In this document: positions 1-64,000 of the stretch, piece after piece
Layout: each line of letters begins with the position of its first letter
Position numbering within the stretch: the first letter of the stretch is position 1
Source of the DNA: Amoebophrya sp. A120
Taxonomy: Eukaryota; Protista; Dinoflagellata
Length of the DNA stretch: 64,000 nucleotides
Assembly (NCBI GenBank): GCA_905178155.1
Contig: CAJINV010000006.1
Coordinates: forward strand, 4,030,130 to 4,094,129
Direction: 5' to 3'
Made by a program: the position numbers and the translations under genes
Notes under the pieces: model-generated
Database searches by the model: none
Told to the model about the DNA's origin: nothing
The model's input: the letters and a program-made list of their open reading frames with translations, nothing else

Positions 1-48
1 ACCCAGCATCACAAGTTTCCACAGACCCCGACACTGTTACAATCCATA
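1..48. mobile_element. Introner family A, partial
   Basis: Degenerate right TIR ending CCATA. Confidence 0.6.
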
Positions 49-3000
49 ATCGTACTGACTATCATATTCCCCATCGTCTTCTGCAACCGAGCTCAGCTGG
101 GAGCCCTTCTATAACGCGCTCAGGTGTAGTTACAATCTCAAACGTTACGAATAGAATCTGGAATTTGTGTTGCAAAATGTGCAACATCTGGCCAACTCCC
201 ACAGGAGCGCGCATGACAAGTTTCGGAGCTCCAAACCACATGAGAATCTGGCGAAATTTGTATTGCGAAAACCCCAAGTCTCTGTACGGTACTCATGCTG
301 TTTATGCAAGACAAATTTCAGATTCTATTGTAAAACGTTTGAGATTGTAACGTCTGAGCAAGCCATACCTTCTGCGACCCCTTTTTCCTCTTTGAAGCCC
401 TGGTGCCCGTCGTTGCGCTAGACGCCGTGCTCGACCGGACACTGCTCATCATCTCCTGAGAGCCATCTTCCGTGCCGTCGTAGGATTGCTCGGTCTCTCC
501 GGAAGTCAGCACCGTCCCCCGGGACATCGAGCTCCTCCGGGAGCTCCGGCTCTTCCGGCCCTTTATGTATGCTGTGCAAAAGTATCGCACTCGTAGTAAT
601 TGCAATCATGCATCACAAAACTTTTTCTTAAGGTAAATCAGCATGAGAAACTCCTTTTGTCATGCTGCGAAAATTTGTAATGCGATTTCTACTAGTACGA
701 TGCTTTTGCAATGCATATCATCTCCTCGCCGGCGAATTCCGATTTCCTGCCCTTTTTCCCTTTGCCCTTCATGGTCTCCCGTTTCTTTAAGATCGGCCGC
801 AAATCCGGATTTTCTTCCCGGAACTTCCGCAGTCGTTCCTCGGATTCCAGCGCCTTTTCCTGCACCGCTTTTCTCATCAGTGAGAGTTGCCGGTACATGC
901 GCCAGGTTTTTTGAATCGTGATGGCCGCCCCGTTATGCATTGCAAAAGTATCGTACTAGTAGAAATTGCAATACAAATTTCCTTAGCATGAGAAATGGCA
1001 TTTGTCATGCGGATTTGCCTTAGCAAAAAGATTTGTAATGCAAGACTTGCATTCATACGAGTACGATAGTTTTGCACACGATACCCGTTCTGGTCGTTTT
1101 GCCGCATGGTCCTTCGTGCCCGCTTCTATCAAATGCAAAAATGTCTGGGTCTGGAAGGTTGGAGCTTGTGATGCTAACTTTGGACTCTACAAAAATCTGT
1201 ATTGCATGATCAGCAACAGGAGTCTAGTTTGTGCTACGCGGGGAGGGCATTTGTCATGCGGAATAGGCATCAGGAGGCTTTCTAAAAATCTGTGATGCTA
1301 GGTCATGCATTACAGACATCCTGGGTCATGCAAAATATGCATGACAAACCCGGAAACATTCCAGACCCAGACATTTTTGCATTTCATAGCTTCATCTCGT
1401 GAATGATGATCGCGGTGATCAACCCGACCGGCGCGCCTAGGAACCCCGTATGAACGTGCGCAATTCCCCCTCGTTCTCATTTCTCATGCAAAATCCAAAT
1501 CCAGTTGTTCCCTTGGATCAGTATTATGCATGACAAATGCTGGAAGCTGCCCAAACACAGCACTACAATCCGTGCATAAACTTGTCATGCACAGCATGCA
1601 CGTGCGCTGGTGTTTGTATTGCTGTTCATGCTATACAAATGAGGGGGAAGGGGAGGGGGAGGGGGAGCTATGTGCACTCTCATACCCCGTCATGAAAATC
1701 CACATCACAAAGTGGATCAACCTGGCCAGCAAGCAGTACTCGACGAGCGGGTAGTATCCAGAAAAAAAAGCGTGTAAGTGTAACTTTCTTTGAGGAACAG
1801 CATCACAAATTTGCTCTACATGACAGAGAAAACCTGTCATGCGTGGTTTGTAAGGGAAAACACACAGGAAAAGAGGACTTCATGGCTGTCTGGCATGACA
1901 GGCGTAACTCTGTTGCATCTTCTGCAAGACAAATTTACACTTACACAGTTTTTTTCTCGCGATAGGTAGTCCCCGGTGGAGTGAATCATCATGAACTGCA
2001 ACGACGCGACGAAGGAGTAGTATCGGGATCTTAAAGACGATTCCTCTTCTTCCGCTTCCGGAGCTAAATCCACCGCGTCATACTCACAGAGACGGTATCA
2101 ACTGCAAATTATATGTCTGGGTCTGCAAGCGTGGAGCGTTAGTTTGTCATGCACATTTTGCATGACCCATGATGTTTGTGATGCATGCCCTAGCATCGCA
2201 GGTTTTTCACGGCCTTCTTGATGCCTATCCCGCATGAGAAATGCCGTCTCCGCATAGCAACAACTGGAGTCCTCTTGCTCTTCATGCTATACAAATTTTT
2301 GTAGTATCCAAAGTTAGCATCACAAGTTGCAATCTTCCAGGAGACCCAGACAGATTTGCAATGCATAGACGGATGAAGTAGGTGAAGATGAGGAGAAAAC
2401 AAATGAACCCGTAGAAAATGCACCACAGCTCGGTGCCGTATTTCGTGAAGATTCTCAAAAGAATCCGCAGGGAGGGGGAAAACCGATCGATGACGCAGAT
2501 GATGAACATCCGGGCCGCGACGGCGAAGGCCGCAATATCCTCAATCCCCTTCCGCGGATCGTTGTCTGAAAAAGTGATGTAGAGGTTTCGCGAATAGACC
2601 CGCATAATGGACGTCGTCGCCGCGGCGATCAGGAACACCCCGTGCCCGAAACCGGCTAGGGTTCGGCAGTACCAGAGATTGGCCGCGGAAAACGTGGCGA
2701 GAAGGAAGTCCACGAGGAGCAAGAGAAGGACGATCAAATCCAGCCACTTCATGAACCGGGCTAGCAACTGACTGGGCTCGAACCCCATCAGCTCCTCGAT
2801 ATCGTCGACGTAATCGACATCGTAGAATTGCAGAAACGAAAACCATATCCAATGCAAATACGTCTGGGTCTGGAAACTTGTGATGCCAAAATGTGCATGA
2901 CTGAAACGCTTTCGAATGCAGCCAAGCATGACAAGTTCTTGCAACGCGGTCTCAGGCGTAGCGCGCATGACAAACTGCGTTTTTGCATCACAAAGAACAC

Positions 3001-6000
3001 TGTGCATTTGTTAAGTAGTCATGCAATACAGATTTCCTTGGAATGTAAGGCCAGCATCACAAGTTCACTTTTTCCAGACCCAGACGTCTTTGCAATTGAT
3101 AAACCAGTCATCGGCATGGGTTTGTTCCTTGAGGTCCGCCATCGCCTCGTCCTTGCTGACGGTGAATTTCGCTAAATGATCGAACTCATCCGCGGGTAAG
3201 TAAACCTGGAAGAGCTTATCCTTCAAGAAAGCCGCATTGGTCGCAGTAGCCCTGTCGTAGACCTTCTTCTCGACATCGCTTGTCGGGTTCGCGTTCCTCG
3301 CGGCTTGAATCGTGAACGGCTTACGCGCTGCACTTCTCGTTACCAATTTTGCGACGATCTTGAATTTGTCACTGTCCAAGAACTATGCATTGCAAACATG
3401 TCTGGGTCTGGAAACTTCTGTTGCTGATGCTTGCATTGCAGACTGGCTGCTGGTACGGCACAAGAGCATGAGAAATTTCCCTCGGCTCCTTGCGGAGCAC
3501 TCATTCGTATTTAGCATGACAAACTGCCTTCCAGCACGATAAGAAAGCCGATCCATCGCATGCATGCATTACAGATTTTGTCGTCCTTCAAAGTTCGCAT
3601 CACAAATCCAGGCCCAGACATATTTGCATTTGATAAAAACTTTGCCTCGGTCGCAATCATCACCGACGCGAGTTTGTTCAGCGACTTCTTAATCTCCTCA
3701 GTGTTGTTTTCCTGCAGCATCTTGTTGAGCGACCGGATGGTAAACCAGATCCTTAGATTCTCCGGGTGCTTTGTCAACCCCGCACTGACGCCGGGAATCT
3801 TGCCCTGCAAGTGCGCAATGTGTCCCCCCGCTTGCTTGAACTGCCGCATTGTCCGCCCTATCAAATGCAAATATGTCTGGGCCTGGGAATTTGTAGTGAT
3901 GCTAAAAAGTGCAAGAGGAAAGCACTTCCTCATGCAGGAAAGCGTGACAAGTTTGCAGAACGCTTTCCCATACGAATTTCGCATGAAAAACTGCGTTTTT
4001 GTATGACATGAGAGGCTACCGCTTTTGTTGGTCATGCAATACAGATTTCACCGGAATGCAAGACCAGCATTCAAAGTTTGTTCAGAACTTTCCAGACCCA
4101 GACATATTTGCATTTGGTACGCCCGAACTCGTGCAAATTGTGCGAGTGGTCGTGGTTGCCGGGGAAAAAGGTTTGGCTTTCCTTCTTTTGAATAAAGGCA
4201 CGCGGGGGGCGGAAGGAGGAGTCGTCGTTTCCTTCTTCTTCTGCCTCCGCTTTGCTGCTTCGCATCTGTGCCTCGACTGCCTGTCTGTGCTCCAACTCCG
4301 CGAACTCTAATTCCACTTCTTCCACCGTTTTCACCAATTTTTCCACCGGTGTCTGCCACCACATGCTCTGCAGAATCTGCGACTTGGCGTGGGTGCTCGC
4401 GAACTCGAAGGAGTCATTTAGCATCTGCAAGTCTTGTTTGAGCTTTTGTTTCTTCGATAATTTCAGTTTTAGCTTCTTTTTTTCCCGCTTTATTTTCAAT
4501 TGCAGAAACGCGCCGGGCTCTTCGTTTTCGTCGCCCTCCTCTTCACCGCCGTCGTCATGGTCATCACCCTCTTCGCCACCATCGTCGTCATCATGGTGTT
4601 CCGAACCGTCGTCGTGCATCTCATCATCTCCATGCTCATCGTGATCGTCGTGCTCCTCCTCCTCGTCCCCACCATCTGCACCTCCACCGTTATTCATCAT
4701 TCCATTCGCCGCCATCGCGCCGGCCGCCCCAGCAACCGCCCCGGCTCCCGCAGCTCCTGCTGCGCCCAACTGTCCATTTAGCCCCGCGCTCCGGGCGCTC
4801 CCGGAGACCGCGCGGGCTTCTTGCGGGATCAGCCCCGCTTGCGCCGCCTTCTGTATGATGGTGGCGACCACGGGCTTGGGTAAAGGTTGCCCCGCTTGGG
4901 TCGTGACCTGCACGATTTCGTCCACGGAATAGCCCTTCTGCGCCAATTTGACCACATCTCCGGGCGTGATCTTCTGACCGGGAACGGAGGGGTCCAACTT
5001 TCCCGGTGGGGACGAGTTTTCTTCATCCTGATGCTCAGCAGGCGTGTTGAGTTGCCCATGATCGTCGGAGTGATCACCTTCATCGGTGTTTTCAGTACCT
5101 TTTCCACCGCCCTTGCTCGGGTTCGCAGCCCCATTCGGAGGGGCATCGGTCATGGGCTGCTCTTCGTCGGTGAGAACGGCGTCTAAATCGGCCTCGCCAT
5201 CCTTTGCACCGGCGGCTTCGTCCTTTTCCCTTTGCAGTTCCTCCTCGTCCTCCAGCTCTTCTTGTCTTTTCCTCTCCTCGTCCTGGCGTTTTTTGTCCTT
5301 CTCTTCCTCCGCGACAATGTTGATGTCCGAAGAGTGAATCCCGTCGGTCAGAGGCTCTTGAACAGTCGTCGGCGGCGTGTTGGATTCGACCGGTTTTGTC
5401 ACCGGGTTGTCGGGGATTTGCTGCGCGATGTTGTTCATCGCGATGATAGCATCCGGGTGCTGCACTCGCTCCGTGTGGAGAATGTGCACGTCCGTCATCC
5501 AAGAAAAAAACTGTGTAAGTGTAGCTTTCTTCGGCTGACAGCATCACAAATTTGCTCTGCATGACCACAGAGAAAACCTGTCATGCGTGGTCTGTAAGGC
5601 AGAACACACTTGGAAAGAGGACCTCGTGGCTGTCTGGCATGACAGGCGTAACTCTGTTGCATGTTCTGCATCACCGATTTACACTTACATAGTTTTTTTC
5701 TTCCATATCCGTCCGCATCAATTCATTCAAAAACCGATCCGATCCGTGCTGCTATCAACTGCAAAAATGTCTGGGTCTGGAAACTTGTAATGCTGCGTTG
5801 GGAATAGTGCATGCTCTGTAATGCACAGGCAAGCATGAGAAATATCTGCCCTTCTTTGTGTTGCGTTTTTCGCATGACAAACTGCGTTTTTGCATGACAG
5901 GCGAAAGGGTCTCGTCTTGGAAACGCATCACAAACTTTTTGGTCATGCCAGACAAGCATGACAAGTCTCGCAATCTTCCAGACCCAGACATTTTTGCATT

Positions 6001-9000
6001 TGATAGCTGCGTCATGATTGCTACCTCCAATGCAAACCCGCAGTTGTGTTCCTGCTTCAAGGGCAACACCAGCCCGATCTCGTGCGCGGATTGGGAGATG
6101 TGGGTTTTCAATTGCTCCACCATGCGAAACCGGTCGAGGTATTCCACGTGGTCTAGATCGAACGCCATGGCAACCGTGTATTGTGGCGGGGCAGCGGGAC
6201 CCGCAGCTCCGGCGCCATTTGCCGCCTATGAAGTGCAAAAGTATCGTACTCGTATGAATGCATGACAAATTCCCTCAGCGTGAGAAATAAAATTTGTATT
6301 GCGGATTTACCTTGAGAAAAAAAATTGTAATGCATGACTGCAATGACTACGAGTACGATATTTTTGCACAGGATACCGCCTGTTCCGCGGCGAACTCTTG
6401 TTCAATCGCCGCTTCTATCAAATGCAAACATGTCTGGGAGTCTGGAAACTTGTAATGCTAGAAGTGAATGATATGCGCACTTCAATACGCAGCCAAGCAT
6501 GACAAGTCTTTAAGCTGCTACGTGTTTCGTTTTCCGCATGGCAAACTGCGTCTTTGCATGACACGCAAGAGGCCCTTCTCCTGCTCATGCATCACAGATC
6601 TAAGAGTTCTGCCACACAAGCATAACAAACTTGCACTCTTCCAGGCCCAGAAATATTTGCTGTGCATAGCTTCCGCGACATCCTCATCCGTTGGTGCTGC
6701 AGCTGCTTTTTTCTCCTTCTTATCTTTTTTGTCCTTCTTGTCCTTTTTGTCTTTCTTATCCGCCCTACTCTCCACCCGGGAAGACAATCCCATCGCCTCT
6801 GCGGTTTCCAATAACGTCTGGAGGAACGAGGAAGAACTTAGCGGCTCGGCCGCTGCACCAGCAGTTCCCCCCTTCGCGCCGCCAAACGGTTTTTCGTACT
6901 TAAACGCGTTTATCACTAGGTCCACATCTTCGGACCTTTGCTTCGGCAAATGTTTCGAGGTCAATCCCACCATTTCGCAGGTCTGCCGGGCGTTCCAATG
7001 CGTGATGTAGCAGGCGTCATCCGTGACGGGGAGAGGGAGGTAGACATCGGAGGAAGACCACAGCCCTGCACCGGAAAGCTCCTCGGGCTTCGTGACTTCG
7101 AAGTCGCCGATGTCATCGTCTGCGTCGCCCCAGTACCTTTTGATTATATGGTGAAAAATTTGTCATGCGGAGATGCGAAATAGAATCGGATAAAACTTGT
7201 CATGCGCATCGACTACGAGTATCACAGTACAAACTCTACCTAGGATCCTCCTCATCGTCGTCGTCCAAATTGTGGTCTGCATGCTCCACGTGGTGCTCGT
7301 CTACGTGGTGAAAATCCGGCTGCTCCCGGATCGTCAGCCGTATGCTGAGCAAAAACGTCCCCATCCCAGAGTCAAGTTGGCAACTCAGCAAAAGAAATCC
7401 AGAAGTTTTGGGGACGACGCATGACAAGTTTCTCTCTGTACTGTAGTACAGGCGGGTAGCAGGCACAGCCGCATAGCAAAGCCATTCTCCTATTCTTCTC
7501 ACAGCATTACAAATTCCAAAACACGACTGGAAATGCCTGTCATGCGGGCGCGTATTCCAAATGTTGCTGTAAATGTAATTGCCAATCTGCATGACAACTC
7601 TGGTATGGGGACGTTTTTACTCAGGATAAGCCGCATCTGCTTGTTATCCCGCAACTGGTATGAATTGCAAAAGCACTATCGTACTAGTAGGAATTGCATT
7701 ACAACTTTCCTTAGCATGAGAAATGGGATTTGTAATGCTGATTGACCTTAGGAAAAAGATTTGTAAATGCATAGCTGCAATTACTACGAGTACGATCCTT
7801 TTTTACTAGATAACTGGCTGTTCTCGCGCGCGCAGACCATAAACCGATCCTCGCCGTGGGAGAATTTTTCGATCATGGCGCGGTTCATGAACGCGTGGTT
7901 GGTAGGGATGTCTAACACCCGGAAAAACTTCGTGACGTACTGCTCCCCGACCGCGTCCGCTATTGTGAGGAAAAATCCCGCCTCCCCATATTGAAAGCGC
8001 ATTTTTCTGAAAATCTGTGATGCAGATTTGTAGTCACAAATCCGGTCTGTCTTGCATGAAGGCAAATCCAGAGACTCCGCCGTATTACGCAGGCGGTTTG
8101 TAATGCTGTTATGCCTACACCGTCGACGTTTTGAATGCTAGGGGCCTACGCCAAAACCTCGCGCCTCAGGCTTGGCATATGCCTGCAGTCCTCTACTGCA
8201 AGACAAATCTGATTTGTATACTGAGATCCAGCATCAGAAACTTCGTTTTGATATGTGGAGGGGGGATCTTTCCTCTTGATATCCGCCCAGGATATTTCCG
8301 ATCCGTATCGATGCTGGTACACCGCTGCGTCGTAGGCGCCGCGGAAGTATGCATTGCAAATATGCCTGGGTCTGGAAACTTGTGATGCAAGTCAGGGAAC
8401 ATTGCGCACATTGTGATGCACTACCGAGCATGACAAATCTGTCCGTGGTTCTGAGTTGCGTAATCCGCATGAGAAAGTGCGTCTTTGCATGACAGGCAAG
8501 AGGAGCTCTTTGCGGCCACGCAATACAGAGCGCGGAGTCATACCAGACTAGCATGACAAATCTCACAATCTCGAAGGCCCAGACATCATATTTGCAGTAG
8601 ATAGAAAGCGGTACTTGACGTTTTTGTGCAAGCGAACCGCGCCCGTTTCTTCGTCGATCTCCATCATCTTGTATCAACTGCAAAAGTGTGTGATTCTGGA
8701 AGAATGCCAGACTTGTCATGCACGTTTTCCATGACCCACGAGCTCTGGTATGTAGGACATACCATGACAGATTCTGTGAGAGTTCTATCATGCCTATCCT
8801 ACATGAGAAATTGCCTCGCGATTAGGTCAAAAGTGGACAGCTTTTGGTAATCATGCAACACAGACTTTTACATGATTCAGATTTAGCATGACAAGTTGCT
8901 TTGTTCCAGACCCAGACATTTTTGCATTTGATATCTTGTCGCCGGCGTCTTCCCCAGTGGGTGTCGTCGACTTCACCGGAGTCAGTGCCCAGAACATCGT

Positions 9001-12000
9001 ATCCACAGCAAACCTACCGTATAATAGACTGTGTACTGGCGTTATTTCTGCATGACAAAACTTTTCCCCAATAGTCACGCAGCATGACAAAAGTACGTAG
9101 TTCAGATTGGCAAAGTTAGTTGTGATGCATTCTGTCCATTGATAATACGGTAAACTTGTCTTGCATACATGGCCATCTGGTTGAACTCATTTTGGTAGAC
9201 GGAGTCCTGGTCTCCCATCCCGATAGCGATGAATTTTTTGTCGCGGTAAAAATTCTTGGGCGGATCACCAACCTCGTAGGGAAAGTCAGATTTGATTTCT
9301 TCCGGTGGGGTTTTTTTCAAATCCCGCGTCATTTTCCGCGGCGTGTGTAACGCTTTCGCGTCCTTCGCGGCCATTTCCTCGGCTTCTCTCGTGCTGTTCA
9401 CGTCCACAATGAGCTTTCTCTCCGTGCCCTCAAAGTACTCTGCGGTCGTCCCCACCTGGATGAGAGACAGCTCGTGCTGCAGCTCCGGCACCATCAGAAT
9501 CGCGGTGTACCCGTGGCAGGTGTAAACAGTCGTGATCGCGATAGAGAGGAAAACCAAGATCCCGACGAAAATGGAGTAGAGTCGGCCGTACTCCGTGTTA
9601 GTCGTCCACATGAATTCGTACCAGCCGCTTCCAAGGGGAGTTTTGTCGGAGCGTTCCGGTAACAATTCTTCAGCTAACTCCTTGTCCTGCAACATTTTCT
9701 CGTGCTTCGCGTACCACTCGTCTTCTTCCTCCTCCTGGGTTTTCTTGCTCTTCTTCCCGCTCTTCAACATGGAGGAAGCGAACCCGGAAGTGTACGCTGA
9801 AGTCGCGCCGGTTTGCTGTGACGTGCGTAAACTAGACCGGTACAACTCGCTATCCATGCCGCTGGAGCCCGGTTCTTGGGAGTCGTAGGACTGAAGCGCA
9901 CTCCCCTCCGGGTAATTGCCTGCTCCTGGACCGAAGGAAGCGCTGCTGTCCGGGTACGCTCCGTCTTCGTCGTAGTTCTGACTGTCGTACCCCTCGTAAT
10001 TGCTGGCCTTGTGCTTTCCTTCCTTCTGGTGCTTATCTTTCGACGCCGGAATTATTTTCCGTTTCATCCAAGTCTTCACATCTTCTTTGTCTTTCCGCTT
10101 GTTCGTAGAAGTTTTTTTTGCACCCGATGAAATTTTAGACGACGACGCGGTTTTATTCTGCTTCTTGTGGTCGCCCTCGGAGTAGTAGAGCTGTTGCCCG
10201 TACTATCGCAAGAAAAAACTGTTTCACTGTGAACTTATGATGCATAGAACGGAACGCAAATGCGTTTGTCCTGCTACACATGCAAGACATTGGATTTTTA
10301 GCTGTGTTTTCCCTTAGGAAGCACGCATGCCAAGTTTTCTTTGTCATGTGTAACAAACTTGTGGTGCAGATCTTGCAAAATCGTCACAGCGAAACAGTTT
10401 TTTCGTGGGATACGTACTCCGACATCTGCCCGTCGGATTGTCCGTATCCCCCGGCACTGTAGCCCGCGTCCGAGGCACCGTATCCCTCCTCATCGTTGTA
10501 TTCCTCCCCATTCTCTTCATTTGCGTCGTACTCTTCGTCGTATTCCCCAGAAGCGCCTACTCCGCTCTCCTCATTTTTCTCCGTCTCGTCGCTCGAGTCT
10601 TCTATCCTATTTGAAAACATCCCCACCCCATAGCTGTCATGCAGATTTGCATCTACAGAAAAATCTGTAATGCACATCCGCAGGAGAGCAATTTGTAGCC
10701 GTGTTCCGGGAAGATTTGTAATGCTGTAAACAGGATGAGCAGGCGTCTTTGTGATGCTGCTGTCCTTGCTAAACAGCACTACACTACAGATGGAAACTTG
10801 TCATGCGTAACTCCCAAAACTCGAAGATTTGTGTTGCAGATTTATCAACTTGACTATGTATGGTGTGGGGACGTTTTTACTCAGGATATCTTCGTCATCA
10901 TCGTCATCGTCGTCGTCGTCGTCGTCCGAGCTCGACATCTCGTCCGCGAAGTAGGCTTATCCACTGCAAATATGTCTGGGTCTGGAAGGTGGATGCAAAC
11001 TTGTTATGCTAACTCTGAATCGTGCAAAAATCTGTGTTGCATGAACCGCAAAAGTTACCCAGTTCTTGCCACAAGATTCAAGTTTCTCATGCGGCTTTTG
11101 CAAAGAACTTTGTGATGCAGCTTCTCGGTGCATTTCTGACCATCTTTGTGATCCACGAGATGCATGACAAACTTTGCTCTCTGTCTTCCAGAGGACCTCG
11201 ACATATTTGCAATTCATAAGGCTTGTTGCATGTAGGATTGGTAAGCGGAGGCGAACAGTCCCGCTGGCAAGGCAAAGATTGCTCCGGCGTATAAATACAG
11301 AATACAGTGAAACGCCCGGCTCATGCCCTGGCCGGAGAAATCATCCCAGGGGGCCTCGCCCGTCAGCGTTAACCCCGTGACCCACATCGCCTTCTATCCT
11401 GTGGAAAAACGTCCCCACGCCAATGCAAATGCGCCATGACAGGAACATTTGTCATGCGCATCTCCATGAGAGGCATTATTTATCTCCAATCGTAATATTT
11501 TGGACTTTGTAATGCTGTAACCAGGATGAGAAGGCGGCTTTCTCATGCGGCTGCCCTTGATGCTAACCAGAACTACCCTGCTGGTGGAAAAAACTTGTCA
11601 TGCGAAACAACCAAAGTTTGTCGATTTGTCTAGCAGATTTCCCATCTTGACTAACGAGTGGGGACGTTTTTCCTCACAATACCTTCCCCGGCGACCCCAT
11701 CCATTCCAAGCGCATCTCGTCGTTGGGGTTTTATCCAGGAAAAAAACTGTCTGTGTAAGTGTAACTCTGTAGGGAAAATAGCATCACAAATTCGCTTTGC
11801 ATTGCAGGGAAAACCTGTCATGCGCAGCCAGTACGTGAAAACACCTGTGAAAGTAACCTATGACGCAGACCCAGCATGACAAGCGTATAACAGTTTTGGA
11901 CTTTCTGCATCACAAACTTACACTCACATACTTTTTTTCTTGCGTAGGTTTCGAATCTCCATCAGGGACCAAAACGCCGCGGCGATCAGCAGAATAGAGG

Positions 12001-15000
12001 TGCTCCACACGACGAAGCACTCGTACAGGTGGTAGTAGGCGCCCGACATGAGAAAATAAATCTTCCGGAACACCCCGATCCTCCGTTCCAACACGAGAAT
12101 GCGGAATACCACAGCCCCGTAGCAAATCACCAAGTAGTCCTGGGCGTAATCCGGCCCGGGGAGGGTTTTGTGCTCACCGTGCAAGAATTGGTCCTGGTTG
12201 CCCCGCCCATACTGCAAAAACATGCCGAACATGATCGCAGAGGGAAGCCAGAACAACAACCGGCGCAACCCGTCCATGGTGAAGATAAACATCGGCGGCT
12301 TCCACTTTGGGTCCATCTCTGGGGCGCCGATGGGGTCGATCTCCAAATCATGATCCTCGCGTCTCCTGAGTAAAAACGTCGCCACCCCAGAGTTGTCATG
12401 CAGATTTGCAGTCACACGCAGATTTGTAATCCGCATCCCCATGAGAGGCATTTCCAATCGTGTTCTGGAATTTGGGATGCTGTAAACAGGATGGGCAGAT
12501 GGATTTGTGATATGGTTGTCCTTGCTAGAATGCACTACACTACGGAGTGCAACTTGTCATGCGCGGCTCCCAAAACTTCTGGATTTGTGTTGCTAAGTTC
12601 CCAACTTGACTCTGGGGTGGGGACGTTTTCACATATGATAACGCGGTAACGGCGTTTCAAGGCGACAATCGGGATCATGTGCTTGTTGTTTTCCACCACC
12701 CGCAGGCAGTAGTGCATGAAGAAGAGCAGCGTGGCGATGATTTCAAAGATCAAACAGGACTTCAACCGTCGGCCGTATTCCTCCACCAGGAAATTTTCGT
12801 GGCAGTTTTCCTTGCAGAACGCGTTCTTGATGGCCCAGTAGTAGCTCTGCGACCGCGGGTATGAAAGAAAAAAACTGTGTTTCTAGTGTACGTGTCTTCG
12901 AGTGACAGCATGACAAACTTCCTCCGCATGACAGAGAAAGTTTGTCATGCCCAGCCACGGCACGTGAAAACACGCACGAGAGGAAAACTTTATGGGTGTT
13001 CGGCATGACAAGTGTATACTATTTTTCATTTTCTGCATCACAGACTCACACTATACGCAGTTTTTTCCTTGCGTAGGGGGGTTCGGTCCGCGGAGAGGAA
13101 ATACGCATGGTCGTTGTGGTAGATCGGTGCTAATTCTCCCCCGTGTCGGTCCAGGTTTTGGTGGCTGAAAATCTTCGAGGTCACTGCCCGGTCGAATAAC
13201 ATCATGACAACGATGGACACGATTCCCGTGAATTCCAAAAACCGGTTGACCCAGGGGGACATCACCAGCTTGGAAGTGAGCTCCTTGTAAATGCCGTACT
13301 TCACCCTGCCCTTCCGGTCATCCAAGCTGTTTTTCGTCCGCGATTTCCGGGAGACCAGGTTGCCATCCGCGTCGTAAACCTCTTCAATTTCGTGGGTTTC
13401 CACCTCCGTGGAAGAACCAGAGGAATTACTGCTGCTGCTCCCTTCGCCTCCCTTGGAAGAGCTGTTGCCGTCCATCGAAAGGAGTTTCTTCTCCTTCACT
13501 CGGTTGTCTTCCTGACCCGCCTTCACCGCGTGCCAAACTTCGTCATCGTGCATCAGGTTGTCAATCTCGTGTTCAAACGTATCCAGTGCAAATATCTCTG
13601 GGTCTGGAATGTCGGAACTTGTGATGCTGGGCTTACATTCGTGCGCAATCTGTGTTGCATGACCACCAAAAGTCGCAGCGTCTTTTGTTTAGTACACAAA
13701 AACGCAGTTGTTCTTTCTCATGCGGACTGCGTATGAGAAAGCGTTCCACATGCTTGTCATGCTTGGCTGCATTCGGAACAACGTTCTCATCATCCACAGT
13801 TCAGCATCACAAATTTCCAGACTCAGACATATTTGCAATGCATAAAAAGCGTCCGAGCGCAACTCCCCGGACTCCGTTTCCGTCTCCTGCATGACCTCCT
13901 CCAACGCGCCCCCGAGCAGACCACAGGGAAACGCAATCGTGAGGGCGCCAAGGGTTGCCGCGTAGAAAATCGCAAACCGGGAGAGATTCGATTGGTGTTC
14001 TTCGCCGAGGGGGAATTCGCCGTTGAAGTTGAGAAAAGCCTCGTACATGGAGCTTGCGATCGAACTGTACTTGCCCTGGTGCCAGGACAAAATGGAGGAC
14101 TGCTTCGGGGACCCGTCTTCCGCCTCAATCACCCACTGCTCCTCTGGCCCGTACAGGTAGTACAGACACCCCTCCGTGACCCAAACCGAAATTAACAGCA
14201 TCAGGCCAATTTTCAGTAGTGTTCTCACGGACTGGAAGATGATGATGAAGATCTTGAATCCAGAGTTCGCCCGGTAGATGAGGAGATCGTTGGCCAGGTC
14301 GAAGACTTTGAAAATGATGAAGAGAAAGGACTCGTCCACGGCGGTTAACCTCACGTCTATCGAAGGAAAAAAGTGTTACAGTTACACATCATTTGTAGTG
14401 AATTCAGCATCACAAGTTTTCTCTGCATGATGTAATGCAAAGATCATAAGGAAAAACACACATGAAGCGAGACTCGCAAGCATTTTGCGCATGACAGAGG
14501 TCGTCTGTCTTGCATGTTTTGCAAGACAATGTGTACCTGTAACACTTTTTTCTTTGCATAGCGTCGGTGTACTCCGGCATGTTGGTTGCGATGACAAAGT
14601 CAAACGTGAGGTAGGCAATGATCGCCACGTCGACTTTGACGAGCAAGTCTTTCACGAAGTAGACCCATCCGGACGTGAAGCGATCTGGGTACACCCTGGA
14701 GGCTATCAACTGCAAATATGTCTGGGTCTGGAAACTTGTGATGCAAACCAGGGACTACTGGGCGCACTGTCATACGTGGCCAAGCATGACAAGTTTTTGA
14801 GGTGCTATGTGCAGCGTATTCCGCATGGCATGGCAGACTGCGCTTTTGCATGACAGACAAAACGATCTTTTTGCACCTACGCATGACAGAGGTCCCAGTC
14901 ATGTCAGACACGCATGACAAATTTGGCAATCTTCCAGACCCAGACATATTTGCAATGCATAGAGGCATAGTTGAACCGCATCGCCGTGATGAGAAACAGC

Positions 15001-18000
15001 ACCAGCAGGTAGAAAAACTTCATCAGGCGCATATTGTGAGAAAAAATCCCCCCTCCGCGTATCAAGATGGATATTTGTGATGCTGACATGCGGCCACAAA
15101 TCAGATTTGTCTTGCACAAAGTGCTTGGTGGTATTTTCGAACTACCCTGTTCGGGTATGCAGAAGGCTAGCAATTAGGCATGGCAAACAGGTTTTCAGTA
15201 GTCGAAAGCGCACGAGAGACTGGCTGTAGAGTGAGCCACTAGGCTCCTATCACCCGATAGGCAAGACAAAGGTGATTTGCGGTCACAAATCAGCATCACA
15301 AATTGCCATTTTGATATGTTGGGGAGGGGGAATTTTTCACTTTGATAGTGCACGGAAAATTTGAAATCCGCGAGGACGTGGATGTTGTGGTTAATCCGCT
15401 TTTCGTTGTACAACCGTTTCAAGTAGTGGATGTTGGACGGAATGAACTTTTTTTTGTCCACCAACTCCGGCAGCGAGTCCTCGTTTTCCGGGTTGCCGAC
15501 AATCTTGTCCTCGTCGCGGAGCGGTTCGCCATTCAAAGCGTGAATCAGTAAATGTTCTTTGTATTTCGCGGATTCCGCCCGGACGTCCCCGGCGATCGAG
15601 GCCTCAGACAAGGGGTCGACGTCCTCGGACGCGTCGCGGCCGTCCACCGTGTCGGCCAGTTTGATCCCGCCCTCTATGAAATGCAAAAGCATCGTACTTC
15701 TAGTATGAATTGCATTACAAATTGACTTAGCATTACAAATGATATTTGTAATGCTGTTTTACCTTGGGAAAGAGATTTGTCAAGCATAACAGCAATTACT
15801 ACCAGTACGATACTTTTGCAGAGCATACCTTCAACTTTGTATTGATAGGAATCATGGATCTCCTGTTCAAACGGGTCCCCGGTGATTGATTTTTCCGGCA
15901 TCTCTTCACTGTCCAAGTGCTCCTCATCGTCCTCCTCGGTGGTAAAAAGTTGCTGCTTGTGCTTCCGGATCTTCTTTCGCTGTTTTGTGCTGGTCTCGAC
16001 TTCTAGAAAAGAGGAGGACGCTTCGTTTTGCAAGGGGAGGAACGACTGCTCGTTCACTTGCAACAATTCCTGGTCGACACTGGGGTCGAAGTCCTCATCC
16101 AACTCCTGCTGCATCTGGATCTGCTCTGGCGTGATGGATTGCTGTCCCGACGGAGAAATAAAATTCCTTTTTTTTGCCTTTTTCTGTGCATTTTTCGCGG
16201 AACTGGAAGATTTTTTCGCCTTAACACCCATCCGCTCCTTCCTCTTCTGCGCTATCTTCGAACGAATACGGTTATCAAATGCAAAAATGTCTGGGTCTGG
16301 AAGAATTCCTGTTTGTCATGCTTGTCTGGCATGACTCTTAAATCTGTCATGCACGTTAGCCAAGAGCTCCGTTTTTCTGTGATGCAGAAGCACAGTTTGT
16401 CATGCAGAATAGGCAACACCTAGGAGCTCAGAAATTTGTCATGCTGAGCCAGCATTTGTAGCCTCATCATGAGACGCCACCCAGCATCACAAGTTTCCAG
16501 ACCCAGACATTTTTCCTTTTGATAACGGTTGGAGTGGAACCATTGCTGCAGGTCCTCATGCGATTTTACTACTCGGTGCTTGTTCCTTCTGGTATGGCGG
16601 AGTCGTTTTGACAATTTTTTTTCCTTTGTCATTTTATGTCGTTGATCGAGCTGGATACTGCTGGAGGCGGAGGCGGAAGAAGATGCTGACGACGACGAAT
16701 CCAACGAGCCAATCTCCCCCGTTCGTTTCCACACGAGCAATTCCTGGCTCGTTTCGTAATCAAAATCTTCCCCGGAAATAACGCAGTACCTTGGTTCCGT
16801 TCTTGGTTGGTCCAGGGCCGACTCTCCCGCCGGGAACATGCCCTCGTCCGCGGGGTTGGCCATGTGAAAGGTTGAAGCGAACACTACGGAGTCATCCCCC
16901 AAGGCCTGCAAAATCGTGTTGAAGTCCCCCACTCCGAGCCCATAGGGTGCCTTTTCGATCAAGTCGTGGATGTAACTGATGTATGAATTGCAAAAGTATC
17001 GCACTCGTCGTATAAATGCATTACAAATTTCCTGAGCATGGGAAATAAAATTTGTAATGCGGATTTGCCTCAAGGAAAAGATTTGTAATGCATGACTGCA
17101 ATTACGCTTTTGCAGTGCATATGATGATCGTTTCGTCACAGTGCATTTTCACCTCCCCAGGATCGTCCGGAATGATCCGCACAATCTTCGCACCGTTATG
17201 GATTGCAAATATATCTGGGTGCTGGTCTGGGAGACATCGAGATTTGTCATGCTAATGTGGCATGACTCTGGGATCTGTATTGCGTGGCAAGAACCAAGAG
17301 CTCCGCTTCCCTGTCATGCAAACACGCAGTTTCTCATGCGCAATACGCAACACAGAACCGTGAAGAAACTTGTCATGCTTGGCGGCGCAACATAATTACA
17401 GTGTATTCTATTTTATTATTCATATTCAGCGACTTGCATCACAAGTTTCCAGACCTACAGACCGACGATATTTGCCATGCATACCCGTGCTCCGACTGCA
17501 ATGCGTGGTCATCGGGGGAGCACTTCAACTTCTCCGGGATTCTGGTCAGTTGCAGCGGTTTTCCATAGTCGGAGAGGTTGCCGTCGTCGGGGACAAACCC
17601 GACGAGACAGATCCGCCTCTTCCCGTTATTCATCACAAAGTTGTGCAGCGCGTAGTCCAGCGCCGGTGCACCACCCTTGACGTGCGGAATCACGTTGCGA
17701 ATCTGCCCGCGGATCTTCCCCGGGTGGAGCTTGTTGTGATGTTCTTGTTCGTGGTGATGTGTCTTTCTGTTTTTCTTGTGGTGCTCGTGTACCATCTCGT
17801 GGGTGACCTTCTGCTGCCGTTTCCGCTGCATGAACGTGGTCGACGTTGATTCGAATAACCGTTCGAGGAAGGAACTAGCGCCCTGTTGTTCCTTCTTGTC
17901 TTTCTTCTTCTTTTTTTTCTTCTTCTCCCCTCCTGCATTGTTGTTTTCTTCTCCCATCACAGCCGCCGTGACGTCTACAGCTCCGGGGTCTGCGTCGACC

Positions 18001-20949
18001 GGGGCCTGCTCTCCGCCCGCTTGTTCCACCTGCTGCGCGACCTGGCCGTTGGTTCTGGCGTGCGGATCTTCCAGCTTCCGCCGCTCAACTTCGTCGAGCG
18101 TGCCCGGCATGTAAAATCCGTCCACGTCAGACGCCAGCATATCGATGTGCGCGTCCAACGACCAGAAGGCCGCGTCGTATCAACTGCAAAAGTGTCTGGG
18201 TCCTCTGGAAACATGATGCAAAACTTCTCATGCTTGGCCGACAGGAGACAAACATCTGTCATGCGTGTCGCTGCAATACAGTCCTACATTTTTGCTATGC
18301 AAAAACGCAATCTGTCATGCGGGTTACAACTCAAGACGTCGTCATAGAGCAGAGCCTTGTCATGCGTGGCCTCGTATTGACCGTTGCTTCTCTTATGCGG
18401 ACATTCGCATCACAACTTTTTTCACAGGTGGACCCAGATCGATTTGCAGTGCATACGTCGACCTTCTCGCTGAGCTCGTACTCCATCTCCTGCCTGGAGT
18501 CGTTCGCTATCCTGTGCAACAATTATATCGTACTTCTAGTAATTGCAATCACGCATGACAAACGTCCTTCTTGAGCTGAGTCACCATGACAAATTGCATC
18601 TTCAATGCTGTTGAGGAGCAAATTTGTAGATTTGTAATGCAACTACTACTAGTGCGATGCATACTTTTACAATGCATATTCACGATAATCATGGTTTCCG
18701 CCCGCAGGTCCATCAAAATGAACATGGAAACGACAAGCACCAGCCACACCGTCCAGTGAATACAGAGCAACCCGCCCGCCGAGGGCGTCCGTTTCTCCGG
18801 ATGGACAAACACCGTGTAGCCGCCGAAGTAAAAACCTGTGCAATAAAGCAGATGGATTTGATCTTGTCATGGTGCGCAATACGGTATAATTGCAACCATG
18901 TTGCTTTCTCATGCAGAAACAACAAGCGAATCTACTTTCGTAGCAGCCTTCTTCAGGCAGCGACAGCATCAAAAAAAGCAGTTTCTCATGACAAAAAACC
19001 AATAGAATTGATTAGTATCAATACCGCTGTCCGATTTCATCTCATCTTCATCCATTGGCGGCTTCTCGATCCGGTGCTCTTCGTACTTTTGGTAGAAGAA
19101 GATCCGAATTCGCGCGATGGTGAAAAACGTCGTCGCCAGCAAGCACAGGCTGGCGAGCCACACAAACTGGTAGGAAAAAACGTCGTACATCGACAGTCGC
19201 TCGGGCACCGCGTCCAACCTTTCGCCAGGGTAGGTGGCGTGGTAGAATTCCAGGTAGTCGTAGATGAAGAACATGCCCCGCATTTCTTATGCATTGCAAA
19301 AGCACCGTACTAGTATAAATCGCAATACAAATTTTCTCAGAAGGAGATATCTAGTTTGTAATGCTGATTTGGCTAAGAAACAAGATTTGTCATGCATGAT
19401 TGCAATTAGTACGAGTACGATACTTTTGCAGAGCATATTTCTTCAATCTCCGCGATTTTCGCGTACGCCTTATCGCAAGAAAAAACTGTTTCACTGTGAA
19501 CTTGTGATGCAGAGAATGGAGCACAGAACTATTTGTCTTGCTACACCTGCAAGAACACATTGGATTTTCAAGCGTGTACTTATTCCCTTGGGAAGCGCGC
19601 ATGACAGACTTGTTTCAGTGTAGTGTGTAACAAACTTGTAATGCTGCAAAACTTGCAAAATCATCACAGTGAAACAGTTTTTTCGTGGGATACGCCTGGT
19701 TCGTAAAGTACTCAATGCCCGTCACCATCCCGACGTGCTCGGCATGCGCCACGTCGAAATGAACTGGTTGATGCGCGTGGACGACTTTTCGCTCCTCACC
19801 ATCATGACCTGCTGCACCTCCGGGCGCGGATTTTTGCAGCAAGGAGGAAGCGACGGACGTTCGGGACTGTTCGTCGCTGAGGATGTCCAAAGCGTCGTCC
19901 TTGGTTTGCTTCGGCAGGTTCAGTGTGTCGTCGGAGAAGGCATTGGGAATCTGATTCTCGGTGTTGTCTGCGCCGGGTTCTGATTCTCCGTCTGCAGTGA
20001 AAGCAATGTCGTCGTCCGGCTGGGTGGTCGGCTTTATTACCTGTTGCTTCGCTATGCTGCCCCGGAGGTTGCGCTTCACTGGTTTTTGATTTTGCGACGT
20101 TGCAGCGGCAGAAGAGCTTGACGAGAGTGTCATCTGCTGCTGGCTGTAAACACGGCTCTTCCGGCTGTTGCCGCGGAGGTTGCGCTTCTTCTGCTCGAGG
20201 AAGGAGGAAGCGTTGTTCTCTTCTACTTTTGGTTGTGGTTCAGCGGCGCCTTCGTCGTTGCCCTCTTTCTTGGTCGGGGGCTCTACTACTTCTGCCTTTG
20301 CTTCTTGCACTTCCGCATCGGGAGCACCACCTTGTCCCCCCATCACTGGTTGCTCGACGGGTTCTATTTCTTCGCCTTCTGCGACTTCCTTCTTCTCCGC
20401 ATCAGCCGGATTTTCCTCAGGCGCACGTACCGGATTTTCAGCGGGTGATTCCGTTGGTTCTTCCGCCGTCTTTGTTACTGCTTCCCCATCTGCTCCGTCA
20501 CTACCTTCAGCAGTCGTGCCTGCTAGGTTCTTCTTTTGCTGGATGAACGATGAAGATTCTTCTGGCCCGCTTGGTCTTGGTGGTACTCCTGCCCCATTCG
20601 TTCCCGGTGGTGGTGGTAGTGGTGGACCTTCGTCTTCTTCCTGTGGAGATTCTGGAGGAGATGGCTCTTTCTCCTCCACTGGTACCGGGTCTTTCTGGAG
20701 CTCAGGTTCGGGCACTGGTTCCTCACCTTCTTTCGTCTCGTCCTGCTTCGGTTCTTTTGGTACTGGATTCTCTGCGGAATCTGGCTCTCCCTCTTCCGCG
20801 TTCTGTGCTTCTTCACCATCGCCTCCTTCCGGCTGCAGAAAGGAGGTGCTTTCAACTTCCGCAGCCGCCACTGTCTCCTCCGACCTGGCCGGCCAGAGGG
20901 TTCCGCCGGCGACGATGAATATGGTAAGGAATCTTACCATACTCACCAT
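1..20949 (-). CDS. Giant multi-exon ion-channel-like protein: signal peptide, extra TM, three 6TM pore repeats, IQ motif; 3' end outside window (~3,800 aa visible)
   Basis: One continuous frame from ATG 20949 (MVSMVRFLTIFIVAGG) after removing 38 TIR elements plus one TSD each and 4 GT-AG introns (18836-19024, 9014-9168, 7137-7239, 109-368). Joins ORFs 19615..20985, 18969..19283, 17439..18158, 16420..17139, 15674..16231, 13689..14354, 11924..12535, 9102..10079, 4071..5498, 2282..3007. Pore loops FLNFNGEFP (~14020), LTLTGEAPW (~11355), IHSTGDYP (~1970); IQ motif AAITIQKTWRMYR (~900). Confidence 0.8.
568..717. mobile_element. Introner family B (TIR TATNNNNTGCAAAAGTATCGTACT, ~150 bp)
   Basis: TIRs; degenerate TSD TTATG/TCATC; frame restored. 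Confidence 0.8.
934..1083. mobile_element. Introner family B
   Basis: TSD CCCGT. Confidence 0.9.
1127..1388. mobile_element. Introner family A (TIR TATCAAATGCAAAAATGTCTGGGTCTGGAA)
   Basis: TSD GCTTC. Confidence 0.9.
1449..1684. mobile_element. Introner family E (TIR TATGAGAGTGCACAACTCCCC)
   Basis: TSD CCCCG. Confidence 0.88.
1755..1964. mobile_element. Introner family D (TIR TATCCAAGAAAAAAACTGTGTAAGTG)
   Basis: TSD GGTAG; splits the GDY/P pore motif. Confidence 0.9.
2096..2367. mobile_element. Introner family A
   Basis: TSD GACGG. Confidence 0.9.
2846..3101. mobile_element. Introner family A
   Basis: TSD AACCA. Confidence 0.9.
3384..3635. mobile_element. Introner family A
   Basis: TSD AGAAC/AAAAC. 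Confidence 0.88.
3859..4119. mobile_element. Introner family A
   Basis: TSD CGCCC. Confidence 0.9.
5496..5707. mobile_element. Introner family D
   Basis: TSD TCCGT; left end CAT. Confidence 0.88.
5753..6005. mobile_element. Introner family A
   Basis: TSD GCTGC. Confidence 0.9.
6227..6375. mobile_element. Introner family B
   Basis: TSD CCGCC. Confidence 0.9.
6416..6668. mobile_element. Introner family A
   Basis: TSD GCTTC. Confidence 0.9.
7341..7628. mobile_element. Introner family C (TIR TATCCTGAGTAAAAACGTCCCC)
   Basis: TSD AGCCG. Confidence 0.9.
7659..7812. mobile_element. Introner family B
   Basis: TSD ACTGG. Confidence 0.88.
7961..8281. mobile_element. Introner family F (TIR TATNNNNNGGAAAAATCCCCC)
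   Basis: TSD TCCGC. Confidence 0.9.
8348..8603. mobile_element. Introner family A
   Basis: TSD GGAAG/GAAAG. Confidence 0.88.
8672..8933. mobile_element. Introner family A
   Basis: TSD TCTTG. Confidence 0.9.
10204..10412. mobile_element. Introner family G (TIR TATCGCAAGAAAAAACTGTTTCACTGTGA)
   Basis: TSD CGTAC. Confidence 0.9.
10603..10888. mobile_element. Introner family C
   Basis: TSD TCTTC. Confidence 0.9.
10958..11218. mobile_element. Introner family A
   Basis: TSD AGGCT. Confidence 0.9.
11395..11681. mobile_element. Introner family C
   Basis: TSD CCTTC. Confidence 0.9.
11732..11946. mobile_element. Introner family D
   Basis: TSD GGTTT. Confidence 0.9.
12362..12640. mobile_element. 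Introner family C
   Basis: TSD TCGCG/ACGCG. Confidence 0.85.
12860..13075. mobile_element. Introner family D
   Basis: TSD GCGGG/GGGGG. Confidence 0.85.
13580..13844. mobile_element. Introner family A
   Basis: TSD AAACG/AAAAG. Confidence 0.85.
14358..14560. mobile_element. Introner family I (TIR TATCGNAGGAAAAAAGTGTTACAG)
   Basis: TSD ACGTC/GCGTC. Confidence 0.88.
14704..14961. mobile_element. Introner family A
   Basis: TSD GAGGC. Confidence 0.9.
15032..15347. mobile_element. Introner family F
   Basis: TSD GCGCA/GTGCA. Confidence 0.88.
15675..15827. mobile_element. Introner family B
   Basis: TSD CCCTC/CCTTC. Confidence 0.88.
16273..16524. mobile_element. Introner family A
   Basis: TSD ACGGT. 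Confidence 0.9.
16982..17121. mobile_element. Introner family B
   Basis: TSD TGATG. Confidence 0.9.
17197..17483. mobile_element. Introner family A
   Basis: TSD ACCGT/CCCGT. Confidence 0.85.
18178..18455. mobile_element. Introner family A
   Basis: TSD CGTCG. Confidence 0.88.
18508..18678. mobile_element. Introner family B
   Basis: TSD TTCGC/TTCAC. Confidence 0.85.
19288..19437. mobile_element. Introner family B
   Basis: TSD TTTCT. Confidence 0.9.
19471..19692. mobile_element. Introner family G
   Basis: TSD CGCCT. Confidence 0.9.
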
Positions 20950-21700
20950 CGTCGCCGACGAAGAAATCAAAGTTATTTTCACCAATTATTTGAATTGCTG
21001 TTGATGTAACTATCACATTGTCACGTAAACAACGTAATGTTGTTTCAAAAACAGTTATTATAGTTTTGGATGTGATGTGGTAGGTAGTTCGTTGTAACCA
21101 AAAGTAGTCTACTACTACTGATCAACCTCCTCTCTACCACTACGTTGTGGGGGTGAAATTTGGAATTTGGTTCATGTAGTCAAGGAAAAGTGCGTGACGA
21201 TTCATGTGAATCGCTCCCACGATTTAAGATTGTGGAGTTTCAGATGCGAGCGATTTGTACGAGATAACTCCTTGTGTTTTTACACTCCACGACAAGCAGA
21301 ACCCCTCACATGCTTGCACGACTTTTTCTGGAATTCATCCTTTTGCTTTTTCGTTGCATTTTCCTCTTGTTTTTCTCTCATCAAGTCCTCTCCCAATGAA
21401 ACAGAAATAAAAACTCACGACAGGTTTACATTTTTGCAACAACGATAAGCACAAGCTCAAGCAAGCGACTGAGTATGATACTAGTAAGTACGTCTCTCCA
21501 GCCTAGTTAAGTACGACGGAAGACTGAACACGAGGCAGGTGAAGCAAGTGTGTAGGTTGTAGAAGCTCTAGTCATGCGAGATCGAGATTTTCGCTGTCTT
21601 GGTTGAGATTAGAACCTGATTTTGTGCTCAGTAGTACTACTTTCGTGACGGATTCAGAACTTGACATTCGCGAAGATGCGTTGTACAATAGATCTGTCTG
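20055..21700. repeat. Segmental duplication copy 1 (upstream region and N-terminal coding part of the channel gene)
   Basis: Near-identical to 23570-24510; the second copy lacks roughly 20210-20900. Confidence 0.85.
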
Positions 21701-23809
21701 CACTGGTTTTAATGTTTGGGAGCTCATTTTGCAAACTTGTCGTATCCTCGTACTCCGTCGCCTTATTCTCCGCCCCGTAACCGAATATGACGGGCATGAG
21801 TCGCTCGACAAACATACCGGCCTCGTTTATCAAATGTAAAAATGTCTGGGTCTGGAAACTTGTGATGCTGTGTGGCGTATCATGAGGAGGCGACAATTGC
21901 TGGCTCAGCATGACAAGTTTCTGAGCCTCTAGGTGTTGCCTATTCTGCATGACAAACTACGTTTCTGCATGACAGGAAAGTGGGGCTCTTTGGTAATGTG
22001 CATGACAGATTTAAGAGTCATGCCAGACAAGCATGACAAACTTGCATTCTTCCAGACCCAGACACTTTTGCATTTGATATCGTTTCCGAAGCTACCACCA
22101 GTCGAGCATTCCTGGCCCACCTCCCGGTAGAGTTCCTTCTTCCTCTGCAGCAGGAGGACGCTCGTTGTGGACTGGGCGCCCTTCATTCCCGAAAAATAGT
22201 TCCCGGCCTGTTCCCAGGCCGGCTCCCGAATCCACGATTCGTACCAGGAGCGCAAATTCATCGGATCCACGATCGTACCGCTCGGCGACACCGGGGGACG
22301 AAACCGGGCCCGGGCAATCTTATGTCCGTCGTACTCCGCGATGAGAAAGGAGCCTGCATCGGCCAAATAATCAACAGACGGATCTTCCAAATGCGCCGAC
22401 GGAAAATTGTAGTGATTGAAGTAGGCCCGCGACTTCCCCACCGAGAGCGGATCCTGCCGAAAGGCGTTCCGAATTGTGTCAATTCGGTTGTGGTCAAAAC
22501 CGGGAAACGGCAGGTAATGCAGACGGAGATAAGGCGACGCGCTTGCAGATCTGTTACGAGCAACTTCTTGCTCTTCGTCCATGGTGATAGCGCTTGGCCC
22601 CAATCGCTCCGAAGGTGAAGTCTGCAGAGGGTACAGTGCCTGGATCTCGTCGTACTTTTCGTACGTGTAATTTGCAAAGGACGCGGTCTCGCGACCGTTA
22701 TTCGGCTGCTCCGTGCACACCACCCGTCCACCGCCGCTCCAGCGCGTAGCGGTGACGTCACTGCGGCCCGCCCAAAACCGCCCCGCCTGTGCCCCGACAA
22801 AGTGGTCGCAGGGCCCACCTTCACGGAATTTCGCTGCTGACAGGTGCCTCAGCGCGGTCGAGGTCGTGGAAGCTGTGGCCGCAGTGGTCTCAGGCTGTAG
22901 TAAAAAATCATCGTCCTTCACGAGCAAATGCAGCTGGCAGTTCATGTTTTCCGTCTCCTCCAGTAGTTGTATGAGTCCCCGCTTCGCCGACTCCGAATAA
23001 AAGTCGTCGACATAGAACGCAACAATCAGCCTATCAAATGTAAAAATGTCTGGGTCTGGAAGAATGCATGTTTGTCATGCTTGTCTGGCATGACTGTTAA
23101 ATCTGTCATGCACGTTACCCAAGAGCCCCACTTTTCTGTCATGCAAAAACGCAGTTTGTCATGCAGAATAGGCATCATATAGAAGCGCAGAAACTTGTCA
23201 TGCTGAGTCAGCACTTGTGATACGCCACCCAGCATCACAAGTTTCCAGACCCAGACATTTTTGCAATGCATACAGCCAGCACGGGTACAACTTCTTCGGC
23301 GGTGCCGAGAAGGTGAAGGAGAACAAAGTAGCAGTCGTGGCATTAGAAGTAGTTGCACTGCTCCTACCTTTCGCTGCGCGTAGTAGTGCTAGTGACCCTA
23401 CCGATTTTTCTTGCTCCGGCGCAACTCGTCCCCGGCCTGAAGATAATTCTAGTACGGTTTCGTTCGCCGCGGCGCGACCAGGAGCAGTAGTTCTTGTACC
23501 ATGACGACCAGCGGAACGACCCGAAGTAGACGAAACACGTTCTTTCGTCAAAAAGAATCGCAACATGCTCCCGCGGAGGTTGCGCTTCACTGGTTTTTGA
23601 TTTTGCGTTGCAGCGGCAGAAGCGCTTGACAGTGTCATCTGCTGCTGGCTGTAAACACGGCTCTTCCGGCTGTTGCCGCGGAGGTTGCGCTTCTTTTGCT
23701 CGAGGAAGAAGAAGGAGGTTGCTCTTCCGGCTGTTGCCGCGGAGGTTACGATGAATATGGTAAGAAGCGTTACCATACTCACCATCGTCCCCGACGAAAA
23801 ACTTGACAT
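21654..23809 (-). CDS. Secreted DUF3431-like protein, 3 exons, with N-terminus paralogous to the channel gene
   Basis: Frame restored across elements 23032-23272 and 21828-22079; stop at 21654. Motifs NNGRETASFANYTYEKYDEI, PFPGFDH and AGMFVERLMPVIFG resemble DUF3431 (recalled, not searched). Start ATG is 23809 or 23785. Confidence 0.6.
21828..22079. mobile_element. Introner family A
   Basis: TSD TCGTT. Confidence 0.9.
23032..23272. mobile_element. Introner family A
   Basis: TSD CAGCC. Confidence 0.9.
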
Positions 23810-24510
23810 CTTCACCAATTATTTTTGAATTGCTGTTTCCGTAACGGTTACATTGTCACGTAAAGAACGTAATGTTGTTCCAAAAACAGTTATTAATATA
23901 GCTTTGGATGTGTGGTAGTTCGTTGTAACCAAAAGTAGTCTACTACTACTGATCAACCTCCTCTCTACCACTACGTTGTGGGAGTGAAGTTTGGAATTTG
24001 GTTCATGTAGTCAAGGAAAAGTGCGTGACGATTCATGTGAATCGCTCCCACGATTTAAGATTGCGGACTTTCAGGTGCGAGCGATTTGTACGAGATAATT
24101 CCTTGTGTTTTTACACTCCACGACAAGCAGAACCCCTCACATGCTTGCACTTTTTCTGGAATTCATCCTTTTGCTTTTTCATTGAATTTTCCTCTCGTTT
24201 TTCTCTCATCAGGTCCTCTCCCAATGAAACAATAACCTACAATTTTGCAACAACGATAAGCACACCCTCAAGCAAGCGACTGAGTATGATTATAGTACGA
24301 CTCTCCAACATAATTAAGTACGACAGAGGACTGAACACGAGGCAGGTGAAGCAAGTTTGTAGGTTGTAGAAGCTCTAGTCATGCGAGATCGAGATTTTCG
24401 CTGTCTTGCTTGAGATAGCCTGATGCTGATTTTGCTCAATACATAGTACTACTTTCGTAACAGATTCAGAAATTGAAATTCGCGAGGCGTACTTACAAGA
24501 GGTCTGTTTA
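23570..24510. repeat. Segmental duplication copy 2
   Basis: Same long stretches as 20055-21700 (e.g. GGTTCATGTAGTCAAGGAAAAGTGCGTGACG); ORFs 21167..21448 and 23998..24369 translate almost identically. Confidence 0.85.
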
Positions 24511-24581
24511 TCCCAGCGCCATGTTGACTGCGCCGCGCGTGAGACTACAATTGCTCTTGGGCAGTGCAGCCAGCAACAACT

Positions 24582-26409
24582 TCATCCCTCTTCCATCGAG
24601 CAGCCACCGACTGTATCCGCCAACGGCACCACCGCGTTCCCACTCAAACCCCCCCGCGACGGCTGCACTTGTCTTTCTCTTTTCCCATCCTCGCTATCCA
24701 AATATTTCTCCTGCAATCTATCCACAAACTCCGCGTAATCAGCGGTAGAATCCTTCAACACCGTGTCAAACATCCGTCTGTAATCCATTTCCGTCTCGTT
24801 TGTCTTCTTCAAAGCCTGTTCCTCCATTTCCTGACACGCCTTCTCCGCGAAAATCCTCCCGTTCGATTGGTCGCACCGCATCAGGATTCGATACACTGAC
24901 TCGGAATCCTCGATGTTACAGGGGTCGAACCGGACTAAATTGAATTCCTCCACTAACTCTGCCAAAGATTCGTGGAACTTCTTGAATTTCCGAAATAAGG
25001 GGTGGTGGAGGAACTGATTCTTTTTTGTGGTTGAGGAAGTCTTTTGCCTTTCGTTCTGAACAGTGGAGGATGTCGTTGAAGCAGCTGAAGCGGTTCCTCT
25101 TCTATCGACACTAGAGGAAGAAGATGAGCTTCCCCCGGCCACACCTGCCGCCGCAGACGATTTTGCGTCTGTCGTTCCCCTTGCCGCTTGTTTCTCTTCT
25201 TCGACTACTTGTTTCTCGCCTTCAGCAATCTGGTCGGTACTAGATGTTGGTGGCCCATCTTTATTTCCGGTCGTGGAAGATGATGAACTAGTATCCTTCA
25301 TCTTCGAAGCACCCTCTACTTCATCTTGTTTGACGCTATGCTCCACAATCTCGTCGCTTTTCAAATAGGCGGTAAGCCGGTCGTAACTCTCCTTATCCTT
25401 CTGACAAGTTAACGCCGCTTTTGATGGGTCAGCACAACTCGTCATCCCCTCCATCGTCTTCGACAAATTCACGTCTTCCATCCACGCGTCCCGCAACACC
25501 CCCGCGTTGTGCAGTAAATGCGATAAATCCTCGACTCCCAGATAGTAATCTAACCTGAAGGGCAAATCCTTCGCGAAGTCCTTCATCAAATCGACCTTCG
25601 TCAACACGTTCACCGGTGGTAACTCCAAGTGCATGGTACAAGTCAACGCGGTGAGAGTTCCGCTGATGAAGCTCCCCGCGTCTCTGCACCAGGTGGAATC
25701 GACTAAATGCACGCAGCACAACCTTAAATCCAGCATCTTCTGCAGGGTACTGGTGATGTTCCGCATGGACTCGTGGTGGAGATACAATTCCACCTGGCCG
25801 GGTAAATCGAAGATCAAATAGCGGCTGTTCCAGTACGGGAATTCCATCAATTTCGCGAGTTATGCATTGCAAATATGTCTGGGTCTGAAAGTAAAGTGCA
25901 ACTTGTCATGCAGGTTTTCCATGACTCATGAGGTCTGGAATTATGCGGGACCTAGCATGACAGAGACTGTGAGAGCTCTAATATCATGCCTATCCTGCAT
26001 GAGAGACTCCCTCCAAACTTGGTCGAAAATGGGCAGCTTTTGGCACTCATGCAACACAGATTTCTGCATGATTCAGATTTAGCATGACAAGTCGCAATCT
26101 TCCAGACCCAGACACTTTTGCAATCCATACGAGTAAGAATTCCTCAATGTGGTCCTCGATAAATTCCATGGCGTAAACCAAGCCCCCGTTTGGCCCGAGG
26201 TTAAACTCCTCCATCACGTCTTCCACCGTGATGAGCTCCTTGATATCAATGAGGTTTTCCTTGTCGTAGGGTAGCTGATCATTCCCGGGGTCGAGGTTGA
26301 TTACCATATAGGGTCGTTTCATCGCGAGGCACATCTGCTGCATGCCGTGGCAGTAGGTGGTTTTGCCGCTGCCCGGAGGGCCCAGGACAAACTGCCCGAA
26401 CATCGCCAT
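24582..26409 (-). CDS. GPN2: GPN-loop GTPase 2
   Basis: GPPGSGKTTYC P-loop, NLDPGN, LGPNGGL, FDLPGQVELY and NVLTKVDL motifs. Removing 25861-26129 plus TSD CGAGT gives EEFLLAKLMEFPY in frame. Confidence 0.88.
25861..26129. mobile_element. Introner family A in GPN2
   Basis: TSD CGAGT. Confidence 0.92.
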
Positions 26410-28159
26410 TTTTTGATTGCTGTATTTTTGGGGGGTTTTTCGTTATTGGTCTTTTGACCCTTTGGTCTATCGGAACAAATGTTTGTAACTTACTGGGTTG
26501 AGTAAAAGGCGGCTCAACTTCAATAGCTACAGCTAAAGCGGAGGAGAAAATGGGTCGTAATCATGTTCCAGGTGCTAGAAAAGTGTCGCTGTCGCTCTAA
26601 CGGTCCTCGTGCTGCTTCTCCTATAGTGCTGTAGCCGGCCTGTCTTCCTATCCTCCTGTGTTTCTTGTTCCGAATAAGTTTTACGGGCAAATGAAACGAA
26701 GAAGAACTGGATTTTGGCTTCTGTACTTAGAAAAATGATCTTCATTTTGATCTCTGTCTGTGGATTTGTCACAGCTTCCAACTTTTTTTAGAACGCAGGG
26801 CATGGCATCAAACTTCTATCTTTTTGCTTTTCGCTCGAAAAAAAGTTGAGGAAGATCTTCACGATGCTTAATGACTAAATCCCGAAATTCATCAGAGCGC
26901 AGGCGGACTGTATTCATCATCATCATCATATTTGTGCGTGTCCTTGATAATTCATTATCGACTCGTCTTCTCATGAGTGGACGGGCACCCAGTACTGCTT
27001 TTTCGGAATGGCCCGAGAGTTACTCCGCTTGCCAGGTGTCATCCTGGCATCTGTAGAAAGCGATCCCGCAGACATATTTAATTTCTCTCCCCGTGTTTTC
27101 ACAGAAATCTTCACTGTCTACGTCGAACAGCTTTCCCCACAATAAGTACCCTCTTGCGTGTGACGCAAGGGCGCAGTCAGGAAGGCGGGGCGTCCTCCAT
27201 TTTCCTTTTGCGGTTGATTCGTCGCTTTATCGAAGCTTTACTTTTGATGTGGACAATCGAAATAAAGCCAAAAGTTGAATATTTTGCAGTCATTTTTGGA
27301 GCGCATAATTTTTGATGTCGCAACTTCTTCCCTAGTAGTCTTCCGACTGACTGTGGGACCTGCAAGAACCATACGCGGAGGAGGTTTCGAGCAGTGTATG
27401 AGATACAGCAGGCTCGATTTTCCAAATCCTAGTAGGTGCTTTTTGTTTTTCTTTCAAAAGCGTGCTTTATGTTTGAATGAGTTGCAAGAAACAACAAGAA
27501 CTTCGTCCGCTCTGTTATTGTAACATGGAGGCCCACCACAACATTCGAAGTAGGAAGATTAACACCAGCCTAATTCCGATTACTTAATATGTTCTTGAAT
27601 CAGCACCAAGTTGTTCATTCTAGGGCACCACTCGTCGTGTAAGTAAGTCTACAGTGAATACCTCCACATTATGACTCTGCACCACTCACAATTTGGTGAA
27701 GATGAAACTGAAACATGATGGGCTGTCGCAACGGCCACGTAGAAAATAAATCCCACCGCTCGTCCCGGACTCGGTAGTTCAAGTCACCCGTGTGACGATC
27801 CGTGAAAGGTACTTAGATTTCTAGCTGATTCGAAGAGTCGGATTTGCCGTTCCGGTTTCTCTTTCCATTGCGACCCGCATGATCCGCAGCAAGGGGTCAA
27901 TTGGGCGACCATGTTCATCCGCAGCCTGGTGGTCTTATTCCGCAATAATCATCCCGGTATTAACTTTGGCTGCTCGTCCTCCCGGCACCATTCTTCCAAT
28001 GGCTAGACCGCACTAGTCTTTCCCGGACGCCGGTATTTTTCTGTTCATCCCGATTTGTTCATCTGCTTCCGCCGCGAACAATGCTCGACTCTCGTTGTTC
28101 CTCGTGCAGTTTTTTTTCCTGTGAAAAAACCCGTAAAAACAAGCGACGCATCCAGTATC

Positions 28160-30709
28160 TCACATGAAGTCATCTTCTTCCGCAGCAGTCACCGCGGCGA
28201 CCTCGGATGTGGGTTTATTACTCTGGTGTTTCGAGGATTTTTTTTGCGGTTTGTAGTTGTATTCGTACTGCTGGTCTTTGTGATACTCGTACTGATGTTC
28301 CTCCTTCTTCTTCTTCGGTTCCTTCGCCGGAACTGGCTTCGGAGCAGGAGCAAGCTTTTTCATTTGCGCAGCGGTAGTACGGGCACCACGACGGTTCTCC
28401 TCGTTTTCCCCCTTTTCCTCCTCCACCATCACTAAAGCCGTGAACGCGTTCACCAGATCCGTGCTCGTTTTTTTCTCCTCGACCATGTTGTTTTTCCTCT
28501 CCTCCTTCTCCTTCGTAACCTCCTCGACGGACCGATATCGCACGATTTGTTTTTTCTCCTTCTCCAGCAATCTAATCTTCGTGTCCAAATTCCGCATCTC
28601 CAGCACAACCCGCTGAATTTCCGCCCCGGCTTCGTTGTACTTATCCTCTTGCTTCCGCAACTGCTCTATGAAATGCAAAAATGTCTGGGTCTGGAAGAAT
28701 GCAAGTTTGTCATGCTTGTCTGGCACGACTCGGGAATCTGTGTTGCATAGGCACGAAAGAGCCCTCTTATCTGTCATGCGAAAAGGCAGTTTGCCATGCG
28801 GAATACGTAAGACATGGCAGCCACAAAATTTGTCATGCATAGCTGCGTATTGCGGCGCGTCTATCATTCACTTTTAGCATTACAAGTTTCCAGACCCAGA
28901 CATTTTTGCATTTGATATGCTCCCGGTTCTGCTCGCCCCTTTGCAGCATGTAGGCTTTTTTGCACGAGTCCACGTTTTTCTTCAAATCCTGCTGTTTTTT
29001 CTCGTTCAGCTGCTTCTCTTTGAACAGTTGCTGCTTCTCCTCGAGGATTTGCTTGATTTCACTATTCACCCTAGCTTCTTGCTCGATAATGTAAAACAGC
29101 GGGTCTTTTTGCAATCGAGATTGCCATATCAACTGCAAACACGTCTGGGTCCTCTGGAAGGTGCCGAGATCATTGTAATGCAGTTTTTCCAAGCACCACC
29201 AAATCTGGAATGCAGGGCCTAGCATCACAGGATCTGTCGCCCCTTGGTCGTGATGCCTGTTCTGCATGAGAAACGCCCTCACAGCATGGCCAGATACTTA
29301 TGTGCACCTTTTGCAAGTCACGCAACACAGATTTTTGTACGATCAGCAACATGCATCACAAGTTCACATCCTTCCAGACATCCAGGGATATTTGCAATGC
29401 ATATGCCACTTCGTGTCATCCTTGGGGATCAGCATGTACTCCCAGTTTTTCACGTAGGACATGAAACCTGATTTTTGTATAATGGTTTGATGAAGCTTTT
29501 CGCATGACAAGGCAAGACCGTAGCTGCATCAAAATCTATTCATGCTATGGAAGTAGATGAAAACACTAGCATAGCTGTATCCGTATCACGATTTTTTTGC
29601 ATGACAACATTGTTCACTTCAAAAAATACCCTTCTCCTCCGCCAGCGCCTCGTGTAAGCTGTACAAATCCGTGACTTCCCCATCGAACATCGGGAACTTC
29701 AAAACTTTCCCGTTCGTCAACTTCGCATACTGTTCCTCGTACTTCGACACGGGCATTTTCACTTCCTTCGTCCCCTTCTGCTCGGCCCAGTCGATCACCA
29801 TTTCCCGAGTATGCATTGCAAAAGTATCGCTCTCGTAGTGAGTAATTGCATTTATGCATTACAAATCTCTTTCTTAGGCTGGCTCCGCATGACAAATTCC
29901 CTTTGTCATGCTGAGCTAATTTGTATTGCAATACTGCGACTACGATACTTTTGCAATTCATACCGAGTTGTGATCAACAACTGTCGCCACTCCAATTCCG
30001 CGATCCACGCCGCGGGAGCTTGCTGCTGTTGATCTTGGAGAGAGGTGGAAGAATCCGCGTTCTCCTGATTGGCGTAGAATTGTTCTTTCGTGTTTGTTTG
30101 CATCAGTTCCGGAGAAGAAGCGCTGTCTTCTGGAGAAGATTTTGATGATTGCAGCTCCCCGTTGGCACCATCGACAGCAATTCCATTGTTTTGCGCAGAC
30201 CTCGGGCTGGTGGCATCGTTGGAACTCGTGTAGTTGCCGCCGGTTTTTTTGCTGACCACATCCTGGCCTTGCTCGTTTATTTCCGCGCCACAGACCACAA
30301 GGTCTCTATCACGACCCTGTTTGTTATTTTCCTCACCAGACGTCAGCTCCGCGCTCTTCGGCTTGGAGTTGTTTGCTGCAGCGCCGATTAGCGTGGTGAT
30401 TTTCGTGACTTTCTCCTTCTTTTCCTTTTTCTCCTTCTTGCTTTTCGATTTTTTTGTAGATGATGTGTCGTGGTCCGCAGATGGTTGTACAATTGTTCCG
30501 CCAGGAGCGCCTGATACAACTGCACCAATCCCACCACCTAGCGGATGTTGACCAAAGCCCGGAACAAGAGGATGAACCGCAGCTCCACCGTGCGCTTTGC
30601 TTTTGTAATTCAGGCTATCCGCGTCGCAATTTCGATCGTAAAACTCGTAGTCGTTGTTCTGCGCCCGGACGTGCGCGCGCCACGTGGCCTCGTCAGGCTG
30701 CACCGACAT
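28160..30709 (-). CDS. Hypothetical coiled-coil protein, possible small HTH-type (LOTUS/ARID-like) domain
   Basis: Frame restored across elements 29810-29962, 29127-29403, 28667-28917 and GT-AG intron 29468-29629; E/K/Q-rich C-terminal half. Domain call is weak and the 3' end is uncertain. Confidence 0.55.
28667..28917. mobile_element. Introner family A
   Basis: TSD TGCTC. Confidence 0.9.
29127..29403. mobile_element. Introner family A
   Basis: TSD TGCCA. Confidence 0.9.
29810..29962. mobile_element. Introner family B
   Basis: TSD CCGAG. Confidence 0.9.
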
Positions 30710-31831
30710 AATTTCGTATTGATTTGCTTTACTTTGAGGATTTTTCCCTAATGCTAATCAATGCTAGAAATGAGCGTCTTTCCGTGTGCTAAAAACAGCG
30801 ATAGCATAGTTCGCATGTCAACGTGAATGTACTTTTCCTTACGATGAGACGAGGCAATTAAAACGGCAATCAAGAACGTGGGCGCAAAAGAAAAAGTGGA
30901 TTGGGAATAATTACAAGTCAAAAATTGAACGTCATAATATCTTGGATGAGTGTCGTGAGACCATTTTGACTCAAGAAAAGCTGTTAGTATGCTCTCGGCG
31001 GCATTTTGATTTTTAGTATTTGCAGTAATAAAAAACTTGTTGAAAGAAAAAGACAAAAGCGTAATTCTTACTAGCGCTCTTCGTCGCTCAGACCGGGGGA
31101 AGTGACAGGTAGTTCGTTGCATTTTCACAAAGAATTCTTTTCATTCTCACCTCGGAGATATATCTCGTTCGGAGAATTTAACTTTTGATCATTTGCCAGC
31201 GTGTTGCTAGAGGCTAACTACTTACACTGGCGTTTGAACACATTTCTCAGATGAATGGCGTTCTTTCCTTCCACACGCCAGCCTACACAAAAATCCGCTT
31301 TGGAACCTCTTCCGGGCAAAAGTGGTTCTTGCGCTGGTGGCGGAACGAGAACCATTTTCGTTTTGGCGATCATAATCTGTTCAAAAATAATGTACAATTT
31401 TGGATGTATCGTTGTAAAACATTTTCGATCCACATGCTGTGTTGATGAAAAAGCCCCGTTATTGTAATGAAACATGACAGAATCATAATCAAACCTAAAA
31501 ACTACAATGAATTTGTTATCATCTCAAACATAAGATACAGTGTGGAATTATAGGCAAAAAATCTTCGCGCTAAAGGACTCTGAATGCAGAAAAACCTGCT
31601 GTTCTGAACAGAAATAGCTCGTATACAAGATGCGATTTTATTTTGTCAAAGCTGCTGTCAAAACTGAACTGTTAAACCATAAAAACCGAAAGAAAAATCG
31701 CAATGAAATCAAGATAGAATCAAATCGAAAACTTTTTCATCTCCTCATCTCCATAGGTGTTTCGTAGTATTTCGGGTAGCTCCTAGCTATCGCACTCCCC
31801 ACGTAGTAAGAAGTTCCTCCACTTCCTCTTC

Positions 31832-34004
31832 TCAGATGCGCCACATCACCGTGCTTCCCAGAATCTCCTGACTAGTCTATGCTGTGCAAAAACGTCCCCA
31901 CCCCAGAGTTGTAATGTAGATTCACAATCACAGGAATGCTTGTAATGCGCCTCCCCATGAGAGACGCTATCTGTCGCGCTTTGGCATTTGTGATGCTGCA
32001 AGCCGGATAAGCAGATGGATTTGTAATGCGGCTGTCCTTGTGAACCTGCACTACACTACAGAGAGAAGCTTGTCATGCGTGACTCCCAAAAGTTATGGGT
32101 TTGTGTTGCAAAATCCCCATCTTGACTCTAGGGTGGGGAGGTTTTTCCTCAGGATATAGTCCGATTGTGGATCAGCCCCCTTGTCGGCACGTTCGTCTGG
32201 TTCACCACGTGCCTTTTGCCCGTATCAAATACAAAAATGTCTGGGTCTGGAAGGTTCTGAAACCTGTCATGCATGTTTTGCATGGCCCAGGATGTCTGTA
32301 ATACACGACCCAGCATCACAGATTTTTAGAGGGCTTCCCGATGTTCATGTTGCCTACTCCGCATGACAAACGCCCTCCCCACGTAGCACAAACTAGACTC
32401 CTCTTCCTGGTCACGCAATACAGATTTTTTTAGAGTCCAAATTTAGCATCACAAGTTCCAACCTTCCAGACCCAGACGCTTTTGCATTTGATAGCCCGCT
32501 CGGTTTCGCAAGTACCAGGGGACATAAAACTCCTTCCCAACACCCGCTTTCCGCTGGCGGTCGGCCTGATAGAAGAAGGTTGTCATGTACATAGCAACAT
32601 CATCATCACGTTGAATTGCGACACATTCGTCCTTTGCATCACAAGCTCCGAGAGGACTTTCTTATCAAGAAACAAGCACGAAAACTTCTAGACTATACGA
32701 ATGCATCCGGCACTGGCGTATCCTTCGCACTGACGTTCTTAAACCGAAAGGTCCACGGCGGTCGCTCCGTAAGGGGATCCACACTCGCAGACCTTTTCCA
32801 CTTGGTCGCCGCTCTGGCCGTGTTCCGGGACAGAGGTCTCGGTTTGTAGTGGATTTTTGTCATCGAACTGTTCCACGCGATTTCGACACTCGGCGTCGTC
32901 GCCCGCTTTGACGCGAGATTTGTACTTGTCAATTCCGGTGTCTTCGCGTACAGATTGACGCCCTCGAGCCGCGCTTTTTGGAAGAAGTTGGAGGAAGAAG
33001 CGCTTTGGTTGTTCATCGTGTGATTTTGTTCTAGTGTCGCGACGGACCCGTCTAGCGTTCGATTTTCGTCGTCTGTGAAGAAGGAGAGGTTATCATGCAG
33101 GTCGGTCATGGTGTTGTTTAACGACAATGATTATCAAATGCAAAAATGTCTGGGTCTGGAAACTTGTGATGCTGGGTGGCGTATCATGATGAGGCCACAA
33201 GTGCTGGCCCAGCATGACAAGTTTCTAAGCTTCTAGGTGTTGCCTATTCTGCATGGCAAACTGCGTTCCTGCATGACAGAAAAATGGAGCGCTTGGGTAA
33301 CGTGCATGACAGATTTAAGAGTCATGCCAGACAAGCATGACAAATATGCATTCTTCCAGACCCAGACATTTTTACAGTTGATAATGATGCTCCTCCCAGT
33401 CCCATGTTGGCAGATGAATTTTTCAGACTACTCATGCCCGACGGCCTGCTGTGTTGATTGTTGCCCTGTTTCGTTGAGTTGTGAGGCTTCTTATTCTGTT
33501 GGAAAGAAAGATTGAAGTCCACATTCCGGCCAGATTTATTTCCGCTCTGTCCCGGGCCACTGGGGGCGGTGGCCACTCGTGCTGGAGAATTGTTGTTGTA
33601 TGCATTGCAAATATGTCTGGGTCTGGAAGGTTGGAACTTGTCATGCTAAATCTGAATCATATAAAATTTGTGTTGCGTGATTACCACGACAAGCTGTCCA
33701 CTTGTGACCTAATCGAGACGCCGTTTCTCATGCAGAATAGGCATCGTAGAACTATCACAGACTCTGTCATGCTATGTCCTACATAACAGACCTCATGGGT
33801 CATGGAAAACCTGCATGACAAGTCTGGCATTCTTCCAGACCCAGACGTATTTGCTGCAGTTGATATGTTGGCCGCGCGGAGACTACTGCTGTTATTCGTA
33901 CCCCCACCCATCGTCAGGAGCGATGAGGTAGAGGACGCTGGGCGCTGCATTTTTTGCGGATGTAGAGCTGTGGCTTGAACCTCGTTGGGACCAAACCAAT
34001 CCAC
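31832..34004 (-). CDS. Hypothetical low-complexity S/N/T-rich protein (5' start uncertain)
   Basis: Frame restored across elements 33599-33865, 33132-33383, 32223-32493, 31878-32156 and GT-AG intron 32566-32698; stop TGA at 31832-31834. Confidence 0.55.
31878..32156. mobile_element. Introner family C
   Basis: TSD TAGTC. Confidence 0.9.
32223..32493. mobile_element. Introner family A
   Basis: TSD GCCCG. Confidence 0.9.
33132..33383. mobile_element. Introner family A
   Basis: TSD ATGAT. Confidence 0.9.
33599..33865. mobile_element. Introner family A
   Basis: TSD TGTTG. Confidence 0.9.
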
Positions 34005-35295
34005 GCCGCTATGCTTGAATCTAAGCTACCCCGGCGGTGCCCGATTTTTTCGAAAAAAAATAAAAAACTGGCGGTTTTTACGGAAAAAAAACATAAAGGC
34101 GGAGTGTGATTTTTAAGGAGTACACCAGGCTAGCACGTACTACGACGAGCGACACACGATTTGGCTTTTGAAGATTTGATCTAAAAAGCGAATTTTTTTC
34201 AATACGAATGAAAGGACCATAACGGCACAACGAAGTCCGAAACCGATTCTAGTGCCGTGTTCTTGCTGGTTCACAACGATGCAGCTACTACACCGATCTG
34301 CTGCAAGTGCCACGCTTCGTTCCCCCACCACGGCAATAAGCGAAGATTTCTTGGACCTTGGTTCGCACCTTCCAGATACACGTACACCACCCACCCAACG
34401 ATTTGCAATTACTGCTCGAACAAGAAATGGAGTGCCGCCCTGTCCTTTTAGGAGGTCGTGCCGCACCCGCACGAACAACTTCTAAAAGGATTTTTCATGT
34501 TGTGCGCCCCACCCAACACCGAAACCGAACTGAAACAATCTCTGGCCCGCGTCTTTTATCGGCAGACTTTCATGCGAACAGCAGGACGACGACAGACTTA
34601 TTTTCGCTTAAGAAACGAATTTGTGGCGTCGCAGAAACTGATCATAGCCAGACCATTATATAGAGCACATCTTTGGCTTTCTGACCTTGATATTTTGCGT
34701 TTTGGGGCATCGATCGCGACCCAGCATTGGGCTACCATGTAAAGGAGAAGGAAATCCTTCATACTTGTTAAGTGGAAAATACTGTCGCACAGCACCCGAA
34801 GGAAGCGAGCAGTGTTATACTCTTCAAATTCAAGACGTACTTTTTGTCCTCGAGCGGCTCTTCAAAGATGGATCTCGAAGGGCTTCACTATATTCCTGAA
34901 ATAATCAAGTAAGTACAAAAGGAATCTGTAAGACTTCGTAGGGTGTTTTCTTGAACTGATACTGAATAAAATTAAAATGTAAGTGCATCACTTAATTTTT
35001 CTTTATCTTTTTGGCAATACAAATCACTAACAATCAAATTGAAATTTGTAGTGCGTATCATAAACAATAAAAGCAGCGAAACTACACAAATGTAAATTTA
35101 AGAACTAAACGTAAACCATAATATTGCGAACAAAATAGATACCACAGGGCGGAAGCACGCAACAATACATAGGCTTAGGCATAAAGAAACAGTACATATT
35201 TAGATGATGTCCTTGAAAATTTGCACGAGGCTCTCTCACAACATGAACATTTATTGTGGTTGAAATCAATCTCATTTATTTCTGGTTGCACTGAT

Positions 35296-36089
35296 TTAAC
35301 TTCCACCGCCCATTCTTTTTCTCATGCTGGGCGTTGGCGGCACGTCGGCTGTGAGAACCAACTGCCGCTGCGCCTGGGGTCCGGCGCTCGCATCGTTGGT
35401 TCCCCTTTCCGCGTGCGAGGCAGAATCCGCACCATGCGCGGTGGAACTGCTGGCTCCCGGTGTGGACGGTGGGGTTTGCGTCGGTGTGGACGGTGGGGTT
35501 TGCGGTGGGGTCACGTAGATCTGGAACGGGACTCTTGCTTCCTTCTTCCCTTGCTTTGCATGTTCCTCCGCCTGTTCGTTCCCGGTCTTGACCACCAGCT
35601 CCGCCTGTTCGTTCCCGGTCTTTTGCAAAGTCGCCGACACCTGCGGGAAAGCGAATGGAGGCTTTCGTTCGGAATAGGCAAGATGGGCACGTTGACGCCA
35701 TTCATTTTTATTTCGAATAGTCCTTGAACATATGGATATCAATCAGTATCACAAAAAGGTAATTGGAAATTAATAAAATATCAATACCGATCCATCCCAG
35801 AGCATCGCTGCGCTCACGTCGGTCGCCTCATCCCCATCCTCGGGGGGGGGGTCATTCCAGCGCGCAAGTTCTGGTTGTATGCGCGAGCGAAAAGCCAACC
35901 TGCGTTTTGAAGGATGTTTCCTGAAGCAGAGTCAACAGGATTTTCACGAGGACATATATCAAATAACTCATTATCATAATTTCTAGTACTGTAATGGTCC
36001 TCGCACGGGCCAACCAGCGGAAGGATCAGCTTGAGGGAGCGCTCGGCGCGCTTATCACAACCGGATTTCGATTTCTTGCTGCGCGGCAT
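35296..36089 (-). CDS. Possible hypothetical gene with short tandem peptide repeats
   Basis: ORFs 35814..36089 and 35296..35742 (KTGNEQAE x2, QTPPSTP x2); no recognisable homology and no splice model. Confidence 0.2.
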
Positions 36090-37967
36090 GATTTTGTGGC
36101 TAGTTTATTTCCACACTGACACTAACTTGTGTAAGCAAAGTACGAACAAACCAGCAACCGCACACCAGTTGTCCCTCGAAAAATCTACTGCGGTGCAACA
36201 CTGTTTTAGGACGAGAGGGGCGACGTAATCAATGTATCTGCACGAGCGATACACTCGTAAAAAAGCAATTCCGACTGTGAGGGACTAAGTACCGAGAAAA
36301 GGCTTGGCTCTGAATGTCTATACCAGTACGAATGCTTCCGGTTTAAGTTTATGTAGCTCGCGGCTTCTTGTCACTTCTTGCAGGACGGCATGCTTCCCTT
36401 CTATCTAGTTCTTTTTTTGCCGCAACGATATCCTTGTGAACCACTACGACCCAGGTGCAATGACAAATCCGTCGAAACGAGGCCCGAACTAGTCCTAGTT
36501 GGCTTCGACTTTTCCATGATGACAATGAAATTCCTCCGCAGAGAGAGACGGGAGAGGTTCTTGCATGCAGACCGAGGAAACGACACGACAGATGGAAACG
36601 ATTGCGAGGATTTGCATCCGAACAGCGGAATCACAGCACAACAAACTACTTCCAAACGACGCACCGGCGCGTCGTTTATGTAGCAGCTTCTAGTAGAAAG
36701 ACAGTGACAGGATTTTTCATGTTACAAATACGTTAAAAACAAGGTATCATGATCTTCTCGTGCATGAAACATTTTCAGCGAGAAAAAGTGCTAGGGGTTC
36801 ATTTGAAAAGAAAAAGGTCGCTTTGAAGAGCAGTAGATAGAAGTAGACTCTACGGCATAAGCTATTTTTAGACACCATCATACATCAATCCACCTGCTAT
36901 AAGTTTCCTGATTCTGCTACTGATCGCTGCGTTTTACAGATACTACTTGACGTGTCGTTTCTTGTTTTCCTACCTGTTGCGTTCGCCTTGTCGTGCCGTT
37001 TCAGATGAATTTAGCTATTAAGCATAAGTCGAAAAAGACCCATCCTGTCTACTGTCAACATGGGTACAGCCTAAAGGAAAAACAAGCTAGACATGGTCAT
37101 TTGGGCGGGCAAACTAATCTAGAATGTTGTATTTTTAAAATTGGTTGGGATACTAGTATATTTATGTCGAACCTGATCGTGCTAACATTTTTCTGACGGA
37201 AGTCTTTTTATGTAAAAAGGGGGTTGCGATCTACGAGTTGTGATAGTATGCGATAGAGGTGTTCGATGAAAAAGTGTATACAAGGATAATAAACATGCTG
37301 ATTCGATTGACCTGATAGGACGAAATAGAAGAACAAGAAGTTTTTAGCACTGTAAGAGTTGTAATAAACAGAGTTATTAGAAACTAGTATAACAGGATTA
37401 TAACAAGTGTTTTTGACAACAGGTTGATGTAGTCGACTTAGCTGTGCCTCGCGGGAGGTGGAACTTCTCGAGTACTGCGCTCGTCGTCGATATTTATAGT
37501 ACAATAGGCCATCGTTAGATACCCTAATAGATTCCCATTGTGCAACATTTTTGGTTCGTTTTGTCCACACGGTGCTAGTATCTCGTTGTCCTTGTGCCTT
37601 TACGTCACTACGAAATAAATATATGGTCGCCTGCCGTCGCCCCGGCTTCGTTTTGACATTTTTTCCTTGTTCGCGAGGTCGTGGACATTTTTGGTTTGGA
37701 ACTGCTACTATCAAAATCTTGTGCATTTAGTCGTAATTGTAATGTAAACCTAAAACCGAGAGAAATGTAAAGAGTGTACTATGCGTATTTAAGTGTGAAA
37801 AATGTCTTGACTGTAAAATGGTATTAAAAACTTAACAAGCAGATAAAGATATCAAGGTTGATGTACTATTGTCGAAGAAAAGTTTCTACTTATTGAATCC
37901 GTGTAGTGGATTTTTGTTTTCAATTTCATTTTCATCAAAACTGAAACTGTACTTTTCTACTACAACT

Positions 37968-38275
37968 TATGAAAGCGTCAGGTTTGAAATCGTCAAGGTT
38001 GAAATAGTTTGCCATGCATAAAACCGATACCAGTCGGAAGCCCAGTTATCAAGCGGCGCATGACAAATTTTCTGAGCAGTGGAATCCAATTTGTCATGCT
38101 GTTTGGGCACAGAAGACTGCTTTTGTCATGCTACTTTAGCAGCTCTATCTCAAACCCTAAACAGGCTTACAATCGGCCTCGCTTGCCATTCCTGCAAGAG
38201 AGGCACTTCATGCCTTGCATTTTATGCATGACAAACTATTTCAACTTTGACGATTTCAATCCTGACACTCCCATA
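37968..38275. mobile_element. Introner family H (TIR TATGGAAGCGTCAGGATCGAAATC), probably in the CDPK 3' UTR
   Basis: TSD CAACT. Confidence 0.88.
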
Positions 38276-38351
38276 CAACTACGGTTGTGAGTACTATTAA
38301 ACGTCCTGTTCGTGGACACTGTCAAAACTTGTCGGATGATCCAGCCGATTT

Positions 38352-42181
<3,830 letters not shown>

Positions 42182-42764
42182 AGCGTTGTGTTTGCTTTTT
42201 GTATGATTATACACTGAATACTAGTAAGTTTTAAATCGGGAAAAAAAATCGCGGTTGTGTGCTGTTGACAAGGATTTTGGTTTTCAAAATTGTTGATGAT
42301 GTCAAAAGAAGGTTGATGTCGAGTAGTAGTAGTTTACTGAGGGGGGAATTATAAAATCACAACTGTGACACTGTGAGAATTCATTAGTTCAAGGGTGTGA
42401 ATTCAAAACTACGTGCTCGTCAAGTGGTGCTGCTCAGAAAGTATTCACTTGACGTAGAGCTGCTGTACTAGAACTTTCTCGCTTTTCTGACGGACCAGAC
42501 TCTACTATAATTGAGGACGGTCGCACGACTTCTAACGGTCTACTTCTTTTTGCCGCCCCCGCCCGAGTGTAGTACTTACTTACGACAGCAGGCTTACGAC
42601 AGGAGGAGTTGTAGCTGTAGAGGAGAAAATCTTCACGCACGCAGTTCTAGAAGGACGGTCATGGTAAGTAGATGTGGTCCGGAAACTACAAGCATCGTAC
42701 GTAGTAAACCGATTCATTCGACCACGAGCCAGTTCATGTTCACAAAAAAAAACGTTTTCTTGTT

Positions 42765-44245
42765 GTACTAGCAGACCCACCGACGTGTACAAAGCATTCA
42801 TGGTACTAGCAGACCCACCGACGTGTGCAACGCATTCATGGATTTATACTAGTATGAGAGCGTCAGGTGCTTATTCTTCAACTACTTTCAAAATTTTTCT
42901 TTGGTGCTTGGAGGGGCATTGTCTCATGTTTTTGCTTCTTGCTTGCAGAGCGCGCGCACCGACGCGGCCTGTGCTCGTCCGTTCTGCGCACCAAGACGCT
43001 TAAAGCCTGCAGGCCTCTGTCCTGCTGGCACGCACAATCTGGGACCGCAAGACAGCCCTTTCCTGGGGTGCCGTGTTTGTGGGGCTTTCAGGTAGGGGCA
43101 AGCGGAAAGTCAACATACGGAAAGGAGTTGCCCCCGCGCCGATGGGCAGCCGCTCGCACGCTCGCAAATATATCGAAATGGCTGACGCGCCTGCATCAAA
43201 CACACCAAACAGGGGGAAAACTCCGCGCGGCTGCGCATGAGTCTTCTTGGCACGGTGTGGCGACGTCGCACTACCAAGGTCAGACAGAGAAGAGTAGCAT
43301 CACACCGGGCCAAGGGTCTCGGTAGAATAAATTGCCTACCATCGCTCTCGCATGGGGGCGCGAATAGTCTCGGAGAGTCGGGCTGACGTGTTTCCTTGAA
43401 TTTGCCGTCAAGTGGATTCGGCCCATCGCGTAGCTGCCCAAATGGGCCATTATAACATGTGCAGGAGAGGAACGCAAATCGCAACGCAGTGGCGCCAGCG
43501 CGTGATGTAGAGGCCCAGCATCCCCAGTCTTCGGGCCGCCGGCAGGCGCAGTGGGGGTTGCTGACTAGGGCGGCATAGGCAGCAGGCACTCTTGCCCGGT
43601 GAGTTGGCGAGAGGGGGCCCTCTGGCCAGATATTTCATTTTCCCAAGAAGGGCGACCCCTTCTGGACCCTCTTCGGGCACCCTCTAAGTAGTTGAGGACT
43701 AGGGGCAGCCGAACGACCCCCCAAGTGACTCCAGGCCGCATGCTATGGCGATTTTTTTCTCAACTACTTAGAGGCAGCCGAGAGGGGTGCCGGAGGGGGG
43801 TGAAAGGTACTCGTCTCGAAGGCGCCTCATGAATGAGAGTTCGAATTGTTGCAGTCAGGACATGGGGCGGACTTCGGGCGCCAAACACAGCGGCCGGCCG
43901 AAGTCGTGCACCTGTCCAGCAGGAGGCTTGCCTTTACCCGGCCAGCCATCTTGCAGCGCCGCTGCCAGGGCACCATTACGCCCGAGGCGCGCCCATGCAG
44001 AAATGCAGAAGGGGCCGATGCGTTCGCAAGTGGGCAACGGCCGGGAGACTGCGCCGCAAGCGCATCAAACACCACCCGAAGAGCGGAGGTGGCCAGCTCC
44101 GCGCTTGGCATGCGAAGGCGCCCCTAGTCAGGTGCGGGGGCGGTGCTGCGGCCTTCCTGCTCACTGTGGCTTTCCTGCTCAGGTGCTCCTGTGCTAGCAG
44201 ACCCACCCCACCGACGTGTACAACGCATTCATGGATTTATACCAG
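42765..44245. repeat. GC-rich segment bounded by ~40-55 bp direct repeats (possible insertion)
   Basis: CTAGCAGACCCACCGACGTGT(A/G)CAA(A/C)GCATTCATG at 42765-42802, 42803-42852 and 44191-44245. Confidence 0.6.
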
Positions 44246-44919
44246 CGTTGTCTTTGCATCAATTCTGAAATTCAACTCAGCGAGGCGGACGATCTAATCT
44301 TTGCCTGTACGATACAGTAAAACTCAGGACGAAGACGTGTAGTTCTTATCCTTATTGGCTTTGCGCTGTCTAGCTCGGCAATCAAATGAAACGAAGACCG
44401 ATCATTTCTTTGAGGAGCACCGTACTGCCTTTGCGATCATACGAAGAAATAGAAAAAAGAGCAAACGCAACCGATTTGTCCCTTTGCAAAAAAGTTGTAC
44501 TATCTTACCGATCTTTTCCTATAGTACTTATCAGTCCCGAACGGAACAGCGTCAGATTCATGCACTTCTTTTGACGAGATGAAGGATCATGCTCTGTGCT
44601 TTCTAATTCTGACGTGAGTTCCTTTTCCTGATTGATAGCAGGAGGGTCGCCGCAAAATAAATCACGTCTTTCTCCCTTTCTTGTTTCTTCGAATTTTACA
44701 CAAGTACACGTGGTTCATCTTGGGGACTCGACGATAAGGGATTAGTAGTACAAGGGTGCATTTCTTTCTTCATCTCGAGCTAGAGATAAGATAGATAGAG
44801 GACACTCTGCCACCACGTCTTCGTGCCAATACAAGGGTACAACAACAGAGAAGCTTACTCCTTCACTTCTCCATACTATTTCATCATACAGTTTGTGATG
44901 CAGAAACCACTGCAAACAG

Positions 44920-47900
44920 ACCTAAAACCCGGGCGCACACTTCACCTCGATCGACAGCAGCTCGTGCTCGTCGTCCACAAGTTTGCGGCTTGGAGGTATG
45001 GATAGAGAATTAGGAAAGTTTGTCATGCGCACTGGAATATTAGCGTGGAGAAAATTTCACGTTTTGCTGCTCGTCGCAGAGAACGACAAGAAGCAGCAGC
45101 TGCTGCATGACAACGCTCATACCAGCACAAGCACCCACTGCATGACAAAAAACCGCCCTTTTCCTCTATCCATACCCTTGTATGCGAACACGTATTCATT
45201 CTTCGGGCAGGAACAACCCACCCACTCTTCACTGGTGGCTGGGTCGTATCGCCCCCGGCTGATCGCCTCCTCCAGCGAAAAAAGTTTCACGGCTTCTTGG
45301 GGCACCATTAGCGTGTCGCAGGCTGTTGAGAGATTTGTTTTTTATCACGTTTCGTACAACCAGCATGAGAAAACCATTTTCCATACAGGAATCAGCATGA
45401 CAAACTGGCAATATTAATATTTTCAATACTTATCCATCCCCCGTACTTGTAATCCGCGTACTTTAAGTATCAAATGCAAAAATGTCTGGGTCTGGAACTT
45501 GTGATGCTGCATTTGGATGTCTAAAAGATTTGTGTTGCATGAGCAGCAAAGGGAGTGCAGTTTTGGCTACGGGAAGAGGGCATTTGTCATGCGGAATAGG
45601 TATCAAGAATCCCTCAAAAAACCTGTGATGCTAGGGCATGCATCACAGACATCATGGCCCATGCAAAATGTGCATGACAAGCTCCGACTCTTCCAGACCC
45701 AGACATTTTTGCAATCCATATCAAGTCGTGTTGTTGCTTGTACTCTGGAAACCCTGCTTTGCATATGCACTGCAAAAGTCAAAGTGTTGTAATTGCGGTC
45801 CTGCATTACAAATCTTTTTCTCAAAGGTAGAACCGCATTACAAATTCCACTTCGCATGCCGAGCAAATTTGTGATGCGATTCCTACTAGTACGACTAACT
45901 TTTGCAATGCATAGTGCAGTACAGTTCGAGCACCGGGTGTAAACTGATCATCGACACAAGCCCTATCAAATGCAAAAGTGTCTGGGTCTGGAAACTTGTG
46001 ATGCTGGGTGGCGTCTCATGATAAGGCCACAAATGCTGGCTCAGCATGACAAGTTTCTGAGCTTCTAGGTGTTGCCTATTCTGCCCGACAAACTGCGTTT
46101 CTGCATCACAGAAAAACGGAGCTCTTCGGTAACGTGCATGACAGATTTAAGAGTCATGCCAGACAAGCATGACAAACATGCATTCTTCCAGACCCAGACA
46201 TTTTTGCACTTGATAAACCCCCGGTCAAAACAGCTTCCGTAGATGGACCCGTTGTCCAATCTCGTCAATCGCATGGGATACAGCGCAAACGACGTCGGCG
46301 TGAAGTGTGACTGGTCCCGTTATGGTCTTTGCAAATATCGATCTGGGTCTGGGAATTTGTGATGCAAGAGCTGAAAGACAAGAGGATCTGTGATGCATGA
46401 GTACGAGTGGCCACTTTTTGTGTCGTGCTGGAGGCCAGTTTGTCATGCGTTTTCCAAGAACGAATGAATCTGTAACATATTTATATGCCTCTGAAAATTA
46501 TTTCTGATGCCGTTCTGCCGTACAAGCGACCAACCTGCGATGCGAGCTTCAGCAACACAAATTTCTAGACCCAGACATATTTGCCATCCATACCCGCCTC
46601 TGGCACGCGATTTCCCAGTCGGCGGTGGACTTCAACCCTTTCCTTCGGAAGCCGGACACTAGGTACTGCTCGGTCGTTTTCGTCCGGAGGTTTTCCTGTG
46701 TCAAACCGCATTTCACTATCCTATGTAAAAGCGTCCCCACCCCGGAGTTGTCATGCGAATCTCCATGGTAAAAATGTTTCTATTGCGGAGCCCCATGAGA
46801 GGCACTTTGTGCTCGTGCTTCGAAATTTGTCACGCTCCCATCGGCATGATGTGCCAGATCTGCGATGCTTCTGAACTAGCTAAACAGGATTACACTACGA
46901 GGCCAAACTTGTCATGCAGAACTCTCAAAACTTGGAACTTTGTCTTGCAGATTTCCCAACTTGACTATGGGGTGGGGATGTTTTTACATATGATATTAAC
47001 CACGGAGGCGCTGTCCTCTACTGATACCCAGCCATCCTCCGCCTCGAAGTCGCCGTCGCCAATCCCGATGAACCGCGGCCAGCGCATCATATGTAAAAAC
47101 GTCCCCAACTTCCCAAAGTCAAGTTGGGAACTCAGCAACACAAATCCAGAAGTTTTGGAAGCCACGCATGACAAAATGGAGTCCGCAGTGTAGTAGTGCA
47201 TGTTAGTAAGGACATCCGCATCACAAATCCATTTGCTTATCCTGTTTGCAGAATTACAAATTCCAAAACTACACGATTGGAAATGCCTGTCATGCGGAAG
47301 CGCATTACAAGTGTTCGTGTCATTGCAAATGTGCATGACAACTCTGGGGTTGTGGGGACGTTTTTACACGGGATACAGCGCAGCGAATCTTCGTTCTGCT
47401 CGTCTTCCGCAGCTTGGGCTCGTTCGTCATATCCTGTGCAAAAGCATCGTACTCGTTTTAATTGCATTTATGCATTACAAATCTCTTTCTTAAGCTGTAT
47501 CCGAATTACAAATTCCATTTGTCATGCTGAGCTAATTTGTAATGCAGTACTACGAGTACGATACTTTTGCAATTCATACGTCACTCAAGTCGTTGAAGGA
47601 AATCGTGGATTCTCGGCCTTATCAAATGCAAAAGCATCGTGCTCGTATAAATGCAGGTCTTGCATTACAAATTTCTTTGTCAAGGCAAATCAGCATTACA
47701 AATTTTATTTCTCATGCTGAGAAAATTTGTAATGCATTTATATGAGTACGATACTTTTGCAGTTCATAGGCCTGAAGGTCGTATAGAAATTGTACTCATT
47801 TGAGTATCATAGTCACTTTGCACCATGCTCGGCGACATTACAAGACAAAATCAAAAAATAGCAGGTGTAGCTCCAAGAACTCCATAATACGGTAATATGA

Positions 47901-48145
47901 CAAAAACCAAACCGAAAATCAATACGGAGCCACGTCGGATGGAACACTTCGTTCTCGCCGAGGTATTTTGACCCCTGCGGCACAAACCCCGCGGTTTCCC
48001 GCTGCGTTGCGCGGCCGTCGCGTTGCGCGGTGGTGGAGTGCAAGAAAGAGGAGGTTGCAACAAGAGTGAGGAAGCAAGCTGTGTGGTTCGATGAAATGGT
48101 TCCTGGACGACCCCATCGTTTTGTCTTTTTGCGGGCCCGCGCCAT
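44920..48145 (-). CDS. Hypothetical Cys-containing protein, both ends uncertain
   Basis: Continuous frame (MSTISIRPSGRES...VFAYK) across 8 TIR elements between 45468 and 47768 and GT-AG intron 45323-45429. The link to ORF 47813..48145 and the last exon are unresolved. Confidence 0.45.
44997..45174. mobile_element. Atypical TIR intron (TATGGATAGAG...CTCTATCCATA), no matching TSD
   Basis: 11-bp perfect TIR plus internal GCATGACA motifs. Confidence 0.55.
45468..45720. mobile_element. Introner family A
   Basis: TSD TTAAG/TCAAG. Confidence 0.88.
45764..45913. mobile_element. Introner family B
   Basis: TSD TTGCA/GTGCA. Confidence 0.85.
45964..46215. mobile_element. Introner family A
   Basis: TSD AGCCC/AACCC. 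Confidence 0.88.
46321..46592. mobile_element. Introner family A, degenerate
   Basis: TSD CCCGT/CCCGC. Confidence 0.82.
46717..46995. mobile_element. Introner family C
   Basis: TSD TTCAC/TTAAC. Confidence 0.88.
47085..47375. mobile_element. Introner family C
   Basis: TSD CAGCG. Confidence 0.88.
47430..47578. mobile_element. Introner family B
   Basis: TSD CGTCA. Confidence 0.9.
47620..47768. mobile_element. Introner family B
   Basis: TSD GGCCT. Confidence 0.9.
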
Positions 48146-49375
48146 CTTCTTTGGCTGTTGTTCTAAAATAAACGCTGTAGCGGAAATTATGTGCTTACAA
48201 CACCAAGAATCTTCTTCATCTTCACTGGTGAAGTTTTCATTTTTATCTTCGCAAGCTACAGGTCTTCAGAATTACGAAGAGGAGAAATTGCAATTCGCGA
48301 CAGAAGTGTGGTCCTTGCTTTGTGCTACACGTAGTTCCTTCTTGCGCCCTCCGTTTTTCTCAGGAACAATTTCCGACCTCGCTCAACACTTCACTCGCAA
48401 CTCTCGAACTGCTGCCACGCACGACAACTCACCATGATTTTTTGATACACAAAACTACATGCGTTATGTTAGAACAGTATCGTGTGTAGCGAAATTTTTT
48501 GCAGCAATGAAGCAGTGCCGTGGCGTGCTGTTTTCGTCCCGGTGATTTTTTCATTTCTAAAATGATATGCCAAAAGTAGAAGCCTAAATACCAGTTTTTT
48601 TTTTTTTATGGTCACAAACGAAGGTAGTTAATATTCTTCCGCCCGTTCTTTTAGGCGACGAGAGAAACCACCTGCAGGGGCAGCTTTCACAATAACGTAA
48701 CACCAACGTAGGTGTTGATTTTGTGACAGCTCGAAAAACGAAAAATTGTACATAATGTAGATAGGCAAATAGAGGTCAAAACAAAGTAACAGGCAAAAAA
48801 ATGTACGTAGAGCGACCAGGGGTTATTTTTCGTGGAAAAACCTACCTTAAGACGCCCGTCGCACAAAATCATACAAGTTGGAGCGGTGCAACCAATAAAC
48901 TACAGCCCGGCACGACGACCGAGTGCAGCTGGTTAGAATCAGGTAAAATCATACATAAACATTTTTTCTTCTCCTTTATTGTAAATCCCTTTTGAAAGTA
49001 AAAAAAGATAGACTTCGTGTCAATGCTGACAGGATCATCAATGGTGTGACACAACTCCGTGTCTACTTCTTGGTTATCTCTAGAAGAAGTTGCGGCTCCC
49101 CGAGAAGATGTGGTCTACTTGTTGAGGTGAATCTCTTTATCCAATCTTTTCTGGTCCTCGGGTCTGTGTTATGTTTCTTCCCTTTCTGTTGTAAAAATTC
49201 CTCTGATGATGTTGTTGATGAAAAAGCTTTTTGTAAGTAGAACAACCAGCCCTGTTGACCGACAAAATTGCTTGCCTGGTCGTGGTTGTGGACGAGGACC
49301 TGTGTATAAAAACTATACACAGATTTTGTTTCTAGCTCCTGAGCTGTTGAACTACTCTTGCTTGTACCAATCATT

Positions 49376-51409
49376 TTACACCGTCTCGTTCCGCGTCCAT
49401 CCAAACCGGACGTAGTCCTTGACAATCCGCATCAGCGGCTTGCCGTAGTGCGGGTGGTCTTTTACCTGGCCAAACGCGTCGCCCTGCCGAATTCGCAGCA
49501 TGCACATCACCGCCAGCGTCCCGAGGCCGTACCGCGAGGCGACAATCAAAAGGGACAGCAAGAGGTTCAACCAGGTCGGCAAGCTGTGCGGCGCCTGGCA
49601 GCAGATGAACAAGACGGGGCACATATCCTGTGCAAAAACGGGGCCCACACCCAACAGTTGATGTCATGCAATAAACCTGCATTCATAGTCCCCTAAAAAT
49701 GTTTCTCATGCGCAGCCACGACCATATAATGAGGGCCGTTTTCTAATGCTATATCTGGGAGTTTGTCTTCGTCATGCTGGAATCAGGATAGGGTAGTCGA
49801 TTTGTGATGCGGTTCCACTAGTACGCTACCTGAAACAAGATTTTTACACTAAGAGCCCAGATACTTGTCATGCGAAGCAGCAAAAACTTCGTGATTTGTG
49901 TAGCGAAGCCACTATCTTGACTCTGGGGAGGTGGTGACGTTTTTACTTAGGATAGGACAAGAGCCACAGGGGATGCATCACAGCCAGGAAGAGCAGCTGC
50001 AGTCCGTAGATACTGACTAAGGCGATTAGATACTCAACCTTCACGCCGGTCTTTTTCACCATCCAGAGGTATGGGGGTGTCACAGGATCGAAATCGTGTC
50101 AACGTTAAATAAAGTATTTTGTCATGCATAAAATCCCAAACAAAAATCGCCTCTGTTGCAGAGGACGCAAGGGAGGCAGCTCGTAGTGCTGGCAAGGGTC
50201 GAGAATTTGGCTGCTGATTAGCATGACAGAGGGGACGACGAGTCCTTCTCCTGTAACCAGCGTGACGGAAACTTGCTTCAAAGGCAAAGGAAATTTGTCA
50301 TGCGCCGACTATAAACGGTGGGCCCAGGCCCAACTGGTAAATCGATTTTATGCATTACAAATTTTTTCCACCTTGTCGATTTCGATCCTGACTCTTCTCC
50401 CATAAGAGGTTCAACGCCGGTAGGACTAAAGAGAGAAACCCAACCGGAATTAGCAAGCCGGTCGGGACGCCGGGAAGCCAGGGATTGGCAACTACATTTA
50501 CCCCAACATTGGCCGCGGCGATATAACGCTGGCCGTAAAACGAGTACGACACATTGATGTTGCGGAAAAAATCGTTGAGGAGCGGAGTGTATCAACTGCG
50601 AATATGTAGTCCGGGTCTGGTGGGATGCAAGGTTTGCGTTTGTCATGCTTGTCTGGCATGACTGAAGCAATTGTGATGCGTGTCCAAGATAAAGAGACCC
50701 TTTTTCATCTTGTCATGCAAATAAACGCAGCTTGTCATCGACAAAAGCTACAACACTAAGCAGCGCAGATACAACTTCTCATGCTTTACAAGTTTCTACA
50801 CCCAGATATGTTTGCAATGACAGAAAACTGGCGTGCTTGGGTGTAATTAAGATGCATGACAGACTTGAGGGCTATAAAAATGCTGGTCGAGCATGCCAAA
50901 GTTTGCAGCGCTCTTCCACCAGACCCATATTACATTCTTGCATTGCATAGCGTGTTCGCGAATTCCACCCCGAAAGCAAACAGAATCGCGCCAACACCCA
51001 GTTCCAGTAGCGAGGTGAGCAACAGGGCAACCAGCAGCCAGGTGGCGCAGGTGTTCAGAAGCGGTTTATTGTTCTCACCAGCATCCACCGCCGGCGCTTG
51101 GACAAAGTTCGCATGATTCCCCGCGGAGGAGGCCACACAACCTACAGGAGTTCCCTGCACAACAACTTGCTGCACACCGCTGGCTTGCTGTTGATGGTGG
51201 TCTACCAACATGTGGGTCTGCTCGTGATCATTCTGCATCGACTCGGCGTAGAAACTCTGTTTGCCCGAACAAATCGCGCCGGCCTGGAGCATCTGCTGCA
51301 GCTCCGCGTCGTGGTTGTCAACGTCGGCGATGTGAGTGCCCGCGGGCATAGGTTCTCCTTGCTGGTTCATTTGCTGCTGCCGATCTTGCGTGTTCATAGT
51401 TTGTGTCAT
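49376..51409 (-). CDS. Hypothetical multi-pass membrane protein with Q-rich N-terminus
   Basis: ORFs 50930..51409, 50355..50552 and 49376..49654 joined across elements 50590-50949, 50070-50404, 49624-49954; about 4 hydrophobic segments. Confidence 0.6.
49624..49954. mobile_element. Introner family C, degenerate
   Basis: TSD GCACA/GGACA. Confidence 0.8.
50070..50404. mobile_element. Introner family H
   Basis: TSD AGAGG. Confidence 0.88.
50590..50949. mobile_element. Introner family A, degenerate or composite
   Basis: TSD GAGTG/GCGTG; extra internal right-TIR remnant near 50800. Confidence 0.75.
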
Positions 51410-52465
51410 GATTTAGATTTTATTGCACTCACTCAATTATAGAGAAGAATTATATACGAATAGATTGATAAAGATCACGTTTGCTGATGTAGTTCGTGAC
51501 AATTTGATGAAAGCACAAGAGCGCTAGGCTCGTAGGACTATATCAAACCACTTCTAGTAAGTAGAGAGACCGCTGCAGTTAATATTGTTGTTACCAATGC
51601 TGTCGGATCATTAGGTTGGTGTTCCCATACGCCACGCAACGGTACTACCGCTTAGTACAGGGGCAGACGTGGTGGCGGTCCTCGAAATAAGATCAAAAGC
51701 TACTACAGCATTACTTAGTGCAGCCTCCGACTGCGAGGACTACAAAAGCGTTATAAGTACACTTTGTGATCAGCGATTCTTTTTTTTCTGTCGAGAAGAT
51801 CGAAATTTTTCATTTTCTTCAAGGGATCAATTTCTCTTTCTGCCATCCGGAGGTACTTAGGGAGATCCTTATGAATGTGTCGGTGAGCAGCGAGCTCCAT
51901 CGGAGCTGAAAGTCGCGATTCCATTCGTGCTGTATCGATTCATTTCGACAAATTTCCAATTTCACCAACAGTTTGTGTGCAATGTTTAGACGTTCACATC
52001 ATGTGGGATCTTCATTCCAAGCAAAACTTCTTCGTAGCGTCTCTGTCTTGTCTTTTTTCAGGCTAATGGCAATGTGTCAAGAACGGGCCTCGAAAGAGCA
52101 AGTAGAACTTCAATGGAAAAGTATCTATGATCAGTGGTTGTGGTCAAATTTAATTTTACAGAATAAGGTCGTGGTGACAACATAAAGCCGCCGATGTCAT
52201 GTATGAATGCTTCCGTAAATAAAAACCCGTTCTGCAAATTTTGGAAACACTATCGATTCTCTGAATGAAATTGAATTGTCTCAATAAACTCACACAGCTC
52301 CGTGCAATTGATATGATAGATGGTGTAGTCGCAATCGAATGACCCTCTTTGCGTATCAGGCGTGTACTATCAAATGAAGCAGAGTATCTTTCTACTACTT
52401 ATTTAACACAAGAAATAAAACAGGAGGACCTCCTCCTCCAAGAAATGCATGACGAAGTAAGTAAC

Positions 52466-54506
52466 TCAGTCCTTAAAAAAGCGCTCGTACTCGTCGTGAC
52501 CCTCCTCATTGTCCTCGAAAAAGTCCGCCGGCTCAACTTTTCCCTTGTTCGACGAACTGCAGCCCTTCGTCTTGTGCGCAAACGCGTTGCGATGGACGAT
52601 GTGCACTTCCTCCTCCTCATCCTCAAAACCGTCCAAGTTCGCATCGTTGTAGTAGTAGGTTTTATTCCCCGGTTATCGCAAGAAAAAAGTGTTACAGTTA
52701 CACATTGCGTTGCAGGCCAAGCAAGACAGGCAAGCTCTGTCATGCCGGATATGCATAGGAGCCTCGTTTCATAGGCGTTTTCCCGTAGGATTTCTGCATT
52801 ACAAGTTTTCTCTCTCATGCAGAGAAATTTGTGTTGCTGAATTCACTACAAATGTGTAACTGTAACACTTTTTTCGTTGGATACCGGTGCAGATGATCCA
52901 TCCGAAGATCTGAAGCCGCTGGAGATCGTGGCCTGCTCGTATCCTTCGTTCAAACCGAATTGTTCCGCCTCGCCGCTCTCCCGCGCGATGGCTTCTCGTG
53001 CAGACGCGGCATCATGGTGGGACGTGATCGTGGCTGCGGCAAGCGGTGCGCCGATCAGGTGCGTGACATCCCAGACAAACTGTTCCTCCGCTGGGATTAT
53101 CCATTTTTGGAGAAGTATTGAACTGTAGCTGTAGCTGTACCAGTACAAATTGCATGACAACTTCTTTTTATCTTTGAAAACTAAATTTGCCATGTAGATT
53201 CCCGTAGTACAAGACAATGACAACTTGCATACAATACTTTTATTGCAGAAATGGGATAGGTTTCCAGCAAAAGAGTGTGTAGCAGCAGCCGCAGCAGAAA
53301 AACTCCATCAGAATCACGATCAAGATGTCCACAGCGTTCGAGCATCCCTGCCACGCGTAGACGGCGCAGAGGGGAAACAGACAGTGACAACAGCGGTCCA
53401 GCGGGTGATAGCGGCAGCAGCTGCTGCAGCAGCACTCCAGTTCCTCCGTCACATATCGCGAGGAAAAATCCCCCCTCCCAATATCGAAAAGGTACGCCGC
53501 AGAAAATTTGCAATGCTGATTTGCGACCACAAATCATCTCTGTCTTGCAAGAAGGCAACTCCGCAGGCTCCGCCGCATTATGCAGGCAGCTTGTGATGCT
53601 ATTAGGCCTACAGCGCAGACGTTTCTCATGCTAAGCGCCTAGGCCAAAACCTCTGTTCTCAGGCTTGATATAGGCCTGCAGTCCTCGTCTCCAGCAAGAC
53701 AAATCCGATTTGTGTACGCAAATCCAGCATCACAAACTTCGTTTTGATAAGGGGAGGGCGGGAGATTGTTCATTTTGATATCACACTCCGGAAACGCTTT
53801 TGGGATTCGTTCGGTTGCCAAAACAGGAGGAAGATGTATGCATTGCAAATACGTCTTGGTCTGGAAACTTGTGATGCAAGTCTGGGAATGGTGGGCGCAC
53901 TGCAATACGTAGCCAAGCATGGCAAGTTTTTGAGCGGCTATGTAATTCGTTTTCCGCATGGTAAACTGCGTTTTTGCATGACAGAGAAAAGGCTCTACTG
54001 CTGCCCACGCAACACAGATTTCAGAGTCTGTCTGAATCATGTGAGACACGCATGACAAACTTGCATTCTCCCAGACCCAGACATATTTGCATTTGATAAG
54101 ATGAAATACCGCACGAAAACCAAGGACGCGACGACCAGCACCAGACACGTCGGACCGAGAAGCGCGAAGGGGAAGACGAACCCGTAAATAACGGGAAAGG
54201 CAAGCCACTCAATCAGCACCGCCAGGACAATCGTGTTCCGATCGCATCTATGCAGTGCAAAAGTATCGTGCTCGTACTAATTTTTGCGTTTATGCATTAC
54301 AAATCTTGTTTTTTAGGCCAATCCGAATTACAAATTTGATTTGTAATGCTAAGTCAATTTCTTGTAATGCACTTTATACTAGTACGATACTTATTCTGCA
54401 ATGCATAGCATCCCTCCCACGCAAACACAGCCATCACTGGGCAACAGGCTTTGCAGAGCCCGCTGGTCGGCTGGCAACCACAACATTTGTCGAACTCGAC
54501 TGGCAT
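52466..54506 (-). CDS. Cys-rich membrane protein with two Pmp3/UPF0057-like hairpins (paralogue A)
   Basis: MPVEFDKCCGCQPTS...CCPVMAVFAWEGC...CLFPLCAVYAWQGC...NKGKVEPAD...ERFFKD*; frame restored across 5 elements. Pmp3 resemblance judged by eye. Confidence 0.65.
52674..52883. mobile_element. Introner family I
   Basis: TSD CCGGT. Confidence 0.9.
53098..53258. mobile_element. Degenerate B-like introner
   Basis: TSD GGGAT/GGTTT; frame restored (CWKPAEEQF). Confidence 0.7.
53454..53780. mobile_element. Introner family F
   Basis: TSD TCACA. Confidence 0.9.
53837..54098. mobile_element. Introner family A
   Basis: TSD AGATG. Confidence 0.9.
54249..54407. mobile_element. Introner family B
   Basis: TSD GCATC. 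Confidence 0.9.
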
Positions 54507-55548
54507 ATTGTACTATTTCTACGGCCTCGGCAAGATTATTTGCGCACAAGATGTTGAATCCTTTTCCGCGATTTAGGAGAGAGACCCTGGTGAGGAAAAT
54601 AAAGCAAGAGGAACTACGATTCTCAAAATGACTTCACCCCACAGTCAGTCCGAGAAAAAAACTCGCCTCCAAGGTTTTCTAATATGTTTATCCAACTAGT
54701 ATCTGACTTTTCAACTTTTCGAGTTTGTCAGTTACTATTCGTAGTGGTAAAGCAGGTAAAAAGAATCGCACTATTTTTAGCGAAGTGATTGCGATTGACA
54801 CGAAGAATAAAAGGTGGCATTCTGAAATTCATCAAGGGGAGAGTACGATGGTGATAGTTCAAGTGTTTAGCACTTGCTACAGAAACGACTACGACTACCT
54901 CTACCCACGACACCAAGTATAATGGGACGATTTGTTCTTGCGCCACGAAGCTTTCTTTTCTTCCGGACCTAAGCATATCACCCCTAAGTACCACGACCCA
55001 CGCAACGACCTAGTACTGTGCTATGTCTAAGACATTGCGTGTGAAAAACCGGGCCAGTAGAAGGTCTTCACGTCGGAGCAAGATAGAACTACCGAGCGGT
55101 AATAAACGGCACTAAATTTTTATTGAACGCAACATCATCTAGCAAAGCCGCAGTTAAGAAGTACTTATCCCCTTTCTCTTCGTCGTCGTCCATGGTCATC
55201 TGTATCAAATCATATCATACAGCACTACTCCAATTGTTGTGTCAGCGAACGATCTCCGCTTTATATTACGCAATTTGTTCCAATCAGCGTTCTTGCGACT
55301 CAAATTTCGTCCAATGTTCTGGCCAAGACATCTTCAACAATCGCCGAGCTATATCTTTAAAATTCAAAACAACAGCCTCAATTATAGCTACCAGTTTAAC
55401 TTCATTGTACAAGGAAAACAAAAATCGTGGTCCAATGTTGAATGATAGTACACAAGACAGAAACTAACGTAGAAGTGTGGTGGATGTGGAACAAGTAGCA
55501 CTACAACTAGCACAATGTCTACTGACAACATCAATTTTTTCCGAATTT

Positions 55549-58041
55549 CTAATTTTTGAAAAATTTCTCGCCCTCGTCGTCGTCAGCTGCATGGTGATCG
55601 ATGAAACCATCTTCGTCCGCGGGTTGGACTTTCCCCTTGTTGCGCGAGAACGAGCTCTGGGGGCCCTTCGCGACGACCTTCTTGTCCTTCTTCTGCGCAA
55701 GCACAGCATATCGAAAGGAAAAATCCCCTCTCCCCATATTGACAAGGTACGTTTTCGAAAATTTGTGTTGCTGATTTGTGACCACAAATCGTCCCTGTGT
55801 TGCATGAAGGCAACTCCAGAGCCTCCGCCGCATTCTCCGGGCGGTTTGTCATGCTCATGTTCCTACAGCGTAGACGTCTGTCATGCTAAGCGCCTAGGCC
55901 AAAACTTTTCTTCTCAGGCTTGATATGAGCCTGCAGTCCTTGCCCAGCAAGACAAATCGGATTTGTGTACGCAAATCCAGCATCAGAAACTTCGTTTTGA
56001 TATGGGGAGGGGCGATTTTTCATTCTGATACAGCAGCGGGATGCTTTTTGCGGTGGTGTACGTCTCCTTCTTCTTCCTCCACGAACTCGTCATCGTTGTA
56101 GAAGTAGTACCCGTATCCTGTGCAAAAGCGTCAAAAACGCACTAGTGATTGCAATATTTTTGCATGCCAAATCTCGTTCCCTAGATAAAATGGCACGACA
56201 AGCTCCGGAATTTGTTTTCGAAAAAATTTGTGTATGCATTTGAAACTAGCGCTCGACGCTTTTGCAATGCATAACCCGCCTCTGTTGTAGTCGTAGGTCT
56301 TGAATCCGTGCGCCCGGGCCGGGTCGTAGTAGGTATCCGAGTGGGTGATCGGATCGAAGTCGTCGTTGCCCACCCCGTATCAAATGCAAATGTGTCTGGA
56401 TGTCTGGAAACTTGTGATGCTGGTTGCCGGATCAAGAGAACGCCACAAATGACGGCTCAGCATGACAGGTTTTTGAGCTAATATGCTGGTTATTGTCCAC
56501 TCTGCATGAGAAACTGGGTTCTTTTGCACGACAGAAAAATGCAAAAAAGGCGCTTTAATATTTGGGTACCTTGCATGACAGGCTTGACAGTCATACAAGC
56601 AGAGCATGACAAACCTGGCATTTTGTTTCCAGACCCAGAGGACATATTTGCAATGCATACCTCGTAGTTCCCGTCACCCCAAGGCGAAGGACCTTCGCGT
56701 GAGGCCCCCGCAACTATCGGAGCACCGATGACATGCGCCGAATCGCCGCCCCAGATGAGCTATGGATTGCAGAAGTATCGCACTCGTATAAATGCATTAC
56801 CTCAGCATGAGAAATAAAATTTGTAAAAAAAAAAATGCTGATTCACCTATTATAAGTAATGCATGACTGCAATACGAGTACGATACTTTTGCACAGGATA
56901 TGAACTGTTGGTCAGCGGGTGTCCAGCAGCAGACTGGGTACAGGCACCCGCAGCCAGGTAACAGGCAGTTCAGCACGATCACACACAGAATGTCGACGAC
57001 GCTGCTACACCCCTGCCAGGCGTAGATCGCATGCAGCGGAAACCAGCAGTGGCAGCAGCATATGACAGTGCACAACTCCCCCTCCCCCTCATTTGTGTTG
57101 CACGAACAGCAACAGAAGCATCAGCAAGAATGCCGGTTCTGCATGAAAAATTTGCACTGGAGTGTAGCGCTATTTGGGCTACCACGACAACTTGTCATGC
57201 ATAATAGTGACAGGAGGGAAAGGGTGGATCGGGTATTCTGCATGAGAAATGAGAACGAGGGGGAGTTGTGCACTGTCATACAGCAGTCCAGGGGGTGACA
57301 ACGGCAGCAATAGACTTTCCGCTCTTTTTTCGCGTCGACGGGGTGAAACCGCTTCTGCGTCCTATGAGAGTGCACAACTCCCCCTCCCCCTCATTTGTCA
57401 TTCAATTTCCCAAATCCAGGCTCTGCCTCTTCTTAGAGGCACTGTCTGCATGACAAATTCTGGCATCCCAAATGGCACTACACTCCACTGTAAGTTTGTC
57501 ATGCGAAACCGGCATTCTACTTGCTGATGCATTTACTTCTGCCGTTCATGCTATACAAATGAGGCGGGGGGAGTTGTGCCTTGTCATACGTCCCCTTTGG
57601 CTGCCACAGTAACGCAAACAGGCAGCGACACGGACACCCAAGGGTATCGCACAGACAGGCCAACCACAAGTTGCTGCTGAACCCCTCCCACGCGAAGACC
57701 GCCAGGAGCGGGCAGCAGCATCGGCAGAGCAAGCTTATGAAATGCAAAAGTGTCTGGGTCTGGAAGGTTGGAACTTGTGATGCTAACTTTGGACTTGAAA
57801 AAGATCTGTATTGCATGACCAGCAAGAGGAGTCTAGTTTGTGCTACGCGGCGGGGAGGGCATTTGTCATGCGGAGTAGGCATCAGGAAGCCGTCTAAAAA
57901 TCTGTGATGCTAGGTCGTGCATTACGGACATTCTGGGTCATGCAAAATATGCATGACAAACCCGGCAACATTCCAGACCCAGACATTTTTGCATTTGATA
58001 CAGCTGGTCGGCTTGCAACAAGCATCTTGTTGGCGGGGCAT
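55549..58041 (-). CDS. Cys-rich membrane protein with two Pmp3/UPF0057-like hairpins (paralogue B)
   Basis: MPRQQDACCKPTS...CCPLLAVFAWEG...CWFPLHAIYAWQGC...NKGKVQPAD...EKFFKN*; frame restored across 7 elements; collinear with paralogue A. Confidence 0.65.
55709..56030. mobile_element. Introner family F
   Basis: TSD CAGCA. Confidence 0.9.
56114..56273. mobile_element. Introner family B variant
   Basis: TSD ACCCG. Confidence 0.85.
56378..56659. mobile_element. Introner family A
   Basis: TSD CCCCG/CCTCG. Confidence 0.88.
56761..56900. mobile_element. Introner family B
   Basis: TSD TGAGC/TGAAC. Confidence 0.88.
57061..57280. mobile_element. Introner family E
   Basis: TSD CAGCA; long near-perfect TIR. 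Confidence 0.9.
57363..57588. mobile_element. Introner family E
   Basis: TSD CGTCC. Confidence 0.9.
57736..58000. mobile_element. Introner family A
   Basis: TSD AAGCT/CAGCT. Confidence 0.88.
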
Positions 58042-59746
58042 GGTTGTCGCGATTGGTTCTTCGGGTGGAGATTACTTATCAATTTTTTCTTGTTCGATGT
58101 ACAACAAAGAGTAGAGCGGGTCAACAACTTTTTGTACAGTCCTTGTATTAAAACACCAGCACGACCTCAGTAGAGAGTGCCTTTTTTGCAATACTGTTCA
58201 ATTGAACAGGATCAATAAAAACTTCGATTGTGGGTGAGTGCCAGCACGAGTTTTTGTCCTTGCTACGTTGTTGATGGTGAATCGGTTTATTGTTGAGTCG
58301 TAGGTACACCAATTATGCGATCACTTGCGCCCACTACTCTATACATCATATAGGGCCGCCCACGACCCGTACATTTCTTGCGATGACACACGATGACGTC
58401 GATTACGACGACTTGTATAAGCGATTCGTATTCAGCAGATGAAGTGTGCTTTTTGTCATCTTTCTGATACCGCACACGTGGTTCTTATCTATTTACGACT
58501 AGAGCTTTCATCCACGACCCCGGTCAACCGAGCAGGAACGAAGATCGTGTTGAAATAACAAATTGGTACTTACAACACAAGATGATCCTTGGAAGTAGAA
58601 AAGTTCAGACGAAAGCAGTTCTGGACCTGCTTACACGACCACATTTTGAATGAGAATGATCATCGCGATGCATGATGGCATCGAGAGAACGAAGCGAAGG
58701 GGAAGTGGAACATGCGCGAAGCCACGCAAACACGGAAAGTTTACGTAAAGATGAAACCGGGTGGATATAATTACTTCTGCTCTCGTACTTGTTAATACTT
58801 GTTAAATATTGTACACAAATCGAGTGATCGCAACAAATCAGTACGGGTATAACCCTGCACCAGGGTTGCGACTGCGACACGACCAAATCAGCAAATGAAT
58901 AATTTACAATCGTATAGAAATCCTGAGTTAATTTTGTACAAAACGAATCGAATTTGTAGCAGCCAGATGTACACATGAAAATCCAAATCCAAAATAATTT
59001 CTGCGTATGCTTGCAAACTAAGCCTACCTGTCGTTTGAAATTCAATTTTCAGTCGTCGAATGCGCATCAAATTCATGAAAAGTCTTTTCTTCGAAATACG
59101 GCTACTTAGCTTCCTTTCTCTTCTACATGACGAGTTCCATTCACAGAGCTTATTGCCAAAGTAGTTAATGATCTTCATACTTTCATTCATTTCCATCATC
59201 TCTCCTGTTCTTTTCCACCAGTGAGTACTTCGTGCGTTTTTTACACCGTGTAGGTGCTTGGTGGTCGCGGCGGCAAGAGCGTCTCATCCTCATCGCTCTC
59301 CGCGATCGGCTCGATCTTTATGCCAGTGGAGAGAACCACGACTTTCCACCCTCGTAAGAAGTACTTCTCATTTGTAGTCATGCGGAAGGCCAAAGAACTC
59401 ATGTCTTGCTCTTGCTTCTTTTATATTGCATGACAAGTTGTTCATCATGAAACCGATAGATACCTATCTGGAATTTCGCTGTGAAATTTGTCATGCTTTT
59501 CTGTTGCAACTCTGCGAATGAGAACAACGAGGGGGGAAGCTGCTACTTGCAGTCATCTCCACTTTCGTACTTTTGCCCGTGTCTCGGGAGCCTCTCGCCC
59601 CGGGAATTCTTGACCTTCTGGAACCAAAGTGACCAGTAGTCGAGCTAGTTGTAGAGGCGGCTCCCCTGGTGCTCCGTCCTGACACTTCTTCTTCCTCCGC
59701 CTCTGGGCCGAGTTCTGCGCCCGGCACTGGCCGTAACCCGCAACAC

Positions 59747-60013
59747 TATCCAAGAAAAATAAATAATGTGTTAGTTCGCATTAAAAAATTTCAAGCCTCC
59801 CAGTACACTTCTCTTGTCACGCTCGATAATGATATGCTTATGCATCTTCATAGCAGGCTACTATTTATTCGTCCATTTGTGGTTTCATCTTCACACGCAG
59901 CTACCGAGACAAAATTTTTTGATTTGTCTGTCATGCGAGACATGTGAGGATGCTGTAGTTCATAATCCAGAAACAAGGCTAATAGTCTAACACAGTTTTT
60001 TTCCACCTGGATA
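59747..60013. mobile_element. Degenerate D-like introner (suggests an unresolved gene at ~59.2-60.1 kb)
   Basis: TATCCAAG...CCTGGATA; TSD AACAC/AGCAT. Confidence 0.6.
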
Positions 60014-60309
60014 AGCATCCGTAGTGTCGCAGCAGCGGGCTAGAATTATTGGGAAATTGAAAATTCGTATAATTTTTTTCAAATTGATGAATCTTCATCT
60101 TTCTTTGGAAAGGTGGAAGGAAGAGGAATCAAAATCGAAAAACCAAACGACGCACACGAAAATTATCGAATAAAAATTTGCCGCTCTACTTCGACGTTCG
60201 TGCTACAACATCATCGAACCCAGGAGCTAGTGCCATCTTTATCTCTTAGTTTTAGCACCTAATGGCTGCTATAAAAATTCCAGCTACTGAGTTGTACTAA
60301 TATAGCAAC

Positions 60310-62920
60310 TTACACGATCCCGCCCGATGATGCATGGCCGGAGATGTAGCGCGCGTCGCTCACCCCGTCGTCGCTGGCCTCTTCCAGCGTCCACCGCCCA
60401 TAGGCCGCTGCCGGGATGCCGAGAAAAAAGAGCAGGAAGCAGCGCGAAAACAGGCACCAGGTATCCATGTAGTAGAACGGAGCCGAGTTGGTGAACGCCT
60501 TCATGGTCAGCAAAGTCTTCATTCCCTGCCGCGCCGCTGAAGAGGTCCATCAAATGCAAAAATGTCTGGGTCTGGAAACTTGTGATGCTGGGTGGCGTAT
60601 CATGAGGAGGCCACAAGTGCTGGCTCAGCATGACAAGTTTCTGAGCTTCTAGGTGTTGCCTACTCTGCATGACAGACTGCGTTTCTGCATGACAGAAAAA
60701 TGGGGCTCTTGGGTAACGTGCGTGACAGATTTAAGAATCATGCCAGACAAGCATGACAAACATGCACTCTTCCAGACCCAGACACTTTTGCATTTGATAA
60801 GGTCATGAATACGGCTACAACCTGCAGGAGAAGGAGGAAGAAGAGCGCTAGAATTTAGAAAGAAAAAACTGCTTTAATGTGACAACTTCTTTGCAAGTTA
60901 TGCAATACAAGTTCGTATTGTCGTGACACATAGTTGCCATGCGTGCTTCCTAAGGCTAAAGGAATAAATTACGGCTACAAATCCACGGTCTTGCATGTGT
61001 GGCATGACAAACACGTCTGCGATGCATTTTCTGCATGACAAGTTTACAGTGAAACAGTTTTTGCTCGCGATATGGAAATGCGCTGTGTTTCACGCTGATC
61101 ACTTTTGCGAAGCAGACCAGGTACAGCATGCCGAAAGCAACCAGGGTGGAGAGGAAGCCGTTGCACTGTGCCTGAATGTATCAAATGTAAAAACGTCTGG
61201 GTCTGGACACTTGTAATGCTGCGTTGGGAATAGTGAATGCTCTGTGATGCACAGCCAAGCATGAGAAGTATCTGCGCTTCTTTCTCTTTGTGTTGCGTTT
61301 TTCGCATGACAAACTGCGTTTTTGCATGACAGGCAAGAAAAGGGTCTCTTCTTGGACACGCATCACAAACTTTTCGGTCATGCCAGACAAGCATGACAAA
61401 TCTCGCATTCTTCCAGACCCAGACATTTTTACATTTGATAGAATGGGGCCCATTGGAGCGGGACTTTTCATCACCGCCGCCTCCCCATGTGGTCCTTGCG
61501 GCCGCTCGTCTCCTATCAAATGCAAATATGTCTGGCTCTGGAAGATTGCCAGGTTTGTCATGCATATTTTGCATGACCCGTGCAGTCTGTGATGCGTGCA
61601 CGAGCATCACAGATTTTTAGAGTGCTTCCTAATGCCTATTCCGCATGAGAAATCCCCTCTCCGCGTAGCCCAGTCCTCTTGCTGGTCAAGCAATTATACA
61701 ATTTTTTTTTGAATCCAGAGACAGCATCACAAGTTTAGAATCTTCCAGACCCAGACACTTTTGCATTTGATATCTCCACCCTCGGGGGTTGTCGTTGTCC
61801 CGTCGCGCTCGGCCTCCGCTTTCGCGTCGGCGCTTTTCACAAACTGCAGCTTCTCGCCATATCCTGAGGAAAAACGTCCCAACCCCAGAGCTGTAATGCA
61901 AATCTACATGCTTAAATTGCTTCTCATGCGGAGACACATGAGAGGCGTTTTCTAGTGGCGATTGGAGATTTGTCATGCTCGAATCAGCGTCACAGACTGG
62001 GTCTGTAATGCCGCTGCACTAGCTAAACACGACTACACTGCGAGCCCAAATTTGTCATGCGCGATAGCGAAAGCTTAGGGATTTGTCTAGCAGATTTCTC
62101 ATCTTGACTATGGGGGGGGACGTTTTTACTCAGGATACGCCATCCGATGTGATCACCTTTCTCGGTAACAACACCGTCGCATATCCAAGGAAAAAACTGT
62201 GTTAGTAGGAGGAATAGCATCACAAGTTTGCTCTGCATGACAGAGAGAGCCTGTCATGCGCGGCTAGTACTACGTGAAAACACGTACGGAATTATATATA
62301 AAGAGGCTCTGACGCATGTGTCTAGCATGACAAGTGTAAACTGTTTTGCATTTTCTGCATCACAGACTTGCACTTACACAGTTTTTTTCTTGCATATCGC
62401 AGCCTGACCGTGCAGTGCTTTGGCCTCGTGCTCCCTCGTGAATCCGAATTGCAGATAGAGGACCGCAAACGTGACCTCGCAGGGGATAAAAACCAGCAGG
62501 AGACCGAGCAGCACAATGAGCATCGCCCGTCTGTGTCCGCTGGTTGCCGTCACCGACGCCGCTCTCGTCCGGGCCGCTATCAAATGCAAATATCCCTGGA
62601 TGTCTGGAAACTTGTGATGCTGGCTTGGCAATGGTGGACACACTGCGATACGAAGCCAAGCATGGCAAGTTCTTGAGCTGCTATAAATGTGTTGCGACTT
62701 CTGCACGGCAAACTGCGCTTTTGCATGACAGGCAGGCGACTCTCATCCTGCTCATGCATCACAGGGTGAGAAGTCATGAGAGACAAGCATGACAAACTTC
62801 CATTCTTCCAGACCCAGATCGATATTTGCAATGCATAGCCGCCTCCACCTGCTGAAACGCTTGAGACGCCTTCTTGGCGGCGGTTAGCCGCGAACTCGGG
62901 TCGTCGGCAGTCGCGTCCAT
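60310..62920 (-). CDS. Hypothetical multi-pass membrane protein
   Basis: MDATADDPSS...MLIVLLGLLLVFIPCEVTFAVLYL...TLVAFGMLYLVCF...ALFFLLLLQVVAVF...; frame restored across 7 elements into ORF 60310..60522. Confidence 0.55.
60548..60799. mobile_element. Introner family A
   Basis: TSD AGGTC. Confidence 0.9.
60854..61072. mobile_element. Introner family G, degenerate
   Basis: TSD TAGAA/TGGAA. Confidence 0.78.
61179..61440. mobile_element. Introner family A
   Basis: TSD GAATG. Confidence 0.9.
61514..61772. mobile_element. Introner family A
   Basis: TSD TCTCC. Confidence 0.9.
61860..62137. mobile_element. Introner family C
   Basis: TSD CGCCA. Confidence 0.9.
62182..62396. mobile_element. Introner family D
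   Basis: TSD TCGCA. Confidence 0.9.
62578..62837. mobile_element. Introner family A
   Basis: TSD GCCGC. Confidence 0.9.
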
Positions 62921-64000
62921 TGTGTTGAAGATGTTCTATCAATTTCTTTTGCGACGTGTAGTATTCACAATGATCAGGTGAATTTTTATCGTAAGGTTCG
63001 TCGTGTAGAAAGCAAGATGAGGTGGCACCTTGATTTTTGGCGTACAACTTCGAAGATACTGTCGTCTTCCGTAATACAAGAACAACCTCCGAGGTCGTAA
63101 AGCAAACACTATAACACACACCTCCCCGCCTACGGAGGTGTTTCTAGTCTGTTACCAGCCAAACAAACTATAACTACCTTTGTACAACGGGACGGAACAA
63201 CATTCATGTAGAGACGAGGACGGATGCGTAGTACTTTGCACCACAACATATTATCAAATATCTATGTTGAAGAGCGACGAGTGGGCTCAGACTCGATGTT
63301 GGTGACTACGACAGAGATCGAACGGGCAACGAAAGGTAGCCGCAGTAGAGCTCGTGCGGAACGAAGATGCGAAAGTGGAGCTGTGTTCCCTTCCTTCGCG
63401 GAAGCCCAACATCACGACACTGTACAGATACAAAACTGCTTCTGATGGCGACAGATGTGATGGGTACATATCAGATCACACTGTACAGATACGACGTAGC
63501 CCCATAGATTTATAGTTTTGCAACGACCACGAATAGTACTACATTCACGACCAAGAGATCGAGAAACGAAATCGAAAAGCGAATTTCCGACCTCCCACGA
63601 CGATCGTACGTTCTCCTAGAAGATTATAGGTTTTCACGCTAATTCTTGCCCGGCCTGTCCTTTAGCTCAGATCTCATCTTCATCGAAGCTTGCAAATTGA
63701 AATTCGCTCACGAAACACATATGATGTGAATAAGAATACCTCGCAAAAATAAAGGCAAATCAAAAAGAAAAAATCTTTTATTGTTCCTCGTTTCAAGAAA
63801 CTTCTACCCTGGTACCGGTCCTCACCAGACCGTCCGGTAAAGCAGAATTCCTCTGCGACAAAAGTTCTTCGAAGTAGATGTGGCCCGAAGAGAAAATAGA
63901 CCACAGCGAATTTTTGCCTAAATAACCACTTTTGCAAAAAAGTAAATCTGGAGGGGGTAAGTATCATTTTCTTGTCTTCCGCTCGAAGATCAGAATCGCA

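Follow-up and report, generated by a model that had tools for sequence, protein, structure and literature searches.

Introners of Amoebophrya sp. A120 appear to leave RNA at a single register, likely through a modified U2-type spliceosome

Introduction

How are dozens of transposon-like insertions without GT-AG borders removed from the genes that they interrupt, and where exactly are they cut? Amoebophrya sp. A120 is a marine parasite. For this strain, introner elements of many families with RNA-supported non-canonical ends have been described (Farhat et al., 2021, PMC7789003). According to the available part of that paper, their inverted repeat consists of TAT, 7 less-conserved nucleotides, and at least 3 A, and a direct repeat of 3–5 nt, given as 5 bp in the legend of Fig. 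S19, lies at the exon/intron boundary. We have not found the cut position in print: the available text of PMC7789003 leaves the intron border unplaced and terms it variable, because the direct repeat hides it.

The elements of the present locus are these introners, a class already known. A first-pass annotation had linked them to Amoebophrya introners, rightly so, as the DNA is from strain A120 itself and the published inverted repeat motif is identical; 5-bp repeats, non-GT-AG removal, and repeated families are found as well. Beyond the available part of PMC7789003, we propose one cut register, strand-specific U(+2) and A(-7), and a match to ordinary GTA(T/C) donors.

Results

Element inventory

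The window, i.e., the whole stretch of 64,000 nucleotides that was analyzed, contains 88 complete TAT...ATA elements with terminal inverted repeats (TIRs) and 5-bp target site duplications (TSDs), as many as the first-pass annotation had estimated; 87 were found first and one overlooked copy (50070-50404) was added. They are 140-360 bp long (n = 88) and sum to 21,243 bp, a third of the window. Ends are exactly TAT...ATA in 80 of the 88, and the TSD is perfect in 62, with one mismatch in 23 and two in 3. A scan without a TAT requirement gave 63 matches, 52 of them TAT...ATA, and two shuffles gave 2 and 3. A occupies TIR positions 11-13 in 76-82 of the 88 elements at each end. The biggest clusters (34, 14, 10, and 9 copies) show that these are repeated families, inserted in both orientations (13/8 and 7/6). 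Their number, formerly put at about 10, hangs on the threshold (13, 18, or 41 clusters), and the families are not unrelated at their ends, as had been supposed, because all share one terminal consensus. A target-site bias was rejected: A is low at sense TSD position 4 in the window (7/88), not in 284 independent elements (70/284). No Rfam match was found in the window, and the TIR pattern had no match in viral contigs.

Reading frames and host genes

Deletion of each element plus 5 nt places 82/88 junctions inside ORFs of at least 150 aa, which bears out the initial view that loss of an element with one TSD copy restores the frame, and yields one ORF of 1996 aa across 23 elements and another of 1288 aa across 14. 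With offsets in other frames, 47-60 junctions fall in ORFs and the longest ORF reaches at most 537 aa. Offsets 2 and 8 equal offset 5 and, therefore, the frame test sets the length only modulo 3; the exact removed length, element + 5 nt, is set by RNA-type contigs. Spliced GPN2 is identical at 517/517 residues to the annotated A120 protein CAD7954353.1. In the long membrane-protein gene (Table 1) no Pfam family was found, and protein searches with an exon of this gene and with an L051 exon gave no match at a length limit of 2000 aa.

Table 1. Features of the window (positions on the forward strand).
Feature	Position	Strand	Basis or remark
88 complete TAT...ATA TIR elements with 5-bp TSDs	110..62837	(-), host-gene transcription	sequence scan
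89th element, truncated by window start	1..48	(-)	blast of elements against window
Single very long membrane-protein gene, ORFs 7239-18866 and 55-7162, 37 elements	55..18866	(-)	one orthologue spans both ORFs
Intron, element 26 (12362-12640); position-5 mismatch V/E	12358..12641	(-)	orthologue P0026 (Amoebophrya AT5.2 protein) has E = downstream copy
Intron, element 29 (14358-14560); position-5 mismatch A/V	14354..14561	(-)	orthologue has V = downstream copy
GPN-loop GTPase (GPN2-like) ORF	24585..26442	(-)	Pfam PF03029; best match Amoebophrya sp. A120 protein, relatives named GPN-loop GTPase 2
GPN2 intron, 274 nt (element 25861-26129 + 5 nt)	25857..26130	(-)	RNA-type contig X1 joins 25855 to 26130
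Candidate ordinary GT-AG intron, donor GTATT, 162 nt = RNA length	29468..29629	(-)	coding-model choice among 7 length-compatible G-start pairs
3' UTR element, past CDPK stop codon	37968..38275	(-)	removed from RNA too
CDPK EF-hand intron (element 38820-39072 + 5 nt)	38816..39073	(-)	elements 50-52 gone, exact summed length 240 nt in X1; EF-hands
Empty site, single AGCTC	40637..40641	(-)	CDPK locus L089 match: 264-bp element between two AGCTC copies
Ordinary GT-AG intron, donor GTATT	45323..45429	(-)	RNA joint
Intron, element 58 (45468-45720); sense position 4 mismatch, upstream copy kept	45464..45721	(-)	joint 45462-45721, slack 1
Intron, element 59 (45764-45913); sense position 5 mismatch, downstream copy kept	45760..45914	(-)	joint 45759-45915, slack 4
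Intron, element 60 (45964-46215); position 4 mismatch, upstream copy kept	45960..46216	(-)	RNA junction
Elements 61 (46321-46592) and 62 (46717-46995); mismatches at positions 1 and 3, upstream copy kept	46317..46996	(-)	RNA junctions
Ordinary GT-AG intron, donor GTATT; downstream TSD copy of element 65 supplies AG	47618..47925	(-)	RNA joint
Elements 66, 67, and 68; position-4 mismatches at 66 and 68, upstream copy kept	49620..50950	(-)	contig piece ends 49618 and 50950, 290 nt between
Intron, element 70 (53098-53258); mismatches at positions 2 and 3, upstream copy kept	53094..53259	(-)	RNA junction

Removal from RNA and retention in DNA

Exact removal of the element plus 5 nt from RNA is shown at 23/23 readable exonic or UTR elements (14 direct joints and 9 exact length sums, among the matches listed), in contigs from two samples of one study whose RNA label is a guess; 64 of the 88 elements lie outside this reading, and the joints of elements 76, 77, and 80 probably fall beyond the matches listed. 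In the same runs GT-AG introns are missing too, and a poly(A) end is seen. This evidence consists of assembled contigs, in which minority registers and rare variants are lost, and the raw-read RNA runs X8 and X9 place 5 and 1 reads on the window, too few to be informative. The loss of 274 nt from GPN2, claimed at first from reading frames, is seen as a joint in an RNA-type contig; the register of this intron is taken from other sites. As the first-pass annotation had noted for two sites, GT-AG borders exist in no register for GPN2 (element 42) or the CDPK EF-hand (element 52), and they are possible in some register for only 2/88 elements. Non-GT-AG removal under one rule, proposed for the whole set, holds for all 23 readable elements and has one exception: element 65 (47620-47768) forms part of an ordinary GT-AG intron, at its 3' end, and is removed together with it. 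In DNA the elements are retained, with at least 8 DNA unitigs running unbroken across at least 12 element ends (rare variants being lost in contigs).

Cut register

Where the two TSD copies differ, the single copy left in the mRNA matches the upstream one at positions 1-4 and the downstream one at position 5, the latter assignment coming from one RNA junction and two orthologue residues. All 8 listed RNA junctions with mismatched TSDs allow 4 upstream nucleotides to be kept and no other value suits all of them, an agreement with a chance of about 0.002 under independent uniform registers; the 4-nt register had been predicted before this result was known. The 5/5 well-aligned protein comparisons agree: at position 5 the orthologue residue corresponds to the downstream copy at 2/2 sites, and at position 4 internal protein repeats of locus L054 correspond to the upstream copy at 3/3 sites. 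Two poorly aligned comparisons disagree, i.e., element 2 at position 1 (3/17 nearby residues identical) and element 31 at position 4 (a paralogue, 5/17). At 94 TSD mismatches, neither codon likelihoods nor stop codons carried a signal for the register. From the kept-copy pattern it follows that the intron reads N-TAT...ATA-NNNN, which in + coordinates extends from element start-4 to element end+1, the host strand being (-). Thus, the cut appears to be fixed, lying one base ahead of the element and four bases past it.

Strand-specific bases and hairpin

U(+2) and A(-7) are invariant across 372 strand-oriented elements, and their mirror positions vary. The first T has 0 variants versus 10 at its mirror position (p=0.002), and the third T has 11 versus 0 at its mirror A (p=0.001); the asymmetry vanishes when all loci are taken in + orientation, which is arbitrary (4/3, 3/4, and 3/5). 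In the inferred register, U(+2) is present in 372/372, A(+3) in 370/372, and T at +4 in 361/372 elements, and GT-AG occurs in 11/372, about the chance rate. Among 119 weakly oriented elements A(-7) is missing in one. Terminal pairing on the sense strand is predicted in 91% of elements, A(-7) being predicted to be paired in the hairpin, and the +4/-7 pair is dispensable from the +4 side only. An excess of G-U over C-A on the transcribed strand is not seen (147 versus 181, TIR positions 4-14). A(-7) is followed by T, and a T stands two bases upstream of it in 167/372 elements, as often as at the mirror end; no selected branch-site consensus around A(-7) and no other invariant base near the element 3' end were seen in the 372 elements. 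Constraint on U(+2) and A(-7) is confined to the transcribed strand, which points to recognition of sequence as well as structure.

Ordinary GT-AG introns

Both RNA-joined GT-AG introns and a length-matched third have the donor GTATT. Among putative ab initio introns, GTA is found in 27/34 and GTAT in 13/34, versus an intron background of 0.27 and 0.06, in a noisy set of 34 left from 142 calls after removing element-like, GC-rich, and non-YAG ones; a strict filter retained only 9. Ordinary donors here are mostly GTA(T/C). Neither a fixed A at -7 (14/34) nor a branch motif at a fixed distance (n=34) was seen in this noisy set.

Discussion

We favor, with a probability of about 0.6, that A120 introners, short non-coding elements with inverted repeats, are removed at the one register N-TAT...ATA-NNNN by a modified U2-type spliceosome; use of the spliceosome and its chemistry are inferred. 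Insertion would be due to a transposase of the DDE/integrase type that staggers its cut by 5 nt. The first TA of the element would provide U(+2) and A(+3) at the 5' splice site, as in ordinary GTA(T/C), with +1 free, and the A three bases inside the far end, intron position -7, would be the probable branch adenosine. The 3' cut would be fixed 6 nt past A(-7), a short distance from branch to cut, and AG would not be required. The modified spliceosome would need neither G(+1) nor AG, and the terminal hairpin would merely help to join the ends. The excised intron takes along 1 nt from the upstream copy of the TSD and 4 nt from the downstream one, and a target of any sequence is thereby restored. 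Within the P complex of yeast, G(-1) is the pairing partner of G(+1), the branch A that of A(-2), and U6 that of U(+2) (10.1101/212811). Therefore, joint loss of G(+1) and AG, with U(+2) and A kept, is what one relaxed step-2 check would predict. A more specific version is put forward tentatively: it is possible that a U1-less A120 spliceosome without G(+1)-G(-1) and AG checks reads only U(+2)A(+3) and the branch A, both from the transposon termini, and places the 3' cut at a set distance of 6 nt, the A25 strain following the same N-UA rule. Under this version the offset set by the 6-nt measure would equal the 5-nt stagger of the transposase, and any insertion, in either orientation and into any target sequence, would therefore be spliced out without a scar.

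The same register could be produced by a non-spliceosomal or Euglena-like enzyme that reads the end of the TIR hairpin, makes one cut 1 nt ahead of that end and another 4 nt past it, and joins the exons, giving a linear or circular intron. The predicted pairing of the ends and the free terminal dinucleotides would suit such an enzyme, as would the U1 snRNA reported as undetected in A120 in the available part of PMC7789003 and the paired motif at fixed spacers from the cuts described for Euglena in the available part of PMC12501133. We consider it rather unlikely, given the missing G-U excess, the one-sided dispensability of the +4/-7 pair, kept 5' bases that are the +2/+3 of ordinary donors, and the absence of the Euglena signature. 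From the initial proposal of structure-guided RNA splicing, exact RNA removal stands and a purely structural route finds little support, given the lack of a G-U excess and the constraint that U(+2) and A(-7) show on one strand, the transcribed one. Improbable to a further degree is a spliceosomal removal from the same N-UA donor with the branch elsewhere in the element, A(-7) being a protein-recognition base that sets the 3' cut. It would account for the lack of a U2-type consensus at -7 and for the short distance to the cut; however, there is no second invariant base near the 3' end, and an invariant A that tolerates being unpaired would resemble a branch nucleotide.

Two further possibilities deny either the fixed cut or the splicing itself. 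A cut sliding within the TSD, with the single register reflecting chance or a majority form only, would fit the available part of PMC7789003, which terms splice sites variable relative to the hairpin and whose figure legend allows sliding; contigs would hide minority forms, and the two weak protein comparisons disagree. The single register shared by the listed RNA junctions and all well-aligned protein comparisons makes this very unlikely. Excision from DNA in the transcribing stage, which the first-pass annotation had offered as an alternative and which would make RNA splicing unnecessary, is highly improbable: exact loss of one TSD copy does resemble direct-repeat recombination, but the listed DNA unitigs run unbroken across element ends, constraint and register track the transcribed strand although families insert both ways, and the element within an ordinary intron departs with that intron.

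Compared with ordinary U2-type introns, whose ends are GT-AG (or GC-AG), these introners lack such ends and share the donor U(+2) and A(+3). The AT5 and Kv strains have canonical introns. In the available part of PMC7789003, the top non-canonical classes have T as second base in 9/9 cases for A120 and 9/9 for A25, a table that may reflect aligner preference. Compared by description in the same source, A25 introners likewise have TIRs and a direct repeat; they differ in families and inverted repeat motif, which starts with TTA, and their Table S4 classes, all TT-NN, might be read as N-U-A with a free acceptor. As far as the available parts of the following sources go, Euglena nonconventional introns are also non-GT-AG, with paired ends, fixed spacers to the cuts, and TSD-like repeats (PMC12501133; PMC11282704), whereas their signature N3CDG...CH'GN5-6|R is missing here, where +4 is T, the spacers are 1 and 4 nt, and UA and A are kept. 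Introns of Fritillaria borealis are similarly MITE-derived, with TIR and TSD, and removed by an adapted U2 spliceosome; they prefer AG-AC/AG-AT ends and a TAC target and have kept U1 (PMC11282704, PMC13326754), whereas the A120 target is arbitrary and terminal dinucleotides are free except for U(+2). In Micromonas and Aureococcus, DNA transposons also become introns and the TSD gives exact restoration; they need a canonical site from the target and, therefore, insertion is sequence-limited (PMC11282704), in contrast to A120 with its chance level of GT-AG.

Among A120 introners, one family that has TIRs and integrase-like ORFs is on report (PMC12130899). The long transposase-coding copies with the same TIRs that had been suggested as worth a search did not turn up: no convincing autonomous copy was found in the 64 kb or in another 523 kb from related loci, the ORFs of four among 12 long TIR pairs, read by eye, were not transposase-like, six long pairs of 457-697 bp contained no nested element, and Pfam gave no match for four ORFs at 42.9-44.3 kb. 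Because no transposase was found, IS3EU/GingerRoot is no more than a lead for the mobilizer; its termini are likewise TA..TA, and its TSD is usually 6 bp (PMC10045372) versus 5 bp here.

The single register turns seemingly chaotic splice dinucleotides into one rule, N-UA ... A-N6, and names a predicted bond, i.e., a 2'-5' link from the base before TAT to A(-7). The fixed cut is likely to reflect a relaxed spliceosome by which insertions at nearly every site would be silenced. If this is true, the GU-AG rule would be separable, in a natural spliceosome, into kept and lost parts, the spread of transposons to tens of thousands of exonic sites without target choice would be explained, and the intron annotation of these genomes would be corrected.

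Elements of the Window and Their Insertion

A scan for 5-bp direct repeats around inverted ends, in which TAT was not required, gave 63 matches (52 TAT...ATA), compared with 2 and 3 in two shuffles of the sequence. A fuller search yielded 87 elements, blast added one, and another is truncated at the window start. Among the 88 complete elements (140-360 bp each, 21,243 bp in total), 80 have exact TAT...ATA ends, and the target duplication (TSD) is perfect in 62, with one mismatch in 23 and two in 3. Depending on the threshold they form 13-41 clusters, with a single terminal consensus common to all. When each element is deleted together with 5 nt, minus-strand ORFs of 1996 aa (23 elements) and 1288 aa (14 elements) appear; with out-of-frame deletion offsets the longest ORF is <=537 aa. 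GT-AG is readable, in any equivalent register, in only 2/88 elements.

The exon of the GPN-loop GTPase is 99% identical to an Amoebophrya sp. A120 protein, and its spliced product is identical at 517/517 residues. Since A120 introners with inverted repeats beginning TAT and direct repeats of 3-5 nt are described in Farhat et al. (2021, PMC7789003), which counts 29,850 copies in 1,954 families, the elements belong to an already known class.

In a metagenome scan, the same elements were identified at 127 loci, together 523 kb, from a close relative. One locus, L089, matching the CDPK gene, carries a further element flanked by AGCTC on either side, at a place where the window shows a single AGCTC; the 5-bp repeat thus arises on insertion. 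Neither the window nor the 523 kb of relative loci yielded an autonomous copy. IS3EU/GingerRoot transposons share the TA..TA ends, but their TSD is usually 6 bp rather than 5 bp (PMC10045372); together with an A120 TIR family reported to have integrase-like ORFs (PMC12130899), this is a lead to the mobiliser only. Longer elements of 457-697 bp also occur among the relative loci; a nested element was looked for in them and none was found. The 415-aa ORF within a TIR pair of locus L040 is, by eye, unlike a DDE transposase, and this pairing may be due to chance.

Features of the window and of loci (L) of the relative
Feature	Position	Strand	Remark
Two ORFs of one gene	55-7162; 7239-18866	-	single orthologue covers both
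Probable further part	18972-20985	-	join through predicted 189-nt GTATT intron
Probable joined gene	55-20985	-	membrane protein >3,800 aa, extends past window start; no Pfam match
Neighbouring genes	18972-20985; 21657-23818	-	near-identical N-terminal stretch and internal 40-residue block in common
Candidate ordinary GT-AG intron	29468-29629		example with CATGACA-like motif
GC-rich block	42677-44250		about 1.4 kb between similar direct repeats (starts 42807, 44195; tandem copy at 42769)
TAT...ATA pair	44997-45174		15/20 inverted match, no 5-bp TSD
Ordinary intron with el.65	47618-47925		element on acceptor
Cysteine-rich paralogous genes	52469-54512; 55552-58071	-	adjoining; element positions differ
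Longer elements	L009:5314-5770; L017:571-1051; L025:4530-5025; L057:855-1387; L049:765-1461; L018:3862-4492		good TIRs, perfect 5-bp TSD
TIR pair with TSD	L040:476-2934		2.5 kb, around 415-aa ORF

The features common to the two neighbouring genes suggest a recent partial duplication. The GC-rich block, with 2-3x DNA depth and variants, zero cover in the RNA-type run X1 and no match in a Pfam search, is possibly a different repeat element. The TAT...ATA pair may be what is left of a decayed element, in sequence that is either non-coding or UTR. In the cysteine-rich pair, the paralogue matches the upstream TSD copy at el.76 and el.77, as judged by eye.

Removal from RNA and Retention in DNA

The first-pass annotation had proposed that each element is removed precisely with one TSD copy, and this was borne out in RNA for 23/23 readable exonic or UTR elements (of 88), including one that lies in a 3' UTR. 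The evidence comes from four contig sets (2 samples, 1 study), whose RNA label is a guess; as these contigs skip two GT-AG introns and include one poly(A) end, they behave as mRNA. Direct joints span el.58-64, el.69-74 (13 rows) and el.42 in GPN2, every skip comprising the element plus 5 nt, and removal of el.43-45, 50-52 and 66-68 is supported by exact summed lengths. Within an ordinary intron, el.65 is removed as well; the AG used there comes from the downstream TSD copy. A DNA-type run retains the elements (8 unitigs spanning 12 element ends, among the matches listed), although this run may be the assembly's own source and contigs hide rare alleles.

A Probable Fixed Register

Where TSD copies differ, the number k of upstream-copy bases retained in mRNA can be read. 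RNA junctions allow k=4-5 (el.58, 66, 68), 4-6 (el.60), 0-4 (el.59), 1-5 (el.61) and 3-5 (el.62, 70). Only k=4, written down as a prediction before this result, fits 8/8 junctions (~0.002 under independent uniform registers); within the RNA data, k=5 is excluded by el.59 alone. For the long gene, the orthologue in AT5.2 agrees with the downstream copy at 2/2 position-5 sites (el.26 E, el.29 V; flank identity 8/17 and 9/17 residues), and internal repeats of a protein in L054 favour the upstream copy at 3/3 position-4 sites. Two poorly aligned protein comparisons, el.2 and el.31, are contrary. The k=4 register gives introns of the form N-TAT...ATA-NNNN, and we consider this register fixed with a probability of about 0.85.

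In the accessible text of PMC7789003 the intron border 'remains unknown'. Its wording on direct repeats 'four nucleotides upstream' may already point to the register, as may its logos. No statement on a fixed register, branch position or strand asymmetry was found in the accessible literature on Amoebophrya introns, including PMC12005148, PMC11453091, PMC12787238 and PMC13326754; two sources outside this search may bear on the point, namely Roy et al. (2023, Curr Biol) and the PMC12130899 datasets.

Conserved Bases and a Proposed Mechanism

Transposon ends are symmetric, and the element families occur in both orientations. By coding strand, 284/454 elements of the relative could be oriented (170 were left out as uncertain) and were pooled with the 88 of the window (n=372). 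The first T shows 0 variants versus 10 at its mirror position (p=0.002); for the A located three bases inside the far end, the counts are 0 versus 11 (p=0.001). This asymmetry vanishes when loci are read on an arbitrary strand; the far-end A is absent in 1/119 weakly oriented elements. With k=4, the two invariant bases of the pooled set correspond to U(+2) and A(-7), position +3 is A in 370/372 elements, and +1, -1 and -2 are unconstrained, with GT-AG in 11/372.

Ordinary introns use the donor GTATT in both RNA-joined cases and a length-matched third, and a noisy ab initio set has GTA in 27/34 and GTAT in 13/34. The top published non-canonical classes have T second in 9/9 for A120 and TT-NN in 9/9 for A25, whose inverted repeat begins TTA, and aligner preference could contribute to both (PMC7789003). 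Internal CATGACA-like motifs of the elements also occur in some ordinary GT-AG introns, a hint that these may be decayed introners.

Three pairings are described for the post-catalytic spliceosome of yeast: G(-1):G(+1), A(-2):branch A and U(+2):U6 (10.1101/212811). A spliceosome relaxed in step 2 would fit our data, as the elements keep a single A besides U(+2) and A(+3) while G(+1) and AG are jointly lost: an N-UA donor would retain U(+2) and A(+3) with G(+1) dispensable, branching would occur at A(-7), and, with no docking check in step 2, the 3' cut would fall at a fixed distance past the branch. Use of the N-UA donor by the spliceosome seems likely; the full model including the A(-7) branch is favoured only slightly over its negation. 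Against this branch count its short spacing to the 3' cut, its predicted pairing in a hairpin, the lack of detectable selection for a U2-type consensus around it, and the failure to find a fixed A at -7 in ordinary introns.

The main rival is, by analogy, a Euglena-like enzyme that would recognise the element ends (PMC12501133; reviewed in PMC11282704); U1 snRNA was undetected in A120 according to PMC7789003. Prediction gives the element hairpin on either strand, and a G-U excess sought on the sense strand was not found, so that structure alone is not demonstrated as the guide of the cut. The new rule for a known phenomenon renders the question of how these introns are spliced directly testable.

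Follow-up and report, generated by a model that had tools for sequence, protein, structure and literature searches.

An internal box with helical spacing shared by introner families of Amoebophrya sp. A120, a candidate docking site for a DNA-binding protein

The introners of Amoebophrya sp. A120 have been described as non-canonical introns of about 240 nt, which form many families and carry short direct repeats and inverted repeats starting from TAT + 7 nt + AAA (PMC7789003, PMC12130899). In most of 22 rows of a published 58-row table they are classed as TIR DNA elements with the superfamily unassigned (PMC12130899). Farhat et al. left two questions for A120, namely which machinery mobilises its introners, tens of thousands in number, and what defines the non-canonical introns; no transposase was reported in A120, and a search for U1 snRNA came up empty in both A25 and A120 (PMC7789003). 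The available parts of the introner literature describe only terminal repeats and mention neither an internal word nor any rule of spacing or helical phase (PMC7789003, PMC12130899), and a literature search found no published description of an internal box motif. Transposon-derived introns of Fritillaria and euglenids resemble the A120 elements in having a TIR and duplication at their borders and in being removed without GT-AG, whereas the available part of that report describes no common internal phased box (PMC11282704).

Outside introns, transposase-bound subterminal repeats offer the closest parallel: a short motif repeated inside the TIRs and conserved relative to its flanks. The Emigrant MITE is a non-coding TIR element with repeated internal motifs, and its subterminal motifs are bound cooperatively by the mobilising Lemi1 proteins (PMC1636448). 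Emigrant is a single MITE family with a pogo-like partner, whereas the introners studied here comprise at least 11 lineages, have boxes throughout and are introns; their binding protein is putative. Like the introners, hAT elements (Hermes, PMC10368747; Herves, PMC3143072) have several short boxes internal to the TIRs, which face either way and are arranged differently at the two ends. These boxes are read by transposase domains, and in Hermes the BED domains bind subterminal repeats with a box of 4 bp, compared with 8-10 bp in the introners (PMC10368747).

Here we analysed 64,000 nucleotides of A120 DNA (the window) together with 551 kb of related loci. The elements found are the published A120 introners; new is the spacing grammar of an internal box, GCAWBACA(AA), common to 14 families. 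A 153-aa CDPK exon of the window matches an A120 protein from end to end at 100% identity, and A25 at 78%. The elements fit a non-autonomous TIR DNA transposon (MITE), being short and repeated, with TIRs, a target duplication and empty paralogous sites (in loci L007, L021, L054 and L144). Their ends read TAT...ATA, and TAT + 7 variable nt + AAA is the commonest end in 10 of the 14 families, while E, H, J and L have TAT ends without AAA. The target duplication is a fixed 5 bp, compared with the 3-5 nt of the published direct repeats; it is perfect in 62 of 88 elements and matches at 4 of 5 positions in 22, whereas other lengths (2-9) are perfect in at most 11. hAT elements make 8-bp target duplications, which occur in 0 of the 88, and this superfamily was rejected. 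Ginger and other integrase-type DNA transposons combine 4-6 bp duplications with TGT...ACA termini, so that the 5-bp duplication fits but the TAT...ATA termini do not.

The elements are excised, together with one duplication copy, from contigs of RNA type (sets X4 and X1, RNA nature predicted; splice joints taken from among those listed, 15 of 36 and 15 of 296). Contig sets X5 and X7 keep the GT-AG introns, with 0 of 8 listed RNA-type joints, and raw RNA read sets X8-X10 gave 3, 2 and 78 matching reads. Most window introns were assigned from reading frames.

A first, sequence-only reading of the window had proposed that unrelated element families and GT-AG introns all share one word, TGT[CGA]ATGC/GCAT[GCT]ACA. 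The strict word occurs 303 times in the window, 154 against 149 by strand, and 300 matches lie inside introns. TIR elements hold 288 matches in 21,540 bp (13.4/kb; mean 6.2 and maximum 14 in 100 dinucleotide shuffles), and nine GT-AG introns hold 12 in 1,431 bp (shuffle mean 0.3, maximum 3). The word is thus enriched in both classes, but it is not universal: 84 of 88 TIR elements and 6 of 8 TIR-less GT-AG introns carry a strict copy, leaving four and two without. Its proposed rarity elsewhere was confirmed, since exons (1 match in 23,671 bp; shuffle 1.8) and intergenic/UTR DNA (2 in 17,358 bp; shuffle 1.7) stay at chance level. Hundreds of transposon-derived introns carry this 8-letter box; at its variable position A is avoided (5 matches in the window). 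An Rfam scan of the window gave no match. In the related loci, 1,197 matches lie in the 106,365 bp inside known families and 88 in the 444,771 bp outside, with a residue of 53 in 184,777 bp that includes unrecognised elements. The number of boxes per element is 2-9 in 471 of 478; the other seven, all in coding DNA, have 0-1. Seven positions had been listed for the example element 16273-16524, six of which are strict boxes; the seventh, 16328, is a near miss, GCATGACT. The features are collected in Table 1.

Table 1. Introners, GT-AG introns and example boxes, in window coordinates
Feature	Position	Strand	Remarks
Family A introners, 37 copies, 241-360 bp	1127..62837		Several skipped by RNA-type contigs; starts 1127, 2096, 2846, 3384, 3859, 5753, 6416, 8348, 8672, 10958, 13580, 14704, 16273, 17197, 18178, 21828, 23032, 25861, 28667, 29127, 32223, 33132, 33599, 38820, 40702, 41505, 45468, 45964, 46321, 50590, 53837, 56378, 57736, 60548, 61179, 61514, 62578
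Family B introners, 15 copies, 140-171 bp	568..56900		568, 934, 6227 skipped by RNA-type contigs; starts 568, 934, 6227, 7659, 15675, 16982, 18508, 19288, 29810, 45764, 47430, 47620, 54249, 56114, 56761
Family C introners, 10 copies, 203-222 bp	1755..62396		1755, 5496 skipped by RNA-type contigs; starts 1755, 5496, 10204, 11732, 12860, 14358, 19471, 52674, 60854, 62182
Family D introners, 10 copies, 278-331 bp	7341..62137		Boxes nearly all in one orientation; starts 7341, 10603, 11395, 12362, 31878, 38377, 46717, 47085, 49624, 61860
Family E introners, 4 copies	1449-1684, 40263-40484, 57061-57280, 57363-57588		1449, 40263 skipped by RNA-type contigs
Family F introners, 4 copies	7961-8281, 15032-15347, 53454-53780, 55709-56030		
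Family H introners, 3 copies	37968-38275, 41816-42134, 50070-50404		41816 skipped by RNA-type contigs
Family L TIR introner (4-member family)	110..367		TAT...ATA; perfect CCTTC duplication; RNA-type contigs skip 263 nt
Family O TIR introner	41292..41452		
Singleton TIR intron	44997..45174		3 strict boxes; without recognisable target duplication
Singleton degenerate TIR intron	53098..53258		
Singleton degenerate TIR intron	59747..60013		
Degenerate E-like element	59319..59557		2 strict boxes; ends placed by eye
Degenerate B-like TIR element	9000..9167		TAT...ATA; 4/5 duplication; encloses GT-AG intron 9014-9168; 22 bits vs family B
TIR-less GT-AG intron	7137..7239	-	2 strict boxes 37 bp apart
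TIR-less GT-AG intron	18836..19024	-	Variants only, no strict box
TIR-less GT-AG intron	29468..29629	-	2 strict boxes 97 bp apart
TIR-less GT-AG intron	32566..32698	-	1 strict box; from reading frame
TIR-less GT-AG intron, CDPK gene	39538..39681	-	2 strict boxes 96 bp apart
TIR-less GT-AG intron, CDPK gene	39939..40179	-	Spliced, no strict box
TIR-less GT-AG intron, CDPK gene	41054..41250	-	1 strict box
TIR-less GT-AG intron	45323..45429	-	1 strict box + variant 32 bp away
Box TGTCATGC	16314..16321	+	First of 31-bp doublet, 41 bp from TAT end
Box TGTCATGC	16345..16352	+	+31
Box TGTGATGC	16378..16385	+	+33
Box TGTCATGC	16398..16405	+	+20
Box TGTCATGC	16437..16444	+	+39
Box GCATCACA	16484..16491	-	Opposite orientation, +47, 33 bp from ATA end

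The boxes fill the whole element rather than its ends alone, and their spacing is periodic, as the first reading had suggested checking. A same-strand doublet with a gap of 30-33 bp is present in at least half of the copies in 13 of 14 families; with one copy per family it is found in 11 of 14, against a mean of 3.1 and a maximum of 9 in 5,000 null draws. Across families, box-box phasing is best at a period of 10.25-10.5 bp. The mean cosine at 10.5 bp is 0.44 for 109 pairs (mean 0.10, maximum 0.34 in 250 nulls) and only 0.04 at 11.0 bp; it is 0.38 without the doublets, and 0.46 and 0.40 when related families are dropped. A second peak lies near 16 bp (cosine 0.36). In addition, the first inward-facing box stands 32-36, 41-46 or 52-56 bp from the element end, typically near 33, 42 or 54 bp (n=19, R=0.70 at 10.5), with a broad fit (10-11 bp), and outward-facing boxes show no such periodicity. 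In all these tests there are fewer independent points than families, as the families partly share ancestry.

The supposed unrelatedness of the families held only in part. E/J/L and C/N are homologous beyond the boxes, and F/H probably so; faint cross-family similarity is widespread. A motif-masked profile search left one cross-family match but also lost self matches (A, 172/221), and since these fell it is not taken as proof of independence. Common ancestry, which had been named as the explanation that would undo the case for a shared reader, applies in part, to some families. It leaves the survival of boxes and spacing amid diverged spacers unexplained. Copy-specific changes affect 173 of 6,967 box positions and 1,536 of 22,315 spacer positions, so that boxes change 0.36x as often, and the proposed check of the motif against neighbouring bases came out positive. 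The ratio is 0.15-0.47x at every divergence level, and the contrast persists base by base and when CpG sites are left out. Within the box, G1 and C2 change at 1%, whereas the variable position changes at the spacer rate. Hence it is hardly credible that the word is a functionless remnant of a single ancestral element: TAT ends and the 5-bp duplication are common to all families, in line with the kinship above, but box number, order and orientation vary between families while the phase is kept. The substitution contrast refutes this explanation unless it is a mutation-rate artefact. Conservation, spacing and helical phase shared across families all favour the original proposal of a common trans-acting factor reading the word.

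The proposal had allowed for an RNA-binding reader as well, which finds no support from the strands. By transcript strand the sites number 806 and 750, with no bias, and the box change rates (62/2,602 and 53/2,189) do not differ; box conservation has no 5'/3' asymmetry relative to transcription. Family D sits in genes in both orientations (16 and 12 copies), and 15 of 16 and 8 of 12 of these copies, respectively, lack the opposite reading of the word. This, together with the lack of strand bias, suggests that the reader is a protein which recognises double-stranded DNA. The branch point consensus is yUnAy, which GCAUBACA resembles, and several families have a copy of the word 33-45 nt upstream of the 3' end. 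Moreover, box-box pairing takes up 34-62% of the box bases in predicted folds of families A, B, C and F (12 copies each). That the word is read on pre-mRNA and defines introns in general, whether it serves as a branch point, as a splicing enhancer or as a self-pairing arm, is nevertheless very improbable and largely refuted: one orientation of family D gives the complement only, box-box pairing in this family involves just 11% of the box bases, the fixed transcript orientation expected is absent, the period is 10.5 rather than 11, and the strict word is missing from 100 of 111 predicted ordinary introns.

We therefore favour, at a probability of roughly 55%, the reading that the boxes are double-stranded-DNA docking sites of a putative protein that mobilises all these families, most likely the enzyme of mobilisation itself or a cofactor of it. 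In this model a single transposase or cofactor would attach by several subunits to the same face of the helix, so that its catalytic site is positioned at the TAT end, in the manner of subterminal repeats in other DNA transposons. It could then copy any short segment that has TAT ends and phased boxes, and the existence of many families whose spacers vary freely would be explained. For splicing, the boxes would be dispensable; what would count are the ends, with the TIR hairpin and an intron start 0-1 nt upstream of TAT. One conserved box and one helical spacing rule in all sampled families imply a single DNA-binding reader instead of dozens of TE types. The box may serve as bait for pull-downs with exact mutations to test, and as a signature in searches for old introners and for an autonomous parent. 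The shared transposase first proposed remains the best-fitting option, although no enzyme was found among the ORFs scanned: a Pfam search of the 95 longest of 183 ORFs in the related loci gave no transposase. Long TAT...ATA pairs (631-5,542 bp) were considered as large elements, and the pair in L067 proved to be three separate short elements. Viral contigs had 0 matches to the family-A end and at least 120 doublet matches, none with a family-profile match; the four richest repeat one word one way, mostly in steps of multiples of 15 bp. VATB is a 6mA motif. A 6mA link through it was rejected, as no paper was found and GCAA variants do not fit.

It is possible, though unlikely, that a host protein instead binds the phased boxes once an element has inserted and tags this segment for removal during transcription, replacing U1 at non-GT-AG introns; boxed introners would then be tolerated and spread, and the protein may also be the mobiliser. 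All DNA-level evidence fits this equally, and U1 snRNA was found in neither A25 nor A120 (PMC7789003). The target duplication supplies GT-AG in only 8 of 348 oriented elements, yet the 348 occupy coding DNA, at least two boxes are kept in nearly all elements, and boxes exceed chance in TIR-less introns. Boxes are also lost somewhat faster in copies away from predicted coding DNA (35/713 vs 284/8,996, p=0.016), a weak excess in copies whose spacers are likewise more diverged (10.2% vs 8.8%) and some of which are probably gene-finder misses. Against such a mark, target duplications are mismatched in 23 of 193 copies, and the 1% change at G1 and C2 is close to the neutral rate that this implies, so that selection after insertion would not be required. 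As an age clock, duplication mismatch did not track spacer divergence; the sole element shared in an ortholog comparison, between L022 and L030, falls in the bin at 100% identity. The absence of 5'/3' or strand asymmetry and the seven elements with 0-1 box in coding DNA also speak against a removal mark, as do GT-AG introns that need none, yet in some cases bear boxes. A combination in which introns are defined on DNA, one transposase-like protein, domesticated or still active, binding phased boxes, copying segments and marking them for RNA removal in a U1-less genome, is quite doubtful; if true, any TAT-ended, box-bearing insert could act as a silent intron whichever way it is inserted.

The elements could also exploit a host protein of chromatin, replication or transcription for copying, bending or access, with the cutting enzyme reading the TIR only. 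The run of boxes along the whole element agrees with this, the 10.25-10.5 bp period also suits wrapped DNA, and a transposase is not known in A120. Native sites would be expected, however, whereas the intergenic word is at chance and the residual matches of the related loci include unrecognised elements, which makes such a factor clearly improbable.

Counting against a mobiliser, boxes are not confined to the element ends, and TIR-less introns, which are unable to move, still carry exact boxes. Two of those first named are misassigned: 109-368 is a TIR element, and 9014-9168 lies inside one; a third, 18836-19024, lacks the word it was said to contain. In the related loci, TIR-less introns hold 14 matches (shuffle mean 3.7, maximum 8), and 4 of 12 same-strand pairs in them have gaps of 31-33 bp. 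The strict word is present in only 11 of 111 predicted ordinary GT-AG introns there, and in 3 of 44 of a stricter set. With about 90% of them lacking the word, and 39939-40179 spliced without a strict copy, the suggested general intron-definition code finds no support. Box-bearing TIR-less GT-AG introns may be decayed or unsampled introners; GTAT donors occur in 12 of 44 box-bearing ordinary introns vs 4 of 67 (p=0.004). In element 110-367, GT and AG are supplied by chance by its target duplication.

The window holds 88 curated elements with TAT...ATA ends, flanked by a 5-bp target duplication that is perfect in 62 of them and matches at four of five bases in 22; no other duplication length from 2 to 9 bp fits these 88 elements. 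They are the introner elements (transposon-derived introns) of Farhat et al. 2021 (PMC7789003), whose repeats in A120, in the sections covered here, open with TAT followed by seven variable bases and then AAA. When each element with one duplication copy and also nine GT-AG introns are removed in silico, long open frames result on the minus strand, one of them having 3,802 codons across 41 introns. Exactly these elements and introns are skipped in contigs of the putative RNA runs X1 and X4 (at least 15 joints in one listing and at least 8 in another), the depth of which is zero at 42956-43437. Contigs of the runs X5 and X7 retain the GT-AG introns and contain none of those 8 listed joints. Three joints lie at unequal duplications and retain the copy next to the 5' exon; the tightest of them places the intron start 0-1 nt ahead of TAT. 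In addition, one exon of 153 residues matches a protein labelled Amoebophrya sp. A120 at 100% identity. All 12 gene models of the window lie on the minus strand, and 87 of the 88 elements with terminal inverted repeats (TIRs) fall within gene spans (23.7 kb of exon), against one in the 17.4 kb outside. Positions 4, 5, 7 and 10 of the TIR change frequently (0.13-0.37) and positions 11-13 almost never, in all families. The few altered termini may outline splicing requirements, and the end TATGCATTGCAAA common to families A and B may reflect end swapping between them.

The strict word, TGT(C/G/A)ATGC or GCAT(G/C/T)ACA, each copy of which is termed a box, has 303 matches in the window: 288 in TIR elements and 12 in the nine GT-AG introns. 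Exons hold 1 and intergenic/UTR DNA holds 2, both counts being at shuffle level, in line with the sequence-only reading that the word is rare there. A wider matrix of the word is GCAWBACARR, with a variable position that is almost never A. Some details of that reading need correction: the introns at 109-368 and 9014-9168, called TIR-less, have TIRs, 18836-19024 lacks the strict copy ascribed to it, and the copy listed at 16328 is a near miss.

At least 150 loci (764,706 bases) matching the family-A end, all in one public assembly, come from 14 of the 64 parts of the scan and do not overlap the window's non-intron DNA. A motif-blind detector, 67 of whose 68 calls in the window are curated elements and none of which falls in 41,029 non-intron bases, finds 390 further elements in these loci. 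Together, window and locus elements comprise 14 families with multiple copies plus 6 singletons; family proportions are biased because the loci were picked by family A. Paralogous empty sites demonstrate insertion, and strict-word density is 11.3/kb within family matches versus 0.20/kb outside. The families had been regarded as unrelated. This fails for E/J/L and C/N, and probably F/H, which profile comparisons relate beyond the boxes (medians of 24-56 bits with the better-matching profiles versus 0-12 with shuffled spacers; reverse-direction scores are weaker for N/C and H/F); the remaining pairs score lower, yet usually above their own shuffled controls. Judging from these profiles, deep common ancestry is possible, and a fair lineage count would be about 11.

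The word outlasts its neighbouring bases. Between nearest pairs, boxes differ at 0.15-0.47 times the rate of spacers, the element DNA between boxes, and copy-specific changes reach 2.5% in boxes versus 6.9% in spacers (193 copies with four close neighbours). The contrast persists for each of the four bases and when CpG is excluded. Such constraint shows function, though not the timing of its action, and a functionless remnant is highly improbable. Mismatches between duplication copies imply a neutral rate after insertion near the 1% change rate at G1/C2, and selection acting only in lineages that transpose could therefore be enough. A weak hint of post-insertion selection is that boxes are lost at 4.9% in 22 copies that lie away from predicted coding DNA and at 3.2% in the 257 that lie in it (p=0.016), the spacer divergence of these sets being 10.2% and 8.8%, with 90 further copies of unclear status. 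A host DNA mark aiding removal after insertion is a less probable alternative to a role in mobilisation.

In 13 of 14 families, at least half of the copies contain same-strand box pairs at a distance of 30-33 bp, with modes of 31 or 32; family J has none. When each family is represented by a single architecture and the strand offset is fitted (about 2.5 bp), the boxes share a phase with a period of 10.25-10.5 bp, scoring 0.44 against a maximum of 0.34 in 250 identically optimised null draws. This signal survives dropping doublets or related families; the score is 0.04 at 11.0 bp, with a second peak of 0.36 near 16 bp. The first inward-facing box tends to lie about 33, 42 or 54 bp from the TAT end; first outward-facing boxes follow no visible end-distance rule. 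Transcription direction could be assigned to 348 elements (87 in the window and 261 by a gene model, which gives no single call for 55 of 316 locus elements). Orientation is not significantly biased in any family (p is lowest at 0.06 for C and 0.07 for B), and family D, with nearly all boxes one-directional, has gene orientations of 16:12. Boxes are conserved equally for either strand read by RNA, and the two TIRs are as conserved as each other. The lack of orientation bias, strand-equal conservation and B-DNA period together favour a reader acting on double-stranded DNA, and an RNA code is very improbable.

We give a probability of roughly 55% to the boxes being multi-site docking points, phased to the cut end of the element, for a putative mobilising protein. 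Such boxes would resemble the subterminal repeats bound by the Lemi1, Herves and Hermes proteins (PMC1636448, PMC3143072 and PMC10368747, in the parts covered here). A Pfam scan of the 95 longest of 183 locus ORFs gives no candidate reader; a chromatin factor exploited by the elements is unlikely.

The word had also been proposed as a general intron label. A motif-blind gene model (7 of 9 window GT-AG introns exact, but trained on the window) predicts 111 GT-AG introns without family matches in the loci, and the strict word is present in only 11 of them, or in 3 of the 44 of a stricter set, which speaks against such a label. Their 14 matches exceed the shuffles (mean 3.7, maximum 8), yet lie about twenty-fold below TIR elements. 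Matrix sites occur in 16 of the 111, mainly in introns that begin with GTAT (12/44 versus 4/67), with no link between box sites and local element density (p=0.59). The window rate (6 of 8 TIR-less GT-AG introns) is far higher than 11/111; small sample, strain or region may underlie this gap. Box-bearing ordinary introns are best interpreted as introners that are old or were not sampled. Their intact boxes are the main finding that a role in transposition alone accounts for poorly.

The text of Farhat et al. has no match to GCATG/CATGC and its supplement none to GCATGACA/TGTCATGC, in the parts covered, although figures S19 and S25 (example elements, logos) might show the word; GCATGACA is absent from 12 of the 14 supplements of Gozashti et al. 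2025 (PMC12130899). A literature search, outside subscription journals and theses, found no paper on an internal motif of these elements. The elements are already known, and their internal code, a conserved helix-phased box common to all sampled families rather than a general intron label, is apparently undescribed.

Coordinates of further features in the window and in related loci outside it (L011, L030)
Position	Feature	Observation
49-20949	Minus-strand frame	~3,790 codons from first ATG, 41 introns; hydrophobic and acidic stretches abundant
562-718, 3377-3635, 40696-40966	Unequal-duplication joints	
3859, 11732, 12860	Altered termini, transcript 5' end	TAT to TAC only
5496, 12362, 47085, 60548, 60854	Altered termini, transcript 3' end	ATA to ATG, AGA or AAA
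20912-21673, 23748-24485	774-bp duplicate, 87%	Covers two gene starts with their upstream DNA
20054-20206, 23565-23711	Similar pair	93% alike
24585-26409	Gene, presumably GPN-type GTPase-like	Named from its motifs
38355-42181	Calcium-dependent protein kinase gene	
42814-44245	Apparent repeat of a different kind	~1.4 kb, bounded by 39-bp direct repeats (95% alike); X5 contig depth raised; internal 41-bp inverted repeat; one strict box (43297)
52469-54506, 55552-58041	Adjoining cysteine-rich genes	Look paralogous
L011:739-1011, L030:1865-2323	Near-identical composite outside named families	Boxes and palindromic arms; lengths differ

What the first reader, a model, noticed from the sequence alone, without database searches (positions are those of the whole stretch)
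109..45429. Canonical introns look like domesticated introners: 9 of 10 donors are G+TAT
Seen: inferred GT-AG donors (minus strand) are GTATGG (368), GTAGAG (7239), GTATGC (9168), GTATTG (19024), GTATTT (29629), GTATAG (32698), GTATTT (39681), GTATAG (40179), GTATTG (41250), GTATTG (45429). GTAT is what an element end (TAT) gives when the TSD ends in G, and these introns have element-like size and mostly retain the internal motif. Inference: elements are cut 1 nt upstream of TAT, and those with a G there can lose TIRs and become ordinary spliceosomal introns, giving a visible non-canonical to canonical continuum.
Basis: partly seen in the sequence, partly recalled or inferred. Interest (0 to 1): 0.75.

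Follow-up and report, generated by a model that had tools for sequence, protein, structure and literature searches.

The report
Parasite's rewired intron code, not domestication
In the marine parasite Amoebophrya A120, jumping-element introns are cut one base before their TAT end and share an internal motif with ordinary introns, but ordinary introns start with their own longer signal, so GTAT is likely the host's splice signal rather than a trace of domesticated elements.

Summary
The window is Amoebophrya sp. A120, whose TAT…ATA introners are published (PMC7789003). All ten donors are present and nine are GTAT. Spliced RNA contigs at five mismatched duplications, plus homologous proteins at five sites, put the cut 1 nt before TAT and 4 nt after ATA. 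The paper's text calls that border variable or unknown. The domestication reading mostly fails. Of the ten donors, 368 is an intact element that happens to be GT-AG, and 9168 is likely an element ending GT…AT. The ten TIR-less GT-AG introns I could model carry A/T at +5 (10 of 10), whereas elements carry G/C there (89 of 90). They show no TIR, TSD or hairpin, are shorter, and G-starting elements are not more decayed. GTAT is therefore likely a host consensus (GTATWG). The new point is that the motif TTTGTCATGC is kept in both intron classes (6 of 10 TIR-less introns) but is almost absent from exons and intergenic DNA. That suggests a shared intron-recognition signal. Whether these particular introns are ancient could not be tested.

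The parts
106..368 (-). Intact introner (TAT 367 to ATA 110, duplication GAAGG/GAAGG) that is GT-AG in the 1-nt register; donor GTATGG.
   Evidence: (fold z -8.1)
7137..7239 (-). TIR-less GT-AG intron, donor GTAGAG (the one non-GTAT donor), two reverse motifs
   Evidence: ORF closure and stops; motif
8996..9168 (-). Decayed introner (TAT 9167 to ATA 9000, CCATG/CGATG), donor GTATGC, likely ends GT…AT and not at the AG at 9014
   Evidence: AT5 orthologue P0121; RNA piece end fits both acceptors
11391..11682 (-).
   Evidence: net removal fits RNA contig lengths
12856..13076 (-). Introner with CCCCC/CCCGC duplication; the RNA contig shows the cut is at most 1 nt upstream of the element start
14354..14561 (-). 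Introner with GACGC/GACGT duplication; the RNA contig and AT5 valine show the cut is at least 1 nt upstream
17193..17484 (-). Introner with ACGGG/ACGGT duplication; the RNA contig shows the cut is at least 1 nt upstream
18836..19024 (-). TIR-less GT-AG intron, donor GTATTG
29468..29629 (-). TIR-less GT-AG intron, donor GTATTT
32566..32698 (-). TIR-less GT-AG intron, donor GTATAG
35641..35787 (-).
39538..39681 (-). CDPK intron, phase 0, donor GTATTT, two exact motifs
   Evidence: model identical to annotated P0001
39939..40179 (-). CDPK intron, phase 1 at residue 182, donor GTATAG
41054..41250 (-). CDPK intron, phase 1 at residue 56, donor GTATTG
44993..45175 (-). Old introner with an 11-bp TIR and an erased duplication, spliced GT…TC exactly 4 nt past ATA, passing over an AG 4 nt further on; fixes the register uniquely
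   Evidence: homologues P0124-P0126 read YKASR or YRASK
45323..45429 (-). TIR-less GT-AG intron, donor GTATTG, two exact motifs
47772..47925 (-).

Best explanation
A120 introners are removed from one base before their TAT end to four bases past their ATA end, and the GTAT of ordinary introns is likely the host's own donor consensus (GTATWG), which element ends match at +2 to +4, rather than a relic of domesticated elements. Shown: the fixed register, which removes exactly one copy of the 5-bp duplication whatever the end dinucleotides are; a canonical donor that differs from element ends at +5 and +6; and a 10-nt motif confined to introns of both kinds. Inferred: one spliceosome handles both classes. 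It would read U-A-U at +2 to +4 and the internal motif. For elements it would place the 3' cut by distance from the terminal hairpin, so that G at +1 and the final AG are dispensable, while TIR-less introns still need GT, AG and the longer GTATWG. A +4 U preference fits the reported absence of snRNP27. A small minority of elements (2 of 90) are GT-AG by chance and could be domesticated, but they do not account for the TIR-less class.
For: Register: RNA contig piece ends at five mismatched duplications allow only 1 nt in common (two need at least 1, one at most 1, one at most 2, one at most 3). Homologues agree at 14560, 12640, 45913, 46215 and uniquely at 45175. All 9 predominant A120 non-canonical end types in Table S4 of PMC7789003 have T as second base. 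Host consensus: +5 is A/T in 10 of 10 TIR-less introns but G/C in 89 of 90 elements; +6 is G in 8 of 10 vs 13 of 90. No ATA at -7 to -5 and at most 3 of 5 duplication matches; no TIR above shuffles (p 0.06-0.95); fold z -1.8 to +1.2. PMC7789003 section 12 implies that about half of canonical introns share positions with A25, whose elements start TTA; under that figure P(at most 1 of 10 conserved)=0.013. snRNP27 is 'ND' in A120, and its loss goes with +4 U in yeasts (PMC10581693). Motif: 9 exact hits in 1,577 nt of TIR-less introns (shuffle mean 0.3, maximum 3), 273 in 21,629 nt of elements, 1 in 15,552 nt intergenic and 1 in 11,286 nt of exon. Keeping 45% of the element density by neutral decay would leave about 92% of bases, so TIRs should still be visible.
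Against: The shared motif is also what shared ancestry predicts. The five most decayed elements have family similarity (25-37 bits) overlapping that of TIR-less introns (23-33 bits). 11682 is an intact GT-AG element with the host hexamer GTATTG, and TATTG arms also occur at the 3' end of two other elements, so elements can supply GTATTG. G-starting elements have +6 G more often (8 of 28 vs 5 of 62, p=0.02), though 5' arms show no excess over 3' arms (13 vs 16). The paper finds IR/DR in 15% of A120 canonical introns. n is only 10, from one window; no orthologous intron position was obtained; the 49% figure is my reading of an ambiguous sentence; the snRNP27 link comes from yeasts and A25 lacks the protein too. 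Spliceosomal removal of the elements is not shown.
Confidence: 0.65

Rival explanations
1. Domestication: most TIR-less GTAT introns are old introners that landed in xxAGG sites, lost their TIRs and duplications, and were then remodelled at +5 and +6 while keeping the motif.
For: The register makes G+TAT a real route; 368 and 11682 are such cases, and 368 has weak family similarity (35 bits); shared motif; 15% of A120 canonical introns have IR/DR; decay of introner-like elements into ordinary introns is reported in fungi (PMC3609843).
Against: 0 of 10 keep the element +5 base, ATA, a duplication or a TIR. G-starting elements are no more decayed (TIR score 35.4, n=27, vs 33.7, n=62; imperfect duplications 6 of 27 vs 20 of 62). 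G before TAT is not enriched (27 of 89, p=0.91). Old elements 45175, 61072 and probably 9168 stay in element register despite a nearby AG. Remodelling of +5 and +6 itself requires a host consensus.
Confidence: 0.25
2. Two separate machineries: elements are excised by a hairpin-guided, non-spliceosomal route as proposed for euglenid nonconventional introns, and the match of TAT to the host donor is coincidental.
For: 88 of 90 elements are not GT-AG; 11 of 14 folded elements have z of -4 or lower; U1 was not found in A120; euglenid parallel in PMC11282704.
Against: The register lines TAT up exactly with canonical +2 to +4; the motif is shared with GT-AG introns; the intron -1 position is biased to G (40 of 89) and against A (8 of 89), as in spliceosomal junctions; all but 6 of 89 spliceosomal proteins were found.
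Confidence: 0.1

Closest known systems
Amoebophrya A120 introner elements (Farhat et al. 2021, PMC7789003)
   Same: Same strain; IRs starting TAT, 3-5 nt direct repeats, hairpins, about 250 nt, mostly non-canonical ends; 15% of canonical introns with IR/DR.
   Different: The text and the Fig. 3 legend call the splice position variable or unknown; here it is fixed at -1/+4. The GTATWG vs NTATS contrast and the shared internal motif are not in the text I saw. The Fig. 3 logos were not viewable and may already show GTAT.
TSD-recruiting introners of Symbiodinium, Chrysochromulina and Florenciella (Gozashti et al. 2022, PMC9860276)
   Same: DNA-transposon-like elements whose splice sites lie partly or wholly in the duplication, leaving the mRNA unchanged.
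   Different: Those recruit real GY/AG sites; here both terminal dinucleotides are largely free (only 2 of 90 are GT-AG).
Fritillaria borealis non-canonical introns (PMC13326754; review PMC11282704)
   Same: Transposon-derived, spliceosome-removed non-canonical introns beside a minority of GT-AG introns that sit at conserved positions; reduced U6 m6A.
   Different: There the ends favour AG-AC and AG-AT with a YAY triplet, U1 is present and U2AF is duplicated; here the invariant bases are +2 to +4 and the 3' cut is a fixed 4 nt past the TIR.
+4 U donors of yeasts lacking METTL16/SNRNP27K (Parker et al. 2023, PMC10581693)
   Same: GTAT donors; snRNP27 not detected in A120.
   Different: A120 has A/T at +5 and G at +6 rather than the yeast GT (recalled consensus GTATGT); METTL16 status in A120 is unknown.
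Fungal introner-like elements decaying into regular introns (PMC3609843)
   Different: Those are spliceosomal introns from the start; here the evidence for that path is limited to 2 of 90 elements.

Membership tests
Amoebophrya A120 introner elements (the 90 TAT…ATA elements) | Terminal inverted repeat starting TAT | tested here: met
   (partly by construction of the scan)
Amoebophrya A120 introner elements (the 90 TAT…ATA elements) | 3-5 nt direct repeat at the borders | tested here: met
   5-bp duplication perfect in 63 of 89
Amoebophrya A120 introner elements (the 90 TAT…ATA elements) | Repeated in families | tested here: met
   84 of 89 hit another element at E<1e-5
Amoebophrya A120 introner elements (the 90 TAT…ATA elements) | Removed precisely from mRNA | tested here: met
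   contig coordinates across 18 elements in run X4 match the model; the other 72 not checked with RNA
Domesticated introner (the 10 TIR-less GT-AG introns) | Relic TIR or ATA at -7 to -5 | tested here: not met
   0 of 10
Domesticated introner (the 10 TIR-less GT-AG introns) | Relic target-site duplication | tested here: not met
   1-3 of 5 matches, largely the G and AG|G bases
Domesticated introner (the 10 TIR-less GT-AG introns) | Element-type bases beyond TAT | tested here: not met
   +5 G/C in 0 of 10 vs 89 of 90
Domesticated introner (the 10 TIR-less GT-AG introns) | Similarity to element interiors | tested here: inconclusive
   short hits only, best E 2e-4, overlapping the five most decayed elements; motif shared
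Domesticated introner (the 10 TIR-less GT-AG introns) | Lineage-specific position (absent from A25, AT5, Perkinsus) | not testable with these tools
   no orthologous genomic DNA found
U2-type spliceosomal intron (elements) | Lariat formation and spliceosome dependence | not testable with these tools
   needs lariat sequencing or inhibition

The most novel reading that the evidence does not exclude
Amoebophrya A120 has rewired intron recognition. Its spliceosome defines introns by U-A-U at +2 to +4 plus an internal UUUGUCAUGC signal, and for introners sets the 3' cut by a 4-nt ruler from the terminal hairpin with no need for G at +1 or AG. Ancient host introns have converged on, or donated, the same motif, so host splicing code and transposon ends co-evolved.
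Probability: 0.4. Interest if true: 0.8.

Novelty: new variant of a known kind. Interest (0 to 1): 0.55.

Why it matters
How Amoebophrya splices tens of thousands of non-GT-AG introns with no detected U1 has been open since 2021. A fixed register turns the apparent chaos of end dinucleotides into one rule (N-TAT…ATA-NNNN). It would allow re-annotation of the genome's intron borders and gives testable targets: the +2 to +4 UAU, the 4-nt spacing, the internal motif, and a predicted divergent U1 or protein substitute. It also shows that AG can be ignored at the 3' splice site. The domestication headline itself would matter less, since it has a precedent in fungi and is only weakly supported here.

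Tried and rejected
No whole genome was held, so genome-wide logos and a U1/U6 search were impossible; Rfam found nothing in the window. RNA junctions were seen only for 1-20000 and only as contig pieces; the joint table was swamped by repeats, and no RNA view of 28-48 kb was obtained. The overlap of the two RNA contigs (29 vs 11 nt) leans to the element register at 9168 but is not decisive. The metagenome scan gave 14 CDPK loci; only L014 showed clear introns, none at the three A120 canonical positions, and it is a distant 49%-identity kinase, so it is uninformative. Viral contigs gave nothing. The homologue search with exon 47927-48145 found nothing. 45175 was first counted as canonical and reclassified. 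61072 as an element shifting to a downstream AG was rejected: only the element register keeps the frame. 59557 is unresolved because neither model closes. A branch-point role for the forward motif was rejected since its distance from the 3' end is inconsistent. 11682 as proof of adaptive remodelling was weakened because TATTG arms occur elsewhere. Rows dropped before counting: 4 of 73 candidates and 5 of 89 judged chance pairings; 6 elements were added by eye. Literature searches for the register or the motif found no description; subscription papers such as Roy et al. 2023 are not in the library. Earlier-findings look-ups returned nothing.
Full report
Identity. A CDPK exon matches a protein named Amoebophrya sp. 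A120 at 100% (accession), and my spliced model equals that 475-aa protein exactly. Farhat et al. 2021 (PMC7789003; I saw the abstract, sections 5, 11, 12 and 33, passages, supplement part 3 and supplement search hits, but no figures) describe A120 introners with IRs starting TAT and 3-5 nt direct repeats. They did not find U1 or snRNP27, and they call the splice position relative to the hairpin variable or unknown.

Observation. All ten donors are as stated, nine of them GTAT, against 4.9% GTAT among GT dinucleotides. Two scans, curated by dropping nine chance pairings and adding six elements by eye, give 90 TAT…ATA elements. Removing each element plus one 5-bp duplication yields open frames, including a 3,784-aa gene with 39 elements.

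Register. Run X4, guessed to be RNA by the tool, gives contigs that skip the introns, while X1 runs unspliced across 8912-10230. X4 coordinates match the model across 18 elements. At mismatched duplications the piece ends require a cut at least 1 nt upstream of TAT (17483, 14560), at most 1 nt (13075), at most 2 (15827) and at most 3 (13844). Only 1 nt fits all five. Homologous proteins agree independently: V at 14560 and E at 12640 in the AT5 orthologue, and F at 46215 and K at 45913. At 45175, where the duplication is erased, only the 1-nt register gives the conserved alanine of YKASR, and the intron ends TC although an AG lies 4 nt further on. All nine predominant A120 non-canonical types in Table S4 have T as second base.

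The ten donors re-sorted. 368 is an intact element (GAAGG duplication, fold z -8.1) that is GT-AG in this register. 9168 is a decayed element; the AT5 protein lacks the six residues that the AG acceptor would add, favouring GT…AT, but the RNA piece end fits both. The other eight lack TIRs. I added two more TIR-less introns (47925, supported by a homologue; 35787, weak), and one more GT-AG element (11682). So 2 of 90 elements are GT-AG, 28 start GT and 11 end AG.

Against domestication. The ten TIR-less donors are GTATTG x5, GTATAG x2, GTATTT x2 and GTAGAG. +5 is A/T in all ten but G/C in 89 of 90 elements (p=6e-13; 6e-12 without 35787), and +6 is G in 8 of 10 vs 13 of 90. None has ATA at -7 to -5 or more than 3 of 5 duplication matches, a TIR above shuffles or a hairpin (z -1.8 to +1.2, against -4 or lower for 11 of 14 elements folded). 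They are shorter. Among 89 elements, G before TAT is not enriched and G-starting elements are not more decayed. The paper reports that position-conserved introns are 98.6% canonical and make up 19.4% of A120 introns, and that 24.8% of strain-specific ones are canonical. On my reading about 49% of canonical introns predate the split from A25, whose elements start TTA; the chance that at most one of ten is conserved is then 0.013. Loss of SNRNP27K goes with +4 U in yeasts (PMC10581693, passages), offering a host-side cause, though A25 lacks it too.

For a partial continuum. The five most decayed elements have as little family similarity as the TIR-less introns. 11682 carries GTATTG, the only +5 T among 90 5' arms, but TATTG also occurs in two 3' arms. 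+6 G is commoner in G-starting elements (p=0.02) without arm asymmetry. The paper finds IR/DR in 15% of canonical introns. Fungal elements are reported to decay this way (PMC3609843, passages).

The shared motif. The 10-mer of type TTTGTCATGC occurs exactly in 6 of 10 TIR-less introns (9 hits in 1,577 nt; shuffle mean 0.3, maximum 3 in 200) and 273 times in 21,629 nt of elements. It occurs once in 15,552 nt of intergenic DNA and once in 11,286 nt of exon. Elements carry it symmetrically; TIR-less introns lean to the sense strand with one mismatch allowed (18:6 vs 258:263, p=0.02) but not significantly for exact hits (6:3, p=0.31). Neutral retention at 45% density implies about 92% per-base survival, which should have left TIRs. 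The motif is therefore likely maintained or acquired by selection (inference). Its scarcity between genes does not separate the hypotheses, since almost all elements here sit in coding exons. A full-text search for the motif found only unrelated papers.

Mechanism. Shown: register, donor contrast, motif distribution. Inferred: one spliceosome reading UAU at +2 to +4 and the motif, with the element hairpin acting as a 4-nt ruler for the 3' cut; a residual G bias at intron -1 (40 of 89 G, 8 of 89 A) fits this. Which came first, host signal or element end, cannot be told here. Closest parallels are TSD-recruiting introners (PMC9860276, passages) and Fritillaria (PMC13326754, abstract, section 21 and passages; PMC11282704, passages). 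Other Amoebophrya strains use mainly GT-AG and at least one has U1 (PMC12005148, passages). PMC12130899 and bioRxiv 10.1101/2022.06.08.495308 were seen as passages only and do not address the register.

Limits. One window and ten TIR-less introns; RNA evidence only for 1-20000 and only as contigs; no orthologous intron positions; figure logos unseen and may already show the GTAT consensus.

Verdict. The elements are known and the headline of domestication is mostly not supported (about 25%). The fixed register and the motif shared by both intron classes appear new in the literature I could search and make the splicing mechanism directly testable. Interest 0.55.

Noticed in passing
window 9985 region; protein P0122: A protein from another record appears to read from an element 3' end into this exon at a site where the window has no element, suggesting presence/absence polymorphism and recent mobility.
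   Followed up: no
window 47616-47925: Element 47768 inserted on the acceptor of the GTATTG intron, duplicating its AG; this leaves a 2-nt micro-exon or one merged intron and shows that the canonical intron is older than the insertion.
   Followed up: partly
whole window: Nearly all 90 elements lie in coding exons; the 15.5 kb of intergenic DNA scored holds none (38275 lies just 3' of the CDPK stop).
   Followed up: no
element ends: The first A of the 3' ATA is present in 90 of 90 elements while the last A varies to G in 4, which would keep a U-G pair; partly an effect of how the scan selected ends.
   Followed up: no
window ~40-20949: One gene of about 3,784 aa with 39 elements and several predicted membrane-like segments; it has an AT5 orthologue (P0121). 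Function not examined.
   Followed up: partly
window 20960-21700 and 23740-24500: Duplicated upstream and 5' region shared by two neighbouring genes.
   Followed up: no
window 59350-59557: Decayed element with both ends altered but a perfect duplication; neither splice model closes the frame.
   Followed up: partly
window 8847-8935, run X12: Reads from a 2026 run with the same species label match only this element stretch at 90-95%, not the exons.
   Followed up: no
PMC7789003 Table S4: All nine predominant A25 non-canonical types start TT, hinting at a fixed register in A25 too.
   Followed up: no
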